DNA of 64,000 bases from Acidobacteriota bacterium (GTDB lineage: Bacteria; Acidobacteriota; UBA6911; RPQK01; JADFOI01), in contig OY760074.1 of assembly GCA_963663035.1 (NCBI GenBank), positions 2,784,001-2,848,000 on the forward strand. Reading direction: 5' to 3'. The position numbers were made by a program, and so were the translations under genes. Positions 1-64,000 of the stretch are shown here, one piece after another. Under the pieces are notes generated by a model. It was not told the DNA's origin and ran no database searches. It worked only from the letters and a program-made list of their open reading frames with translations. Every line of letters begins with the position of its first letter. The first letter of the stretch is position 1.

Positions 1-537
1 GATACGATCGTGACTGCCGTGGCTGAGGGAGGTATGCAATTCTGGGTTCCCAAGGGCAATAACCGCTTCCATTTCACCGGCGGTGCGCGTTTTGTTCATG
101 GCGGGGCGATGCTTCAGGAAATTGTGGTGCCCGTCATCCAGGTGAAGCATCTCAAGGACAAGGGCCACCGCGAGAAAACCCGGTCAAGGCACGTCGCGGT
201 GCAAGTGCTGGGAACGGCACACAAGATCACAACGCCCCGGCACCGCTTCAACCTGTTGCAGATGGAGCCGGTGAGTGAGAGGGTTAATGCCGTGACACTC
301 AAGATTGCCGTGTATGAAGGCGATGAGCCCGTCACCACCATCGAGCCGGTGACATTTGACAGTACGTCCTCAAACCTCGATGAGCGGCAGAAGCCTGTGA
401 TCCTGACCTTGCGAGACAGACCGTACGATAAACGTACGCCATACCGATTGGTTCTCCGGGATGCCGATACGGGCATTGAACATGGGAGCCTTGACGTTAT
501 TATCGACAGAGCTATTAACGATGACTTCGACTTCTGA
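1..537 (+). CDS. pglZ: BREX-1 phosphatase PglZ, C-terminal part (runs off the window start)
   Basis: FVHGGAMLQEIVVPVI motif typical of the PglZ C-terminus; 3' end overlaps the brxL start. Confidence 0.85.
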   Translation, partial: DTIVTAVAEGGMQFWVPKGNNRFHFTGGARFVHGGAMLQEIVVPVIQVKHLKDKGHREKTRSRHVAVQVLGTAHKITTPRHRFNLLQMEPVSERVNAVTLKIAVYEGDEPVTTIEPVTFDSTSSNLDERQKPVILTLRDRPYDKRTPYRLVLRDADTGIEHGSLDVIIDRAINDDFDF

Positions 538-2957
538 GACTGCCGAAACCGATCCCAGCCTCGACGATCTGCTCAACGCGCATTTCGCTGGCCGCGTCGT
601 TCGCAAGGACCTGACCCAGCTGGTCAAGGAAGGCGCGAACGTTCCCGTCTATGTCCTCGAGTATCTACTGGGCAACTACTGCGCCTCCAATGACCCGGTC
701 GTGATCGAGGACGGCTTGGCAACAGTGAAACGGATCCTTGCCGAAAACTACGTTCGGCCCGACGAGGCCGAAAGGGTGAAATCCACCATCCGTGAGCGAG
801 GCAGTTTGAAGGTCATCGATAAGGCGACGGTCAAGCTGAATGAAAAACGGGATGTCTACGAGGCGCTTTTGTCGAACCTGGGAACGAAGGGCGTCGAGAT
901 CGGTACGGAGACAGTCAGAAAATATGAGAAGTTACTGGCTGGCGGGATCTGGTCGATCATTACGATGCGCTATTTTTATGAGGAGGGGCAAAAGGGGTCG
1001 CCTTTCATTATCGATTCGCTCAATCCAATCCAGATGCCGAACATGGATATGGACGAGCTGTTTTCCGGGAGGCGTCAGTTTACCGAGGCGCAATGGATTG
1101 ATGTGTTGTTGCGTTCCTGCGGGTATGATCCGACGCAGTTCGATGATCGTGCGAAGTGGCACCTGCTGTGCCGTCTTGTACCGCTCGTGGAGAACAACTA
1201 CAACGTCTGCGAGTTGGGTCCGAGGGGAACCGGAAAGAGCCATATCTACAAGGAAATCAGTCCGAACAGTATCCTTGTCTCAGGAGGGCAAACCACCGTT
1301 GCAAACCTGTTTTACAACCTGGCCAGCCGGACCATGGGACTGGTCGGGCTCTGGGATGTAGTGGCCTTCGACGAGGTCGCCGGAATCAGCTTCAAGGACA
1401 ATGCTGGCGTCCAGATCATGAAGGACTATATGGCATCCGGATCATTCGCCCGGGGCCGCGACCAGGTGAACGCTGATGCGTCGATGGTCTTCGTCGGCAA
1501 CATCAACCAGCCGGTAGACACGTTGGTCAAGACGAGCCATCTCCTTGCGCCGTTTCCGGAGGCCATGATCGACGCCGCATTCTTCGACCGCTTCCATGCC
1601 TATATTCCAGGATGGGAGATTCCAAAGATGCGGCCGGAGTTTTTCACGAACCAGTATGGGCTGATCGTCGACTATCTGGCGGCGTTTTTCCGTGAGATGC
1701 GCAAGCGGAACTTCGGCGATGCGATCAACAAATACTTCAAGCTCGGCCGGGATCTGAATCAGCGGGACACCATCGCAGTCAAACACACCGTCTCCGGCCT
1801 GCTTAAACTTCTATACCCGAACGAAGAGTACGACAGGGAAGCCGTGCGGCGCTGCCTGGGATACGCCCTTGAGACGCGGCGAAGGGTCAAAGAGCAGTTG
1901 AAGAAGATCGGCGGGATGGAGTTTTACGATGTCCACTTTTCCTACATCGATCAGGAGACGATGGAGGAACAGTTTATCAGCGTTCCGGAGCAGGGTGGCG
2001 GTTCCCTCATACCCGACGGTCCGCTGAATCCTGGCGTACTCCACACCATCGCAACCGGGAGCAGCGGGCATCTCGGAGCCTACCGGATCGAGACCCAGGT
2101 CACCGCTGGAAATGGCAAGCTCACGCTTTCCGGCTTAGGATCTAATACCACAGCAAAGGAAAGTATCAAGGTCGGCTTCGACTATTTCAAAGCCAATGCC
2201 TCTTCGGTCAGCGCCTCGGCAAAACCCGCTGATCACAACTTTCACTTGCATGTGGTCGAACTTCAGAACACAGGGGCTTTCTCCTGGGTGACTGGGTTGA
2301 CTGGAACTCCATTGACACGACATCCTTCAGGAGACGATGGAGGAACAATTTATCAGCGTCCCTGAGCAGGGTGGCGGTTCCCTCATACCCGACGGTCCGC
2401 TGTCAATCCTGGCGTGCTCCACACCATCGCAACCGGGAGCAGCGGGCATCTCGGAGCCTACCGGGGGTATCGAGACCCAGGTCACCGCTGGAAATGGCAA
2501 GCTCACGCTTTCCGGCTTAGGATCTAATACCACAGCAAAGGAAAGTATCAAGGTCGGCTTCGACTATTTCAAAGCCAATGCCTCTTCGGTCAGCGCCTCG
2601 GCAAAACCCGCTGATCACAACTTTCACTTGCATGTGGTCGAACTTCAGAACACGGGCCCGACTACAGCAATGACGTTGGCAACCTTTGTGGCTCTTTGTT
2701 CCGGCATCCTCGGTAAGCCGGTTCAATCGCAAATGGTCGTGCTAGGGAGTATGAGCCTCGGCGGCAGCATTATTCCGGTTGAAAGTCTGGCCGGGTCACT
2801 TCAGGCAACGTTTGATGCAGGTGCGAAGAGAATCCTGCTTCCGATGGCTAGTGTGGGGGACATCCCGACCATTCCGGGAGAGTTATTCGCGAAATTTCAG
2901 ACCAGCTTCTACTCTGATCCCCGGGATGCGGCGTTCAAGAGTCTGGGGGTCGAGTAG
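521..2957 (+). CDS. brxL: BREX Lon-like AAA+ protein BrxL, split by an internal duplication
   Basis: ATG at 521 (MTSTSE...), GRVVRKDLT, Walker A GPRGTGKS, AFDEVAG and a Lon-like C-terminal domain ending KSLGVE. The frame is broken at ~2272-2326, giving ORFs 461..2365 and 2337..2957. Confidence 0.9.
1951..2653 (+). repeat. ~320-bp direct duplication inside brxL (1951-2271 and 2327-2653)
   Basis: TCAGGAGACGATGGAGGAAC...CTTCAGAACAC occurs twice with a 55-bp spacer; copy 2 has small indels near its 5' end. Confidence 0.95.
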
Positions 2958-3386
2958 TACGACAATGTCAACTGAGGTGGCTACCCACGCGAGACGGACA
3001 CGCCTGTCAACTCACTATTCGGGAAAATTGAGTTTTTCCACTACACCGTACAAAAGTTGGCGAGCTTGCTTGAGATCAGACTTGACGGTGTCCAGGTGCG
3101 CCGGATATTTTCTGCCGAAACTCACAAGGTCTTTCCTGTTTTTTTATGTCCGCAAGTAACTTGTCCAAAGTTAAGAGCACTCTTCGCAATTGTTCTGATT
3201 TTCTGGAAACACCAGCTTTGAACAAATCAGACATGGCCAGTCCTCTTACGGAGCATGAAGCGTTACTCAGTCGGCCAATACGTAAGCTTCCCCGTCCAGT
3301 GGACCAATTAAAACAGAATAAAACCCGCCAACGGGAGCTATGTCTTCGCCGACAGGGACCCGGTGTTGCGGATCAAATGAATAGGG

Positions 3387-3692
3387 TCAGTCGTCTAGTA
3401 TCTTTTGCGGACTCCCACCGCGCCTGAGGCGAAGCCTATCGCGGGTGACGATGCCCCGGCACCCACACCTGCAATCAGTTTTGGGCCACTGATCGTAGAT
3501 CTCCCATGCCTCGTCCTCGGTGCCCGTCGTGCCGAGCACTGCCCCACCGTGGAGTGCCGTCGCTACCACGGCGTAGGAGTGGCCCTCCGGCCACTCAATC
3601 GTTAGTGGCTCGTCTGCCGGTCCGAGCGCGGATGGATAGGGCATGATCAGCGCGCCCCGGATCGTTGTCGTCGCTGTCATTTTCTTCCCCAT
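3387..3692 (-). CDS. Small hypothetical protein with a CxCxC motif
   Basis: 101-aa ORF; its 3' part is duplicated at 51656-51772. Confidence 0.45.
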   Translation of the reverse strand: MGKKMTATTTIRGALIMPYPSALGPADEPLTIEWPEGHSYAVVATALHGGAVLGTTGTEDEAWEIYDQWPKTDCRCGCRGIVTRDRLRLRRGGSPQKILDD

Positions 3693-4104
3693 GGGTCTAT
3701 TTTACTATTCATCCGCCAACGGCGCGGACTACACCATCAGCGCGAGAAATCCGACCGCTGCCTCGGCTATGAAGGGATCACCTCTGTCCAGTTGGAGTAT
3801 ACCCTAGCCTAACGTCAGGGACGGGGCGCTAAGGCGTCAGAATAGAGTTCTCATTTGGATTGATGGACACATCCCGTCCAGGGTTATAGAGCTCTTCCTG
3901 ACAGATTGGATGCAGGGGAACGGCATCGGCTAGAAGTGACGATGCAACTGGGGCGAAGCCTCGCGGATCGCCTGGACCGGGCCGGACAGATCGGCCAAGG
4001 CTTCAGCAATCGGAACCAACTTGTGGCGTTGACGCTGCATGGTTTCATTTTCCCCTGCGGCCCGGACAAGACCACAGGGTGAGCGGCGTCATTGTCGCCA
4101 AACC

Positions 4105-4670
4105 TTATCTGGAACGGCCATAGACATCGGCCCTGTCCGCTTTGCCACCTTTCACACCGTCCGCTCCCCAACTCCAGAGATCGTAATTGCCGGTGCTGCC
4201 CGGGGCACGGTACTGGTAGTTGTGGCCCCATGGGTCCTGGGGAAGGTCAGCTTTATCTAGATAGGGACCGCTCCAGGGTAACCCCCCCGAACTCTCAATG
4301 AGACTGTTCAATCCCTCGGATGTAGTGGGATACCTACCCACATCGAAACGAAAAAGCGCCAGGGCGTTTTCGAACATGGCGATCTGCAGCTTGGCTATCT
4401 CACTTTTCGCGGACTTTCTCTTTTGCTCCGCCAGGCTTTTATCGTTCTAACGACCTTGGCCAGCGCGGGCAGTTCGAGGTCCGTGTATTCTTCGACTTGT
4501 TGGCCCAGCTCCGCTAGGCGTTCTTGGTCGAGAACTTGGAGTTGCTCAATCTCATCGACAAGCTCAAGAAGCGCCTCGCGCAACTCATGGGCTTGTCTCT
4601 GCTCCGCGCTCTGGCAGGCGAAGCTCGTTAGCGCCAGCGTGGCGGCCAGGACCATCTTTGCTAGTTTCAT
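4105..4670 (-). pseudogene. Lipoprotein N-terminus plus a GspG (T2SSG) pseudopilin domain, frameshifted at ~4440
   Basis: 4670 start MKLAKMVLAATLALTSFAC (lipobox). A second frame reads ...AKSEIAKLQIAMFENALALFRFDVGRYPTTSEGL...WSGPYL...DPWG...DLWSWGADG, the GspG signature. Confidence 0.7.
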
Positions 4671-4878
4671 TGGGTTTTTACGCTGATTAGCTCGACACTC
4701 ATGCTTCCTCTCACCGTAGGCTCATTCTCCCATGCACCTCAGACAAAACCGCAGGAGAGATCGGACGGCAGGAATTTGTGCTTGTTTCACCAATGGTGAA
4801 GTATTCGGTGAAGGTTTTAAGGCGGATTCTGCTATGACGCCTCAAAGGATCGGATAGTAGCGACGGTCTGCGGCTGAC

Positions 4879-5238
4879 TCAATCCACACACTCGCTCTTG
4901 ATTCTATGGATGGCTTGCAGAAGATCTGCCTGACCGTCTCTTTCCAGGACCCTTTCTATTGCTCGGAAGCAATGTCTATAGGTTGGAAAAGGACTTATGA
5001 CATCAGCAAACGACCCAAGAACAAAAGCATACAGGGCGAATCCGGAGAGCGGGATCCATCCCCACGTTCTCCACACCATAAATCCGGCGGCAAGCATGAC
5101 GAGTTTGCTGAGCCACCCGAGGGCACCGACCCAGCCAGGCGTCAGGGCTATCTGAAGGTTGGAACTCCTCCCGCCCCCGATCTGCCGTGTTATTCCGTGC
5201 GTGGTTCGCTGGAAGCGAAATACATACTGACCGAGCAC
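4879..5238 (-). CDS. Hypothetical membrane protein
   Basis: ORF with two hydrophobic segments; start uncertain. Confidence 0.4.
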   Translation of the reverse strand: MLGQYVFRFQRTTHGITRQIGGGRSSNLQIALTPGWVGALGWLSKLVMLAAGFMVWRTWGWIPLSGFALYAFVLGSFADVISPFPTYRHCFRAIERVLERDGQADLLQAIHRIKSECVD

Positions 5239-5783
5239 GACGTAAGAAATCAGGAGACCGACGGTGATGGTTGCGCAGCCGCGTGCGCTTGAGCCAACTC
5301 CACACTGTTTCCTCCTTTCGTGAGCAGTTAAATGCGGGGAGGCTTTCCACTAGAGAACCAAACCGACCCCACAGAGGGAGGGTAGCTCATTCGGTCCACC
5401 AAACCCAGCATATCGAGAATGTCGGCGGCGAGGCGGGCGGCGGTCGCACTAAAGACCGCTCCGAATAAACCACCAAGCCACGCCAGCACCAATGAAGGAC
5501 ACCTAGTCCTGCTTTTTGTGGGCCTCGGATGGGGTTCGCCTGGGGCTTCATCTACCGTCCCTTTCTCCGCCGTTCTGAGGTTGAACCGGGGCTCGGAGGC
5601 TTTCTTCAAGCTCAGCGCTTCGGGTGGTAGCTGGCCGACCGGGTCGACGTAGATCGTCTGGACCACGTTACCCTGCGGCCTCGAAGAAAGCTTCTGTGTT
5701 CCAGTCTGCGCAATCGGCTTGCGCATGTAGCGTGGCCGCAAGCCCCAAGGCAACATAAACTGCAACAAGACAGGTCCTCGGTT

Positions 5784-6389
5784 TCATGGTTTGTTTTTAT
5801 TTGGAAAATTTGGGCAGGCGGGAAGCGTGTCTGGTGAACTTTCCGGGCATGTTTCGAGGATTGCGTCTAGCGCATCAGCCTCGCGGCGGTCAATAGTGAG
5901 GTTATAGGCCCTCCGAACGTCGATAACGCGCCACGCAAACCAGCACTTGTTTTCCTCCGGCACCCAGTCCGCCACATCCTTCGCCCCCTTCAGGTTGCGG
6001 TTCAGGTGCGGAGCAGAAAGCGTCAGATTGCGAATGTCTCGGGCAAATTCACGCTTTCGTTCCGGCGAGGCCGAGCACAGGCCGGAATCATGCGCCTCGC
6101 TCCGGGCAACGATATGCTCAATATCGGTTTCGGTGAGCTCCCCGAACGTTTCACAGGTGTAAGGCGAATAGACGCCCCCAAGGCGATCGGCAATCTGCGG
6201 TTCGACGGATTGCGGATAGCTGTATTCGTCCGCATTGTAGGGTGCGCATCGTTCTTCCGGCGCGACAACGAGGCCCCGCCACTCCTCGCCGGACTCGGAG
6301 AAAGATAGCTGCCCTGCAAAAACCAAGGCGAAAAAGACTGCAAGGACCCTCGGGAGAGCACAACTATGGTGATTTAGACCGGTTCTCAT
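5784..6389 (-). CDS. Secreted HNH-family (DUF1524-like) endonuclease
   Basis: Signal peptide; DIEHIVA...FARDIRNL...LNRNLKG...W.P...C motif pattern. Confidence 0.75.
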   Translation of the reverse strand: MRTGLNHHSCALPRVLAVFFALVFAGQLSFSESGEEWRGLVVAPEERCAPYNADEYSYPQSVEPQIADRLGGVYSPYTCETFGELTETDIEHIVARSEAHDSGLCSASPERKREFARDIRNLTLSAPHLNRNLKGAKDVADWVPEENKCWFAWRVIDVRRAYNLTIDRREADALDAILETCPESSPDTLPACPNFPNKNKP

Positions 6390-6634
6390 TCACAGACCTG
6401 GCCGTCCCCGTCGCGGTCGTTCATGTACTGGTAAGCGGGGTGATCCTTCGTGATGGGAGTCTCGAGTCCACAAGCCCGGGCCTCGGCACAAGTGATCGCG
6501 CCATTTTCATTCGCGTCGCACTTCTCAAGATAATCCTCGACTTCTTCCTTCTCCGGTTCTTGATTCTCCGGTTCTTGAGCGGCAAGTATCGTGCACAGCA
6601 TGCCCGCAAGGATCAATCGCATAGCGTTCTTCAT
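6386..6634 (-). CDS. Secreted Excalibur calcium-binding domain protein
   Basis: AGGAGG RBS before ATG 6634; signal peptide; CAEARACG...P...Y...DRDGDGQVCE; ATGA overlap with the HNH gene. Confidence 0.8.
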   Translation of the reverse strand: MKNAMRLILAGMLCTILAAQEPENQEPEKEEVEDYLEKCDANENGAITCAEARACGLETPITKDHPAYQYMNDRDGDGQVCE

Positions 6635-7023
6635 TTCATTCCTCCTGGATTTTGGTAGCCACAATGGCAATGATTTCTCTCTAAACAGTTCAGATTTTGA
6701 TTCTCTCACATGCCCGGGCCGCAAAAAAAAGGCGGAAGAAATGGTGGTGCCGTTGCTACTGGTCTAGGAGACTCCCGAGGCCGTGCGGACTCAGAGACTC
6801 AAGCTGACGCTGGGCCGAGCTGTTGCGCAAGGGCGTGCTCCACTCCAGAGTGGGAAATTCCCAGGAGAATCCAAAAAAAATCGATCCCGTTCGAAGCCCT
6901 CTGACTCAATGGATGATTCGGACAGAAGGGGTGGAGAGCCAAGCCGCGTTCGTCACTCCTGGGCTCCTCCTCGCATCCTGAATCAGCTATGCTAGGGCCT
7001 GGAGAGAGGAGAGTAGCCCACAT

Positions 7024-8250
7024 TTGAAGCCGATAAATAAAACACCAGGGCTGATCCGCATAGCTGCTGCCATTCTCATGGCGGGTGGCATCGCCGTCAT
7101 GGTGCTCTCGGCACAGGACGATCTCGACACGGTCCGGCAAGCTGCTGACCAAGGAGACGCCACCGCGCAGAACAACCTCGGGGTTAGGTACGCCAACGGC
7201 GAAGGCGTCCTCAAAGACGAGGCTGAGGCGGTGAGCTGGTTCCGGCTGGCCGCCGAACAGGGTAACGCCGATGCGCAGTTCAACCTCGGGGTCGCATACG
7301 CCAACGGGCAGGGCGTACCCCAGGACGATGCCGAAGCGGTGCGCTGGTACCGGCTGGCCGCCGAGCAGGACTACGCCGATGCGCAGTTCAACCTCGGGGT
7401 TAGGTACGCCTTCGGCCAGGGTGTCCTCAAGGACGATGCCGAAGCCGTGAAATGGTTCCGGCTGGCCGCCGAACAGGGTCTCGCCGATGCACAGGATCGC
7501 CTCGGGTTCATGTACTCCGAGGGGCGAGGTGTCCTCAAGGACGATGCCGAAGCCGTGCGCTGGTATCGGCTGGCCGCCGAACAGGGTCTCGCCGATGCAC
7601 AGGATCGCCTCGGGTTCATGTACTCCGAGGGGCGAGGTGTCCTCAAGGACGATGCCGAAGCCGTGCGCTGGTACCGGCTGGCCGCCGAGCAGGGTCTCGC
7701 CAATGCACAGTTCAACCTCGGGGTCATGTACGCCAATGGCGAGGGCGTACCAAAGGACGACGCCGAAGCCTTACGCTGGTACCGGCTGGCCGCCGAGCAG
7801 GGTCTCGCCAATGCGCAGTTCAACCTCGGGTTCATGTACTCCGAGGGGCGAGGTGTCCTCAAGGACGATGCCGAAGCCGTGCGCTGGTATCGGCTGGCCG
7901 CCGAACAGGGTCTCGCCAATGCGCAGTTCAACCTCGGGGTCACCTACGCCAACGGGCGGGGCGTCCTCAAAGACGATGCCGAAGCGGTACGCTGGTTCCG
8001 TCTCGCCGCTGAGCAGGGTTACGCCAATGCGCAGCGCGGCCTCGGGGTCATGTATGACAATGGTGAGGGTGTCCTCAAGGATTCCGTGCTCGCGCACATG
8101 TGGTTCAACATCGCAGGCGCCAACGGGGACGAAGCGGCTAGGAAACAACGAGACAACCTCGAAGATGACATGACTCGCGCCGAGATCAGCCGCGCGACTG
8201 AACTGGCTCGCACCTGCATGGCCTCGGATTACAAAGACTGCGAGCCATAA
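7024..8250 (+). CDS. Secreted Sel1-like repeat protein, 9 repeats
   Basis: Signal peptide followed by nine 36-aa units of the form AQFNLGxxYxxGxGVxKDDAEAVRWYRLAAEQG. Confidence 0.95.
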   Translation: MKPINKTPGLIRIAAAILMAGGIAVMVLSAQDDLDTVRQAADQGDATAQNNLGVRYANGEGVLKDEAEAVSWFRLAAEQGNADAQFNLGVAYANGQGVPQDDAEAVRWYRLAAEQDYADAQFNLGVRYAFGQGVLKDDAEAVKWFRLAAEQGLADAQDRLGFMYSEGRGVLKDDAEAVRWYRLAAEQGLADAQDRLGFMYSEGRGVLKDDAEAVRWYRLAAEQGLANAQFNLGVMYANGEGVPKDDAEALRWYRLAAEQGLANAQFNLGFMYSEGRGVLKDDAEAVRWYRLAAEQGLANAQFNLGVTYANGRGVLKDDAEAVRWFRLAAEQGYANAQRGLGVMYDNGEGVLKDSVLAHMWFNIAGANGDEAARKQRDNLEDDMTRAEISRATELARTCMASDYKDCEP

Positions 8251-8362
8251 GCAAAACCGCTTCTTTAAAGCGATGTTGGCTCATTCCTCCCTCGCCGACT
8301 CGTGCCACGTCTGGACTTCCTCCACATCGAGAGGCTTCCGGCGTGGCCTTAAAGGTCTTGTC

Positions 8363-8408
8363 GTCTACGACCACTTCAACCTGCGGCGGCCCCTCTGTTC
8401 ACGGGACA
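8363..8408 (+). mobile_element. Short internal IS6 transposase fragment
   Basis: GTCTACGACCACTTCAACCTGCGGCGGCCCCTCTGTTCACGGGACA closely matches the 3' part of the IS6 copies at 28219, 48180 and 50715. Confidence 0.7.
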
Positions 8409-8459
8409 TTATTCTCCAGCAGAACCCCTACTTCTCCCGCGAACCCGGCCGATCAGATA

Positions 8460-8795
8460 GTCGCTCATGCGCTGGGCTTCATCAGCAGCGCGGTGAATCT
8501 CAGCACCGCAGCGGTGATCCGGAATCTGAGCGAGTCCGCGATGGTGGTGAGTTGCCGATTGATGAAAGAGGGCGCCGTGCTCGAAGAAACAGAGATCCCT
8601 CTGGCGGCCAACGGACAGGAGGCCCAGTACATCGAAGAGATGTTCACCTTCACCGGTGTCGATATGCCGGACTTCGTGGGGTCGGTGCGCTGCACGGTGC
8701 CGCCCGGGGGAGCGATGTTCACCGGATTGGCCGTGGAGCTGGATGCCGAAAACCGCATCCTCACCACGCTGCCGGTGGTGCCGGTCCAGAGATAA
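8460..8795 (+). pseudogene. Orphan 3' fragment of a gene (beta-rich C-terminal domain ending TTLPVVPVQR)
   Basis: Protein-like frame with no credible start; its last codons and downstream DNA recur at 45862-45994. Confidence 0.55.
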
Positions 8796-9128
8796 CTTCC
8801 CGGGAGTAGACGAGGGGAGTGTGCCGCATCCGGTTCGTTTGTTCGTAGCGGAAATTGCGATAGAGTCCCTATTTTAGACAGAGGTCCTTGAAAACCCGTT
8901 GGGAGTGGGATTGTTGCGTAAACATCTCCTAGAGCGGCGCAATACACAGTTTGTCGGGCTTACCTGATCCAAATCGTGTAAGTCGTTGAACACAAAGAGT
9001 TTTATATTCAGGGCTAAAAAATCGCTGTTGTTGAAAAGAAAGGACTTACTCCGAAAGTCCGACAGGCTCCTAGCCTTTACGCAACCCCGGCCCGGCCGGG
9101 AAGCACAACTGAGGTAATCTGTAAGGCC

Positions 9129-9425
9129 ATGAAGAACCAAGGACGTTATCACCACTTGCGCGTGGACTGGGTGGGCGAGTTGGCCACCGAGTCGATCACG
9201 CTGTGCGGCGTCGAGGGTGAAGACATTGGAACCGAACAGACACTCTGCCCCAACTGTGCCCAGGTCCGCGATGCCCTGAACGTTTGTGGGTTGGGCCCGG
9301 AGAGCCTAAGAGAGCTATTTGACACGCTCCTGGTGATCGACCCTTCCGAGGTGAAAGCGAAGATGGAAGCGCTTCGAAGTCTGGGGGTCCAGATGGATAT
9401 GCAGGATCGGTCGCAACTCAACTAA
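9129..9425 (+). CDS. Small hypothetical protein with CPNC motif (paralog at 26959)
   Basis: 98-aa ORF whose frame is conserved in a second diverged copy. Confidence 0.6.
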   Translation: MKNQGRYHHLRVDWVGELATESITLCGVEGEDIGTEQTLCPNCAQVRDALNVCGLGPESLRELFDTLLVIDPSEVKAKMEALRSLGVQMDMQDRSQLN

Positions 9426-9534
9426 CAGAGCATTGTTGTATGGATCGGGGCGGAGAGATCACGCAACTGATGAGCCTGTTGCCAAACGCATCAGGGTTGG
9501 AGGTTACACGACTGTGAAGGGTTAGGAGGCAAGG

Positions 9535-9606
9535 ATGGCAAGAAAGCGATTCACGGCCGAGCAGATTATCCTCAAGCTGCGTGAGGCGGAGGTGAGCTTG
9601 GCCCAA
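9535..9606 (+). mobile_element. IS3 orfA 5' remnant
   Basis: GGAGG RBS then MARKRFTAEQIILKLREAEVSLAQ, homologous to orfA at 51839. Confidence 0.75.
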
Positions 9607-9661
9607 GACAAGCCGACGTCCCTGCCGCGGCGGGAATGCTCATGAAACGCTACAGGAAGGT

Positions 9662-9886
9662 TTAAAGAAAGCCTTTCAGCATCTGTAGCCCAACCAGAAG
9701 AACTATCGGCGAGAAATCCATCCTGCCCATGGTCGGGAGGACGCGCCGGATCGGCTGCAACAGCGGTTCGGTAAGCCTGTTCACAATCTGGACAACCGGA
9801 TTGTCATAGGGGAGTTGGAACCATGAGAGTATGACCGCGACGAAAACGATCAATGAGTAGAGATCGATGATCTTGATCAGAATCAT
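9662..9886 (-). CDS. yggT: YggT family membrane protein
   Basis: ILSW...NP...LTEPLLQPIRRVLP...DFSPIV motif. Confidence 0.85.
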   Translation of the reverse strand: MILIKIIDLYSLIVFVAVILSWFQLPYDNPVVQIVNRLTEPLLQPIRRVLPTMGRMDFSPIVLLVGLQMLKGFL

Positions 9887-10624
9887 GAGTTTTGTTCATT
9901 CATTCAGAATTTTCGATTTGGACTTCTGACTGCAACAGGATAGCTCCTCTCCTCTCCGGAACACAATGAATTCACCTCCGCGGTCGGAGTCGGCAAGCAC
10001 GATGAGGGAACCGAAATCGGGACGGGGCACTTGGAATCGGACCGCCAGCGTCCGGCGAGTGGAAAGCCTGGTCGGAGGCTATGGCAGGATGAGTTTTTGC
10101 TAAAGTAACCCGTGTTGGGCCACCAGCTTCATTTCAGCAGGCAGCCTCGCAAAGATGAACACGCGCATCAGCGTGGGGGACCCCCTCGCCGCTGCTTCCA
10201 ATCCTTTCCTGCGAGTTCACTTGGGTTACTTCGGTCTTGTCTTGAATCGTCTCGATGAACGCTGCGGCCAATGTCACCAACTCGACTGTTCCCACATTCG
10301 TCCAGGACAGGCAAGTAGAACAGTACCAGCCGGCATCCTGTTTTTCGTTCCCGTTCCAGAAGTAAAGCGACGTGGCCGGAAACGCGTTTTTTCGACAGCT
10401 TTTCCCTTGGCACTCATAGACCGGGGAAAGGAACGTATGGACTTCCCCTCCATTTTTAGTATTATCCATCATGAAACTGCTGAATACAAACAAGTTGACA
10501 GAATTTTTGAATATTGCAACACATCCAAAATAATCCAAAAAAAGCACGGCCCAGGCCGAGCGCAGCGGTGGGGGCCACCGTACCGAAGAGGACGTCATTG
10601 CCGGGTGAGCGGGCCGGGAGCGGC

Positions 10625-11247
10625 ATGACCCCCTCGTTGAACGATACCGGCCGAGCGGATCCAACTGATCCCGGCTCTGAGCAGCGTCTCCTGAATCGGG
10701 TGCGGCGGGGTAGCTCCTCGGCTGCGGACGCGCTGTTCGAGCGGTATACGCCCTGGCTGCGGAGACGAGCCCGAGGCCGCCTGCCGCAGTGGGCACGCAG
10801 CGGGGTTGCGACCAGCGATCTGGTGCAGGATGTGCTGCATAACACCTTCGACGGCTCAAGTGGTTCGAGTCGAAGCACGTCAGCGCCTTGCGCGCCTATC
10901 TCCGGCGCGCCGTGGAGAACCGCGTCCAGGACGAGATGCGCCTGGCCATCCGCCGTCTGGACATCACCCGCCTCGCCCCGGGGGAGGAACCCCTACGGCC
11001 CTTCGAGGATGCGGCGCCGCAGTATCGGCAACTCCTGCATGAGGAGATGTGGGGGCGTTACCAGGAGGGGTTGAAGCGCCTGAAGGTCCGCGATCGCCGG
11101 CTGATCGTAGGCCGTGCGGAACTGGGGTACAACTACGAGCAGCTCGCGGCCATCGAACGCCTACCGAGTCCGGACGCAGCGCGCAAGGCGCTCAAGCGGG
11201 CCGTCGTTCGGCTGAGCGAGGTCATGCCGCTGGCCTCCAGAAGGTAG
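10625..11247 (+). pseudogene. ECF sigma-70 factor with a frameshift at ~10850
   Basis: Region 2 (ALFERYTPWL...DLVQDV) is in one frame; LRAYLRRAVENRVQD and region 4 (YEQLA...AARKALKRA) are in another. Confidence 0.8.
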
Positions 11248-11423
11248 CGTCCAGCTCGCCGGCGCGCCCGGGAGCGCGTCCTCGCCGACGGCCCACCGTG
11301 CGAAAACCGTCCGGTTCCGGCCATTCAGACGTCATATAGAGAGTAGAGGAGATATGTAACCGCTGGCCGAGCTCCGTGCGCGAGGGCGGGCGCTGAGTTG
11401 CTGCGCGGAAGGATTCCGGACGA

Positions 11424-12902
11424 GTGATGAGCATCGACGACCGTGACGATCTGGTAGGCGACGTGGCGGACGCGCTCACGCTGGACCAGAAGGTGCAGTG
11501 GGAGCGCTGCGCACGGCTGGCCGCGGGCGCCGATCGCGAGAAGATCGAGAACCTGCGCGTCATCGAGCGTGTTCTGGCGAGCCGCCCGTCCGCAGGACCG
11601 GCGCCGGAGGCCGCCGAGACGACCCGTCCCTACGGCACCGCTGTCGTGCGGCGCGCCGTCCACGCACTCATCGCCATCGCGACCATCGAGGTGGCGGCAA
11701 CACTGCTGTTGCTGCCGTGGGCCTGGGGCGACTACCTTCGCGAGCACGGCGAGGTGGCCGTCTACATGACGACCAAGTTCGCCGGGCATGCCGCAGGCGC
11801 CGGCCTGTTGCTGTGGGCCGGTCGCGGGGACTGGCGGTCCTGGCTGCTGGGGATCTATTGCCTCCTCAAGGCCACCCAAGCGCCGCTGCTCATGATCCAG
11901 GCCTTTTTTCTGGAGCTGCCGCCGCCGCCGGAGTACGCGGCCTTTATCCAGCACCTGCCCGCCGCCAACCGGCTCTTCGTTGCCCTCTACGTTCCCGCGT
12001 TCCTGTTCGCGCCGGCCTTCCTGTGGGCGTTCGCCCGCGAGTGCCCGCTGGTCCATCGCCGGACCTGGCTCGATGATCTGGCGCGTCGCATGATCCCGGC
12101 CAGCGTGCTGATCGGTGGCGGCCTCTGGCTCGCCTGCGCCGTGACGCTGGAGTTGGCGCGGGTGGGCTATGCGGGGGCGCCGGTCGCACTGGTGCTCGAT
12201 GGCACGATCGCCACGCTGGACCTGCTGGCGCTGGGGGCGGCCGCCCTCGTCGCGCTACGCGCGCACACGGCGCCGGCCGACGAGGTGAGGCGCGTCGTGG
12301 TGTTCAGCGCGGGGTTCCTCCTCTTCATGGGAGTCGGGGCCGCCTACGACCTGGCCGAGGCGTTTGCGCCCGGGGACTGGGTCTCCAATTACCGCTGGTC
12401 GCCGACGGTCCTGCTGATCGAGGTGCTGCGCTTTCCCGGGTTGATCCTGCTCTGGTACGCGGTGCTGGCGGCGCGCATTCCCCACCTGCGGGAGGCGGTG
12501 CGGGCGCTCTACCGCCGGTTGCTGATGCGCCCGGGCCTGCTCGGGGCGGTGGCCTCCGTGCCAGCCGGGGCGCTGGCGTGGCTCATCGGGCGCAGCCCGG
12601 AGCGTGCGGTGAGCGCCGTCATCTCGGATCCGCTGGCGCAGTCGCTGTTCGCGGCCGTCGGGATCCTGCTGCTGGCGATCGCCGCCCGTGAACGCATCCT
12701 GATCCACCTGGACACCTGGATCCTCCCCGAGACTGCAGACCAGCGGCAGGCCCTGGCCGATGCGGCGGGCCGCGCTTGTCGCGCGCAGCTCGAAGGTATA
12801 GGCCGTGCCGGTGGAGGGCGGGGGCTTCTCGGGAATAGACGCCACGAGGGCACAGATAGTCCAGGACTAGCGAGCAGCGGCATCCCGTGGGAGCAACCAT
12901 GA
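11424..12902 (+). pseudogene. Polytopic membrane sensor-like protein, 3'-truncated (probably an ECF-associated Ser/Thr kinase that lost its kinase domain)
   Basis: Anti-sigma-like N-terminus (DVADAL...VQWE...NLRVIERV) and many TM segments; GC-rich coding pattern ends abruptly at ~12780. The kinase call is inference. Confidence 0.55.
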
Positions 12903-13051
12903 ATAACTCAACCCTCACCATCCGAACTGTTGGGTTTAGGCGCTTGTGCCAAGGTTGTTTCCGGGTTCTGTTTTCCGGGTTTTACTCTCAAAAAGGGGCT
13001 AATCTCTCACCGCCGGTGGTTGGTTTGGGTCCGTTTTGGGTTCTGGTTGAT

Positions 13052-13190
13052 TTATTCACAGGGTTAGTAGTCCCTACTACTTGTTCTTTAACTACTTGTA
13101 TAGTGACACACTTTCAGCGGGAACTTGGGCGTTTTAGTGACACACTTTCAGCGGGGAAAACTGGCCCAGATCAAAGCTATCTGTGGATAA
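13052..13190. promoter_or_regulatory. Plasmid-type origin remnant 1 (2 iterons, 2 DnaA boxes)
   Basis: TAGTGACACACTTTCAGCGGG at 13101 and 13135; TTATTCACA at 13052; TGTGGATAA at 13182; lies downstream of the repA remnant. Confidence 0.65.
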
Positions 13191-13320
13191 ACCTCACAGC
13201 GGTGATCGCCTAGGAGGCTCCAGGAGGGCGTTTCAGTAGCTCCGGCACCTAAAGAAGGATGCGCGGTCGCTTGAAGGGCCGTCAGGAGTGGGCTTTGGGC
13301 CGGGGAATAGGTTTTGAGGG

Positions 13321-13579
13321 CTATTCCACGAGCGAAAGCCGCTGTGGTGGGGAAATGGCAGAGGCCGAGGGGTAAAGGATCAACACGCCCGGCTCCGTCG
13401 CGTAGTTCAGAGACGGCCAAGCCAACTTGATCTTCTTCAACTCGCGCAGCGCTTTTTCACGGAAGCTGCGGACAGCAAATTTATTGTTAGCCTTGGCGGG
13501 GTCCACTCCAAACTGGCGGTACACCTGCCGCCAGGAGAGCCGCAGCGGGCGCTTGAGCGTAAAGGTGCGGTAGGAGAGC
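13321..13579 (-). pseudogene. repA: Plasmid RepA_C replication protein, C-terminal remnant cut by IS3
   Basis: YRTFTLKRPLRLSW...QFG...LRELKKIKLAWPSLNY...GVLIL aligns with the C-terminus of 14860..15771. Confidence 0.85.
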
Positions 13580-14846
13580 TGACCTGCCCCCACGAACGAG
13601 TCCACCCTCTATGCTAGACCCGGGACCATTTGAAGTCCACTCCAAGGGATTGGATCCAGTGCCTGCGACCTAGGTAGTTTGGCCTCTGGCGCCGGCGGCC
13701 GATAGGCCAAGGCGCTGTGAGGCCGGATCTGATTGTAATCCCTCCGCCAGCGTTCTACCAACACCTTGGCTTCCCCCAGCGTGTCGAAGATCTCCATGTT
13801 CAGCAGCTCATCCCGTAGTTTCCCGTTGAAACTCTCAATGTACCCATTCTCCCAGGGGCTGCCCGGCTCGATGTACAAGGTCCTTACCCCAACAGCCTGC
13901 AGCCAGTCCCGGACCGCCTGTGCCGTAAACTCCGATCCGTTATCGGACCGGATAAACTCAGGCACTCCCCGATCAACGAATAACTCCGCCAGCCGGTCCA
14001 ACACGTCTTGGTGATTCATCTGCCGTTTCACATCAATGGCGAGGCACTCTCTGGTGTACTCATCCAGGATCGTCAATAGCCGAAAGGCTCGCCCATCATG
14101 GGTCCGTTCATGCACGAAATCATAGCTCCAGACGTGGTTCTTGCGAGCCGCTCGTAACCGAACACAGGAACCGTCATTAAGCCACAGCCTCCTTCGTTTC
14201 GGCTGTCTGGACGGGACTTTCAGCCCTTCTTGTCTCCACAGCCTCTCCACCCGCTTAGGATTCACCTTCCACCCTTCCCCATGAAGTATCGCCGTGACCC
14301 GCCGGTAGCCATAACGCCCGTATTGCGTAGCCAACTCCACCATCCGGGCCACCAATCGGGCCTCATCATCGGGAATTTGCCTTTCCCTTCGCTGGGTCGA
14401 TCGAACCTGTCCCAGCACTTGGCAGGCCCGACGTTCGGAGACTCGCTCTGCTCCTAATCGCTCTCGTACCCACATCACCGCTCGTCTCCTGTTCGCCGGG
14501 CCTAGAAGTTTCCCGAGGACACTTCCTTCAGGATCTGCTTGTCCAAAGACAGATCCGCCACCAGCTTCTTCAACCGGGTATTCTCCTTCTCCAACACCTT
14601 CAACCTCTTGGCCTGGTCCAACCGGAGCCCTCCGTACTCTTTGCGCCACCGGTAGTAGGTCTGCTCGCTCACCCCCATCTGCTTCGACACCTGTCCCACC
14701 CTCTGTCCTTGGGCCAGACCCACCTCTGCCTCACGCAGCTTCATGATGATCTGTTCTGCCCTAAACCGCTTCCCTGCCATCCTTGCCTCCTTCCTAAACC
14801 GGAAATCCTAACATTCAAACTGGACTCGTTTTAGGGGGCAAGGTCA
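13580..14846 (-). mobile_element. IS3-family element, complete (1267 bp)
   Basis: Termini TGACCTGCCCCC...GAGTCCA and TGGACTCG...GGGGCAAGGTCA; orfA/orfB; no target duplication visible. Confidence 0.95.
13609..14780 (-). CDS. IS3 transposase OrfAB (programmed -1 frameshift)
   Basis: orfA 14502..14780 ends at GGGAAAC; orfB has WSYDF, SDNGSEF and [13 protein letters not shown] motifs. Confidence 0.93.
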
Positions 14847-14859
14847 CCGGGAGGGGTTC

Positions 14860-15771
14860 GTGAAGGCGTTCCGAGAATACTCGCCTCAGGCTCGCCACCA
14901 CTTCACCCGCTTCGATCAGGTGGAGCAGCTGGTTAGAGCCAGTGAAGCAGACCCCGACACGGGGTTCATGGCGCGGCTGATGATGCTGTGTTCCCTGCCC
15001 CGCACCAACCCAGGTACCCAGCTTCAGTACAAGCGTGTCAATGGCCCCTACACCCTGATCATGACGGCCGTGGGCCAGACCGGGCTGCCCTTCGGCAATC
15101 TCTCCCGCCTGTTGCTAGCCTGGGTATGCACCGAAGCGGTGCGCACCCAATCCCGCGAGCTGATCCTGGGACCCTCGCTCTCCGGGTTCATGCGCCGGCT
15201 GGGCATGGCTCCGATCGGGGGTGGCAGCCGGGGCGAACGCACACGGCTAAGCAACCAGATAAAGCGGCTCTTCAATGCGCATATCCAGCTGGCCTATGAA
15301 GATGAGCGGGTCTCGGCCAGTGTTAATTCGCCGGTCGCCAGCCGGACCGGGTTCTGGTGGAACGAGCGCAAGACCGGCGAGCGGCTGGGGTGGGAGAGTA
15401 AGATCGAACTCGGCGGGAAGTTTTTCCACGAGATCATCTGCCACCCGGTGCCGCTCGACCTGAACACCCTGAAGGCTCTCAAACGTTCTTCGCTGGGCAT
15501 CGATTTCTATCTGTGGTTGACGTATCGGAACTTCACATTGAAGCGCCCGCTACGTCTCTCCTGGGGGCGCCTCTACCTCCAGTTCGGGGTTAATCCAGCC
15601 CAGGCGGGTGGCGGGGGCACTATTAACAACTTCCGCACGGACTGTTTGCGCGAGTTGAAGAAGATCAAGATGGCATGGCCGTCTCTAGACTACTCGACGG
15701 CCAAGGGCGTTTTGATCCTCTGGCCCTCGAAGCCAGCTATCGTTTCCACGCATCTTCAGCTCGAGGAATAG
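14860..15771 (+). CDS. repA: Plasmid-encoded replication initiator, RepA_C (IncW-like) family
   Basis: LCSLP...NG...GLPFG...RLLLAWVCTEAVRT.SREL.LG.SLS.FMR.LG motif; N-terminus may be clipped by IS3. Confidence 0.85.
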   Translation: MKAFREYSPQARHHFTRFDQVEQLVRASEADPDTGFMARLMMLCSLPRTNPGTQLQYKRVNGPYTLIMTAVGQTGLPFGNLSRLLLAWVCTEAVRTQSRELILGPSLSGFMRRLGMAPIGGGSRGERTRLSNQIKRLFNAHIQLAYEDERVSASVNSPVASRTGFWWNERKTGERLGWESKIELGGKFFHEIICHPVPLDLNTLKALKRSSLGIDFYLWLTYRNFTLKRPLRLSWGRLYLQFGVNPAQAGGGGTINNFRTDCLRELKKIKMAWPSLDYSTAKGVLILWPSKPAIVSTHLQLEE

Positions 15772-15918
15772 TGCTCAGGCCCCCTGTGGCAACCCCGAAT
15801 CGCCCACTGGCGTTGGGGGGCTTAGAAGGAGGAGAACATCGAAGGCCTAAAAATCGCGTCTGGAGCACCTGAAGACGCGTTTCATCCACAGCATCTTTTG
15901 ATTTGGGAGAGTTTTCCA

Positions 15919-16065
15919 GGATGAAACACCAATACTCTAAACGCCGGTATTTGGATGAAACACCAACACTCGGAGCCGATTCCTTGGATGAAACACCAAT
16001 ACACTCATGTAGTTAATCTCAAGTAGAAGAGCTACAAGTAGTAAGAGCGGCTAACTTGTGGATAA
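15919..16065. promoter_or_regulatory. Plasmid-type origin 2 (3 iterons and a DnaA box)
   Basis: GGATGAAACACCAA at 15919, 15953 and 15986 (33-34 bp period); TGTGGATAA at 16057. Confidence 0.7.
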
Positions 16066-16114
16066 CGAAACCAACAGAACTCAAATAGCGTGGCTGCCGG
16101 CGTGCAGCTACGTG

Positions 16115-16369
16115 CTATGTATCTGTTGAATGGAGTTCGCCAGCGAACTGCTCAATTGAAGTGACGCTTTTCTCTCCTGAACGCTCCTTGAGAAACTTCA
16201 TGAAATTTTCACTATTGCCTAGTTGGGTCACTTCGAGCTCGAAGTCGTCGGCCTCTTCCAACACAAAGCTAGTGCCATCCTGCGAGACGAGCAAGACAAC
16301 CTCACGGCGAGCGATGGCGAGGAGTTCGTCCACCGAATGGGCGTTCTTATCTAAGTTTATGGTTTTCAT
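16115..16369 (-). CDS. Putative antitoxin downstream of a RelE-like toxin
   Basis: 84-aa acidic ORF with ATGA coupling to the upstream toxin remnant. Confidence 0.6.
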   Translation of the reverse strand: MKTINLDKNAHSVDELLAIARREVVLLVSQDGTSFVLEEADDFELEVTQLGNSENFMKFLKERSGEKSVTSIEQFAGELHSTDT

Positions 16370-16497
16370 AGATCAACCTTCTTTCCTCGGATGAATAGTA
16401 TATTGTGTTCTTTGTGGCCCACGGCAACCACCTTCACTTCATTATCTTCTTCGACCGAGTAGAAAACACGAAATCTATCAACCCGGAGTTCCCACGG
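16366..16497 (-). pseudogene. RelE/ParE-family toxin, C-terminal remnant
   Basis: Manual translation PWELRVDRFRVFYSVEEDNEVKVVAVGHKEHNILFIRGKKVDL*. Confidence 0.7.
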
Positions 16498-16590
16498 TGA
16501 GACCGTATGCGGTCACGGGTATTTCTTGATTTGTAGAAGAAGTGGCCGCTGCAGGTGAACTAACAACCGTTAGACCGACAAGCTTTTCCG

Positions 16591-16619
16591 TTGACTTCAT
16601 ATGCATCATTGATGCATAT
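16591..16619 (+). promoter_or_regulatory. vapBC promoter and operator
   Basis: TTGACT -35 followed by the palindrome ATATGCATCA-T-TGATGCATAT just before vapB. Confidence 0.65.
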
Positions 16620-16627
16620 TGATGCAT

Positions 16628-16825
16628 ATGAGAACGACGTTAAATATCGATGATACCTTGATTGAGAAGGCGGCTAAGCTGACCGGCACAACTGAAAAGA
16701 CGACGCTGATCCGGCGAGGGTTGGAGGCGCTGATTGCGCTGGAGAGCGCACGGCGCCTGGCAGCATTGGGTAGCACTGAGAAAAATCTCCGGCCGATTTC
16801 CCGGCGACGGCCGCCTTCGGCATGA
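16628..16825 (+). CDS. vapB: VapB-family antitoxin
   Basis: MRTTLNIDDTLIEKA...KTTLIRRGL; ATGA overlap with the PIN toxin. Confidence 0.85.
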   Translation: MRTTLNIDDTLIEKAAKLTGTTEKTTLIRRGLEALIALESARRLAALGSTEKNLRPISRRRPPSA

Positions 16826-17184
16826 TCACGCTGGTCGATACCTCAGTATGGATCGACCACCTGAGGAAGGGCAACAACCAACTTGCCACACTGCTCGATA
16901 AAGGCGGTGTCTGTTGCCATCGCTTCGTGATCGGCGAATTAGCCTGCGGTACGCTTCGCAATCGTGATGAGCTGCTGGGTCTATTACGGGCTTTACCAGA
17001 GGTACAGCTTGCTGAACATGAGGAAGTCTTGAGCTTCATCGGCGAACGAAAACTCGCGGGTCGCGGTCTGGGATGGATCGACATGCATTTGCTTGCTTCC
17101 GCACTACTCGAAAACTGCAAAATGTGGACTTTCGATAAAGCACTAGGAGCAGCAGCAACTGAACTGGAGCTCGATCCCAATTGA
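16822..17184 (+). CDS. vapC: VapC PIN-domain toxin
   Basis: LVDTSVWIDHLR...GELACG...IDMHLLASA...WTFDKAL. Confidence 0.9.
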   Translation: MITLVDTSVWIDHLRKGNNQLATLLDKGGVCCHRFVIGELACGTLRNRDELLGLLRALPEVQLAEHEEVLSFIGERKLAGRGLGWIDMHLLASALLENCKMWTFDKALGAAATELELDPN

Positions 17185-17339
17185 ATGCCCGCTAACACCT
17201 GGAGGCACACGCCGGTGGCTACTAGTTTTGGATTTTGACAAGCGTAATAGCCGCAGATGGGCCATCCGTGAGCCTGCGGAAAGCGGCCAGGGATATCCAA
17301 CGTGAAGTGCGTTTGGAACTGGTCTTAGCGCAGCATCGT

Positions 17340-17427
17340 TGAGCGGATTTTGATCTGACGTATCGATGTTTTTAGTCAGTGACCTGAGTCGGATGTTCCG
17401 CTGGCACAATACTTGGAGAACCTCCAC
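17340..17427 (-). pseudogene. Serine recombinase (resolvase) internal fragment
   Basis: LQVLCQRNIRLRSLTKNIDTS resembles the resolvase catalytic-domain segment. Confidence 0.5.
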
Positions 17428-17610
17428 GAGGGGAGTTGTAGATCTACAACTCCGGGAGGTCTCACACCGAATGCGCCTACAATAAATCCAACCACCGACT
17501 TCGGGAACCTAACTATGAATGGCAGAATCCGTCTTAATTCGGCTGCCCCGCTGTCCAACGAATGGCGCCGGCTTCTGTTAGGCTCAGTTGATGTAATGAG
17601 GGCTGGACTG

Positions 17611-18414
17611 ATGAAAGTGATCAGCGTTGCATCCATCAAAGGCGGCGTCGGGAAGACAACTACTATTGCCATGCTCGGCCATTTTGCGTCCGAACATGGT
17701 CTGCGAACGCTTTTGATTGACGCTGACGTTCAGGCTAGTCTCACCGCTTCGTTTTTCGAAGATATTGACGACCTTGAGGGCCGACACACAACGTACAACC
17801 TTATGGTTGATAATGGCCTGATCGAGCCTATAGTGGTGAAGGCTAACCTCAGTATCCTACCAGCTGATGCGTATCTGTATCGACTATCAGAATCTAAAGA
17901 TCTAAAGGTGATGATGTGTTTGAAAGAGCGCATCGGAGAGTTGTTCCCCAAACGGTTCGACCTTGTGTTGATCGACACGCCTGGATCTACCAGTACCGTC
18001 CTCGTGTCGGCGCTGGGTGCTTCACATCACGTGTATTCACCGATTGAATTGCAGAAGTACTCCGTCCGCGCGTTCAGTGAAGTTATGGGCCTCATCAAAT
18101 CGGTGCGCAGTTCCATCAATGCCGGTTTAAAGTTCGAAGGCTTTCTGCCAAACCGTGTTCGCGGCATACGCGCGAAAGATGGTTCAGGATGTGTAGAGCC
18201 GGTCGGCATAAAGCAACGTGCGATCTTTGAAGAATTGCAGACCATTGGCCCGAATATGATCCTGGGCATGTTTGGGTTGCGTGATGCTATTGGTGATGTT
18301 GAGTATGGAAAATCGATCAATGAAGCACACGGTCGTGGATCTGTTGTTGCTCAATCGGAGATCAATGCGTTCGCAACTGAGCTTCTACAGCGCGCAGGAT
18401 TTACATTGAATTAA
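17611..18414 (+). CDS. parA: ParA/Soj partition ATPase
   Basis: KGGVGKTT, LLIDADVQAS and DLVLIDTPG motifs. Confidence 0.9.
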   Translation: MKVISVASIKGGVGKTTTIAMLGHFASEHGLRTLLIDADVQASLTASFFEDIDDLEGRHTTYNLMVDNGLIEPIVVKANLSILPADAYLYRLSESKDLKVMMCLKERIGELFPKRFDLVLIDTPGSTSTVLVSALGASHHVYSPIELQKYSVRAFSEVMGLIKSVRSSINAGLKFEGFLPNRVRGIRAKDGSGCVEPVGIKQRAIFEELQTIGPNMILGMFGLRDAIGDVEYGKSINEAHGRGSVVAQSEINAFATELLQRAGFTLN

Positions 18415-18434
18415 CCCATTGAGGAGGCACAAGC

Positions 18435-19331
18435 ATGAATGATAAATCGGGTAACAATTCAGGCATGATGTCCAATATCTCGGATTTCCTTGAGCAAGAA
18501 GAATCTGACCACTTAGTTAACCTTCCTATTGGCGATATCGATCCAAATCCAAACCAAGATCGCCATTCTTGGGAAGAGCCCGAGACCACCGCGCACCTTG
18601 AGGCAATGACTGCCAGTGTCAAAACAAACGGCGTGCGGCGCCCCATCGAGGTTTTTGAACATGTGCCCGGGCGCTTCCAGATTATCGCTGGCGAAATACG
18701 TTACCGGGCGGCAAAGGCTGCGGATCTAGACACGATTCTCGCCTTAGTGAGATTGAACCTGGATGAAAAGCAACGCAGTCTAGATATGTTCACGGAGAAT
18801 TTTTCCCGCTTGGGACTCATGCCGATGGAACTCGCCCGTGCGTTGAAGAAACGAATAGACCAAGGTATTACCCGCGAAGAATTGATGACCGCTGTTGGGA
18901 AAGACAAAGCTTGGTTAAGTCGGATACTTGGTCTCCTACAATTACCTGATGACGTACAAACCTTTGCCGCATCTGGCAAGGTCCGCGATCCAGCTCGACT
19001 GCATGCGCTGGGCCAGCTCGAAGAAGAAACTCGTGGGGTCACACTTGCGCGGATCGAAAGCGGAGAAATTACTACGAAAGATGCATTGGCTGCTCAGAAA
19101 CAGACCTCCCGTACTGACAAAAAATCGACGAAACTAGACGCAAAAAAGGTCAGTAAACAGTTCGTGCCTAACCTCACTATGACGCCGGACGAAGCCCGTG
19201 CGTTGATAGTACACTTTCACCCTGATTGGCCTCCTTGCGAAACCGATTACGATCTTGATGAACGATTTAAAATTATCCTTGGCGAACTCAAGAGTGGTGA
19301 AATTAGGCCAGCAGCTACACCCGAAGCATAA
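18435..19331 (+). CDS. parB: ParB/Spo0J partition protein
   Basis: IDPNPNQDR...IIAGEIRYRAA...EN; HTH region; GAGGAGG RBS. Confidence 0.88.
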   Translation: MNDKSGNNSGMMSNISDFLEQEESDHLVNLPIGDIDPNPNQDRHSWEEPETTAHLEAMTASVKTNGVRRPIEVFEHVPGRFQIIAGEIRYRAAKAADLDTILALVRLNLDEKQRSLDMFTENFSRLGLMPMELARALKKRIDQGITREELMTAVGKDKAWLSRILGLLQLPDDVQTFAASGKVRDPARLHALGQLEEETRGVTLARIESGEITTKDALAAQKQTSRTDKKSTKLDAKKVSKQFVPNLTMTPDEARALIVHFHPDWPPCETDYDLDERFKIILGELKSGEIRPAATPEA

Positions 19332-19378
19332 GATCAGATCGCACGTTGCTTGATAGTAATATCATTATATGATATCAT

Positions 19379-19639
19379 GTGTGTGTGCGAAAGAAACACC
19401 GCAAGACCTTGGAGGTGATCTTCAAGCGGCCCACCCAGTCCGGTGTCAACTGGGCGGATATCGAATCGCTTTTCGCAGCCTGCGGTGCCTACATCGAGGA
19501 GCGGGAAGGTTCCAGGGTCTACGTCGAATTGAACGATGTGGCGGGTCACTTCCATAGACCCCACCCCGAGAAGGAAACCCGAAAAGGAGCCGTAGAGTCA
19601 GTGAGGAGATTTCTAAGGGAGGCAGCGATAGAACCATGA
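19379..19639 (+). CDS. hicA: HicA-family toxin
   Basis: WADIESLF...EREGSRV...FHRPHPEKE motif. Confidence 0.88.
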   Translation: MCVRKKHRKTLEVIFKRPTQSGVNWADIESLFAACGAYIEEREGSRVYVELNDVAGHFHRPHPEKETRKGAVESVRRFLREAAIEP

Positions 19640-19971
19640 TGGAACACAAAGGATACCGTGCGGTGGTTACTTTCGATGACGCGGCCGACGTCTTCCATGG
19701 AGAAGTGATGGATACTCGGGACGTGATTGTTTTTGAGGGCACCTCCGCCGCCCAACTCAGGAAGGAATTCGAATTCTCGGTTGACGACTACCTGAAGGTC
19801 TGCGAAGAACGAGGGCGGACTCCAGATAAGCCATTCTCCGGGAAGATCCCCCTCCGGGTTCCGTCTGCGGTCCACCGAGCTGCCACCGCAGCCGCTAGGG
19901 CCCATGGAAAAAGCCTCAACGCCTGGATTACCGAGACGGTAGAAGAGGCGGCAGGGAAGACAGTCGGGTAG
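19636..19971 (+). CDS. hicB: HicB-family antitoxin
   Basis: KGYRAVVTFD...SVDDYL...PDKPFSGKIPLRV...SLNAWI. Confidence 0.9.
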   Translation: MMEHKGYRAVVTFDDAADVFHGEVMDTRDVIVFEGTSAAQLRKEFEFSVDDYLKVCEERGRTPDKPFSGKIPLRVPSAVHRAATAAARAHGKSLNAWITETVEEAAGKTVG

Positions 19972-20159
19972 AGGCGTGGGTTATAAAAACAGATCTGCTC
20001 GCAGATGGTAAAAACCGAAGCATTAGTAGTCATTTCGATGGAACCGTTCGCTGCATTCAGGCGGAAACGTTCGAGGTCTCAACGCCACCCGAGGCGGCGC
20101 TCTGCAAGGAGTGCGCTCTGCGGGAGCGAGGGGGTCATCAGAAGATCCGAGGTGTTTGC

Positions 20160-20639
20160 ATGACACCCGATGACCTCAGAATCCTCATCCAGGAAGGGGA
20201 GGGCACGAAACTCGAGTTCAAGGAGGCTCTCTCGTCGTTGTTTGTACGGGAAATTGTGACTCGGGGCAACACCATCGGCGGCGAGATTCTTCTCGGCGTG
20301 CACGACTCCAACACTTTACGAGCCCGCATTCAGGACATCGCCCGCAACTGCGATCCACCGGTGGAGGTTCGAGCGGAGACAGAGGAACGTCCGATGGAGC
20401 TAGTCACCGGGGAAGTTCGACTACTACGGGTGATGTCAGGTGAAATGACCAGGCAGCGCCTCCAGGAAGCTCTTGGTCTGAAGCACGAGGACCATTTCCA
20501 CAAGGCCTATCTGATCCCTGCCCTGCGGTCCGGTCTGATCGAAATGAAGATCCCGGACCAGCCGCGCAGCAGCAAATAGCGCTACCGCCTGGCGACGGCG
20601 GGAAGCGCATACCTGAAACAAACCGAAGAGAAACGGTAA
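20160..20639 (+). pseudogene. AlbA/Schlafen-domain ATP-binding regulator with internal deletion and in-frame TAG
   Basis: LIQEGEGTKLEFKE...GGEILLGVHD joined directly to a C-terminal HTH tail YLIPALRSGLIEMKIPDQPRSSK*RYRL. Confidence 0.7.
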
Positions 20640-20690
20640 ATGTCAAAGATCGACATCACGGAAACCAAGTTGGTCTGGTTCGGCAAGGAC
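20640..20690 (+). pseudogene. Possible N-terminal remnant of a type III (Mod-like) DNA methyltransferase
   Basis: MSKIDITETKLVWFGK resembles Mod N-termini (LVW.GK); very short. Confidence 0.3.
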
Positions 20691-20791
20691 AACGTGGTAT
20701 CTCAATCCGGATCCGTTACGAACAAATGTACCGGCCACACAACAAAGAACGCTGACGGTAGGAACTGCCCGATGCTTCGGGAGCAAAAAGC

Positions 20792-23700
20792 TTGAGTAAC
20801 AGCTTTCAAAAGACCCTTGACCACATCCGGTCCATTGCCGATTCCGAAGCACACAAGGGCCGCCTCTTCGAGAGGCTGATGAAGACGTACTTTATCGAGG
20901 ATCCACTTTACAAGGAAAGGTTCTCCCATGTTTGGTTGTGGTCCGAGTGGTCGGCCCTGAAGCCGGGATTCGATGGTGCCGATACGGGCATCGATCTGGT
21001 TGCCGAGGAGCGCGAAGGCGGTTACTGCGCCATTCAGTGCAAGTGCTACGCACCTGGTACGCGGATTTCAAAGCCCCATCTTGATTCGTTCATCGCCGCC
21101 TCGGCCCGCGAGCCCTTCACCGCCCGCGTCGTCGTCGATACCGGCGATGGGTGGGGGCCGAACGCGGTCAAGACCATCGTTCCCCTGAAGCACACCTGCA
21201 CGGTGCTCCGTCTCGACGATCTCACGAGCCGACCGTTCGACTGGCCGGATCTGGTCCACGAAGAACCGGAGGCGCTGACGTATCGGCGTGAGCCTTTCAG
21301 TCTGCGGCCCCATCAGAAGGCCGCGCTCGACGACGTAGCCAGAGGCTTCGAGGCGCATGATCGTGGCAAGTTGATCATGGCCTGCGGGACGGGGAAGACC
21401 TTTGCCGCGCTACGCATAGCTGAAGCCATCGCGGGGATCGGGGGCCGGGTGCTCTATCTTGTGCCGTCGATATCACTGTTCCAACAATCCATGCGGGAAT
21501 GGGCGACGCAACAGGCAATCCCGCATCGCTATATCGGAATCTGCTCCGATACCCGCGCTGGTCGAAACGACGAGGACGCATCGCTTCAGGAACTCGAGAT
21601 CCCGGTCACCACAGATCCGTCGACGATTTCCCGGGCGTTGCGGTTATCGTGTACGGAGGCGATAACCGTGGTTTTTTGCACCTACCACTCGCTCGCCATC
21701 GTGGAACAGGCGCAAGACGATGGGGCACCCGTATTCGACATCATCCTTTGCGACGAGGCCCACAGAACGACCGGCATCGAGCAGCCCGGTGACAAGACCT
21801 CGCCCTTCGTGCTGGTTCACGATGCTCAAAGAATTCGGGCATCAAAGCGCCTCTATATGACCGCCACGCCGCGTCTCTACACTGAGGGCGCGAAGGCAAA
21901 AGCGGCACGCCACGACATCGAAGTGTTCTCCATGGACGATGAGGTGACCTATGGACCGGAGTTTCACTGCCTGCCCTTCTCCCGGTCCGTCGAACAGGAT
22001 CTGTTGTCCGACTACAAGGTCGTGGTTCTCGCCATGTCCGAGCAACATGTCGACGCTGCGCTGCAGGCGCATCTGGCAACGGGTGACAGCGAGATCAACA
22101 TCACCGACGCAGCGAAGATCGTTGGTTGCTGGCGCGCGTTGCAGAACCCCGAGAACAGGCTCCCCGGCAACGGACCGATACCCCGCCTGACCCGTGCGAT
22201 CGCATTCACCAACACGATCCTCTCATCGAAGCGGCTGGTGGATCATTGGGAAAACATCGTCGGGCACGCCATCGAACTATTGCCCGCGCGGGATCGTCCG
22301 GGCGCTTTCCGCTGCGAGACGCGCCACGTCGATGGACAGCACCACGCGCTCGATCGCAAGGCCCGAATCGAATGGCTTAAGGGCGATTCCGGGGGAACCT
22401 GCCGCATTCTCTCGAACGCCCGGTGCCTATCCGAGGGCATCGACGTGCCGGCGCTCGATGCCGTGCTCTTCATGAGTCCTCGAAATTCTCAGATCGATAT
22501 CGTGCAGGCCGTTGGTCGCGTCATGCGCAAGGCGGCGGGGAAGCAGTACGGCTATATCGTGCTTCCGGTGGCCCTGCCGGCAGGTGTAGAACCGGCTACT
22601 GCGCTCGACGACAACGAACGGTTCGCTGCTGTCTGGAGAGTCCTGCGCGCGCTACGCTCACACGACGACTGGTTCGATGCCGAGATTAACAAGATCGACC
22701 TCAATGACACGCCGACTGATCGGATCATCTTCAGCGGCGATGGGGTTGATGGTCAGGTTGGCGGGTCGAGTGCCCCCGAGCTGCCCTTCCCGCCACTCGA
22801 TCTGCCACCCGGAGCGATCTTCGCTAAGGTCGTCGAGAAATGCGGGGACCGTAAATACTGGGAGACCTGGGCCAAGGACGTGGCCGACATCTTCTCGCGG
22901 CTCGTCCATCGGATCGAGAATCTTCTGGACAGTCCCGATAACCAGACCCTGCACGAATGGTTCGACGCCTTCCACGAGGAACTTAGGGGTTCGATCAACG
23001 AGTCGATTACCCGCAAAAATGCCATCGAAATGATGGCGCAGCACATTCTGACACGGCCGGTCTTCGAGGCGTTGTTCGAACATTACGATTTCGCCGCAGG
23101 CAACCCGGTGGCGCGGGCGTTGGACGCCCTGCGACAGGATTTCGGGGAGTTCGGCCTGGAGAACGAGACGCGGGATCTGGAACGCTTCTACGAAAGCGTC
23201 CGCATGCGCGCGCGTGGTCTTGACAACAGCGAAGCACGGCAACGCGTGCTGATGGAACTCTATGAGAAGTTTTTCGCCACAGCCCTTAAAAAGGACGCGG
23301 ACCGTCTCGGCATCGTCTACACGCCGGTGGAAGTCGTGGATTTCATCCTGAGCAGTGCCGATCACGTGTTGCGCCGGGAGTTCGGCCGAAGCCTGAGCGA
23401 CGAGGGCGTTCATGTCCTCGACCCCTTCACTGGCTCCGGCATCTTTCTCGTTCGGCTGATCCAGTCCGCGCTTGTCCGGGAATCCGATCTCGCAAGGAAA
23501 TACCACAGAGAGTTCCACGCCAACGAGATCGTCCTGCTGGCCTACTACATCGCGGCCATCCACATTGAGGAGGCGTTCCACAGTCGGCGCGGCCCCGAGA
23601 GCGCCTATGAGCCCTTCGACGGTATCGTCTTGACCGATACGTTTAATCTGCACACCGACAGGACAGGCTTCCCGAAGAATTGGCTTCCGGTCAACAGCGG

Positions 23701-24151
23701 GCGTGTGGAACGCCAACAGGATTTGCCGATTCAGGTTATTGTCGGCAATCCTCCGTGGTCGGCGGGGCAGAGGAGCTCCGCGGACGACAACCCGAACGTC
23801 GACTATCCCGAGCTCGAGAAGCGCATCGCAAAAACCTATGCAGCACGCTCCCGTTCGACGAACAAGAACAGTCTCTATGACACCTATAAGATGGCAATCC
23901 GCTGGGCGTCGGACCGGATTGGCGAACAAGGAGTGGTTGCGCTCGTCACCAACGGCTCTTGGATCGATGGTAACGTGGATTCGGGCGTTCGCGCCTGCCT
24001 GGCGGAGGAATTCAGCTCGGTTTATGTTCTGAACCTGCGGGGCAATCAGCGGACCCAGGGAGAACGCTCGCGTCGGGAAGGGGGCAAAGTATTCGGCAAT
24101 TCTTGTGCGCTGACCGGTTCCGTTCTCAGCCCGCGCTGCTGCAGGCGCTGA
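20792..24151 (+). pseudogene. Type ISP restriction-modification enzyme (LlaGI/LlaBIII-like), truncated before the TRD
   Basis: Mrr-like GIDLV...AIQCK; SF2 helicase GTGKT, DEAH and QAVGRVMR; MTase DPFTGSG and NPPW. Homology stops at EGGKVFG (~24097). Confidence 0.9.
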
Positions 24152-24336
24152 AGCTGTTCGGCGGTGACTTCCACCACCAAGTATCCATTTTCGTACTTGG
24201 ATTCGATCGGCTCCAAACCTGCGGCAATAAGCCGGCCGGTCGGCAGATCGTCGAAGAAGACACGGACGATCGTCTCTTCGCCGGAGATCTGCGCCCGCAG
24301 CTCAGGGCCAATCGCCGCAACAAGGATGCTCAACAT
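24098..24336 (-). pseudogene. 5' fragment of a secreted protein (M14 carboxypeptidase prodomain-like)
   Basis: Signal peptide followed by IVRVFFDD...YLVVEVTAEQLQRLQQRGL; family call is tentative. Confidence 0.4.
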
Positions 24337-24496
24337 AAAAAGAATGGCCGGCCCACCACGAGCCACCCGAAGAACCCGGTCTAGAGTTGAAGGCCGGTTT
24401 TTACTTTTGTAGGGAAGACGCGACACTTCCGATTCATTGGCCAGAAGACCGGTGTTCGACGCCATCTGTGCGGTGTCAAGCCTCACTGGGCGTCAC

Positions 24497-24817
24497 TCAT
24501 GTTCGAGCAATTGCTATTCGGCCAGAAGTTCGCCAGCTCCCACCCACCGGTCGCTCGAATCGGCGCCAGCGCTTTTCACACGTGTCCGCATAGCGAACGA
24601 CCCAACGCAAAATCGTGGAGTGCGAAATCGATAAACCCCGCTCACCTAAAATCGCGACCGGATCTCGGTAACTCAGTTTGAAGCGAAAATACCAGCGAAG
24701 GCAGAGGAGAATGATGTCGTCTTCGAACCAACGTCCAGCAAATAGAGGATTCCGTTCAGTTTTACGATGCGCCATATCCCATTATCGCCAATTCCCTTCG
24801 CTGTCTGCACCAGAACC
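24497..24817 (-). mobile_element. IS6-family element (type B), left-end fragment
   Basis: IR GGTTCTGGTGCAGA; FAGRWFEDDIILLCLRWYFRFKLSYRD; homolog at 40931-41740. Confidence 0.85.
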
Positions 24818-24993
24818 CCCTCGTGTCGGTTCTCAAACTGCGCGGAGGCGCGGAGCGCGGTCTCGCGGGTCACATCCGATCTCCCGTTGTACATGATCAA
24901 CGGTTGTAACGAGTCCCAAATCCCGATCTCCCAGTCAATCAAGGTGCCGTAGCAGTCGAGCGTCAGGACACGGTAGTCGGTCAGCCGAAGCAT
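24818..24993 (-). pseudogene. HAD-family (haloacid dehalogenase type II) N-terminal fragment
   Basis: VLTLDCYGTLIDWE motif I; cut by the IS6 end. Confidence 0.8.
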
Positions 24994-24997
24994 GGTT

Positions 24998-25672
24998 TTA
25001 CGTTCCTTTCCGCCCGATGACGACCGTCATCCCAGCCTCAGCCCAGACGCACTCGGCACCGAAGCCGGCCGACTCGACAGCCGCTAGCTCCTCTTCAAGT
25101 GGAAAGTAGGTATCCTCTTCGGCCCATTCCTTGAAGTGTTCGAGTACACGCCGCTCTTCGACACCCTGCGCCACCATGTAATCGGCCCACGCGCGCCACG
25201 TCGCCTCGCGTGCGACCGGTTCTGCGGGCATCGTCGCGTCCGCGTTGACGAAAACCCCGGCCGGTCCAAGCGCGTCGTGGATGCGCCGGTAAAGCGCGCG
25301 CTTCGTGTCAATCGTCGGGATATGGTGCAGGGCCAGCGAAGCTGCCACGCCGTCACAGTGCGGCAACGCTGCGAGAAACGACCGCTCAGAGAATCGAACG
25401 CGGCCGGCAAACCGCGCGAGACGCTTCCGGGCATGGGCGAGCATTTCCCGGTCAACGTCGATCAGCTCGACGGTCCCGGTTCCCGCCGTGAGAATCACCT
25501 CGGAGAGCGCGCCGGTTCCGCCCCCAAGGTCTAGCACCAAGCCGGAACCGACAGAGGACAGCTCATGGGCCGCTGCGTCGAGCATTGCCTCGTAACCGGG
25601 AATGTACCGGCGAATCGTCTCATCGTAGGCATCGATTTCAATTCGCATGTGTCGGCGCACGGAATGACTCAT
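24998..25672 (-). CDS. Class I SAM-dependent methyltransferase
   Basis: VLDLGGGTG, LIDVD, SLALHH and GVFVNAD motifs. Confidence 0.88.
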   Translation of the reverse strand: MSHSVRRHMRIEIDAYDETIRRYIPGYEAMLDAAAHELSSVGSGLVLDLGGGTGALSEVILTAGTGTVELIDVDREMLAHARKRLARFAGRVRFSERSFLAALPHCDGVAASLALHHIPTIDTKRALYRRIHDALGPAGVFVNADATMPAEPVAREATWRAWADYMVAQGVEERRVLEHFKEWAEEDTYFPLEEELAAVESAGFGAECVWAEAGMTVVIGRKGT

Positions 25673-25709
25673 TTCCTTCCTTTGCTCGGTTGGCCTGATC
25701 GGGCCGAGA

Positions 25710-25801
25710 GGCATTGTCAAGTTAACGCATCACAAACTGAGACAGCCCCAAGATATCGTTAGTAAAACCACGTCTGAATACTCGATGGGGTGGCTTGAAC
25801 C
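25710..25801 (+). mobile_element. IS6-like MITE copy, cut by IS3
   Basis: GGCATTGTCAAGTTAACGCATCACAA...AAAACCACGTCTGA matches 35795 and 37716. Confidence 0.75.
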
Positions 25802-26342
25802 TGACCTGCCCCCACGAACGAGTCCACCCTCTAAGTTAGACTCGGAGCCATTTGAAGTCCACTCCACGGGATAAGATCCAGTGCCTGCGACCTAGGTAGT
25901 TTGGCCTCTGGCGCCGGCGGCCGATAGGCCAAGGCGCTGTGAGGCCGGATCTGATTGTAATCCCTCCGCCAGCGTTCTACCAACACCTTGGCTTCCCCCA
26001 GCGTGTCGAAGATCTCCATGTTCAGCAGCTCATCCCGTAGTTTCCCGTTTAAACTCTCAATGTACCCATTCTCCCAGGGGCTGCCCGGCTCGATGTACAA
26101 GGTCCTTACCCCAACAGCCTGCAGCCAGTCCCGGACCGCCTGTGCCGTAAACTCCGATCCGTTATCGGACCGGATAAACTCAGGCACTCCCCGATCAACG
26201 AATAACTCCGCCAACCGGCCCAACACGTCTTGGTGATTCATCTGCCGTTTCACATCAATGGCGAAGCACTCTCTGGTGTACTCATCCAGGATCGTCAATA
26301 GTCGAAAGGCTCGCCCATCATGGGTCCGTTCATGTACGAAAT
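25802..26342 (-). mobile_element. IS3-family element, right-end half
   Basis: Same IR and orfB 3' half as the copy at 13580, slightly diverged. Confidence 0.9.
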
Positions 26343-26901
26343 TACCGCTCCAGCCGTTCCTGGCTCGCCGCCAGATCGCGCCGCAGCTTGGCCACGGTGA
26401 AGTTCCGGTCCCGGCTGTTCACCGCCTTGATCCGCGTGCCATCGACCGCGATCAACTCCCGGCCGAACAGTTCCAGGCTCCGGCACACCTTCACGAAGTC
26501 ACGGAACACTTGCCGGAACGCCTCCCGGTTCTCGCGCCGGAAATCCGCAATGGTCTTGAAGTTCGGCCGCAGGCGGCGCAACAGCCAGATCGCCTCCAGC
26601 CGACGGCTGGACCGCACCCGGTTCAGATACCCGTAGATGTACAGCTTCAGCAAGTCGGAGGGATCGTACCCCGGGCGCCCGGTCTCTTTCGGCTCCGCTC
26701 GTTCGAACCCGGCCCCAGCCAAGTCGAGACTGTCGACGAAAGCGTCGATGAACCGCACTGGGTTGTCGGGACCCACATAGTCGTCTACCGTGTCCGGCAG
26801 TAGAAGCACCTGTGCGCGATCTGTCCCTGTGATGTGTGCCATGCCCCATTCTACCTCCAGTAGGCAGGGGGGGCGTCCCGGTGGCTTTTCACACAGTCTG
26901 G
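26343..26901 (-). mobile_element. IS1182-family transposase 5' fragment
   Basis: MAHITGTDRAQ...GRPGYDP.DLLKLYIYGY...SSRRLE...PNFKTIADFR...AVDGTRIKA; end CCAGACTGTGTGAAAA. Confidence 0.88.
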
Positions 26902-26958
26902 CTCCTTTACGCAAACCCGGCCCGGCTGGGAAGCACAACTGAGGTAATCTGTAAGGTC

Positions 26959-27255
26959 ATGAAGGGTCACGCACTTTATCGCCACTTGCACGTGGACTGG
27001 GTAGGCGAATTAGCCACCGGGTCGATCACGCTGTGCGGCGGCGCGAATGAAGACAGCGGAACCGAACAGACACTCTGCCCCAACTGTGCCCAGGTCCGCG
27101 ATGCCCTGAACGTTTGTGGGTTTGGCCCGGAGAGCCTACGAGAGCTATTTGACGCGCTCCGGGTGATCGACCCTTCCGAGGTGAAAGCGAAGATGGAAGC
27201 GCTTCGAGGTCTGGGGGTGCAGATGGAGATGCAGGATCGGTCGCAACTCAACTAA
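26959..27255 (+). CDS. Small hypothetical CPNC protein, paralog of 9129..9425
   Basis: Near-identical 98-aa frame and flanks. Confidence 0.6.
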   Translation: MKGHALYRHLHVDWVGELATGSITLCGGANEDSGTEQTLCPNCAQVRDALNVCGFGPESLRELFDALRVIDPSEVKAKMEALRGLGVQMEMQDRSQLN

Positions 27256-27315
27256 CAGAGCATTGTTGCATGGATCGGGGCGGAAACGGGGCCGGTCGGA
27301 TGGCCTCCCGTTAGA

Positions 27316-27343
27316 AGGTAACATAAAGGACATTATGTTACCT
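27316..27343 (+). other. 28-bp symmetric dif/lox-like site A
   Basis: AGGTAACATAA-AGGACA-TTATGTTACCT: perfect 11-bp inverted arms, 6-bp core. Confidence 0.7.
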
Positions 27344-27692
27344 CAACTACGGAACGCAGGATCTGGTCCCGAAATCCCATCGTTTGATCAGGCTCAATGC
27401 GGTGCATCTGGCCTTTTTGCGCAAGGCCCGCTTCAAGCGGATGCACCGCCAGGGTGACCGGCTCGGTTTCACCCAAAGCGGCCGGCTGCGGCCTCCCAGG
27501 CCTTCGGCATCGTCCGCGCCAGATACCTCCGAAATGGTACCCACCCAACCTGGAGGCCGTATCACCTTTAGTTCGACCCCTCCGGACCCAGTATCTTCTT
27601 GTCCAGGGGTGTTTGCCGAACGTTCTGAGGCCGGATCGGAGGGCTAGGCTCCGCCCTACTCCCGGAGGGGCGATAGCTTTCGTTAACGGTGA

Positions 27693-28163
27693 TTACGGTT
27701 TGCAGTCCTGGTAGTCCGAGGTCATACACGCCCGTGCCAGTTCAGTCGCGCGGCTGATCTCGGCGCGGGTCATGTCACGGTCAAGATTGTCCCGCAACTC
27801 TCTGGCGGCTTCGTGGCCGTTTGCGCCAGCGATGTTGGACCACATGTGCGCGAGCACGGAGTCCTTGAGGACACCCCGCCCGTTGGCGTACATGACCCCG
27901 AGGTTAAGCTGTGCATCGGCAAACCCCTGATCGGCGGACAGACAGTACCAGCGCACGGCTTCGGCAGCGTCCTCCGGGACACCCTGCCCATTGGCGTACA
28001 TGAGCCCGCGGTTGTACTGCGCCTCGGCGTCACCCTGGTCGGCAGCTTGCCGGACCGTGTCGAGATCGTCTTGTGCCGAGAGCACCATGATGGCGAGACC
28101 ACCCGCCACGATCACGGCAGCAGTTATGCGGATCAGCCTTGGTATTTTATTTATCGGCTTCAA
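27693..28163 (-). CDS. Secreted Sel1-like repeat protein, 2 repeats (paralog of 7024..8250)
   Basis: Same signal peptide, caps and upstream DNA as the 9-repeat copy. Confidence 0.9.
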   Translation of the reverse strand: MKPINKIPRLIRITAAVIVAGGLAIMVLSAQDDLDTVRQAADQGDAEAQYNRGLMYANGQGVPEDAAEAVRWYCLSADQGFADAQLNLGVMYANGRGVLKDSVLAHMWSNIAGANGHEAARELRDNLDRDMTRAEISRATELARACMTSDYQDCKP

Positions 28164-28218
28164 ATGCGGGTTACTCTCCTCTCTCCAGCCCCTAGCATAT
28201 CCGAGTCAGGATGCTAGG

Positions 28219-29031
28219 GGCATTGTCAGAGAAAAACAGGCTTGATTCGGCGGGATGCGTCTTGTAAGTGTCTTTGGATGAAGAGCCCATTTCGCTATTT
28301 CAAGACTTCGCCCGAAATCATCCGCCTTGCGGTGATGATGTATGTGCGCTTCCCACTGTAGCTACGCAATGTTGAGGACCTTCTCCACGAGCGCGGGATC
28401 GAGGTGAGCCACGAGACGATCCGGTTCTGGTGGAACAGTTTTGGCCCGATCTTTGCCGCCGAGCTCCGCAAGAAGCGGAAGGGTCGAATGCGTGCGTTGT
28501 CGGGTTGTCGGTGGCACCTCGATGAGGTGTTCGTGAAAATCCATGGCGAACGCCATTACCTGTGGCGCGCCGTGGACCAGGAAGGCGAGGTGCTGGAGGC
28601 CTTTGTCTCGAAGAAGAGAGACCGCAAGGCCGCCTTGAAATTCCTCAGGAAACTGATGAAGCGCTACCCTAGACCGGATGCGATCATCGCGGATAGGCTA
28701 AGGTCTTACCGCGCGGCATTGCGTGAACTGGGCGGAAGCGGTCGGTGTCAAGCTGGCCGCTGGCGGAACAATCGTGCGGAGAATTCCCACCTGCCGTTCC
28801 GGCGACGAGAACACGCAATGCTCCGTTTCAGGCGGATGCGAAGCCTCCAGAAATTTGCCACCGTCCATTCTTCCGTCTACAACCACTTCAACCTGCGACG
28901 ACTCCTCTGTTCACGGGACAATTTCAAGCTCAACCGCGCCGCTGCACTTGCCCAGTGGCGTCAACTCGGGGCGGCCTAATTCCCTATCGCCAGTGGAGAA
29001 CTCAGACCTGCGGATTTCCTCTGACAGTGCC
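28219..29031 (+). mobile_element. IS6-family element (type A) copy 1; transposase has TAG at 28359
   Basis: IRs GGCATTGTCAGAG / CTCTGACAGTGCC; WHLDEVFVKI...YLWRAVDQEG...NNRAENSH. Confidence 0.93.
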
Positions 29032-29091
29032 GTGGGGTAAGCTCATAATAGCCCGGGTTGCCTCAAACATAGGCTTCTAGGAGAACGTAAT

Positions 29092-29462
29092 ATGGGCATG
29101 GGCCGGAAAAGGCGGCAACAGGAATCGCTGTGGATAGCGACCTAGGAGTTGCCGCGAACCAAGGACCACGTCTCCTACTACTGGGTGAACCGGATTCTCG
29201 GAGAACATCAGTTTGATGCGTTTGCCAAGTCGCTGTGCGAGAAATTCTACGCGGTGCGGGGCGGGCCGCGAGTGCCGCCGGGAGTGTACTTCAGGATGCT
29301 ATTGGTCGACTACTGCGAGGCCCTGGCCTCGGAACGTGGGATCGCCTGGCGTTGTACCGACTCCTTAAGACTGCAGAACTTTCTGGGTGTCGGACTAGAC
29401 GGCGATGTTCTGGACCATTCGACGCTATCGCGGATCCGGCATCCGATTGACGTGGAGACGCA
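29092..29462 (+). pseudogene. Degenerate DUF772-type (IS1182/IS5-like) transposase N-terminus
   Basis: PPGVYFRMLL...SERGIAWRCTDSL...DHSTLSRIR; TAG at 29143. Confidence 0.75.
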
Positions 29463-29497
29463 TGCACCTGGTCAATCCATTGATTCGGCTGACCAAA

Positions 29498-32400
29498 ATG
29501 TTTAGCTCACTTGTCTGCTACAGGTCCGTTCCTGGACTGGAAGAGAGTCCGGTCCTTGGATTCCCACGTCTCGTCGCCTCCACCATCATGCTGTCGGCGC
29601 TCCTGTCCGGCGTCGCCATGCACCAAGTCCACGCCCAGAACAACAACTCGATCTGCGAGCAGGAGACCCCCCCCGAGATCTGCTCCTGGGGCGGGGAAGT
29701 GCAAGTGTCAACGTCCACGTTGACGATCAGGGAGGGAGAAACCATCAGCTACGCCATAAGGCTCAGTGAGCAGCCGTCCGCCGACGGCTGGTGGGTACGG
29801 ATCCATGTCAACGGAGTGGTGTACATCAACGGCAACCACGGCAACAGCGAGGGAATAGGCATTCGTTGGGTGCCGTCCGTCGGCTGGCAGTTCGATCGGG
29901 AGGAGGGTAAGGAAGATTCGGATCCAACGCAATGGCGAAACGTTCATATAAAAGCATTCCAAGACAACGATGATGATAAGGATGAGTTTGTGACCATCAC
30001 CCACGAGGTGTCGGACGAGAACTTCCAATGCCCACCATCCCTGCACGGTGTGGCCCCTGTGAAGGTGCAAGTCACGGACGACGAGTCGGCGTCGACGGAG
30101 GTGGCGTTGTCGGTGAATCCGATGACGGTGAGCGAAGGGGCGGGCGGAACGACGGTGACGGTGAGGGCGGCGCTGAACGGAGCGCCGCGGTTGGGATCGA
30201 CGCCGGTGAAGGTGGCGGTGGGCAGGACGAGAGACAGCGCGACGGAGGGGACGGACTACGAGACGGTCGATGACCTGACGGTAACGATTCCCGAGGGATT
30301 GACGAGTGCGACGGAGAGGTTCACGTTGACGCCGACCGACGACGTCGTCGTCGAGAGCGACAAGACGGTGACCGTGAGCGGGACGACCACCGCCTCGGGC
30401 ATCACCACTGTCAACCCGGCCACCCTCACCATCACCGACGACGACGTTCCGCCGGACACCATCGAGCTGAAGGTGAGTCCCGCCAGCGTCGCCGAGACCG
30501 CCGGGGAGACAGACATCATGGTGACGGCAGCTTTCCCGCAGGGGAGCACCACCCTGTCAACGCCCACGGGAACGTTACTCTGGCGGCAGCGACTGGTGAA
30601 CGTTACTCTGGCGGCAGCGACTGCCCAGACCGCCGATTTCACTCCGGTGCAGCCCTTCAACGTCACCATCCCCGCCAGCGCCCGTAGCGGGACGGCAACC
30701 TTTCAGTTCACGCCCAACGACGACACCTACATGGAAGGTTCCGAGACGGTGACCGTGAGCGGGACCACCACCGCCTCGGGCATCACCACTATCAACCCGG
30801 CCACCCTCACCATCATCGACGACGACACACCGAACAATCCGCCGACGGGGCAGCCGAGGATTACCGGTACGCCGCAGGTGGGCCAGACCCTGACGGCGGT
30901 GACGACCGACATTCAAGACGCCGACGGCCTGGGCGACTTCGCCTATCAGTGGAAGGCCGACGAAACGAATATCGCCGAGGCAATGGATTCAAGCTACAGG
31001 CTGACCAACAATGAGGGCGGTAAGCGGATCACGGTCACGGTGAGCTTCACCGACGGCATCGGCACCGAAGAAACCGTGACCAGCCAGCCGACCGCCGCGG
31101 TCAGGGACGCGGTTACCCCGCGCTCACCTCCACCCCCGCCGGTCCTGACGGTGGCGTTCGACCTGGCAAGCTACAGCACGACGGAAGGTGGCGATCCGGT
31201 GACGCTGAGGGTGGCGCTGAACCGGACCTCCAACCAGGACCTCACGATTCCAATTACGGTGATGCCGCAAGGCGCGACGGAAGCGGATGATTACACGGTT
31301 TCCGGTCTCACCGATGGAGCGTTGAGTTTTGCTCCCGAAGACCTCTCCAAGACGTTCATGATCGTGGCCAACGAGGACACCGACAGCGACAATGAGACGA
31401 TAGAGTTGGGCTTCGGGACGCTGCCAGAGGGGGTCAGCAAAGGTGAGATGGCCACGGCCACCCTCACCATCATCGACAACGAAACACCGAACAATCCGCC
31501 GACGGGGCAGCCGAGGATTACCGGTACGGCGCGGGTGGGCCAAACCCTGACGGCGGTGACGACCGACATTCAAGACGCCGACGGCCTGGGCGACTTCGCC
31601 TATCAGTGGAAGGCCGACGAAACGAATATCGCCGAGGCAATGGATTCAAGCTACAGGCTGACCAACAATGAGGGCGGTAAGCGGATCACGGTCACGGTGA
31701 GCTTCACCGACAGCATCGGCACCGAAGAAACCGTGACCAGCCAGCCGACCGCCGCGGTCAGGGACGCGGTTACCCCGCCCCCACCTCCACCCCCGCCGGT
31801 CCTGACGGTGGCGTTCGACCTGGCAAGCTACAGCACGACGGAAGGTGGCGATCCGGTGACGCTGAGGGTGGCGCTGAACCGGACCTCCAACCAGGACCTA
31901 ACGATTCCAATCACGGTGATGCCGCAAGGCGCGACGGAAGCGGATGATTACACGGTTTCCGGTCTCACCGATGGAGCGTTGAGTTTTGCTCCCGAAGACC
32001 TCTCCAAGACGTTCATGATCGTGGCCAACGAGGACACCGACAGCGACAATGAGACGATAGAGTTGGGCTTCGGGACGCTGCCAGAGGGGGTCAGCAAAGG
32101 TGAGATGGCCACGGCCACCCTCACCATCGTAGACGCTGGCCCGCCGGAGCTGACGGTAAGCTTTGCGCGGGCCGAGTACACAATTGCCGAAGGAGGCGAG
32201 CCGTCCAGCATCAATGTGAACATCTCCCCGGCTGCGGACCGCCGGGTGGAAGTGCCGCTAGTAGTGACGACGCAAGGAGGTGCGACGAGCCAGGACTACG
32301 ACGGGGTGCCGGCGTCGATCGTCTTCGAGGTCGGCGCGACCGTGGTCACTTTCCAGATGACCGCGTTGGCGGATCAGGAGGATGATCCGGGCAAGAGTAT

Positions 32401-34114
32401 TGTCCTTGGATTCGGGGATCTGCCGGAGGCGGTCAGTGAAGGCGACCCCTCAGAGACCACGGTGAAGTTCACCCAGCAACGCAGCGCGGAGCAGTTTTCG
32501 GCATCGATGAAGATCCTGCTGGCGGTAACTGCCCGTTCGGTGGCAGATAGCGCGCAGACGGCGATCCAGTCTCGATTCCAGCGCAAGCGCCAGTTGATGC
32601 GGAACAGGCAGTCCGCACGCGGTCCGAACACGGGGGGAAGCCTGTCTGCCGGCCTGGCCAGCAGCAACGGCTCGGGTCTCAGCAGGGCCGGTGCTTTAAA
32701 TCACATGCCAGAGGTCGATAGATTCGGCTTTGCATCCCCCAGGCTGGCCGAGGGCGCTGGTCCGTCGATGGGCTCGACCCGCTCAGGCAGCTTGCATAAC
32801 TCCTTGGCTCCCGACTATGGCATCGCGCCCACCCAAGCGGCCTACGGGTACGATACGCTCCAAAGGACCTCCACGGCTGACCCATCGCTGGGGGCTCTCC
32901 AGTTCTCCGGGATAAGGGCTCGACAACCGGTCCTTTCCCAGGCTTCCTTCAACCTCCAAATGGGAGAAAGCCCCAGGGGCAACGACGGGAGTGGGAGTGT
33001 AGCTCTGTGGGTTCAGGGCGACCTGCAAGACTTCAACGGGAATATCACCCGGGGTGGGATGGACTATCGCGGTGTCATGGGGGCCGTCCACGTTGGACTG
33101 GACCTCTACAACAGCGAACAGATGCTCGTCGGCTTCTCCTTCATGCGAAGCTTTGCTCGTATCAATTACAACGCCGATGGGGTCCATGGGATGTTTAGGA
33201 ATGGTATGAACACGGCTCATCCGTATCTGTACTGGCAGCCCAACGAGCGCTTCAGTGCGTGGGTCATTGGAGGCTTAGGAAGAGGTGAAGTTGATGTCAA
33301 TGAGCCGGGCCGAGCTCACGACTTAACTTCCGACTTTCGTATGTTCTCGGGCGGGATGCGCTCGGTACCGGCCAAGCGGGGCAACACGGAGGTGGGCGTT
33401 GTTGTAGATTCTTTCACTGCACGCCTCGGAACCAACGCTTCGAAAGACATCGAAAGGGTAAGTGGCCAAGTCAGCCGGACAAGGATGATGCTGGAAATTG
33501 TCCACGACAAGCCTCTGGAAGCGGGGAGATCGCTAAGCATTAAGGCAGAATTTGGGCACCGCCACGACGCGGGCGACGCGGATAGGGGTTCTGGGGCGGA
33601 AGCCGGCTTCCGTCTCGGCTATCTGGATGCGGCCGGCGGTCTGGACATTGCGTGGCACGGCCGGATGCTGCTGGTGCGTGAAAGTGACTACCGCGACTTC
33701 GGAGTAGGAATACAGGTTAGCTGGGACTCGGGGGAAAAACATCGGGGTCTGCAACTGTCGATGATGTCTTCGCGCGGACACGATGGGGGAGGCAGGACGA
33801 CGCTGTGGAACAACTCGGCCCTGGTCACCCGTCCCATGGGCTCGGGCTACATGCCCAACGCCTCCCAGACCAGCACGAGCAGCGAGGTGGCCTACGGAAT
33901 GGACATCTTCGGCGGATGGGGTTTGCTGACGCCCTACAGCCGCCTGCAACTTGCCGGCTATGGGAGCGACCTGCGCGTGGGCACCGAATTGAGCCTGCTT
34001 TCTCGCGGGCTGCCAGCGCAGCCCGCGAAGTTCCAATTGGAAGGGATCAGGCGGGAAACCCCCAACCGCATGATCGATCTAGGCATTATGTTAGGAATCT
34101 CGATTCCTTTCTGA
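29498..34114 (+). CDS. Large surface adhesin: Calx-beta/Ig-like repeats plus C-terminal autotransporter-like beta-barrel
   Basis: Signal-like segment ...AMHQVHAQ; repeated EG...V.V.L...DY...ATLTI.DD units; barrel region (LWVQGD...GLGRGEV) ending in terminal F. Start uncertain. Confidence 0.82.
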   Translation: MFSSLVCYRSVPGLEESPVLGFPRLVASTIMLSALLSGVAMHQVHAQNNNSICEQETPPEICSWGGEVQVSTSTLTIREGETISYAIRLSEQPSADGWWVRIHVNGVVYINGNHGNSEGIGIRWVPSVGWQFDREEGKEDSDPTQWRNVHIKAFQDNDDDKDEFVTITHEVSDENFQCPPSLHGVAPVKVQVTDDESASTEVALSVNPMTVSEGAGGTTVTVRAALNGAPRLGSTPVKVAVGRTRDSATEGTDYETVDDLTVTIPEGLTSATERFTLTPTDDVVVESDKTVTVSGTTTASGITTVNPATLTITDDDVPPDTIELKVSPASVAETAGETDIMVTAAFPQGSTTLSTPTGTLLWRQRLVNVTLAAATAQTADFTPVQPFNVTIPASARSGTATFQFTPNDDTYMEGSETVTVSGTTTASGITTINPATLTIIDDDTPNNPPTGQPRITGTPQVGQTLTAVTTDIQDADGLGDFAYQWKADETNIAEAMDSSYRLTNNEGGKRITVTVSFTDGIGTEETVTSQPTAAVRDAVTPRSPPPPPVLTVAFDLASYSTTEGGDPVTLRVALNRTSNQDLTIPITVMPQGATEADDYTVSGLTDGALSFAPEDLSKTFMIVANEDTDSDNETIELGFGTLPEGVSKGEMATATLTIIDNETPNNPPTGQPRITGTARVGQTLTAVTTDIQDADGLGDFAYQWKADETNIAEAMDSSYRLTNNEGGKRITVTVSFTDSIGTEETVTSQPTAAVRDAVTPPPPPPPPVLTVAFDLASYSTTEGGDPVTLRVALNRTSNQDLTIPITVMPQGATEADDYTVSGLTDGALSFAPEDLSKTFMIVANEDTDSDNETIELGFGTLPEGVSKGEMATATLTIVDAGPPELTVSFARAEYTIAEGGEPSSINVNISPAADRRVEVPLVVTTQGGATSQDYDGVPASIVFEVGATVVTFQMTALADQEDDPGKSIVLGFGDLPEAVSEGDPSETTVKFTQQRSAEQFSASMKILLAVTARSVADSAQTAIQSRFQRKRQLMRNRQSARGPNTGGSLSAGLASSNGSGLSRAGALNHMPEVDRFGFASPRLAEGAGPSMGSTRSGSLHNSLAPDYGIAPTQAAYGYDTLQRTSTADPSLGALQFSGIRARQPVLSQASFNLQMGESPRGNDGSGSVALWVQGDLQDFNGNITRGGMDYRGVMGAVHVGLDLYNSEQMLVGFSFMRSFARINYNADGVHGMFRNGMNTAHPYLYWQPNERFSAWVIGGLGRGEVDVNEPGRAHDLTSDFRMFSGGMRSVPAKRGNTEVGVVVDSFTARLGTNASKDIERVSGQVSRTRMMLEIVHDKPLEAGRSLSIKAEFGHRHDAGDADRGSGAEAGFRLGYLDAAGGLDIAWHGRMLLVRESDYRDFGVGIQVSWDSGEKHRGLQLSMMSSRGHDGGGRTTLWNNSALVTRPMGSGYMPNASQTSTSSEVAYGMDIFGGWGLLTPYSRLQLAGYGSDLRVGTELSLLSRGLPAQPAKFQLEGIRRETPNRMIDLGIMLGISIPF
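30800..32128 (+). repeat. 657-bp (219-aa) in-frame tandem duplication
   Basis: GCCACCCTCACCATC recurs at 30800, 31457 and 32114; the two units are near-identical. Confidence 0.93.
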
Positions 34115-34559
34115 GGACGTTAGGAAGAAAAACATCGGAACGTCGTTTTCGTTCCGCTAGGCTACACATAACGAGCCGAAAAACCGGTTGTGTTGCTGTA
34201 CGTCTTCAGCGAAAGTGGGACATTTTGAGTCCTCGGCTAAGAGACAGTGGGAACCGATGGGGTGGCGGGGACGCAGGCTTCCCCTGGAAAGACACCATCC
34301 AAAAGTAGAACTTTCTGGCACGATGGAACAGGAGGTTCTCGATGAAGCTGTTCGACTCTCTGGGATGAATGCCACGCTAAGGCCTCATATTTGGCCGTGG
34401 CTGCATCGCTAAGGTATGGGAAAGGGCCGTTTCGGATGGCTCTTCGCGTATGACTTTTCCGTTTCGTGAGGTGACCCCATATAGCGCGTATCAACGACAG
34501 CGAACTGCCGATACGGGCGCTGGTGTCACAGATTATTTCCTAACCCTCTCGACCTTCAT

Positions 34560-35150
34560 TTAGCGGCTCCGGGCCTTCCGTGATTTCCTTACACTCGCCT
34601 TTCCCGATCTCCCAGAATTGACGTAACCTTTCTGAACGGTCCGAGCTGAAGCTCGCCTCTGCGAGTGAACAGAGCTAAGTGCCGAAACTTGGAATTGTAA
34701 ACATTCACCACGTGCCAGGGAATTCTTCTCTATGACTCTCAGATTTTCATTAAGATTCCACAGTTCTATACCTCTTGCATGGCCCCCTTTGTTTTCGACT
34801 ATCCACAACCCCCAATTCCCCTGGAAAGCGATTCTAAGAGCGAGCCGGGGTATGGAATCCTGGTAGTCTGTTGTTACTTGCTCCTGTAACAATTCAGTCT
34901 GCTTGCCGAGCTGTTTCCGTGTAAGCGCTAGTTCCTCGCGCTGAAGGCGGAGCTCTTTGGACTGTAGGAGATACCCGTATACCAACCAACCGAAAGCCAG
35001 GGGTGTGAAAACGCCTGCGAAAAAGTCTCCCAACTCGTTGAGGTTGCCTGCCCTTAAGAGCTCCCAAGCATCGTTAACACGAAGAAAGAGAATGGTGGCG
35101 ATGTAAAGAATGCTCAGGGCACCCATCACGAAAATGCCAGCATGCTTCAT
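34560..35150 (-). CDS. Two-TM plus coiled-coil hypothetical protein
   Basis: NELGDFFAGVFTPLAF.WL...LQ.KEL.LQREEL motif, commonly seen in mobile or defence regions; C-terminus may be truncated. Confidence 0.6.
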   Translation of the reverse strand: MKHAGIFVMGALSILYIATILFLRVNDAWELLRAGNLNELGDFFAGVFTPLAFGWLVYGYLLQSKELRLQREELALTRKQLGKQTELLQEQVTTDYQDSIPRLALRIAFQGNWGLWIVENKGGHARGIELWNLNENLRVIEKNSLARGECLQFQVSALSSVHSQRRASARTVQKGYVNSGRSGKASVRKSRKARSR

Positions 35151-35693
35151 TCACTTCCCCTTCTCGACCCATCCGCGTATCACAGGAGACCTTCCGGCCA
35201 CTCGCACATCTTGATAGCGGTCCGCCGCGGATTCAAATCGATGATACCCTCTGCAAGAAACTGTCGCTGCCGTCTCTCACTCCAATCCGCGAGCTTCTGG
35301 TTCGAGAGCCAGGTCTGACCGGGCAAAAATCACCTTAGGTTCAGCCCCACGGCCCGCCAACTTGGCCACCGCCAAACCCCACATGGGTGATGTGCCCAAG
35401 GCCGCCTAACGACCCTAGAGCTCCCGGGGCCCAAGGAAGTCATGCCACTCACGGCTTTCCCCCTGAAAACCCTCTAGAAAGGTTTGCACAAAGCTACCTG
35501 GAGGCCGTGGATTTCAAGTAGAAGGTGGGGAGTACTCCAAATTTCCGGTCGATCTCAGACAGAGTCTCCTCGTCGTTGACTAGCTCAACTTTGCCCATTC
35601 TCCCATGCCCGCCAGACAAACCCCACACAGAAAAGCGTTGTTGCATGGATCGGGGCGGAAACGGGACCGGTCATCAGATGGCCTCCCAGTGGC

Positions 35694-35721
35694 GAGTAAC
35701 ATAAAGGACGTTATGTTACTC
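35694..35721 (+). other. 28-bp symmetric dif/lox-like site B
   Basis: GAGTAACATAA-AGGACG-TTATGTTACTC, perfect inverted arms. Confidence 0.7.
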
Positions 35722-35794
35722 CATAAGGGGAGGCAAGTGCATGAACATGGTTGCTTCCGAGCGCAGCAGAAGCGCACGACCAGTGCCCGACCGG

Positions 35795-35914
35795 GGCATT
35801 GTCAAGTTAACGCATCACAAGCTGAGATAGCCCCACGATATCGTTCGTAAAACCACGTCTGAGTAGTCGATATGGTGGCTTGGTCCATCGTCAACCAGTT
35901 AACGTGACAATGCC
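35795..35914. mobile_element. 120-bp MITE with IS6-like terminal inverted repeats
   Basis: GGCATTGTCAAGTTAAC ... GTTAACGTGACAATGCC (16/17 match); no ORF. Confidence 0.8.
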
Positions 35915-35988
35915 CTCCTGGACAACACTGGTCGGTCCAAGGCCAGTCACAATTGGACTGAGCCGGTTTAATGTGGTAACAATAACTC

Positions 35989-36258
35989 TTGAAGATCGAG
36001 TTCAGCACAGCGAAGCGCAATGCCACTCTTGAGTCCCGAGGGCTGGATATGGCCCGTGCCGGCGACGTGTTCGTCGACGACACGCTCACCGTGGAAGACG
36101 ACCGGCGAGACTATGGGGAGGACCGTTTCATCACGGTCGGCTTTCTTGACGGGACGATGGTGGTTCTGGTCTGGACACCCCGCGACGAGGCGTATCGGAT
36201 CATTAGCATGAGGAAAGCCAATGAACGCGAAAGAGCACTCTACACCCCGAGATTTTGA
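35989..36258 (+). CDS. brnT: BrnT-family toxin
   Basis: K...TL..RGLD...DDRRDYGEDRFITVG...VWTPR...RIISMRKANERE. Confidence 0.9.
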   Translation: MKIEFSTAKRNATLESRGLDMARAGDVFVDDTLTVEDDRRDYGEDRFITVGFLDGTMVVLVWTPRDEAYRIISMRKANERERALYTPRF

Positions 36259-36478
36259 TCCGGACACCGCGCCGGACCTGTCCAGGGACGGCTGGCCGGA
36301 GAAGTTTTCCAAGGCGGCGGTCCGGCGGGGGCGGCCACCGCTCGCCAAACCGAAAGTGTCCACCACCATCCGGCTGTCGCAGGATGTGATCGATCATTTC
36401 CGAGCCGGTGGCCCCCGCTGGCAGACACGGATCGACGACGCCCTTCGCGAGTGGATCGGGAAGCGCGACACAGCGTGA
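36221..36478 (+). CDS. brnA: BrnA-family antitoxin
   Basis: RGRPP...KVSTTIRLSQDVIDHFRAGGP.WQTRIDDALR. Confidence 0.9.
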   Translation: MNAKEHSTPRDFDPDTAPDLSRDGWPEKFSKAAVRRGRPPLAKPKVSTTIRLSQDVIDHFRAGGPRWQTRIDDALREWIGKRDTA

Positions 36479-36489
36479 CCTCCTAACGG

Positions 36490-36915
36490 ATGACCCACTC
36501 ATTCGGTCTTGATGCGCCTTCGGCGCTTGAGGCGTTCAAGAACGCCGCAGAGAAGTTTAAAGACGACGAACTCAATGAGGACCTGGCGCGCGATTGCGCC
36601 TGCAAAGCCTGGCATCTCTGTGATCACGTATACCAAGCGCTTGGTTCAAATTCCCAATTCTCAAGCGTGCGGAAACTCCAGGAGAACGTCAAAGACACCT
36701 GCCGTGAACTAGCCTACCTGCAGGATATTTGCATCGAGTCAAAACACGGAAAGTTTACGCACCATACGCCTCGAATTGATGGAGCCAAATTTCAAGACGG
36801 CGACTTCGACCCGGCTGATTTTGGCCACGACTTCGATATTCCGCGTCTTGAAGTGCTATTAGAAGGCCAGCCAATCTTGTTCAACGATATCGTCGTTCGT
36901 GCCGTGGAGTTTTGA
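36490..36915 (+). CDS. Hypothetical protein (HEPN-like helical pattern)
   Basis: AWHLCDH...DICIESKH; the terminal TGA may be premature (frame continues SKLFDDNGIK*). Confidence 0.55.
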   Translation: MTHSFGLDAPSALEAFKNAAEKFKDDELNEDLARDCACKAWHLCDHVYQALGSNSQFSSVRKLQENVKDTCRELAYLQDICIESKHGKFTHHTPRIDGAKFQDGDFDPADFGHDFDIPRLEVLLEGQPILFNDIVVRAVEF

Positions 36916-36984
36916 TCAAAACTCTTTGATGATAACGGGATCAAGTGAATGAGGGAAAGGGGATTGAAGGTGATCTGTCACCGG

Positions 36985-37228
36985 ATGCTTGCAAGGTTCT
37001 TCTCCGGTGGCGCAGCTGAATAGAAACGCAGATCGGCCGTTGGAAGAGCTTCATCGTCCCCAGACTCCAATTCCGCAGCTTCTCCAGGCAGATCACGGAG
37101 ATCCAACTCGGCCAGAAAGTCCTGAACACAACGACCGCACTCGGACCGCCTGTGTTCGAACGCATGGCCTGACGCTACGGCTTGGAAAAGGGTTAATTCC
37201 GTTTCCGCCCCGATCCATGCAACAACGT
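36985..37228 (+). mobile_element. IS5 (IS903-group) 3' remnant with IR
   Basis: ETQIGRWK...SFSRQITEIQLGQKVLN...ALGPPVFERMA*, then GATCCATGCAACAACG. Confidence 0.85.
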
Positions 37229-37244
37229 GCTTCCGGGGCCTATA

Positions 37245-37694
37245 TCACGAAAGCCCTGCCCCGCCTTGCTCGCTGCCGCCCAACGCCGCCAGACGGCGGG
37301 CGCGCCACCGCAGGAGCCACAGCACCAGCCACGCCGGGAGCGAGACGATCCCGGCGTAAATCCAGATGCCGGGCGGTCCGAACAGACCGCCGATGGTGGC
37401 GGCGGCCACCGAGAGTGGACAAAGTACGGCCGCGCACGCGTATGTAGCCGGCCGAGAAACCGGATGCAGCCGCTCCAGGGCGCGCGTCAGCGGGATGCCG
37501 CCGGGCCAGGCGAAGACGAGTCCGAAGACCATCGCGGGCAGGGAGAACAGCATAGGGACGAAACCGGTAGAGAAACTCGGGTCGAAGCCGAACCGGATCA
37601 CCGACAGAACGACCACGCCAATCGGCAGCCACAGCGAGAGCTTCAGCGTTCGTATCATACGGATTGAGCTTACCACGGTGTCCCGAGAGGCCAC
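37245..37694 (-). CDS. Hypothetical 4-TM membrane protein
   Basis: GC-rich ORF with four hydrophobic segments. Confidence 0.55.
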   Translation of the reverse strand: MASRDTVVSSIRMIRTLKLSLWLPIGVVVLSVIRFGFDPSFSTGFVPMLFSLPAMVFGLVFAWPGGIPLTRALERLHPVSRPATYACAAVLCPLSVAAATIGGLFGPPGIWIYAGIVSLPAWLVLWLLRWRARRLAALGGSEQGGAGLS

Positions 37695-37715
37695 CCCTCC
37701 GGGATCGATTCGTTG

Positions 37716-37792
37716 GGCACTGTCAAGTTAACGCGTCACAAGCTGAGACAGCTCCAAGATATCGTTAGTAAAACCACGTCTTAATACTCGAT
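37716..37792 (+). mobile_element. IS6-like MITE, partial copy
   Basis: GGCACTGTCAAGTTAACGCGTCACAAGCTGAGAC... matches 25710 and 35795. Confidence 0.75.
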
Positions 37793-37960
37793 AGGGTTCA
37801 GCACCGTTTCAAGAGACGTGCGTTTTTTGGCATTGTTCACTTTCCGGGCCGGATCCGGCTCGGTCTGGTTCGAAGCGTCCCCCAACTAAAACGAACCTCG
37901 CAAGCGACCGAACGTCGTCGGCTCGCTGATGACCGATCGGGCCCTGGTCGATCTATTTTA

Positions 37961-37988
37961 GAGTGTGATAACGTCCTTCATCACACTC
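37961..37988 (-). other. 28-bp near-symmetric dif/lox-like site D (core inverted)
   Basis: GAGTGTGATAA-CGTCCT-TCATCACACTC; the core reads AGGACG on the minus strand; one arm mismatch. Confidence 0.6.
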
Positions 37989-38046
37989 TATGGTCACAGA
38001 AGATGACCTGCTCGCCCCGGCCACCGAAATCCTCGTCTCCCCGAGA

Positions 38047-38139
38047 CGCTGCACTTGCCCAGTGGCGTCAACTCGGGGAGGCCTAATCCCCTGTCCTCGA
38101 TGAAATAACTCAGACCTGCAACTTTACTCTGACAGTGCC
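38047..38139 (+). mobile_element. IS6 type A right-end remnant
   Basis: GCACTTGCCCAGTGGCGTCAACTCGG...CTCTGACAGTGCC. Confidence 0.8.
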
Positions 38140-38313
38140 AAATATTCAGCTTTAGCCGGAATTAAATGTTTGGCCCTCCGCCGGTTGCGAGTATATACCT
38201 TATGTTTTACTTCAGCCGAATACCCGTCTTGCGAAGGATCTTCCGACGTTCCCGGCAAATCGGACTAATCGGTCTGTCCAGGTCTCCCTTGTTGGCAAAT
38301 CAGATGGACCCGT

Positions 38314-39210
38314 TCAGTTGCCGAACAGGCGTTTGACGGTAAACGTTAGCGCCCAGGAACGCGCGCCGGTGAACCTGTTGTAGTTGGAGAAGTCGGGATC
38401 CTGCTCATGAAACGGGTGAATAGCGTATCCGCCACTGGTTTCCATGCTGCCCAGCATCGAGTAAGTCAGCTTCAGTCCCAACAATGTCTTGTCGCTCAGG
38501 CTGTAGTCGACACCTGCGTGCAGGTGCCCGGCCAAGACCGTGTCGGACAGGTCGGCATCCTGGCTGCCGTTGTAGAACGACAGAGGAGGATCGTAGGCTG
38601 AAGCATTGGCCGATGTGTCCTGGTAATCGGTGGAGAAGTGCACCCCGGAGACCTCGACAAACGCAGGACCCAGCCCGATGCCCAGGTATGGGGAAATTCC
38701 GCTGAACGCATCCGGAAAATCATAGTACGCATTGAGCGAAAGAGTGCGCACAAGGAGACTGTCGATCGAAGCCTGACCATTGGACACGACCGAACCGCGG
38801 TGCCTTTCCCCCAGGGGCGTCCCATCGTAATAGGTGATGCCGCGGAACATCTGGTCGAGGCTGTTCTTCCGCTGCGCGAACGACAACTCCAGGCGCGTAC
38901 GATCGAAGATACGACCAGCCGAGATCTCGAACACGGCTCCGGCGGCTGCCGGGATATCGTAACGCCAGCGGTATCCGGAGATTTCGGGGATAGGGTCCGC
39001 ATCGAAACAAGCATCCGTCGGATAGCAGGTCGACTCCCGATTCCAGCCCTCCTGATCCAGGTCGGCTGCCCAATTCGATCCGATGCCCCCGCCGAGATAC
39101 CATCCGGAGCGCTGCACCCCCCCGACCCCGCTCTGGGCCAACAGATTGGAGATGGGGCAGAGTATCAAGATTCCACCGACGGTGGATGCGATGAACGATG
39201 CAAGACGCAT
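38314..39210 (-). CDS. Outer-membrane beta-barrel protein (opacity/OmpA-N-like)
   Basis: Signal peptide; GWYLGGGIG, RLELSF, LNAYYDF, SPYLGIGLG and AGVDYSL strands. Confidence 0.8.
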   Translation of the reverse strand: MRLASFIASTVGGILILCPISNLLAQSGVGGVQRSGWYLGGGIGSNWAADLDQEGWNRESTCYPTDACFDADPIPEISGYRWRYDIPAAAGAVFEISAGRIFDRTRLELSFAQRKNSLDQMFRGITYYDGTPLGERHRGSVVSNGQASIDSLLVRTLSLNAYYDFPDAFSGISPYLGIGLGPAFVEVSGVHFSTDYQDTSANASAYDPPLSFYNGSQDADLSDTVLAGHLHAGVDYSLSDKTLLGLKLTYSMLGSMETSGGYAIHPFHEQDPDFSNYNRFTGARSWALTFTVKRLFGN

Positions 39211-39572
39211 GGAGAGTTTCTACACGGGATTTCCTTTTAGCCTTCGGGCGGTTAAAAGTATACATCCATCTGCGTCCGACCGAGCACGATTTTTCTCCGA
39301 GAGGCCCATCGGCTCATAAACACCCTTCCAGAAGTCTTCACTGGCTGGCAATGCTGTCAGCAATATTGAACGCCGCGGCATCGGCCTCCGGAAGGCACTG
39401 TCAGAGTTCCTGCTGGACGATTTCCTTGACGAGATCGAAAGTCTCTTCGTCACCGCATCCTGGTATCGATTGGACAGCGCCGCATCCGGCGAGCGTCGAA
39501 CAAATGAAAACGGCGCGGGCGACGGGTTCAAGTCTCATTCCGTGTTCAAGCCTCCTTGCCGACGCTTCCTTG

Positions 39573-40796
39573 GTGCATTCCGGACACATAGGTTACAGTT
39601 TATTCCGAAGACATAGGTAACACCTTTGCACCAAAAGGGTTATTTATAGGACCTTCTACTGTCTTTCAAAGTAACCGAGGTCGTATTCCATAAACGACAC
39701 CAGCCAAATTTTCTCTTTGACCTCTTTGATTCCAACATCTTGACCAGCAAACACCGTGCTGAAGTTGATCTTTTGACTTTTCATACAGATTCTGCCGCAG
39801 CTGGTGACGGTCACGGTGCGATCGTGCATGGGGTACTCGACGCGCCCGATTCCTCGGTAGGGACAAGATGCGGGAGTATAGACCTCGGACGGAAACTTCA
39901 TGCCCAGGGCCTCATGAGGTCTCTCGTATTCCGCCTGAAAGGCATTAAACCTCTCTTGCTGCTGAAGAAGGTTGTGGGCAGCGGGAACGACTGTGGCCTT
40001 CTTGAGGGTGAGATGAAGGCGCTCATGCCTTCCGTTCTGCTCGGGATGGCCGGGCTTGATCCTCTCGATTCGGATTCCTAGCCTAAGCCACCAGACGGCC
40101 AGTCGACTGAGTCCAAACAATCCGTTGGGTGATGCAAAAGGGACTCCGTTGTCCGTGCGGATCGCTTCCGGCAAAGACTCTTGAAAGGTTCTCTCGAATA
40201 CGGGGAAAGCACCTCTTTCCTTAACACTGTCGAGAGCCTCGATGGCGAGCAGATAACGGCTGGCGTGATCGCTCACGGTGAGAGGATAACAGTACCTGGC
40301 ATGAACTCTCCTTTGAAGTCGGCAGACCAAAGGTCATTGGGATTCTGGCTGCTGGACAATCGAGTCCCCTCTGCCTTGAACCGTCGCCGTTTTCTACATC
40401 ACCAGGCCGTTGCGATCCAGAACCGCGTGAACTGTGCTCACCGCAGGCGGATTCGGAAACCTACGAATCAGGAGCGCCCGAATCTTGGGAGCTCCCCAAT
40501 ACGGCTTCTCTCGCTTTAGCCTGACCAGGGTCCGTTCCACCTGTTCGGGCAGTTGGTTCGTAACGATGCGGCTTGCGGCTCCGATCCACCAGGGCGTAAG
40601 CGCCGGTGTTTTGATAGCGGTTCCAAATCTTGTAGCCCGTCTTTCTGGATATCCCAAACTCCTCACACAGACGGCTCATTTCGCTATAAATCTCATTCTC
40701 TCGTCCATCACACAGCTTCCATGGCATCTCTGGGCACCTCCCGAGTGTTACCCATGTGTCCGGTATAATTTGTTACCCATCTTTCGGAATGGGCAC
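39573..40796 (-). mobile_element. IS481-family element with degenerate transposase
   Basis: MPWK...FGISRKTGYKI; LWSADFKGEF; TDNGVPF; QNGRHERLH; doubled TGTTACC(C/T)ATGT terminal repeats at both ends; several frameshifts. Confidence 0.87.
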
Positions 40797-40930
40797 TTTC
40801 GGCATAGGTCAGTGGACCTATTGCGGTCCCTCCTTTTTTCCCACCTCGAGTATCTCCCGGAGGCCTTCCTCCAGTCTGCCTTCGGATTGGCGTTTGCCCA
40901 ATGCAATGGACCTTTTTACCCTCCCTAGAG

Positions 40931-41740
40931 GGTTCTGGTGCAGATAGGATTGTCGGAGCGATAAGACCAGGAGTGCGCCCTGGCGATGCGGCCTATGCTG
41001 CCATGACGTGACGCCAGATCACGGCAGGATTCGACTGCCATGGGATCGGAATTGCGAACTGGCGTTTGTGAATCTTCTGCGCCAGCTCGATGCCGATAAT
41101 GACACGTCGCGCATTGTAGAACGTCTTGAATCCCAACATCGAGCGCAATCGCCCTTTCACCCGGCGGTGGTCCTGCTCCACAACGTTGTTCAGGTATTGA
41201 CAGCAACGAATCTTCACCGGGTTCCGCCCCCGGAAGTTGAACTCCCCGTTCATTCCCATGTGCCGCAGGGCGCTATGGCTCGGCCGGTGGCCATCCAGAG
41301 GTGATGCTGTGTGGCTCCCGACGATGCTTCAGCGCCTTGCGAAAGAAGGCCTTCGCCGCTGCGATGCCACGTGCCCGACTGAGAAAGAACTCCACAGTGT
41401 TGCCCTGTCCGTCCACGGCTCGATACAGGTACATCCACTGGCCCCGCACCTTGATAAACGTTTCATCAACCCGCCAACTCCCACCCACCGGCCGTTCGAA
41501 TCGGCTCCAACGCCTTTCGCAGATTTCGGCATAGCGAACGACCCACCGCAAGATTGTGGTGTGCGAAATCGGTAAACCCCGCTCACCTAAAATCTCGACC
41601 AGGTCCCGGTAACTCAGTTTGAAGCGGAAATACCAGCGAAGGCAGAGAAGAATGATGTCGTCTATAGAGGATTCCGTTCCGTTTTACGATGCGCCATATC
41701 TCATTATCGCCAATCCCTGTTGGCTGTCTGCACCAGAACC
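40931..41740 (-). mobile_element. IS6-family element (type B), full length, frameshifted
   Basis: IRs GGTTCTGGTGCAGA / TCTGCACCAGAACC; WRVDETFIKVRG...YLYRAVD...LNNVVEQDHR. Confidence 0.9.
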
Positions 41741-42487
41741 TCCTCGCCACTCTCCTGCAACGCCTTACGGTGCGTTTCGAGACGCGCCTGGTGCTCTCGC
41801 AGCGCCGTAATCTTCTGTGCCAGATCCCGCCCCCGCCCCTTGCTGGGGCTCGCATCGGCCATGTCGGCCGCGTCCATCTCATCCATCTGCTGCAGGTACC
41901 GCTCCAGCCGTTCCTGGCTCGCCGCCAGATCGCGCCGCAGCTTGGCCACGGTGAAGTTCCGGTCCCGGCTGTTCACCGCCTTGATCCGCGTGCCATCGAC
42001 CGCGATCAACTCCCGGCCGAACAGTTCCAGGCTCCGGCACACCTTCACGAAGTCACGGAACACTTGCCGGAACGCCTCCCGGTTCTCGCGCCGGAAATCC
42101 GCAATGGTCTTGAAGTTCGGCCGCAGGCGGCGCAACAGCCAGATCGCCTCCAGGTTGCGGTGGGTTTCCGCCTCCAGCCGTCGGCTGGACCGCACCCGGT
42201 TCAGATACCCGTAGATGTACAGCTTCAGCAAGTCGGAGGGATCGTACCCCGGGCGCCCTGTCTCTTTCGGCTCTGCTCGTTCGAACCCGGCCCCAGCCAA
42301 GTCGAGACTGTCGACGAAAGCGTCGATGAACCGCACTGGGTTGTCGGGACCCACATAGTCGTCTACCGTGTCCGGCAGTAGAAGCACCTGTGCGCGATCT
42401 GTCCCCGTGATGTGTGCCATGCCCCATTCTACCTCCAGTAGGCAGGGGGGCGTCCCGGGGGACCCGGTGGGTTTTCACACAGTCTGG
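41741..42487 (-). mobile_element. IS1182-family transposase 5' half, cut by IS6
   Basis: Same N-terminus and left end as 26343-26901. Confidence 0.88.
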
Positions 42488-42527
42488 AGCGGTTACGCAA
42501 TGATCCGGCTCCAGACGTATTCACAAG

Positions 42528-42785
42528 GGTTCTTCCTATCCGGCTCAGGCGAATTGCCTGGAGCACCGTGGACATACCGCTGATCCCGACCAAAGTAAAC
42601 ACGGCCCAGGACAGAAAGGCTTCGGTCCCGCCTCCAGCGTGAACCACGATCGCCGCCGTCAAAACGATGCCGGCGACGAAGAGGATGGCTGGTTGTAGGC
42701 CGAGACCGAAGGCAAGCAGTATCGAAGGTCGGACGTCCGGTTTGTAGTGAATGCTTGTGCACAACTCCGAATCGTCAGCAGCCAT
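42528..42785 (-). pseudogene. Xanthine/uracil (NCS2) permease N-terminal fragment
   Basis: Y.PD.RP...GLGLQ...ISG.STVLQA.R..RIG; truncated next to IS1182. Confidence 0.65.
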
Positions 42786-42965
42786 ACCGTCATCCTATGC
42801 CACACATGGACTCGTAGGTGCAAACGCGCTGTGAGTTTTGCCGACCCCAGCCTATGGCTGCAAGGCCCTCATTCGCGGGCCTCAGAACCAAGGCGCATTA
42901 ACAAGCCCTGGTCGGATAGTCTGGCGGCTCATTTAAGCGGATTTATGCACCCACGGCAAACCGGG

Positions 42966-44624
42966 TCAACTCTGGATCGCCTGCCGGGCAGTGAGAATGT
43001 CGTTGACGAGGCTCTGAACGTTCTGCTCGTCAATGAACGGCGAGAGAATGAAGCTCTTCAGGCCCACCATCGGCTCGCCGTAATCCGTTTCGCGATAGCA
43101 ATCTGTCATCGAGATGTGCACGCCTTCGCCACGCATGGCCCGGTCGTAGAGATATCGGAACAGTCGGCGATTATAGTCGTTGTGGCGCAGCAACTCTTCC
43201 CGGGCGTCTGGATCGGTACGCTCGCGGTCCTTAATGGTCCACGTATCGACCCCGTCGGGATAAACCCGAAACACCGTGACCGTTCCGATGCCGTCGTCGT
43301 TGAGCACCGTCGTCGAATCATGCCCTTCGAGATGCTCGCGCAGTGATTCGGCCATCTCCACAAGGTGGCCGAGGAGAACGCGGAGGCCGATCCGGCCGAA
43401 GAGATGGAGGTTAGCGTACGCTGCGAGCACGCCTGAACCGCTACGCGAAGCCTCCAGCGTAAACATCCCGGGGTGGCGCTCGCCGGACTGGAACAGATAC
43501 GGCATCTCGTTCCGGCCACGCACGAGGTATTGCAGGTCGGCTCGGTCACGGACCAGAACCAAGCTCGAGATGTATGGCGCGAAGCCGGTTTTGTGGAAGT
43601 CGACTCCGATGGAGTCGGCCCGGTGCAGCTTCGAGATGCGACGGCAAGCCGCCGCGAGCGCCCGCACCGTGCGTGGACGAAACCCGAGTGGATTCCGTTC
43701 GAAGTCGTAGCCGTTGAACACCGACCACGCCCATCCGATGACGGCGTCGGCGTGGACGTGCGGCGTGTAGTCGAGGTCGTAGTCGTCGACCAACCGGTCA
43801 CGCAGGTCGACGACCGCGTCGAGATCGTCTACGCCGAACGCGTCGGTTGTACCCATCGTCGCAACCAGCGCCACGATGCGCCGACCCTGGTCGATCGCCG
43901 CGCGGGCGGCCGCGTCGAGCCGGTCGATGCGGATGTCGTTTTGCAGGTGCGTCGGCACTTCAACAACGTTCTTCTCGCCGAGGCCGAGCCAGCCGGCGAC
44001 ATTCAGGCGGCAGTAGTGGCTCTGCGCCGACGCCAGGATCACGCCGTCCGCACGGATGCCGTTGCCCATCGCGTCGGGAAACGCCTTCTCGATGCCGAGC
44101 TTAATGCCGTAGAGCATCGTGCCAGTCCCGCCGAACGTAAAGACGCCGTCCGACTGCTCTGCGTCATAGCCGATGAGCCGGGCCACCATCGCGGCAACCG
44201 ACGCTTCGGTCAGCGCAAGGCCGTACGATGTATCATCGGAGACGAGGTTCGGGTTGTAGATGGCGGACAGCAGCGAGCCGATGATGCTCGGGATCGATGA
44301 CGGCGGGATAACGTTGATCTGCGTCCGCGGATGCCCCCAGATCGGTAGACCTTCGAGCTTGTCGACCAGCAGGCTCGTCACCTCCTCCACGCTGCGTCCC
44401 TCCTCAGCCAACTCCGTCTGCTCGGTGGACGTGTAATCGAGCTCACGAGGTCGGCCGAGCAGTGGCACCTCGGACTTCATGGCGTCGGCCTGATCAAGTG
44501 CCCGCATGATCGAGAAGACAAAGTACGCGTCGTGCATCCGGTCGGAAACCGGCGCAGGGAAGGCGTTACGTATCCGGGTCAGCAGTTCGTGGTAGATGGC
44601 ATTAGTCATGCGTAGAGAGTCCAT
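42966..44624 (-). CDS. Group II PLP-dependent decarboxylase
   Basis: GVFTFGGT, AQSHY, ATMGTT, HADAVIG and ADSIGVDFHK (PLP lysine). Confidence 0.9.
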   Translation of the reverse strand: MDSLRMTNAIYHELLTRIRNAFPAPVSDRMHDAYFVFSIMRALDQADAMKSEVPLLGRPRELDYTSTEQTELAEEGRSVEEVTSLLVDKLEGLPIWGHPRTQINVIPPSSIPSIIGSLLSAIYNPNLVSDDTSYGLALTEASVAAMVARLIGYDAEQSDGVFTFGGTGTMLYGIKLGIEKAFPDAMGNGIRADGVILASAQSHYCRLNVAGWLGLGEKNVVEVPTHLQNDIRIDRLDAAARAAIDQGRRIVALVATMGTTDAFGVDDLDAVVDLRDRLVDDYDLDYTPHVHADAVIGWAWSVFNGYDFERNPLGFRPRTVRALAAACRRISKLHRADSIGVDFHKTGFAPYISSLVLVRDRADLQYLVRGRNEMPYLFQSGERHPGMFTLEASRSGSGVLAAYANLHLFGRIGLRVLLGHLVEMAESLREHLEGHDSTTVLNDDGIGTVTVFRVYPDGVDTWTIKDRERTDPDAREELLRHNDYNRRLFRYLYDRAMRGEGVHISMTDCYRETDYGEPMVGLKSFILSPFIDEQNVQSLVNDILTARQAIQS

Positions 44625-44756
44625 GCTGGAGCAATCACGTCAAAGCCCTCCGGCATCGGGCGTAATGCGCGGGCCCTGTAAGGCAACCGTCAAAAAGCCA
44701 TTGAACTTGCACTGAACGGGTATTGTCAAGTTACCGGTGAACGAACAAGTTCGATC

Positions 44757-45861
44757 AGCGTTGTTGCATGGATCGGGGCGGAGATGGAATTCGCCCTTTC
44801 TCAAGCGGTAGCGTCAGGCGATGCGTTGGAACACAGGCCGCCCGAGTGCGGTCATTGCGTTCAGAACTTTCTGGCCGACCTGGATCTCCGCGATTTGCCT
44901 GGAGAAGCTGCGAGATTTGAGCTTGGGGCCGATCACGCTCTTCCAACGACCGATCTGCGTTTCTATCCGGCTGCGTTGGTTGTACCCTGTGGCCACTTGC
45001 CAGGCCATGCGGCCGTTGCTGCGGATCTGGGCAATATGGCGATCCCGAACGGTTGGATCCCGCGCCGATTGCGGTCGGATCACTGCGTTCTTCGGCGGCG
45101 GTATAACCACATCCAGGGTCTCCCCATACCGCTGCCTCAGCATATCCCGTATAGACGCTCCATCATAGGCGCCGTCAGCCAGAAAGCCCGCGACAGGAGC
45201 ATCGAGTTGATCCAGGAGCCCGGGTAAGGCGGCGCTGTCTCCAACCTCATCGTGAGTCAGATCGGCGCAAACAATCGCACCGCTGGCCAGGTCCAGTCCG
45301 AGGTGGAGTTTGCGCCAGCGGCGGCGTATTCCCTTGATTTTATGCTTCTGGGCGAGCCATTCCCCCTCGCCGAAGATCTTGAGGCCGGTACTGTCCACCA
45401 CCAGATGGACAGCCACAGACCCGGCTTGCCTCATCGCCTGAGCGATGCTCAAGCCGTTTGCGCGACGCGACAGTGTGGAGTAATCCGGCACCCGTATATC
45501 CAGCCCCATGAGCGTGCCGATGGAGCCCATAAGTCCCTGCGTTTGCCGCAACGCAAGCCGATACGTCGTGCGCAGCGTCAGGCAGGTCTCGATCGCCAAA
45601 TCCGAGTATCTCCACTGGCCACCCCGTGACGTGCGGCGCGGCGCGCTCCACACACTTTGCGCCTCCTCACTGACCCAGATCGTCAGATCGCCCCCGCTGG
45701 CGCAGGCTCTCGTTATATTCCGCCCAGTCGATCACCCGATACTGCGCCTTATCGAACTTGTGCCGTCGGGATGCGTTGAACTTATGTGGCATCTAAGTTA
45801 TCCCCAGTGTTGAAAAACACCATGATTAGACATCCTTCGGGATGATCCATGCAACAAGGTC
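44757..45861 (-). mobile_element. IS5-family (IS903 group) element; transposase 45792..44814 with a frameshift in a G run
   Basis: IRs GCGTTGTTGCATGGATC / GATCCATGCAACAAGG; VDSTGLKIFGEGEW...WRKLHL...ADGAYD...YNQRSRIET. Confidence 0.92.
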
Positions 45862-46192
45862 GTCCAGAGATGACTTCCCGGAAATAGACGGGGGAAGTGC
45901 CGTATTCGGTTCGCTTGTTCGTAGCGGAAATTACGATGGAGGCCCTATTTTAGACAGAGGCCCTTAAAAACCCGTAGGGCGTGGGATCGTTGCGGAACCG
46001 TTCCTTTGTGCAATCCCATCTATCGATATTCTTCAGATCATCTTCCCGCGGTCGGCATGGCCCATGGGATTGTACAATTGCCTTGCCCGGCAATCGTTTC
46101 TCCGAAGAGCTGTCGCCCTTGCCCTTGGTATAATCATTGGCGATAATCGAAGATTGCAGACTGATCGGAAATCGCCACCCCGGGAAACATCA

Positions 46193-46624
46193 ATGACTTC
46201 GCCGGTGCGAAGCGTGAATGTTGATCATGTGTCTCGGCTGATGGAAGCCGTCCGTATCGGGGGAGAATTGGACATGGAGAAATTCCTTCGGGTGGCATCC
46301 GATATCGGTGGCTACACGCCTGAAACGGACCCGGGCCACAAACCGGCTGGGCGGGTGGGAGCGTCTGACGATACCGTGAGATTAGAGTGGGTTTCCCGGT
46401 GGCTAGGTTTGAAGGATCCAGAAGCCGAAGTCCTGTTCGGTCTCGGCAAACCACGGTACACGCCTTCCGGTATCACGCGTGAGCATCTGTTGGCCGTGTT
46501 GGAGGCGATCCGCGAATGTGAGCCGGTGGATCGGGATATCTGGGCCAAGCACGATCCGGATCGGGACCGGAAACTTTCCGGCCTGCCTCCAAAAACCACG
46601 AGCCCACAGGAGGTAGGACCATGA
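46193..46624 (+). CDS. Hypothetical protein
   Basis: ORF with ATGA coupling to the next gene. Confidence 0.5.
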   Translation: MTSPVRSVNVDHVSRLMEAVRIGGELDMEKFLRVASDIGGYTPETDPGHKPAGRVGASDDTVRLEWVSRWLGLKDPEAEVLFGLGKPRYTPSGITREHLLAVLEAIRECEPVDRDIWAKHDPDRDRKLSGLPPKTTSPQEVGP

Positions 46625-46863
46625 ACATGGATATGTACGTCTACCGGGTGACTGAAAAGCCGGATTCTGAAAGCGTCGGCGAGCCGGGAGAGCCATTCGA
46701 GGCGTTCAACTTGAGCGAGGCGAAGCGCATCTCAACGCGACGGCAGAAGGTAAAGGGGAGCGTGCTCGTCCTGGAGGATCTGACCGGCAGGCCACGCGTT
46801 GTCTCAACCAAAGGTACAAGCGGAAAATGGACGGATGAGGAAGAAGAGGAGACGTCCTACTAA
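46621..46863 (+). CDS. Small hypothetical protein (phage/plasmid-like)
   Basis: AGGAGG RBS; 80 aa. Confidence 0.5.
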   Translation: MNMDMYVYRVTEKPDSESVGEPGEPFEAFNLSEAKRISTRRQKVKGSVLVLEDLTGRPRVVSTKGTSGKWTDEEEEETSY

Positions 46864-46985
46864 AGGGGTGTGCAGGCCACAAGGCAGCTGTTGCGACCTG
46901 CATCTCCGAGGCGCTGGACGCCACATGATTCCGTCTCTAACTTAGAGGTTGAGACCACTCGTAGGGACAGGTCAGCCTCACAAAA

Positions 46986-47013
46986 AGGAACGATAAAGGA
47001 CGTTATGTTACTC
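46986..47013 (+). other. 28-bp asymmetric dif-like site C
   Basis: AGGAACGATAA-AGGACG-TTATGTTACTC; core and right arm identical to site B. Confidence 0.65.
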
Positions 47014-47124
47014 TCTCATGGGAAGTTGATATTAAGCGTATACTCCCCAAAGTCTTGAACGGTTTTTTTGTCACTGCCTTTGGGTCCGTACCGCTTCGGT
47101 GCACACCCAGGCCAGCAGCAGCAG

Positions 47125-47428
47125 CGGTATCCAGAATGTCCTCAACGACAAGAACGTCCCGTCCCTGAATGGGAATCTGAATCTCCTTGGTGACCTGCAC
47201 GCTCAAACGGGACTGGTCGTCTGAACCCTAGCTGGAAAGGCCCACGAAATCCACCGTCACGGGCACCTCAACGGACCGGACCAGATCGGCCATGAAGATG
47301 AAGCTCCCCTTCAAAAGACCGACCACTACCAGATCCCGCCCGGCGTAGTCCTGGGACACCGCACCGGCTAACTCCTTGACCCGGCCTGCGATCTGATGAG
47401 AGGAGTAAAGTGGCGTTAGGCCTTTCAA
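47125..47428 (-). pseudogene. hpt: Hypoxanthine phosphoribosyltransferase with in-frame TAG and 3' truncation
   Basis: VGLLKGSFIFMADLVR...VDF..LSS*GS...GRDVLVVEDILDT, after which homology stops. Confidence 0.85.
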
Positions 47429-47470
47429 ACCAGCGCTTCCTCTGGAGCGCCCGTACGATGCAGTATCGGT

Positions 47471-48160
47471 TTAGTTGATCCAGTCACCGTGGGCCTCCAC
47501 GGTCTCCACCTCTTCCATCTCGAAGACTTCACACGACCGGATCTTCCGTTTCCTGAACTGGAAGTAGCCCACCGCCGCCAGGATGCCGATGCCGCAGCCG
47601 ATGGCGTGTGTCCGGTAGCTCACCTCCGGAGAGAGGTTGGTGGGGATCAACACCACCAGTCCCACACCGACGGCATGCAGAAGACGCCTCGAGAACGACC
47701 GGGTTCTCTCGATGAGAACATAGAGGGTCAACCAGAAACCGGCCATCAGGTAGACGACTCCCGAGGCCCCTACCAGCCGGGTGTCAGGGGAATAAGTGAG
47801 AAGTGAACAGTAATTGGTGAACGCGCCTAGGATCAGCATGCCGAGCGGATGGACCCAGAAGCCGAAAGAGCCGTAAAGAAGGTAGGCGAAAAAGGTGAAA
47901 AATAGCGCATTGGCCAGAAAGTGTCTGAGATCGGCATGAACGGCGATCGCCGTGAACAATCTCCAGTACTCCCCCTCCACCCGAACCTGGCGTGGAATCG
48001 CCGCCAGAAGCTGAAACCATTCAGGTTCCCGCCAGCAGATCATGGAGAGAAACAAAAGCAGCATGACACTGATGACGGCAACCAGCAGGCTCTCGTCTCG
48101 CGGAGGCTCTGAGAGCATGGTCCTTTTGATGCGTACGCCTCCCATCCCCAGCACAGGCAT
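47471..48160 (-). CDS. Rhomboid intramembrane serine protease
   Basis: YWRLFTA..VHAD..HFLAN...VGASGVVY...SYRTHAIG. Confidence 0.88.
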   Translation of the reverse strand: MPVLGMGGVRIKRTMLSEPPRDESLLVAVISVMLLLFLSMICWREPEWFQLLAAIPRQVRVEGEYWRLFTAIAVHADLRHFLANALFFTFFAYLLYGSFGFWVHPLGMLILGAFTNYCSLLTYSPDTRLVGASGVVYLMAGFWLTLYVLIERTRSFSRRLLHAVGVGLVVLIPTNLSPEVSYRTHAIGCGIGILAAVGYFQFRKRKIRSCEVFEMEEVETVEAHGDWIN

Positions 48161-48179
48161 GCGGAAATAGTATCAGCAC

Positions 48180-48990
48180 GGCATTGTCAGAGAAAAACAG
48201 GCTTGATTCGGCGAGATGCGTCTTGTAAGTGTCTTTGGATGAAGAGCCCATTTCGCTATTTCAAGACTTCGCCCGAAATCATCCGCCTTGCGGTGATGAT
48301 GTAGGTGCGGTTTCCACTGTCGCTACGCAATGTCGAGGACCTTCTCCACGAGCGCGGGATCGAGGTGAGCCACGAGACCATCCGGTTCTGGTGGAACCGC
48401 TTTGGCCCGATCTTTGCCGCCGAGATCCGCAAGAAGCGGAAGGGTCGAATGCGGGCGTTGTCGGGTTGTCGGTGGCACCTCGATGAGGTGTTCGTGAAGA
48501 TCAATGGCGAACGCCATTACCTGTGGCGTGCCGTGGACCAGGAAGGCGAGGTGCTGGAGGCCTTTGTCTCGAAGAAGAAAGACCGCAAGGCCGCCTTGAA
48601 ATTCCTCAGGAAACTGATGAAGCGCTACCCTAGACCGGATGCGATCATCACGGATCGGCTAAGGTCTTACCGCGCGGCATTGCGTGAACTGGGCGGAAGC
48701 GGTCTGCATCAAGCTGGCCGCTGGCGGAACAATCGTGCGGAGAATTCCCACCTGCCGTTCCGGCGGCGAGAACACGCAATGCTCCGTTTCAGGCGGATGC
48801 GAAGCCTCCAGAAATTTGCCGCCGCCCATTCTTCCGTCTACAACCACTTCAACCTGCGGCGATCCCTCTGCTCACGGGACAATTTCAAGCTCAACCGCGC
48901 CTCTGCACTTGCCAAGTGGCGTTAACTCGGGCGGCCTAATTCCCTATCGCCAGTGGAGAACTCAGACCTGCTAATTTCCTCTGACAGTGC
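48180..48990 (+). mobile_element. IS6-family element (type A) copy 2; TAG at 48302
   Basis: IRs and transposase as in copy 1. Confidence 0.93.
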
Positions 48991-49016
48991 TTTTTGCGGG
49001 GGGGGGTAGGTCAGCT

Positions 49017-50606
49017 CTATTGACCTTCGAAATCCGTTGAAGTGAGATAGTCCGATGCCTCTTTCAGACCCGGCACGGAATACCCGCTCCAGATGTTCTG
49101 GAGCTTTCGATATTGCTCGGCGGCCAGGGCGCGATTGCCCAGGGCCGCATACGCGCGCGCCAGTCCGCGAACGGACAGGGCCCGGTTGGGCGTGCGCAAG
49201 AGCGCTGTCTGGTAGAAAAGCACGGCCTCTTCCGCCTGGCCGAGTTCCAAGAAGATCTCGCCGGCGAGCTCGTACACCGGCTTCACCGGGCTTGGAGCCC
49301 CACGGGGTGGACGCATGCTTTCGGCTTGCTCCACGCCCTTCTTGATGTGCTCGATGGCGCCCGTCGTGTCACCCTTTGCCAGTGCGTCGAGGGCCTCGAT
49401 CTCGTGCTGCGCAACGCGCGCCGGCTTGGCCTGTCGGTCAAATAGCGACGCGCCCGCAGCTAGCTTGTCGGCTACCAAACGGATCTGGCTGGCTGCTTTT
49501 CCGAGCGTCGCGTTGTCTCCGGTGTGGTACGCGCTGATACCGGTCGCCAGAAGCTCGTGTGCGGACGACTTCTCCGTCACCGGCTGCACGTCCCACGTTT
49601 CTGTCTCCAGAACGTAGCGCGCTTTCACCAGCGGCAGGCTCTCAACACCGCGAGTTTGCGAGCCACTTTTATCAGTCAGTTCCTCGAGCCTTGCGATCCA
49701 GGTCTTGGCCTTGGCGTAGTCGCCACGCTGAAGGTCACCGTACTGCCCCCAGTCAAGCGGGTGCACAGCACTACCAATGTCGTCTCCCGGCTCCCACAGG
49801 TTGATAGCCACATCGTAAGCAGACTGGTTGGCCCTCGAGACCCGTTCCCACATGCCCCGCTGGATGAAGATGTGCGAAGGCATGTGACGCGCGTGCGCTA
49901 CTGCTTCCGCGATCTCTGCGAAGCGATAGGCGGCGGGGATCGCCAGCGGCGCATGCACCGGGTCGTCGAAAGAATGAATGATATAGTGAGCGGCACCCGG
50001 ATGATTCGGATTCCTCGCGAATACTTCCATGGCGACCGCGCCCGCCTCGACGTACATCCGAAAGGTGGTGTCACCGGAGGGGCGCACCGCAGCAATCGTG
50101 GCCAATGCGTAGTGCGAAGCCACCTCGTCGTCGTTGGGGTGTTTCTCGTACAGACGGCGCATGGCTTCCATGTAGCCAATTTTGCGCTCGGCGACATCTC
50201 CTTCGCCCCATAGAGTCTCGACCGCTTGCAAAAAACCCTTTTCCCGTTCCGTGGGCGCTTTCGCAAGCCGTTCTCCAGGCGTTGCTCCCAACCGCTTCAA
50301 CACCGCACGAGGCGAATCCAGATCCTGGTCACCGAGGAGCGGATGGTTGTAGCAGAGACTCTCACCCCAGTAGGCCATAGCAAAGTCCGGGTCCAGCTTC
50401 TGTGCCGCCTGGAATTCAGCGATGGCCTGCTTCCATCCGAAGCTGTGCAGAATGGCTGCACCACGTAAGAAACGTGCCTGCGCTTCGGGTGATTTCGTCG
50501 ATGTCGGAAAGACGAGCGTTCCGACGTCTTTACCCTGAGCCACCACCATACCCACACTGATCGTGAGCACGAGTAATGCGTTACAAATTGTCCGGAACCC
50601 CCTCAT
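49017..50606 (-). CDS. Secreted TPR-like protein
   Basis: GAGGAGG RBS, signal peptide, F..AQKLDPDFAMAYWG, HPGAAHYIIH..D and HARHMPSHIF. Confidence 0.8.
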   Translation of the reverse strand: MRGFRTICNALLVLTISVGMVVAQGKDVGTLVFPTSTKSPEAQARFLRGAAILHSFGWKQAIAEFQAAQKLDPDFAMAYWGESLCYNHPLLGDQDLDSPRAVLKRLGATPGERLAKAPTEREKGFLQAVETLWGEGDVAERKIGYMEAMRRLYEKHPNDDEVASHYALATIAAVRPSGDTTFRMYVEAGAVAMEVFARNPNHPGAAHYIIHSFDDPVHAPLAIPAAYRFAEIAEAVAHARHMPSHIFIQRGMWERVSRANQSAYDVAINLWEPGDDIGSAVHPLDWGQYGDLQRGDYAKAKTWIARLEELTDKSGSQTRGVESLPLVKARYVLETETWDVQPVTEKSSAHELLATGISAYHTGDNATLGKAASQIRLVADKLAAGASLFDRQAKPARVAQHEIEALDALAKGDTTGAIEHIKKGVEQAESMRPPRGAPSPVKPVYELAGEIFLELGQAEEAVLFYQTALLRTPNRALSVRGLARAYAALGNRALAAEQYRKLQNIWSGYSVPGLKEASDYLTSTDFEGQ

Positions 50607-50714
50607 GGCCTCCTCCTCAAGGTAACTAAGAAATTGCTTTCTGGAGGCTAGTTTATCTGGGATGGGAAAGTGGGTCAACAGGTATTTACCTAGAAAACAG
50701 CGAACCCAAAAGGA

Positions 50715-51517
50715 GGCATTGTCAGAGAAAAACAGGGTTGATTCGGCGGGATGCGTCTTGTAAGTGTCTTTGGATGAAGAGCCCATTTCGCTATTTCAAG
50801 ACTTCGCCCGAAATCATCCGCCTTGCGGCGATGATGTAGGTGCGGTTTCCACTGTCGCTACGCAATGTCGAGGACCTTCGCCACGAGCGCGGGATCGAGG
50901 TGAGCCACGAGACCATCCGGTTCTGGTGGAACCGTTTTGGCCCGATCTTTGCCGCCGAGCTCCGCAAGAAGCGGAAGGGTCGAATGCGTGCGTTGTCGGG
51001 TTGGCGGTGGCACCTCGATGAGGTGTTCGTGAAGATCAATGGCGAACGCCATTACCTGTGGCGCGCCGTGGACCAGGAAGGCGAGGTGCTGGAGGCCTTT
51101 GTCTCGAAGAAGAGAGACCGCATGAAATTCCTCAGGAAACTGATGAAGCGCTACCCCCGGCCGGATGCGATCATCACGGATCGGCTAAGGTCTTACCGCG
51201 CGGCCTTGCGTGAACTGGGCGGAAGCGGTCGGCATCAAGCTGGCCGCTGGCTGAACAATCGTGCGGAGAATTCCCACCTGCCGTTCCGGCGGCGAGAACA
51301 CGCAATGCTCCGTTTCAGGCGGATGCGAAGCCTCCAGAAATTTGCCGCCGTCCATTCTTCCGTCTACAACCACTTCAACCTGCGGCGATGCCTCTGCTCA
51401 CGGGACAATTTCAAGCTCAACCGCGCCTCTGCACTTGCCAAGTGGCGTTAACTCGGGCGGCCTAAGTCACTATCTCCAGTGGAGAACTCAGACCTGCTGA
51501 TTTCCTCTGACAGTGCC
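50715..51517 (+). mobile_element. IS6-family element (type A) copy 3; TAG at 50837, 9-bp deletion
   Basis: IRs and transposase as in copies 1 and 2. Confidence 0.93.
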
Positions 51518-51655
51518 CCCGAAATCGATCTCACGACGGCCTGGGCGGCCAGCAACGCGGGCCTGCCGCAACCCACGACTGTTCGTTAGCATCAGTCCGG
51601 CCAAGGCTACCCGCACACCCAAAATTGCGATTATTTCCCCGAGCATGCTTTCCTC

Positions 51656-51772
51656 GGTCAGTCGTCTAGTATCTTTTGCGGACTCCCACCGCGCCTGAGG
51701 CAAAACCCATCGCGGGTGACGATACCCCGGCAACCGCACTTGCAATCAGCTTTGGGCCACTGATCGTAGATC
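51656..51772. repeat. 117-bp diverged direct repeat of 3385-3501, cut by IS3
   Basis: GGTCAGTCGTCTAGTATCTTTTGCGGACTCCCACCGCGCCTGAGGC...GGGCCACTGATCGTAGATC is present in both places. Confidence 0.9.
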
Positions 51773-53039
51773 TGACCTTGCCCCCTAAAACGAGTCCAGT
51801 TTGAATGTTAGGATTTCCGGTTTAGGAAGGAGGCAAGGATGGCAGGGAAGCGGTTTAGGGCAGAACAGATCATCATGAAGCTGCGTGAGGCAGAGGTGGG
51901 TCTGGCCCAAGGACAGAGGGTGGGACAGGTGTCGAAGCAGATGGGGGTGAGCGAGCAGACCTACTACCGGTGGCGCAAAGAGTACGGAGGGCTCCGGTTG
52001 GACCAGGCCAAGAGGTTGAAGGTGTTGGAGAAGGAGAATACCCGGTTGAAGAAGCTGGTGGCGGATCTGTCTTTGGACAAGCAGATCCTGAAGGAAGTGT
52101 CCTCGGGAAACTTCTAGGCCCGGCGAACAGGAGACGAGCGGTGATGTGGGTACGAGAGCGATTAGGAGCAGAGCGAGTCTCCGAACGTCGGGCCTGCCAA
52201 GTGCTGGGACAGGTTCGATCGACCCAGCGAAGGGAAAGGCAAATTCCCGATGATGAGGCCCGATTGGTGGCCCGGATGGTGGAGTTGGCTACGCAATACG
52301 GGCGTTATGGCTACCGGCGGGTCACGGCGATACTTCATGGGGAAGGGTGGAAGGTGAATCCTAAGCGGGTGGAGAGGCTGTGGAGACAAGAAGGGCTGAA
52401 AGTCCCGTCCAGACAGCCGAAACGAAGGAGGCTGTGGCTTAATGACGGTTCCTGTGTTCGGTTACGAGCGGCTCGCAAGAACCACGTCTGGAGCTATGAT
52501 TTCGTGCATGAACGGACCCATGATGGGCGAGCCTTTCGGCTATTGACGATCCTGGATGAGTACACCAGAGAGTGCCTCGCCATTGATGTGAAACGGCAGA
52601 TGAATCACCAAGACGTGTTGGACCGGCTGGCGGAGTTATTCGTTGATCGGGGAGTGCCTGAGTTTATCCGGTCCGATAACGGATCGGAGTTTACGGCACA
52701 GGCGGTCCGGGACTGGCTGCAGGCTGTTGGGGTAAGGACCTTGTACATCGAGCCGGGCAGCCCCTGGGAGAATGGGTACATTGAGAGTTTCAACGGGAAA
52801 CTACGGGATGAGCTGCTGAACATGGAGATCTTCGACACGCTGGGGGAAGCCAAGGTGTTGGTAGAACGCTGGCGGAGGGATTACAATCAGATCCGGCCTC
52901 ACAGCGCCTTGGCCTATCGGCCGCCGGCGCCAGAGGCCAAACTACCTAGGTCGCAGGCACTGGATCCAATCCCTTGGAGTGGACTTCAAATGGTCCCGGG
53001 TCTAGCATAGAGGGTGGACTCGTTCGTGGGGGCAGGTCA
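51773..53039 (+). mobile_element. IS3-family element, complete; inverted copy of 13580-14846
   Basis: Same length and IRs, with identical OrfA/OrfB translations (51839..52117, ..53010). Confidence 0.95.
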
Positions 53040-53129
53040 TACCAAAGGCCGTACTACTGTAAACGATCAGAAGCACTGACAGAGCTGTAATCAATCTTCT
53101 CGACATAGCATTTTCTCCCTTCCTTGTTT

Positions 53130-53256
53130 TATTCCCTGATTGTCAGTCTCGATCAAGCGTGCTTTGACCCGTTCAAACTCAGTATTGCTTACAGTTTACT
53201 CTTCCTTCGGAGGCAGGAAAGAGATCTCTTCCTGGACCTTTTCGATCCGACTCTCC
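53130..53256 (-). pseudogene. Degenerate 3' fragment of an M48 peptidase paralog
   Basis: Reverse complement aligns with 61226-61352 (ESRIEKVQEEISFLPPKEE*TVS.TEFERVKARLIE). Confidence 0.85.
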
Positions 53257-53281
53257 AAGGTCGTAATCAGGAGAGTGCGTG

Positions 53282-55887
53282 TTAGTCACTTGAGCGTTTT
53301 AGTTCAAGTGAAGTCGAGAAACTTCCTATTGGGATGCTGATATAGCCGACAATTTGGTCCTTCTTAACCTCGTTGATTACGAGTTCGTACTGAATCCTCT
53401 CGCGTCCCACGTAAAAGAACAAAGGGGTGTTCGTGTACACTTCCTTTTTGTCGAATTGCTTATCGTCGTAAAAGAATCTCAGATCAGCACGGTGTTTCTT
53501 GTAGTCAGCTTTTCTCAGCTGTATGGTAATCCCAGCTACATTGATGTTTTGCTTCTTTCGGGCGTCGAATTGAAGGTAGTCTCTTTCTCCTTGTTGCTTC
53601 AGCTCTTCCAGAGCGTCAAGGTTGGTAGCGACCAGTCTCCCCTGCTCTGTCACGCGGACCCCAATGGCCGCCAGTTCCTGCCATGTTTTCTCCAACTCTT
53701 GTCGACTCGTCTGCACCTCCTCCCGGACCCCTGTGATTTGCTCATCAACTTCTTGAAACTTTGTGCCCGTCTTCTCTTCTAGGTTGACAACCTGTTGGGA
53801 ATCGGCCTTACTGACAATCTGATCAGTGAGTGCGCGTACATCTTGTTCTTGTTCTCTCTTTATTTCCTCAGCTGCAGCGCGCGCTTTTTTTATCTCACTT
53901 TGGGTCACACCAACGCGTTTTTGAACCAACTCAACGTCTCCCGTGAGCACCCCTACCCGTTGGCGATTGTCATCCAGTCGCTCTGCGATTAGGCCTACCA
54001 AGGCGGTGAGCTTGTCGATGTGATTGCTAGCCCGGATTATTCATAAATTCTGAAGAAGGGGTCTGATCGAGGGCACAAAAAGATGCCGTACCTCTTTGAT
54101 ATAAAAGGGGTTATGAAACAACTCCAAACCAAAAAGGTACGGCCCAGCGATGCATCAGTCTGCCAGATCAACTTGCCATCTCACCCTGACAGAAAAGTGG
54201 TGGCTCGATTCGATGGAGGCCGGCTCTCCTCCGATGCCGGGCTGCTGTGTCTGTACGCCCTGGATCAACAGCACGGACTGACGGCTGGCTTTGCCTCCTG
54301 CCTGAAGGACGCTCGAGATAGCCGCTACGTCCGCCACCAGATTCGCGAACTGCTCACCCAGCGCAGCTTTCAGATCGTGGCCGGCTATGAGGACTGCAAC
54401 GATGCCGACAGCTTGCGCTCGGATCCCATCTTCAAGACCGTGTGTGATCGGCTGCCGGAAAGCGATCCGGATCTGGCTTCTCAACCCACGCTGTCGCGAC
54501 TGGAGAACTCGGTGGACTCGAAGGATCTCACTCGCCTGGGACAGTGGCTGCTGGAGACCTACTTGAAGCACCGCAAGAAGAGCCGGCCCGAGAAGATCAT
54601 CCTGGACATCGACAGCACGGATGACGTCACGCATGGGCAGCAGGAGTTCAGCTTTTACCACGGCTATTAGCGCGAGCACATGTATCATCCGCTGCTGCTA
54701 TTCGATGGCGAGACGGGCGATCTGGTATGTGCGCTACTGCGGCCCGGCAACCAGGGGGCGGCCGCCCACGCGGTGGCGGTTCTCAAACGGGTGGTGGCCC
54801 GGATGCGCCAGGTTCTGGGATCCGATGTTCCGATCGAAGTGCGAGCCGACAGTGGCTTTGCGACGCCGGCACTGTACGAGTTCTGTGAGGAGGAAAAACT
54901 GCAGTATGTGGTGGGCTTTGCCCGCAACTCCCGGCTGGCGGCCACCGTCGAGCCCTTGGTTGAGCAGGTGCAAGCAGACTATGACGACTCAGGAGAAAAG
55001 CAACGCCAGTTCACCGAGCTCGTCTATCAGGCCGACAGTTGGGACCGGGAGCGGCGCATGGTGGCCAAGGTGGAAGTGAGCGAGCGCGGGTTCAACCGTC
55101 GCTTTGTGGTCACCAACCGCCAGGATCTCACGGCCGGGCAGCTGTATGACCACTACATCGGACGGGGCCAGTGCGAGAACTTCGTGAAAGCTTTCAAAAA
55201 AGATCTGGCCATGGATCGCTTGAGCTGCCACCGTTTCCTGGCCAACCAGTTCCGACTCTTCATCCACGCCCTGGCCTATGTCTTAATCCTGCGCCTGCGG
55301 GATTACCTGTGCGGGACTCCCTGGCACAACCTGGAGATTGAGACGCTCCGCCGCCGCCTGTTCAAAATCGGTGCCCGGGTTCGGGAAACTTCTCGTCGCA
55401 TCTGGGTGCACCTGGCATCGTCTTATCCCGAACAAAAGCTCTTCGCATTACTGATGCACCGTCTGTGTCCCACCTGACGGTCCCCTGACTCCCTGCGCCA
55501 ACACAGATATACAGCCCCCTGCGGGCCGAGCTGTTTCCGGAAGGGGCTCTCGCTTCATCTCTATTCGGCTCAACAAGCTTGGACGCCTTGTAATCGCACC
55601 TGAACACACTCTCAGCCCTGAACTTCCGCAGAAAATCGACACTCACCCCAAACTTATGAATAATTGCGGCTAGCTTGCTTTTCACGGATTTCGTACTTCT
55701 CATTCATTTGCAAAAGAAGGAAAATGAGTCCAAGACCCAAAAGCAGAGCCGCGGCTGAAAGCACGACAGTAGGCCGGAACTGCTTATGAGAATGTCTTTG
55801 TGACGATCTTATTTTCTCAATCGGATGTTTGACACGTTCTTCCCTGAGCTCCCGAATCTCGCGAAGCTCACCGGACTCGATGTTCAT
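53282..55887 (-). pseudogene. Membrane-anchored coiled-coil protein interrupted by IS1380
   Basis: The 5' part (...TM...EIREKQAS) continues in frame as NHIDKLTALVGLIAER... once the IS and one CTAG are removed. The C-terminal GERDY.QF...YELVINEVKKDQIVGYISIP resembles an Acidobacteria-type family (recollection, not searched). Confidence 0.8.
54031..55669 (+). mobile_element. IS1380-family element; transposase 54083..55477 with TAG at 54668
   Basis: IRs CCCGGATTATTCATAA / TTATGAATAATTGCGG; CTAG duplicated on both sides; FDGGRLSSDAG, LDIDSTDD..HG.QE and RADSGF motifs. Confidence 0.93.
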
Positions 55888-56005
55888 CTTGTTTTTCTCC
55901 TTTGTCAGGTTTCTGGTTCTAGGTTATCCTGCACTCAGATCCGGCATGTTGTGCGCCTATGCTTCACATAGAATCCTCAGGGTGCCCGAGGTGCCTACCG
56001 GGCTG

Positions 56006-57112
56006 TCACTCCAACGAATCGGCCGACTGGCTGCTTGGCACGTCACTGGCACATCGGAATCCCACGTTGTTGAAAGCGTGGTCCGGTGGACTTGCTCCAC
56101 GGAAATGACTGGTAAAGGCCCCACAATAATTGGGGCTGCAAAACCAGCTCCCGCCCCGGGCCACCCTCTTATCCCCTCTTTCCGGACCAGAAGGGTTCTC
56201 TTTCGGAGAGCGCTGGTAGTAGTCAACAGAGTACCAGTCAGCGCTCCACTCCCAAACATTGCCGATCATGTCGTGGAATCCTAAGGCATTCGGTTCAAAC
56301 CGCCCGATAGGGGCCGTATAGTAGTAACCATCCAAGAGATGGTTCCGAACCGGCCAGGTTCCCTGCCACACATTGGCCTGGGTAAGAATTATTTTGGGTG
56401 CATTTCCGGAGGTATGTGCCAAGTGAGCACTGCCATCCCCATCACCCAAGTCGGCTACAAGGTGAGCAGTTTTCCCCGCTCGAGCAGCATATTCCCACTC
56501 CGCTTCACTGGGCAGACGCTTACCCGCCCAGGCGGCGTAACCTGTGGCATCATGCCAACTGACGCAAACCACCGGGTGGTTCATGCGATCCTGGATCGAT
56601 GATTCGGGACCTTCGGGATGAAGCCAGTTGGCTCCTCGCACGTCCAAGAAATCATCTTGGCCCTCTAAGTAAGCCCAGCAGGAATCTTGTCGTTCGGCCT
56701 GAGTTTGGTACCCGGTTGCCTGCACAAATGCAGTGAATTGCCGATTGGTCACTTCAAACCGATCGAGTAAGAACGGTTTCAAGATAACGGGGTGAAGGGG
56801 CCTTTCATCAGTGCTCCCATACTCGAAGCCCATCTGGAACCTACCGCCGGGAATATACACCATCTCATCGAGGACGGGTTCGGTGCTCGGAGAAGCTAAA
56901 ACCGATTGTGCTGAGGCTAGATGGGCATACGGTAATACACTCCGATCACTCCATAAGCCGGGCATCACCGACACCAGTAACAGGACTGCTAGGCAAATCG
57001 ACCACTGAAGTGTCAACCTGACTTTCTTAGGCAATAACCTAAGAGATTCTCTGGGCTTGATCACCTTGATAAAATCTTGCACTTGCTTCGGCTTTCCTCT
57101 TCTCTTTTCCAT
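56006..57112 (-). CDS. Formylglycine-generating enzyme (SUMF1) family protein
   Basis: EVTNRQF, HPVVCVSW.DA, RLPSEAEWEYAAR, GNVWEW, RGGSWFCSPNYC and GFRC motifs; start uncertain. Confidence 0.9.
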   Translation of the reverse strand: MEKRRGKPKQVQDFIKVIKPRESLRLLPKKVRLTLQWSICLAVLLLVSVMPGLWSDRSVLPYAHLASAQSVLASPSTEPVLDEMVYIPGGRFQMGFEYGSTDERPLHPVILKPFLLDRFEVTNRQFTAFVQATGYQTQAERQDSCWAYLEGQDDFLDVRGANWLHPEGPESSIQDRMNHPVVCVSWHDATGYAAWAGKRLPSEAEWEYAARAGKTAHLVADLGDGDGSAHLAHTSGNAPKIILTQANVWQGTWPVRNHLLDGYYYTAPIGRFEPNALGFHDMIGNVWEWSADWYSVDYYQRSPKENPSGPERGDKRVARGGSWFCSPNYCGAFTSHFRGASPPDHAFNNVGFRCASDVPSSQSADSLE

Positions 57113-57172
57113 TTGCTTTTCCCCGATTCAAGATAAGTCGTCCTCTGCCGCGAAGGCAGCGCAATTGAAAGT

Positions 57173-57224
57173 AGCCCCCTTTCAGGACTTCCTCTCTGTT
57201 GGAAGGACACTCTGAAAGAGGGCT
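57173..57224. terminator. Intergenic hairpin downstream of the YHS gene
   Basis: AGCCCCCTTTCAG...CTGAAAGAGGGCT with an inner CTTCC/GGAAG stem. Confidence 0.45.
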
Positions 57225-57255
57225 GTTTCAGTGGAACCAGATTGAGACAAGTTGC

Positions 57256-57801
57256 CTATTCTTCTAGAACCTTCGGCCAATTGTTAGCGGCCTTGGTAAT
57301 GTAGCCGGTAATGTCGGCCTGCCAGATCCTCTGGACTTTTTTGTTTAGATTCAAGTATAGCTTGCCGTTCACAATTTTCCACAGCCGCGGATCCCCATCT
57401 GCGAGAGCACCTTGACTGACGGCATAGGCACAGTAACCTCCATATTGAGGGACGTACCTGTGGGGGTTGCGAGAAAACAGGTCGCGGTTGGCAGCGCTTG
57501 CAAAGTGCCAGGTGGCTCCCTCATACTCGTATGAGAAGCGACTGTGCCCTTGAACTGCCTTGCTTGTTGTAAAGTAGGCCACGGTGTCGAAACCCCTGTT
57601 CGCTACACCATCTGAGTCCTTGTTAATGGCATTGCTTACAGTCGTGTGGCAAGGATTGCAGGGATTGGTCGCCTTTTCGCCGCAGGGGTTAGTCGCCCTT
57701 TTGCCGCAGGCGTTGCAGGGATTCTGGGTGAATGCCGGTGTGGCTGTCATCCAGACAGCGAAGACAGCGAAAACTGCGAGAGTGATTAGGTTACGCTTCA
57801 T
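57256..57801 (-). CDS. Secreted YHS-domain protein with N-terminal NPC repeats
   Basis: GAGGAGG RBS; G.D.VAYF...WHFASAANRDLF...PQYGGYCAYAV...GKLYLN. Confidence 0.88.
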   Translation of the reverse strand: MKRNLITLAVFAVFAVWMTATPAFTQNPCNACGKRATNPCGEKATNPCNPCHTTVSNAINKDSDGVANRGFDTVAYFTTSKAVQGHSRFSYEYEGATWHFASAANRDLFSRNPHRYVPQYGGYCAYAVSQGALADGDPRLWKIVNGKLYLNLNKKVQRIWQADITGYITKAANNWPKVLEE

Positions 57802-58110
57802 CGAAAACCTCCTCAGAAAAAAATGATTTAAGGGGACAACCGGACAGTACGTCAGAGACAAACCCCACAGTGGGGTGTCTCCTGTTTACCGGCAGGCCAT
57901 CGTGTTTTTCTCCCATTTCACCGTCTTTGGATGCGCGGCGGGCTTGAAGATTTGTTGGAGATTGAACAAGGCCTTTTTTTCGCACCTGGCGGTGGGCCGA
58001 TCACACGGCGGGAGGAAGAATCCCAGTTTTGCATTGTTGAAGCAGCGTGTTCTGCTGTCTTCCCCAACTTTAGTAACTGTCTTTGTCTTTATTGGCTGTC
58101 AAGCGTCCAC

Positions 58111-58344
58111 TTAGACGCCTTTCTTCCAGTTACTAAAAACCCGCAGGAGTTTTTCTTTTGCCTCTGACGAGATGTGTTTTTCCTCGAGTTGGCCGACAGT
58201 CTTGATGACTCCCCGCATCTGTTCTAAATAGAGTCGACAAGCCGGGCACTCGGCCAAGTGGTCCTCGAACCGACCAACATCTGAAGCAGGAAGAGAACCC
58301 TCCAGATAGTCGGTGATCAGTTCTACCAGTTCATTGCAATTCAT
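58111..58344 (-). CDS. zf-HC2 anti-sigma factor
   Basis: C.ELVELITDYLEG...HLAECPAC. Confidence 0.88.
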   Translation of the reverse strand: MNCNELVELITDYLEGSLPASDVGRFEDHLAECPACRLYLEQMRGVIKTVGQLEEKHISSEAKEKLLRVFSNWKKGV

Positions 58345-58560
58345 ACTCAAAATTGATGCCCTCGCAACTAGCCTTTAAAACTTAGTCTCGAAAATCTCCA
58401 AAACGTTACAGACTTCTTCAGAGGTCCACCCTTCTACGTTCCGGAGGGTTATGACCATTCGCTGCGCTTCGGGCAAGACTTCGGTAGCCTACCCAAGCGA
58501 ACTCTCCTGCCTCGACTTCACCACTGACAAACGCACTGAAGGGCGCCATGGTAGTGGAAA
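58345..58560 (-). pseudogene. ECF sigma factor region-4 remnant
   Basis: Manual translation LG*ATEVLPEAQRMVITLRNVEGWTSEEVCNVLEI, directly upstream of the anti-sigma gene. Confidence 0.7.
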
Positions 58561-58770
58561 CACAAGGGCCTGTCCACAGACGCCCAGTTCCATCCCCTGT
58601 GACGGATCGGGATTTGGCAGGACTATTCCCTTATAGAAAACAACCAAACAAAAAAAAAGGAGCGCGTCGGTGAAACGAAATCCGCTTTGCCTAGACTGTA
58701 TTTGTGAGCGCAACACGAACTGCAGACGAAAAGAGACAACTAATGATCTACACAGAGAGGGAGAAACGAC

Positions 58771-59730
58771 ATGCTGATTAAGGAACCTACCCAGATCAAG
58801 TCCTCTGAAATAACGGACGAAAAACTCTACCTGAGTCGTCGCCATTTTCTGATGGCAGGTTCAGCAGCTCTTGCAGGTGTGGCCGTTGTGGCTGGAGGCC
58901 GTTTGAGGGGAGGAGAAAGTAAACTCTTGGAAAGCAGCTCTTGGAAACCAGGCGCCAAAGGAGCATTTGATACGCATGAGGAGTTGACACCTTTCAAAGA
59001 CGTGACGACGTACAACAATTACTATGAATTCGGGACCGACAAGGCTTCCCCTGCCCGGTTAGCTCACACCCTAAAGACTAAACCCTGGTCGGTGGCAGTT
59101 GAAGGGGCCGTGGGAAGGCCAGGGATCTACGCCTTGGAAGATCTGCTCTAGCCACATACCTTGGAAGATCGCATCTATCGGCTGCGATGTGTCGAAGGGT
59201 GGTCAATGGTCATTCCATGGCGAGGCTTTCCATTGCGCGATCTAATCAACCGACTGGAGCCGACCTCACACGCTAAGTACGTAGAATTCACCACTCTAAA
59301 CGATCCAGGTCAGATGCCTGGCGTCCGACGACGAGTTCTGGACTGGCCATACCTTGAAGGACTGAGACTGGATGAAGCCATGCACCCGCTCACTATGCTT
59401 GCCGTGGGCCTGTATGGAAAGGAGCTGCCAAACCAGAACGGAGCGCCGCTGAGGCTGGTGGTGCCTTGGAAGTATGGTTTCAAAAGTATCAAATCCATAG
59501 TGAAAATTCGATTCGTTGAAAAGCAACCTGTTACGTCCTGGTCAGCGTCGGCACCTCGTGAGTACGGTTTCTACGCGAACGTCAATCCCCAGGTAGACCA
59601 TCCACGGTGGAGTCAAGCCCGGGAACGACGGATTGGAGAGTTTCGAAAACGAAAGACCTTGATGTTCAATGGCTACGCCGATCAAGTAGCAAGTCTGTAC
59701 TCCGGCATGGACCTTCGAAAGTACTTTTGA
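58771..59730 (+). pseudogene. msrP: Methionine sulfoxide reductase catalytic subunit MsrP with a single in-frame TAG at 59149
   Basis: Tat motif [31 protein letters not shown] and [12 protein letters not shown]; both halves are in the same frame. Confidence 0.92.
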
Positions 59731-59737
59731 AGGGAAG

Positions 59738-60421
59738 TTGGTGATGAAACGCAATCGATCACTTGACAAAGTAATAAGGCCAGCTGTGCTCCTGCTATGC
59801 CTGATGCCCCTGTTCGTTCTGGTCTGGAACGCAACTACAGGCAATCTTAGCGCCAACCCAATTGACGACATCACTGATACCACAGGACGCTGGACGTTGA
59901 GGTTGGTGATGATCACGTTAGCCGTTACCCCACTTCGTCGGATCACTGGCTGGAATGGTGTCATTCGCGTTCGTCGCATGTTGGGTCTGTTTACATTTTT
60001 TTATGGCACGCTCCATTTTGCGACCTATATCTGGTTGGATCAGTTTTTCGGGTTTGAAGAAATCGCCAAGGACGTTCTAAAGCGTCCCTTTATCACCGCT
60101 GGTTTCTTAGCATTTGCTTTAATGGTTCCCTTGGCAATCACGTCGACTCGCGGCTGGATCAAGCGGCTGGGTGGCAAACGATGGCAATTTCTACACCGTT
60201 TGGTCTATATCTCAGCCACCGGCGGGGTGTTGCACTATCTGTGGCTGGTCAAGGCGGATACCCTTTTCCCCTTGATTTACGGGTGCGTTCTATCTTTCCT
60301 GCTTGGACATCGTTTGTGGACGTTCTTAAAACCCCGTTTGTCGTCGTATCGGGAGCCATACTCCGCGTGGAGGCATCTATGGCTCAAAGAATCTACCGGT
60401 CTGGATGCTAGAGCAAGGTAG
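59738..60421 (+). CDS. msrQ: Heme-binding membrane subunit MsrQ
   Basis: TGRW.L...LAVTP...RRMLGL..FFY..LH...KRPFITAG...WQ.LHRLVY. Confidence 0.92.
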   Translation: MVMKRNRSLDKVIRPAVLLLCLMPLFVLVWNATTGNLSANPIDDITDTTGRWTLRLVMITLAVTPLRRITGWNGVIRVRRMLGLFTFFYGTLHFATYIWLDQFFGFEEIAKDVLKRPFITAGFLAFALMVPLAITSTRGWIKRLGGKRWQFLHRLVYISATGGVLHYLWLVKADTLFPLIYGCVLSFLLGHRLWTFLKPRLSSYREPYSAWRHLWLKESTGLDARAR

Positions 60422-60476
60422 TTGGTTCGGAGAAGGCTGTAATAACGTTCAGTTAGTCGAGATAGGAGAAAACCAA

Positions 60477-61493
60477 ATGAGAAGAATTTCACGTATTACC
60501 TCGTTTCTGATGATCTTTGTCATGATGTCCCCTACCGGTGTTTTTGCTGGTCGAAAACATAAGGACGTAGAGAAGATCGGGAATCGCAAGATCAATGGAA
60601 GGATCGCCGGCATCTTTCCCAATTTCATCTCTCAGGAAAAGGAGATTCAGCTGGGTGCCCAGTTTGCTCAGAGTTTTGAGGAGACGGCGCGTCTGGTGGA
60701 AGACCCGGTGGTGACGGAGTATGTCGATCGACTCGGACAGAAGATTGTCAAACATTCGGACGCCGAAGTCCCCTTTGTGATCAAGGTAGTGGACACCGAT
60801 GAAGTGAACGCCTTTGCTTTGCCGGGTGGTTTTCTCTATGTCAACAAGGGGTTGATTCTCGAAGCTGACAATGAATCTGAATTGGCGGGGGTTTTGGCTC
60901 ATGAAATTGCTCACGTGACTGCCCGGCATGCCACTGAGAGGATGACAAAAGGTCAGCTGCTGCAGTTCGCCGCCATTCCCGCTCTTTTCGTGGGAGGAGG
61001 CTTGGCTGGGGTTGGAATTCAAAATGGCTTGGGACTGGGCCTAAATCTGGCAGTCCTGGGAATTACTCGAAAATCTGAGGCAGAAGCTGATCAGTTGGGT
61101 ACACAATACCTCTGGAACACAGAGTACGACCCTCACGGGTTCATTACGTTCTTTGAGAAACTTGAGGCCCGGCAGAAAGAAAAGCCCGGTAAATTCGCGA
61201 GTTATTTTAGAACCCATCCCACCCCGGAGAGTCGGATCGAAAAGGTCCAGGAAGAGATTTCTTTTCTGCCTCCAAAGGAAGAATACACTGTAAGCAGTTC
61301 TGAGTTTGAACGGGTCAAGGCCCGCTTGATCGAGATCGACAAGCAGGGAATAGAACCTGGTGATTCTCAGGGGCAGGTAGAGGCCAAGCGGCCAACTTTG
61401 AAGAGAAAAACCAACACAGATGGGACGGAAAAGGAAAAACCTGCTTTGAAGAAGGAACGCCCCACCTTGAAGAGGACAACGGGATCGGGTTGA
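60477..61493 (+). CDS. M48-family metallopeptidase (BepA-like)
   Basis: VNAFALPGG, LAHEIAHV, EAEADQLG and THP motifs; AGGAG RBS. Confidence 0.92.
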   Translation: MRRISRITSFLMIFVMMSPTGVFAGRKHKDVEKIGNRKINGRIAGIFPNFISQEKEIQLGAQFAQSFEETARLVEDPVVTEYVDRLGQKIVKHSDAEVPFVIKVVDTDEVNAFALPGGFLYVNKGLILEADNESELAGVLAHEIAHVTARHATERMTKGQLLQFAAIPALFVGGGLAGVGIQNGLGLGLNLAVLGITRKSEAEADQLGTQYLWNTEYDPHGFITFFEKLEARQKEKPGKFASYFRTHPTPESRIEKVQEEISFLPPKEEYTVSSSEFERVKARLIEIDKQGIEPGDSQGQVEAKRPTLKRKTNTDGTEKEKPALKKERPTLKRTTGSG

Positions 61494-61582
61494 AAAGGAC
61501 CGAATCCCAACCCTAGACGTCGGTAGCCGGTCTTGGTGAATTTAGCGCAGCTGTTTAAACGATTGATTTCAGGAAGGTTAAA

Positions 61583-61659
<77 letters not shown>

Positions 61660-61705
61660 GCGTGGTCTGGGATTCGGGCTTTCATGGGCATTATATAGAG
61701 AAGTA

Positions 61706-63106
61706 CTACTTGGGAGCAAAGGGGAGTTCGAATTCCTCCAGGTACTCCGGAATTTCGATCTTTGATGTGAGGACCTTTTCCAGTTTCCCTTTCAGTACCT
61801 CCTGGACCTCCGGTTCTCCGTGAACGAGAAAAACCCGAGAGGGAGGTTCTTTCAGATGACTCACCCACTCCACAAGGCCCTTCGAGTCCGCATGGGCAGA
61901 TAAGGCGTCCAGCTGCTCGATGCGAGCCTTCACCGGTATCCGCTTTCCGTGAATCTTAATCTCTCTTTTCCCTTCCAAAATGAGCCGGCCCAGGGAACCC
62001 TCTGGCTGGTAACCCACAAACAACAGCGTGTTGCGGTGATCGGGTAGGCGTGTCTTGAGATGGTGGAGGATGCGACCGCCAGCCAGATTACCGCTGGCCG
62101 AGAGAATGATACAGGGGCCCTTTCGCTGGTTCAGAGCCTTGGATTCTTCAGTCGTCTTTACCAGGCGAATGCTGCCCGTTTCCAGAGGACAAGCATCATC
62201 CATCAACTGCTCCATTTCAAAGTCGTGCTCGTCCAGGTGGCTGCAGTAGAGAGAAACGGCACTGACCGCCATGGGACTGTCCAGAAAAGTCGGCAGGACC
62301 GGTATTCTCTTTGCTGTCTCCAATTGGCGAAGGAGATAGAGCACACGCTGGCTCCTCCCTATGGCAAAGCAGGGAATAACCATACTTCCTCCAGCTTGAA
62401 CGGTTCGCTCAATAGAAATCTGTAGAGTGGAGAGGATATCGAACTCTTCATGATCGCGGTCTCCATAGGTAGACTCGATCAGTAAAAAGTCCGCTCGCTC
62501 TATGGTCTCCGGGTCCTTGATGACAGGTTGGTGGTATCTGCCCAGATCGCCTGTGGAAAACAAAACCGTTTGAGCGCCGTTTTGCGAATAGGTCAATCTG
62601 ATCATGGCCGAACCCAGGATATGGCCAGCGTGAAAATACTCGAAGTTCAAATGCTCCGACAGCTGGTGAGGCTGATGATAGGGAACAGTTTTCAAGGTTT
62701 TTAAGACCTCTCTCGCCTCAGCCTCTGTGTATAGCGGCAGGGCCGGGTCGTGACGAGAGTACTTCTTCTTATTGGCAAAGGCAGCATCGCGTTCCTGGAG
62801 GTGACCTGAATCCGGCAACAGAAGCGAAAGGAGACTTGCCGTTGCGGGGGTACAGTAGACCGGCCCCCTAAAGCCTTCCTTGAGCAAACGAGGAAGATAT
62901 CCTGAGTGGTCAATGTGAGCATGGGTGAGAATGACTCCGTCCAGACTGTCAGGAGAAACGGGAAAAGGATCCCAGTTTCGCTTCCTGATGGCTCTCCCGC
63001 CTTGAAAAAGCCCACAGTCAATCAACAGACGTTTGCCGTCGATTCCCAGAAGAAAGCGAGATCCGGTCACCGTCTGAGCTGCTCCAAGAAATTGCAGGGT
63101 AAACAT
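61706..63106 (-). CDS. Beta-CASP MBL-fold metallo-hydrolase (YSH1-like RNase)
   Basis: THAHIDHSG, AGHILGS, ESTYG, FAIGRSQ, SAHAD and VHGE motifs. Confidence 0.93.
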   Translation of the reverse strand: MFTLQFLGAAQTVTGSRFLLGIDGKRLLIDCGLFQGGRAIRKRNWDPFPVSPDSLDGVILTHAHIDHSGYLPRLLKEGFRGPVYCTPATASLLSLLLPDSGHLQERDAAFANKKKYSRHDPALPLYTEAEAREVLKTLKTVPYHQPHQLSEHLNFEYFHAGHILGSAMIRLTYSQNGAQTVLFSTGDLGRYHQPVIKDPETIERADFLLIESTYGDRDHEEFDILSTLQISIERTVQAGGSMVIPCFAIGRSQRVLYLLRQLETAKRIPVLPTFLDSPMAVSAVSLYCSHLDEHDFEMEQLMDDACPLETGSIRLVKTTEESKALNQRKGPCIILSASGNLAGGRILHHLKTRLPDHRNTLLFVGYQPEGSLGRLILEGKREIKIHGKRIPVKARIEQLDALSAHADSKGLVEWVSHLKEPPSRVFLVHGEPEVQEVLKGKLEKVLTSKIEIPEYLEEFELPFAPK

Positions 63107-63141
63107 CAGTCAGACAGACTTACTGGAAAGCATCCTGCTAG

Positions 63142-63345
63142 CCCGGATTATGCATAGGTTCTTGTTACGAAGCGACGAAAGCGCCGCCCTGACAAGGCGC
63201 GCGAGGGGTACCCGCCACGGGTCGGCCCCCGCAAACGTACTCTTGAGTACGTTGAGGAGCCGAGGGGTACCCGCTTGCGGGTCGCGCAACACAGTCAGGT
63301 CGGATGATTTCGTCGCTGCAGTAGAGAACTTATGCATAGTCCGGG
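63142..63345. mobile_element. 204-bp MITE with IS1380-like termini and nested palindromes
   Basis: Left end CCCGGATTATGCATAGGTTCT versus right-end reverse complement CCCGGACTATGCATAAGTTCT; preceded by CTAG as at 54027. Confidence 0.75.
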
Positions 63346-63429
63346 CTTTGAGGGTGAGTTTGACAGCAGGAATTTGGGAATGACAGTATACTCCCATGGC
63401 GTCAGAGTTAATGAGAAAGGAGCCGATCC

Positions 63430-63666
63430 GTGGAGAAGCCAATAGCACTTGAAATTGTCTACTGCGACGATTGAAACTACACACCAAGAGCCGCCTGGAT
63501 GGCGCTAGAACTGCTCAGTCATTATCGGAAAGACCTCTCGGAACTGAAGCTCGTTCCCTCCGGGGGAGGCCGCTTTGAAGTCAGCATTAACGGAAAGCTT
63601 ATTTTTTCCAAGCTGGATCAGGGTCGCTTCCCGGAGGTTAAGGAACTCAGAGGACTCATCGAGTAG
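63430..63666 (+). CDS. SelT/SelW/SelH (Rdx) family selenoprotein, CxxU
   Basis: AAAGGAG RBS, GTG start; MEKPIALEIVYCDD(TGA)NYTPRAAWMALELL...LVPSGGGRFEVSINGKLIFSK...RFPE. Confidence 0.88.
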
Positions 63667-63678
63667 GAGTTTACAGGG

Positions 63679-63984
63679 TTAGATTTGCTGCGCCTGCAAA
63701 TTGAATCGCAGCCGTTTCCGAATGGCGTTGGAATCGACATCAGCCAATTTACACCAGTAAGGGAAACCCTCATCATCACTGCTAATCCACTCAATGGCCT
63801 TCCGCTTGAGCAGGCGGTAGTCTTCTCTGGAGGTTTCCTTGACGCTGAAAAGATCAAGAACGGCTTCGTGCCAGGCTTGGCGCAATATGGCCACAGCCAG
63901 ATTTTTCTCTGACCGGAAATCCAACTGATTACTTGCCCGATCGGTTCTCGGGGATAGCCTCCTCAAACGCACGGGCGGTATCAT
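63679..63984 (-). CDS. Hypothetical protein
   Basis: 101-aa ORF (LAVAILRQAW.D...AIEWI...F.YWC). Confidence 0.55.
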   Translation of the reverse strand: MIPPVRLRRLSPRTDRASNQLDFRSEKNLAVAILRQAWHEAVLDLFSVKETSREDYRLLKRKAIEWISSDDEGFPYWCKLADVDSNAIRKRLRFNLQAQQI

Positions 63985-64000
63985 AGCATAAGTGGAGGCC

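Follow-up and report, generated by a model that had tools for sequence, protein, structure and literature searches.

Orphan 28-bp dif/lox-like sites in an Acidobacteriota accessory island: probable relics of a site family linked to Xer-related recombinases

Five related 28-bp sites

The DNA examined is a stretch of 64,000 nucleotides, referred to as the window, from the genome of a sponge-associated Acidobacteriota bacterium (G000). Four 28-bp sites, A, B, D and C, reported in an initial annotation were all confirmed in position and sequence (Table 1). They are part of an island that is IS-rich and plasmid-derived, with RepA, ParA and ParB, and were found to lie outside Pfam-supported ORFs, in agreement with their description there as intergenic. 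The layout, an 11-bp arm ending in ATAA, a 6-bp centre and an 11-bp arm starting with TTAT, is exact in A, B and C and has one mismatch in D. The centre is AGGACG in B, C and, on the reverse strand, D, and AGGACA in A. The symmetry attributed to the sites was also confirmed, with complementary arms at 11/11 positions in A and B and at 10/11 in D, as was the composition of C, which joins a right arm identical to that of B to a left arm of GATAA type. The two arms of C are unlike and cannot pair. The homology between C and B is confined to 21 bases and ends exactly at the outer edge of the arm, and the site itself is the sole sequence that they have in common.

Table 1. Sites, IS remnants and gene stubs in the window
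Feature	Coordinates	Strand	Description
Site A	27316..27343	+	AGGTAACATAA-AGGACA-TTATGTTACCT; perfect palindrome outside core; between convergent small ORFs
Site B	35694..35721	+	GAGTAACATAA-AGGACG-TTATGTTACTC; perfect palindrome outside core
Site D	37961..37988	-	GAGTGTGATAA-CGTCCT-TCATCACACTC; minus-strand core AGGACG; inner-arm base mutated, TCAT for TTAT
Site C	46986..47013	+	AGGAACGATAA-AGGACG-TTATGTTACTC; hybrid; left arm of a different, GATAA type
IS5-family solo left end	27259..27289	+	~30 bases; 27 bases upstream of site A
IS5-family solo left end	35634..35664	+	Upstream of site B; same end as at A
Candidate gene stub	35741..35790	+	Past site B; GGGGAGG ribosome-binding motif, ATG, ~16 codons; possible recombinase N-terminus
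Recombinase N-terminal stub	37990..38046	+	MVTEDDLLAPATEILVS...; ~17 codons; starts 1 base past site D
IS6/IS240-family solo end fragment	38041..38139	+	Truncates recombinase gene beside D (repeat families D12, D13)
Full-length IS5-family element	44756..45861	-	1106 bp; DDE_Tnp_1_5 and DDE_Tnp_1; terminal inverted repeat TTGTTGCATGGATC

The pattern ATAA-N6-TTAT has four matches in the window, against a mean of 0.11 in shuffled sequence (four or more in 0/100 shuffles), and three of these are sites A, B and C; site D is missed by the pattern owing to its one mismatch. The fourth match (54101) was set aside as unrelated, because it is a terminus of an IS that encodes a DDE_Tnp_1_4 transposase. 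A scan of the whole genome (3.59 Mb), which the initial annotation had proposed, returned 58 matches, 31 of them this DDE_Tnp_1_4 IS end. An AGGAC[AG] core is present in four of the 58. Three of these are A, B and C, and the other adds a fifth site, E (genome position 2,722,622; core AGGACG), located outside the window, 61,378 bp before its start. Site E is a hybrid at positions 1-4, with the left arm of B and the right arm of A. The same orientation was found for four of the five sites. On folding, A, B and D form 11-bp hairpins (z = -5.4, -3.8 and -3.5, respectively), and site C forms none (z = +1.0).

IS remnants and gene stubs beside the sites

A 22-mer present beside A, B and E was identified as an IS5-family end, as it matches the terminal inverted repeat of the full-length IS5-family element in the window. 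The upstream sequence common to A and B is this solo IS5-family end and does not belong to the site. At B, the 86-base unit made up of the IS5 solo end, a 30-base spacer and the site is 97.7% identical to the unit at E. The flanks of A, E, B and C are unlike those of the canonical recombinase loci described below, with a solo IS end on the left and, at A and E, convergent ORFs.

The stub that follows site D, MVTEDDLLAPATEILVS, aligns with the N-terminus of the recombinase of locus L116 (MVTKDALLAPSTDILVSPS...) from another genome, and its reading frame then enters the IS6-family end. This end fragment resembles the ends of three IS6-family copies (28219-29031, 48180-48990 and 50715-51517), with 78-87% identity, and the IS6-family transposases in the window carry DDE_Tnp_IS240. 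No recognisable recombinase stub was found at A, B, C or E. The candidate stub past B is cut by a 95-base repeat (family D11) that recurs at 25697 and 37703; N-termini are variable in the recombinase family. Short gene stubs are also retained at orphan sites in other genomes (L113, L114 and L126).

Tyrosine recombinases of the genome

In a tblastn search of G000 for a cognate recombinase, the best match (27.7% identical) was the genome's own XerD gene, and the profile of the recombinase family described below gave 109.9 bits for this gene versus 566-568 bits for true members. No recombinase fragments were found at E<=5 between 2.60 and 2.86 Mb of the genome. The statement in the initial annotation that the window holds no tyrosine recombinase gene is correct for intact genes, but overlooks the stub of ~17 codons after D.

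The search for a chromosomal dif and for xerC/xerD recommended there located a host XerD (398.6 bits; cut-off 329.6), a host XerC (345 bits; cut-off 335.15), a 356-aa Xer-like recombinase at 2.632 Mb and a candidate dif, ACTTTACATAA-TATTTC-TTATCCGACGT, at the GC-skew maximum. The candidate dif is found once in each of 5/5 genomes of the same genus; its arms are unlike each other, and it has a CATAA arm, as do A, B and E. The 356-aa recombinase is adjoined by a further site, F, with core GATTTA and 10 arm bases in common with A. Host XerC/XerD, or the 356-aa recombinase with its similar arm, may act in trans on sites A to E.

A recombinase family linked to the sites in other genomes

Sequence on the two sides of 80 loci encoding an Xer-related tyrosine recombinase (~325 aa) in other genomes was scanned (about 185 kb and 191 kb), and an 11-6-11 site with a GGAC-type core was found upstream of the gene in 53/80 loci and downstream in 0/80. 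The cores of the 53 sites are AGGACG (46), AGGACA (6) and AGGACC (1), facing towards the recombinase gene in 43 and away from it in 10, with the arms staying in place. The median distance between site and gene is about 120 bp, and in many loci the site is 1-120 bp before the start codon. Among the 27 loci without a site under the filter used, five hold palindromes with other cores. The centre is the most conserved part of the 53 sites, exceeding the arms, though the filter fixed positions 9-11, 14-16 and 18-20, whose invariance is thus partly built in, and left positions 8, 12, 13, 17 and 21 free. A palindrome of this type was also found upstream of the recombinase operon in 4/6 plasmids (Planctomycetota, Beta- and Gammaproteobacteria), and whole plasmid records contain exactly one 14-mer match in 3/5 cases and more than one in 0/5. 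The initial annotation had taken the window sites to be mutually compatible crossover sites, either pdif-like modules or sites of a plasmid-borne homomeric recombinase, and the counts for loci and plasmids support the second option.

There is covariation between the arms. In 38-52 of the 53 sites, positions 3-7 form complementary pairs, with two to three pair types at each position, and outer positions 1-7 are complementary in 31-52 of the 53. Outer-arm similarity follows recombinase identity (Spearman 0.48, uncorrected for shared ancestry), and hybrid-armed sites are frequent among the loci. The sites of the window are close to those beside intact genes, as site B is identical at 27/28 positions to the site upstream of the recombinase in L083, and the arms of D recur, with an intact TTAT, beside the recombinase genes of L112 and L116 and beside the gene stub of L126.

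In L001, a promoter-like sequence (TTGACG-16-TATGCT) ends three bases before the site, which overlaps the predicted transcription start, and the ATG is 17 bases past the site. Homology between recombinase loci starts at the outer edge of the site in 10/18 pairs, which fast decay of non-coding DNA explains equally well.

The dif-like geometry and Xer kinship proposed in the initial annotation were upheld by the protein, for which XerD is the best match both among NCBIfam models (118.9 bits, below the cut-off of 329.6) and in the PDB (7.6e-16). XerD and XerA are its closest solved relatives, and Cre is not among its PDB matches at E<=0.001. It scores far under the cut-offs of the XerD, XerC, XerA and XerS models. 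Recombinases of this kind form a separate Xer-related clade of 'simple' tyrosine recombinases (~320-330 aa), which occurs on plasmids and on integrated elements across many phyla, with at least 588 loci in one genome collection. The core motif was not printed in any paper of the literature searched, and no such plasmid-borne group is described in the available portion of a tyrosine-recombinase classification (PMC8138268). This widespread family of plasmid-borne Xer-like recombinases is apparently undescribed.

Homology across the cores

In the initial annotation, the accessory region was seen as divided into cassettes by the sites, and breaks of synteny at the core and joints at the central hexamer were named as tests. 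Between E and A, homology extends to either side of the core, and between E and its copy in genome G028 it continues across the core, so that no module boundary coincides with a core in these two informative pairs. Homology boundaries in the region are mostly IS ends. No joints at the hexamers were found in contigs of four metagenome runs, though contigs cannot show rare forms. With the recombinase also absent, the partitioning is not borne out; the sites now delimit no mobile cassettes, and an active cassette or working pdif-like system is not supported. Earlier crossovers at sites of this type would fit the hybrid arms of E and C, though these arms are no proof of such events.

Comparison with known systems

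An 11-6-11 arrangement with ATAA/TTAT is the geometry of Xer crossover sites, whereas loxP has a 13-8-13 layout. Sites of the pdif type consist of a XerC arm and a XerD arm; they are acted on by the Xer proteins of the host and are placed in inverted orientation around modules. Tyrosine recombinases that resolve plasmid multimers include those of the Cre/loxP system of phage P1 and the ResD/rfsF system of F. The present family resembles these two systems in having a homomeric recombinase, an inverted-repeat site with an asymmetric centre near the gene, and one site per replicon, but differs from Cre/loxP in the layout of the site and in the absence of Cre from the PDB matches of the recombinase.

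The single-recombinase systems XerS/difSL, XerH/difH and archaeal XerA/dif are similar in combining a simple Xer-clade recombinase with a gene-linked 28-bp site of 11-6-11 layout and ATAA/TTAT inner arms; for XerS/difSL, genetic linkage of the site to the recombinase gene is described in the accessible text of PMC2731167. In contrast to these systems, the present family is found on plasmids and accessory DNA rather than at the chromosome terminus, its central region hardly varies between phyla, and in G000 its sites coexist with a true XerC, a true XerD and a candidate dif.

IntA of Rhizobium etli recombines a 23-bp palindromic attA with a 7-base centre, and its partner, attD, is an orphan site on another plasmid through which cointegration and excision proceed in trans (p42a and p42d; PMC4928290, in excerpt). 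In the p42a sequence, attA was located 108 bp upstream of a gene annotated 'site-specific integrase', which is taken to be intA. A short palindrome with a divergent centre ~100 bp upstream of a recombinase gene is thus common to both, and the inner arms of the site on a Singulisphaera plasmid have the same sequence as the attA arms TCCGATAA/TTATCGGA. The analogy is one of layout only, as IntA (382 aa) gives 24.2 bits on the family profile and is a different recombinase, and attA differs from the 11-6-11 sites with AGGACG in length and centre. Acinetobacter pdif modules are also comparable, with several dif-like sites across accessory DNA and with hybrid arms, but are XerC/D-dependent (PMC11705084, in excerpt), whereas the sites studied here have like arms, their own recombinase elsewhere and no core-bounded modules.

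Interpretation of the sites

As the cognate recombinase genes are gone, one of them visibly cut, sites A to E are most likely orphan relics. They belong to a widespread dif/lox-like 28-bp family, in which two inverted arms of 11 bp, each ending in (C/G)ATAA, enclose a 6-bp centre that hardly varies and reads AGGACG or AGGACA. The data establish the sites, their family, its link with the recombinase, the loss of the cognate genes from G000 and the cut gene beside D, while crossover at the core, autoregulation, multimer resolution and docking are proposed by analogy. We consider this explanation as a whole likely. By analogy with Xer/dif, XerS/difSL, Cre/loxP and IntA/attA, two recombinase monomers would bind the two like arms, and strand exchange would occur at either edge of the centre. 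The site overlaps the region of transcription start, so that the bound recombinase probably also keeps its own operon repressed. In function, the system is likely to serve plasmid multimer resolution, together with fusion and separation of site-bearing replicons. In G000, several recombinase loci with at least two arm types (GTAACATAA and GTGTGATAA) would have decayed, the gene beside D being cut after ~17 codons by the IS6-family fragment, and some relic sites would carry hybrid arms from earlier exchanges.

That the sites are instead active pdif-like modules, with host XerC/XerD or the 356-aa recombinase shuffling the intervening DNA, is improbable. The dif-like geometry, the bona fide host XerD and XerC, the CATAA arm of the candidate dif resembling A, B and E, the arm bases that site F has in common with A, and the hybrid arms in E and C are in its favour. 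However, A, B and D have like arms where XerC/D sites have two different ones, the site type is bound to its own recombinase in most of the loci scanned, homology crosses the core in both informative pairs, and the prevailing single orientation does not provide the inverted pairs that flank modules. The cores are also unlike those of dif and F. A role solely as an operator, with a repressor site for the recombinase or another regulator that never serves for crossover and window copies that are decayed promoter regions, is given an equally small probability. While the position of the site at the predicted transcription start in L001 and shortly before the start codon in many other loci would suit such a role, as would palindromic arms bound by a dimer, the adjoining protein is an Xer-clade tyrosine recombinase, and the geometry is that of Xer crossover sites, also seen in the candidate dif. 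A centre conserved more than the arms is unusual for an operator, and both the reversal of the core over unmoved arms in 10/53 loci and the frequency of hybrid-armed sites speak against it.

Folding of A, B and D and covariation of the arms are also what an RNA or single-stranded DNA hairpin would produce, such as a terminator, a processing site or a folded substrate of IS200/IS605 or attC type. This explanation is very improbable, as C is unfoldable yet retains the core and inner arms, there is no T-run terminator around A and no match to an Rfam family, the window contains no HUH transposase or integron integrase, and the family site is upstream of the gene, not after it.

Five sites in 108 kb without a recombinase are nevertheless odd for simple relics, and unusual given that plasmid records never contain more than one. 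Under a further explanation, which we regard as rather unlikely, the AGGACG centre, which hardly changes between Acidobacteriota, Planctomycetota and Proteobacteria although the arms diverge with each recombinase, would render all carriers able to recombine with one another. Docking across phyla would result, in which plasmids could fuse with any site-bearing replicon and deposit cargo there; the five sites would be landing pads, the island would have arisen by repeated integration of plasmids bringing a recombinase, and hybrid arms such as those of E and C would be its scars. Also if the sites are orphan relics, they could, by analogy, still be used as docking sites by an incoming plasmid that carries a recombinase.

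The window holds relics, and following them revealed a large Xer-related recombinase family with a compact 28-bp site adjoining the gene. For G000, the island proves to be a collection of dead remains from several plasmid-derived pieces and not an organised cassette array. If the proposed mechanism holds, generic plasmid annotations of the 'tyrosine-type recombinase/integrase' kind would become a recombinase with a predictable site, the family would provide a new Cre/lox-like tool set with natural arm variants, and the common centre would represent a testable route of cointegration between unrelated plasmids.

Sites in the G000 genome

Re-reading of the DNA bore out the coordinates and sequences of the four 28-mers (sites A to D) described in the initial annotation. 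The pattern ATAA-N6-TTAT was found four times in the 64-kb window against an expected 0.11, a number reached in none of 100 shuffles, and this count together with the re-reading confirms the observation of the sites as a whole. The window spans bases 2,784,001-2,848,000 of one 3.59-Mb contig, and the genome (G000) contains 58 matches to the pattern, of which 31 are the end (GATATAAAAGGGGTTATGAAAC) of a multicopy IS encoding a DDE_Tnp_1_4 transposase and four, in sites A, B, C and E, have the centre AGGAC[AG]. Site E was found in the scan of the genome and its relatives that had been proposed, and the same palindrome was present in relatives.

Coordinates of the sites and other features in the window and elsewhere in the G000 genome
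Feature	Position	Description
Site A	window 27316	ATAA-N6-TTAT match
Site B	window 35694	ATAA-N6-TTAT match
Site C	window 46986	ATAA-N6-TTAT match
Site D	window 37961	centre reversed, TCAT replacing TTAT
Fourth ATAA-N6-TTAT match	window 54101	end of multicopy IS with DDE_Tnp_1_4 transposase
Site E	genome 2,722,622	GAGTAACATAA-AGGACG-TTATGTTACCT; 61 kb upstream of the window
Multicopy IS	window 54083-55477 and ~30 other genome places	DDE_Tnp_1_4 transposase, in two ORFs in the window
Site in locus L135	genome 73,431-73,458 (L135 1932-1959)	AGGAACGATAA-GTCCTC-TTATGGGACAT; downstream of an RNase D-like gene
BREX BrxL Lon-like protease	window 461-2957	two overlapping ORFs, 461-2365 (ATPase) and 2337-2957 (Lon_C)
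Sel1-repeat gene	window 7024-8250	seven 108-base tandem units
Plasmid backbone and defence genes	window 14860-24151	RepA_C, ParA, ParB, HicB, Fic-like C-terminal fragment, 1119-aa type ISP restriction-modification enzyme
Sel1-repeat gene fragment	window 27693-28218	diverged (79-82% identical), inverted; adjoins site A
ORF between A and B	window 29405-34114	1569 aa, Calx-beta domain, internal 381- and 657-base repeats
IS5-family end fragment	window 37011-37227	217 bp
Segment with rve-type transposase fragment	window 39569-40795	1227 bases
IS5-family element	window 44756-45861	one of four copies
Block right of site E	genome ~2,722,650-2,724,650 (L018 6650-8700)	includes two small minus-strand ORFs
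Likely chromosomal dif	genome 1,265,981-1,266,008	ACTTTACATAA-TATTTC-TTATCCGACGT; at cumulative GC-skew maximum
True XerD	genome 1.827 Mb	
True XerC	genome 3.069 Mb	
Xer-like tyrosine recombinase	genome 2,632,097-2,633,216 (L017 6095-7217)	356 aa

Site E consists of the left arm of B and the right arm of A, while site C, which cannot fold, has a foreign left arm and the right arm of B. The whole 11-base left arm of C and one flanking base are also found in the L135 site. Other identities for the sites were considered. A start codon and ribosome site within the palindrome was rejected, as no conserved ORF starts at the right-arm ATG, the frame ending after 3 codons in E and after about 17 in C. 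An RNA element found no support in Rfam: nothing in the window reached the gathering score, and the surroundings of A gave no match at E<=10.

Recombinase genes with an upstream site

A pattern search of 40 relatives identified palindromes with an identical centre and compensatory arm changes, and in three of the 40 the palindrome was located 17 bases before the ATG of a gene for a 326-aa tyrosine recombinase. A profile built on eight such recombinases found at least 588 relatives across the genome collection. Of these, 80 loci were retained and scanned (185 kb upstream and 191 kb downstream) for TAA-N6-TTA in which the centre was GGAC/GTCC and seven or more of the 11 arm positions were complementary. 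A site was present upstream of the recombinase gene in 53 of the 80 loci, at a median distance of about 120 bp from the protein match, and downstream in none; palindromes with other centres were found upstream in five cases and downstream in six. The centre was AGGACG in 46 of the 53 sites, AGGACA in six and AGGACC in one, and 43 were oriented towards the gene and 10 away from it. Positions 9-11, 14-16 and 18-20 were set in advance by the filter, but the unfiltered positions 8, 12 and 21 were nonetheless invariant and position 17 was G in 46/53.

The recombinase family is carried by Acidobacteriota, Planctomycetota, Alpha-, Beta- and Gammaproteobacteria, and others. A tblastn search of plasmids returned 1086 records, a count that includes distant tyrosine recombinases; only seven records were 60-80% identical, and identities among the 30 matches listed were 52-66%. 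The palindrome was located upstream of the recombinase operon in four of six plasmids examined, and three of five whole plasmid records contained exactly one match to the 14-mer, with never more than one. Together with the 80 loci, this supports the proposal that these are sites of plasmid-borne homomeric tyrosine recombinases. In viral contigs, eight loci had the 16-mer, mostly without palindromic arms.

Site B is identical at 27 of 28 positions to the site of recombinase locus L083, and the arms of D are those of loci L112, L116 and L126 (L083/L051-type arms, GTAACATAA; L116-type arms, GTGTGATAA). Homology between recombinase loci starts -4 to +5 from the first base of the site in 10 of 18 pairs, a start that the 70-84% coding identity involved could equally explain, since non-coding DNA at that distance would be unalignable.

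Pfam identifies Phage_integrase and SAM-like domains in the family recombinase. Its score on the XerD model is 118.9 bits (cut-off 329.6), with lower scores on XerC, XerA and XerS, and among solved structures XerD (7.6e-16) and XerA are its best relatives. Judged from these sequence comparisons, the recombinases therefore constitute a distinct clade of simple recombinases related to Xer. In locus L001, a promoter-like sequence, TTGACG-16-TATGCT, has its end 3 bases ahead of the site, and in several loci the start codon lies 1-10 bases after the site, an arrangement in which binding at the site would probably also repress the recombinase operon.

Recombinases and gene stubs in G000

Searches of the whole G000 genome with tblastn and the family profile detected no clade member. 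With tblastn, the best match (27.7% identical) is the genome's own true XerD gene, which scores 109.9 bits on the family profile against 566-568 bits for true members, and seven queries detected no fragments of a cognate recombinase at E<=5 in genome 2.60-2.86 Mb. The initial annotation's statement that the window has no tyrosine recombinase gene holds for intact genes (Pfam-supported ORFs), though a stub follows site D. There, one base separates the site from an ATG and MVTEDDLLAPATEILVS, which aligns with the N-terminal end of the L116 recombinase (MVTKDALLAPSTDILVSPS...), and at about 38041 the reading frame enters the solo end of an IS6-family element. After site B come a GGGGAGG motif and an ATG, then about 16 codons up to a 95-base repeat, and this stretch may be another recombinase stub.

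Decayed loci like that of D recur within the taxonomic order of G000. Exact copies of the 14-mer numbered 19, in 11 of 76 genomes of the order, against three control matches, with most copies (four) in G000 and none in any of the six other genomes of the same genus. Of the 15 sites outside G000, seven have a recombinase within 1.5 kb and one further site is on a contig ending just inside a recombinase gene. Three orphans (L113, L114 and L126) retain a short gene stub, L123 retains the promoter side with a break in the right arm, and three poor palindromes (L115, L119 and L120) may be chance matches.

The proposed search for the host Xer system located XerC, XerD and a likely dif in G000. This dif was found once, with at most 2 mismatches, in 5/5 genomes of the genus; candidates at 1,367,435 and 1,369,266 were rejected, both being within paralogous coding genes. 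A dif-like site (GCCTGACATAA-TAAATC-TTATGTTACCC) is located 24 bases upstream of the ATG of the 356-aa recombinase, and gene and site are kept in three genomes of the genus, G000 included; the other 73 genomes of the order yielded neither (E<=1e-40). Host XerC/XerD or the 356-aa recombinase might thus act in trans on A, B and E, with which the arms of both dif and the 356-aa recombinase site share CATAA. However, those two sites have centres unlike the ones in A, B and E, and two like arms are present in each of A, B and D.

Sequences surrounding the sites

The window is plasmid-like and rich in IS debris, with genes for RepA_C, ParA, ParB, BrxL and a type ISP restriction enzyme within a chromosome-sized contig, and transposases or fragments of IS3-, IS5-, IS6- and IS1380-type. 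The split BrxL gene suggests a frameshift. Approximately 60 bases upstream are common to A, B and E and start with a 22-mer that has nine copies genome-wide. In five of these, the 22-mer is the outer end of an IS5-family element (terminal repeat TTGTTGCATGGATC), four copies of which are 98.6-99.2% identical over 1106 bp, the fifth being the end fragment in the window. The 22-mer was therefore rejected as part of the site, being the terminal inverted-repeat end of this IS, and a solo IS end lies 27-30 bases away from each of A, B and E.

To the right of E, besides the two small ORFs, a serine-resolvase-like gene reads in two frames (MRIGYARVS... then ...GDVLVVWKLGRLGR...), and is followed by a 416-aa ORF with a LuxR-like C-terminal stretch, recognised by eye, and an ORF that is presumably ArdC-like. 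The first 2 kb of this block are 95% identical to a contig of G028, a genome from a different family in the same order.

Homology across the sites

The initial annotation had also proposed that the sites partition the accessory region into cassettes, with synteny expected to break at the core. However, the similarity of E to A is about 89% over 480 bp, from 413 bp left to 35 bp right of the site, and that of E to its G028 copy is 95% over a 2464-bp stretch that includes the site, so that in both cases homology continues through the core. B and E have only an 86-base unit in common (97.7%), from the IS end to the right arm, and B and C only 21 bases, ending exactly at the outer edge of the arm. 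As the flanks of E are contiguous in G028, E is not a junction made in G000, which weakens the idea of a single integrated element of 108 kb with E and C as its two junctions.

Contigs from four public runs (four studies; one run labelled sponge metagenome, three with coded organism names) covering 27100-47050 showed no joints at the four hexamers, though contigs cannot show rare forms and so do not speak for their absence. Their joints were located at IS ends and at 39568>40796. The segment with the rve-type transposase fragment was skipped in all four runs and is also missing from the homologous stretch of G028, indicating an insertion specific to the population of this assembly.

The homology across the core of E and the lack of hexamer joints in these contigs leave the partition into cassettes unsupported, and of the earlier reading it is the assignment to plasmid-borne homomeric recombinases that stands. 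The hybrid arms of E and C are what exchange at the centre would leave, and as such hybrids are also common beside recombinase genes elsewhere, we read them as history rather than current activity. It is likely that the sites in G000 are relics, now orphaned, of site-recombinase loci that have decayed within an IS-ridden island of plasmid origin.

Comparison with known systems

Cre/loxP differs from the present family in both the geometry of the site, given the known layout of loxP, and the protein family. The closest systems in layout and inferred mechanism are the single-recombinase Xer systems with a linked site, and IntA with attA and attD of R. etli. XerS/difSL is a single-recombinase system with the site linked to the gene (PMC2731167). 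IntA has a 23-bp palindrome with a divergent centre and an orphan attD on a second plasmid, and carries out integration and excision (PMC4928290). In p42a, attA was found 108 bp upstream of a gene annotated 'site-specific integrase', which we take to be intA; its product scores 24.2 bits on the family profile and is outside the present clade.

Neither a description of the site nor the 12- or 14-base core motif was found in the literature searched (supplements were outside that search), and the 12 of 29 matched places seen in the tyrosine-recombinase paper PMC8138268 name no such plasmid-borne group. Across the 80 loci examined, the recombinases and their sites look like an undescribed variant of the Xer/lox kind, and the near-invariant centre is the feature of this family most worth testing.
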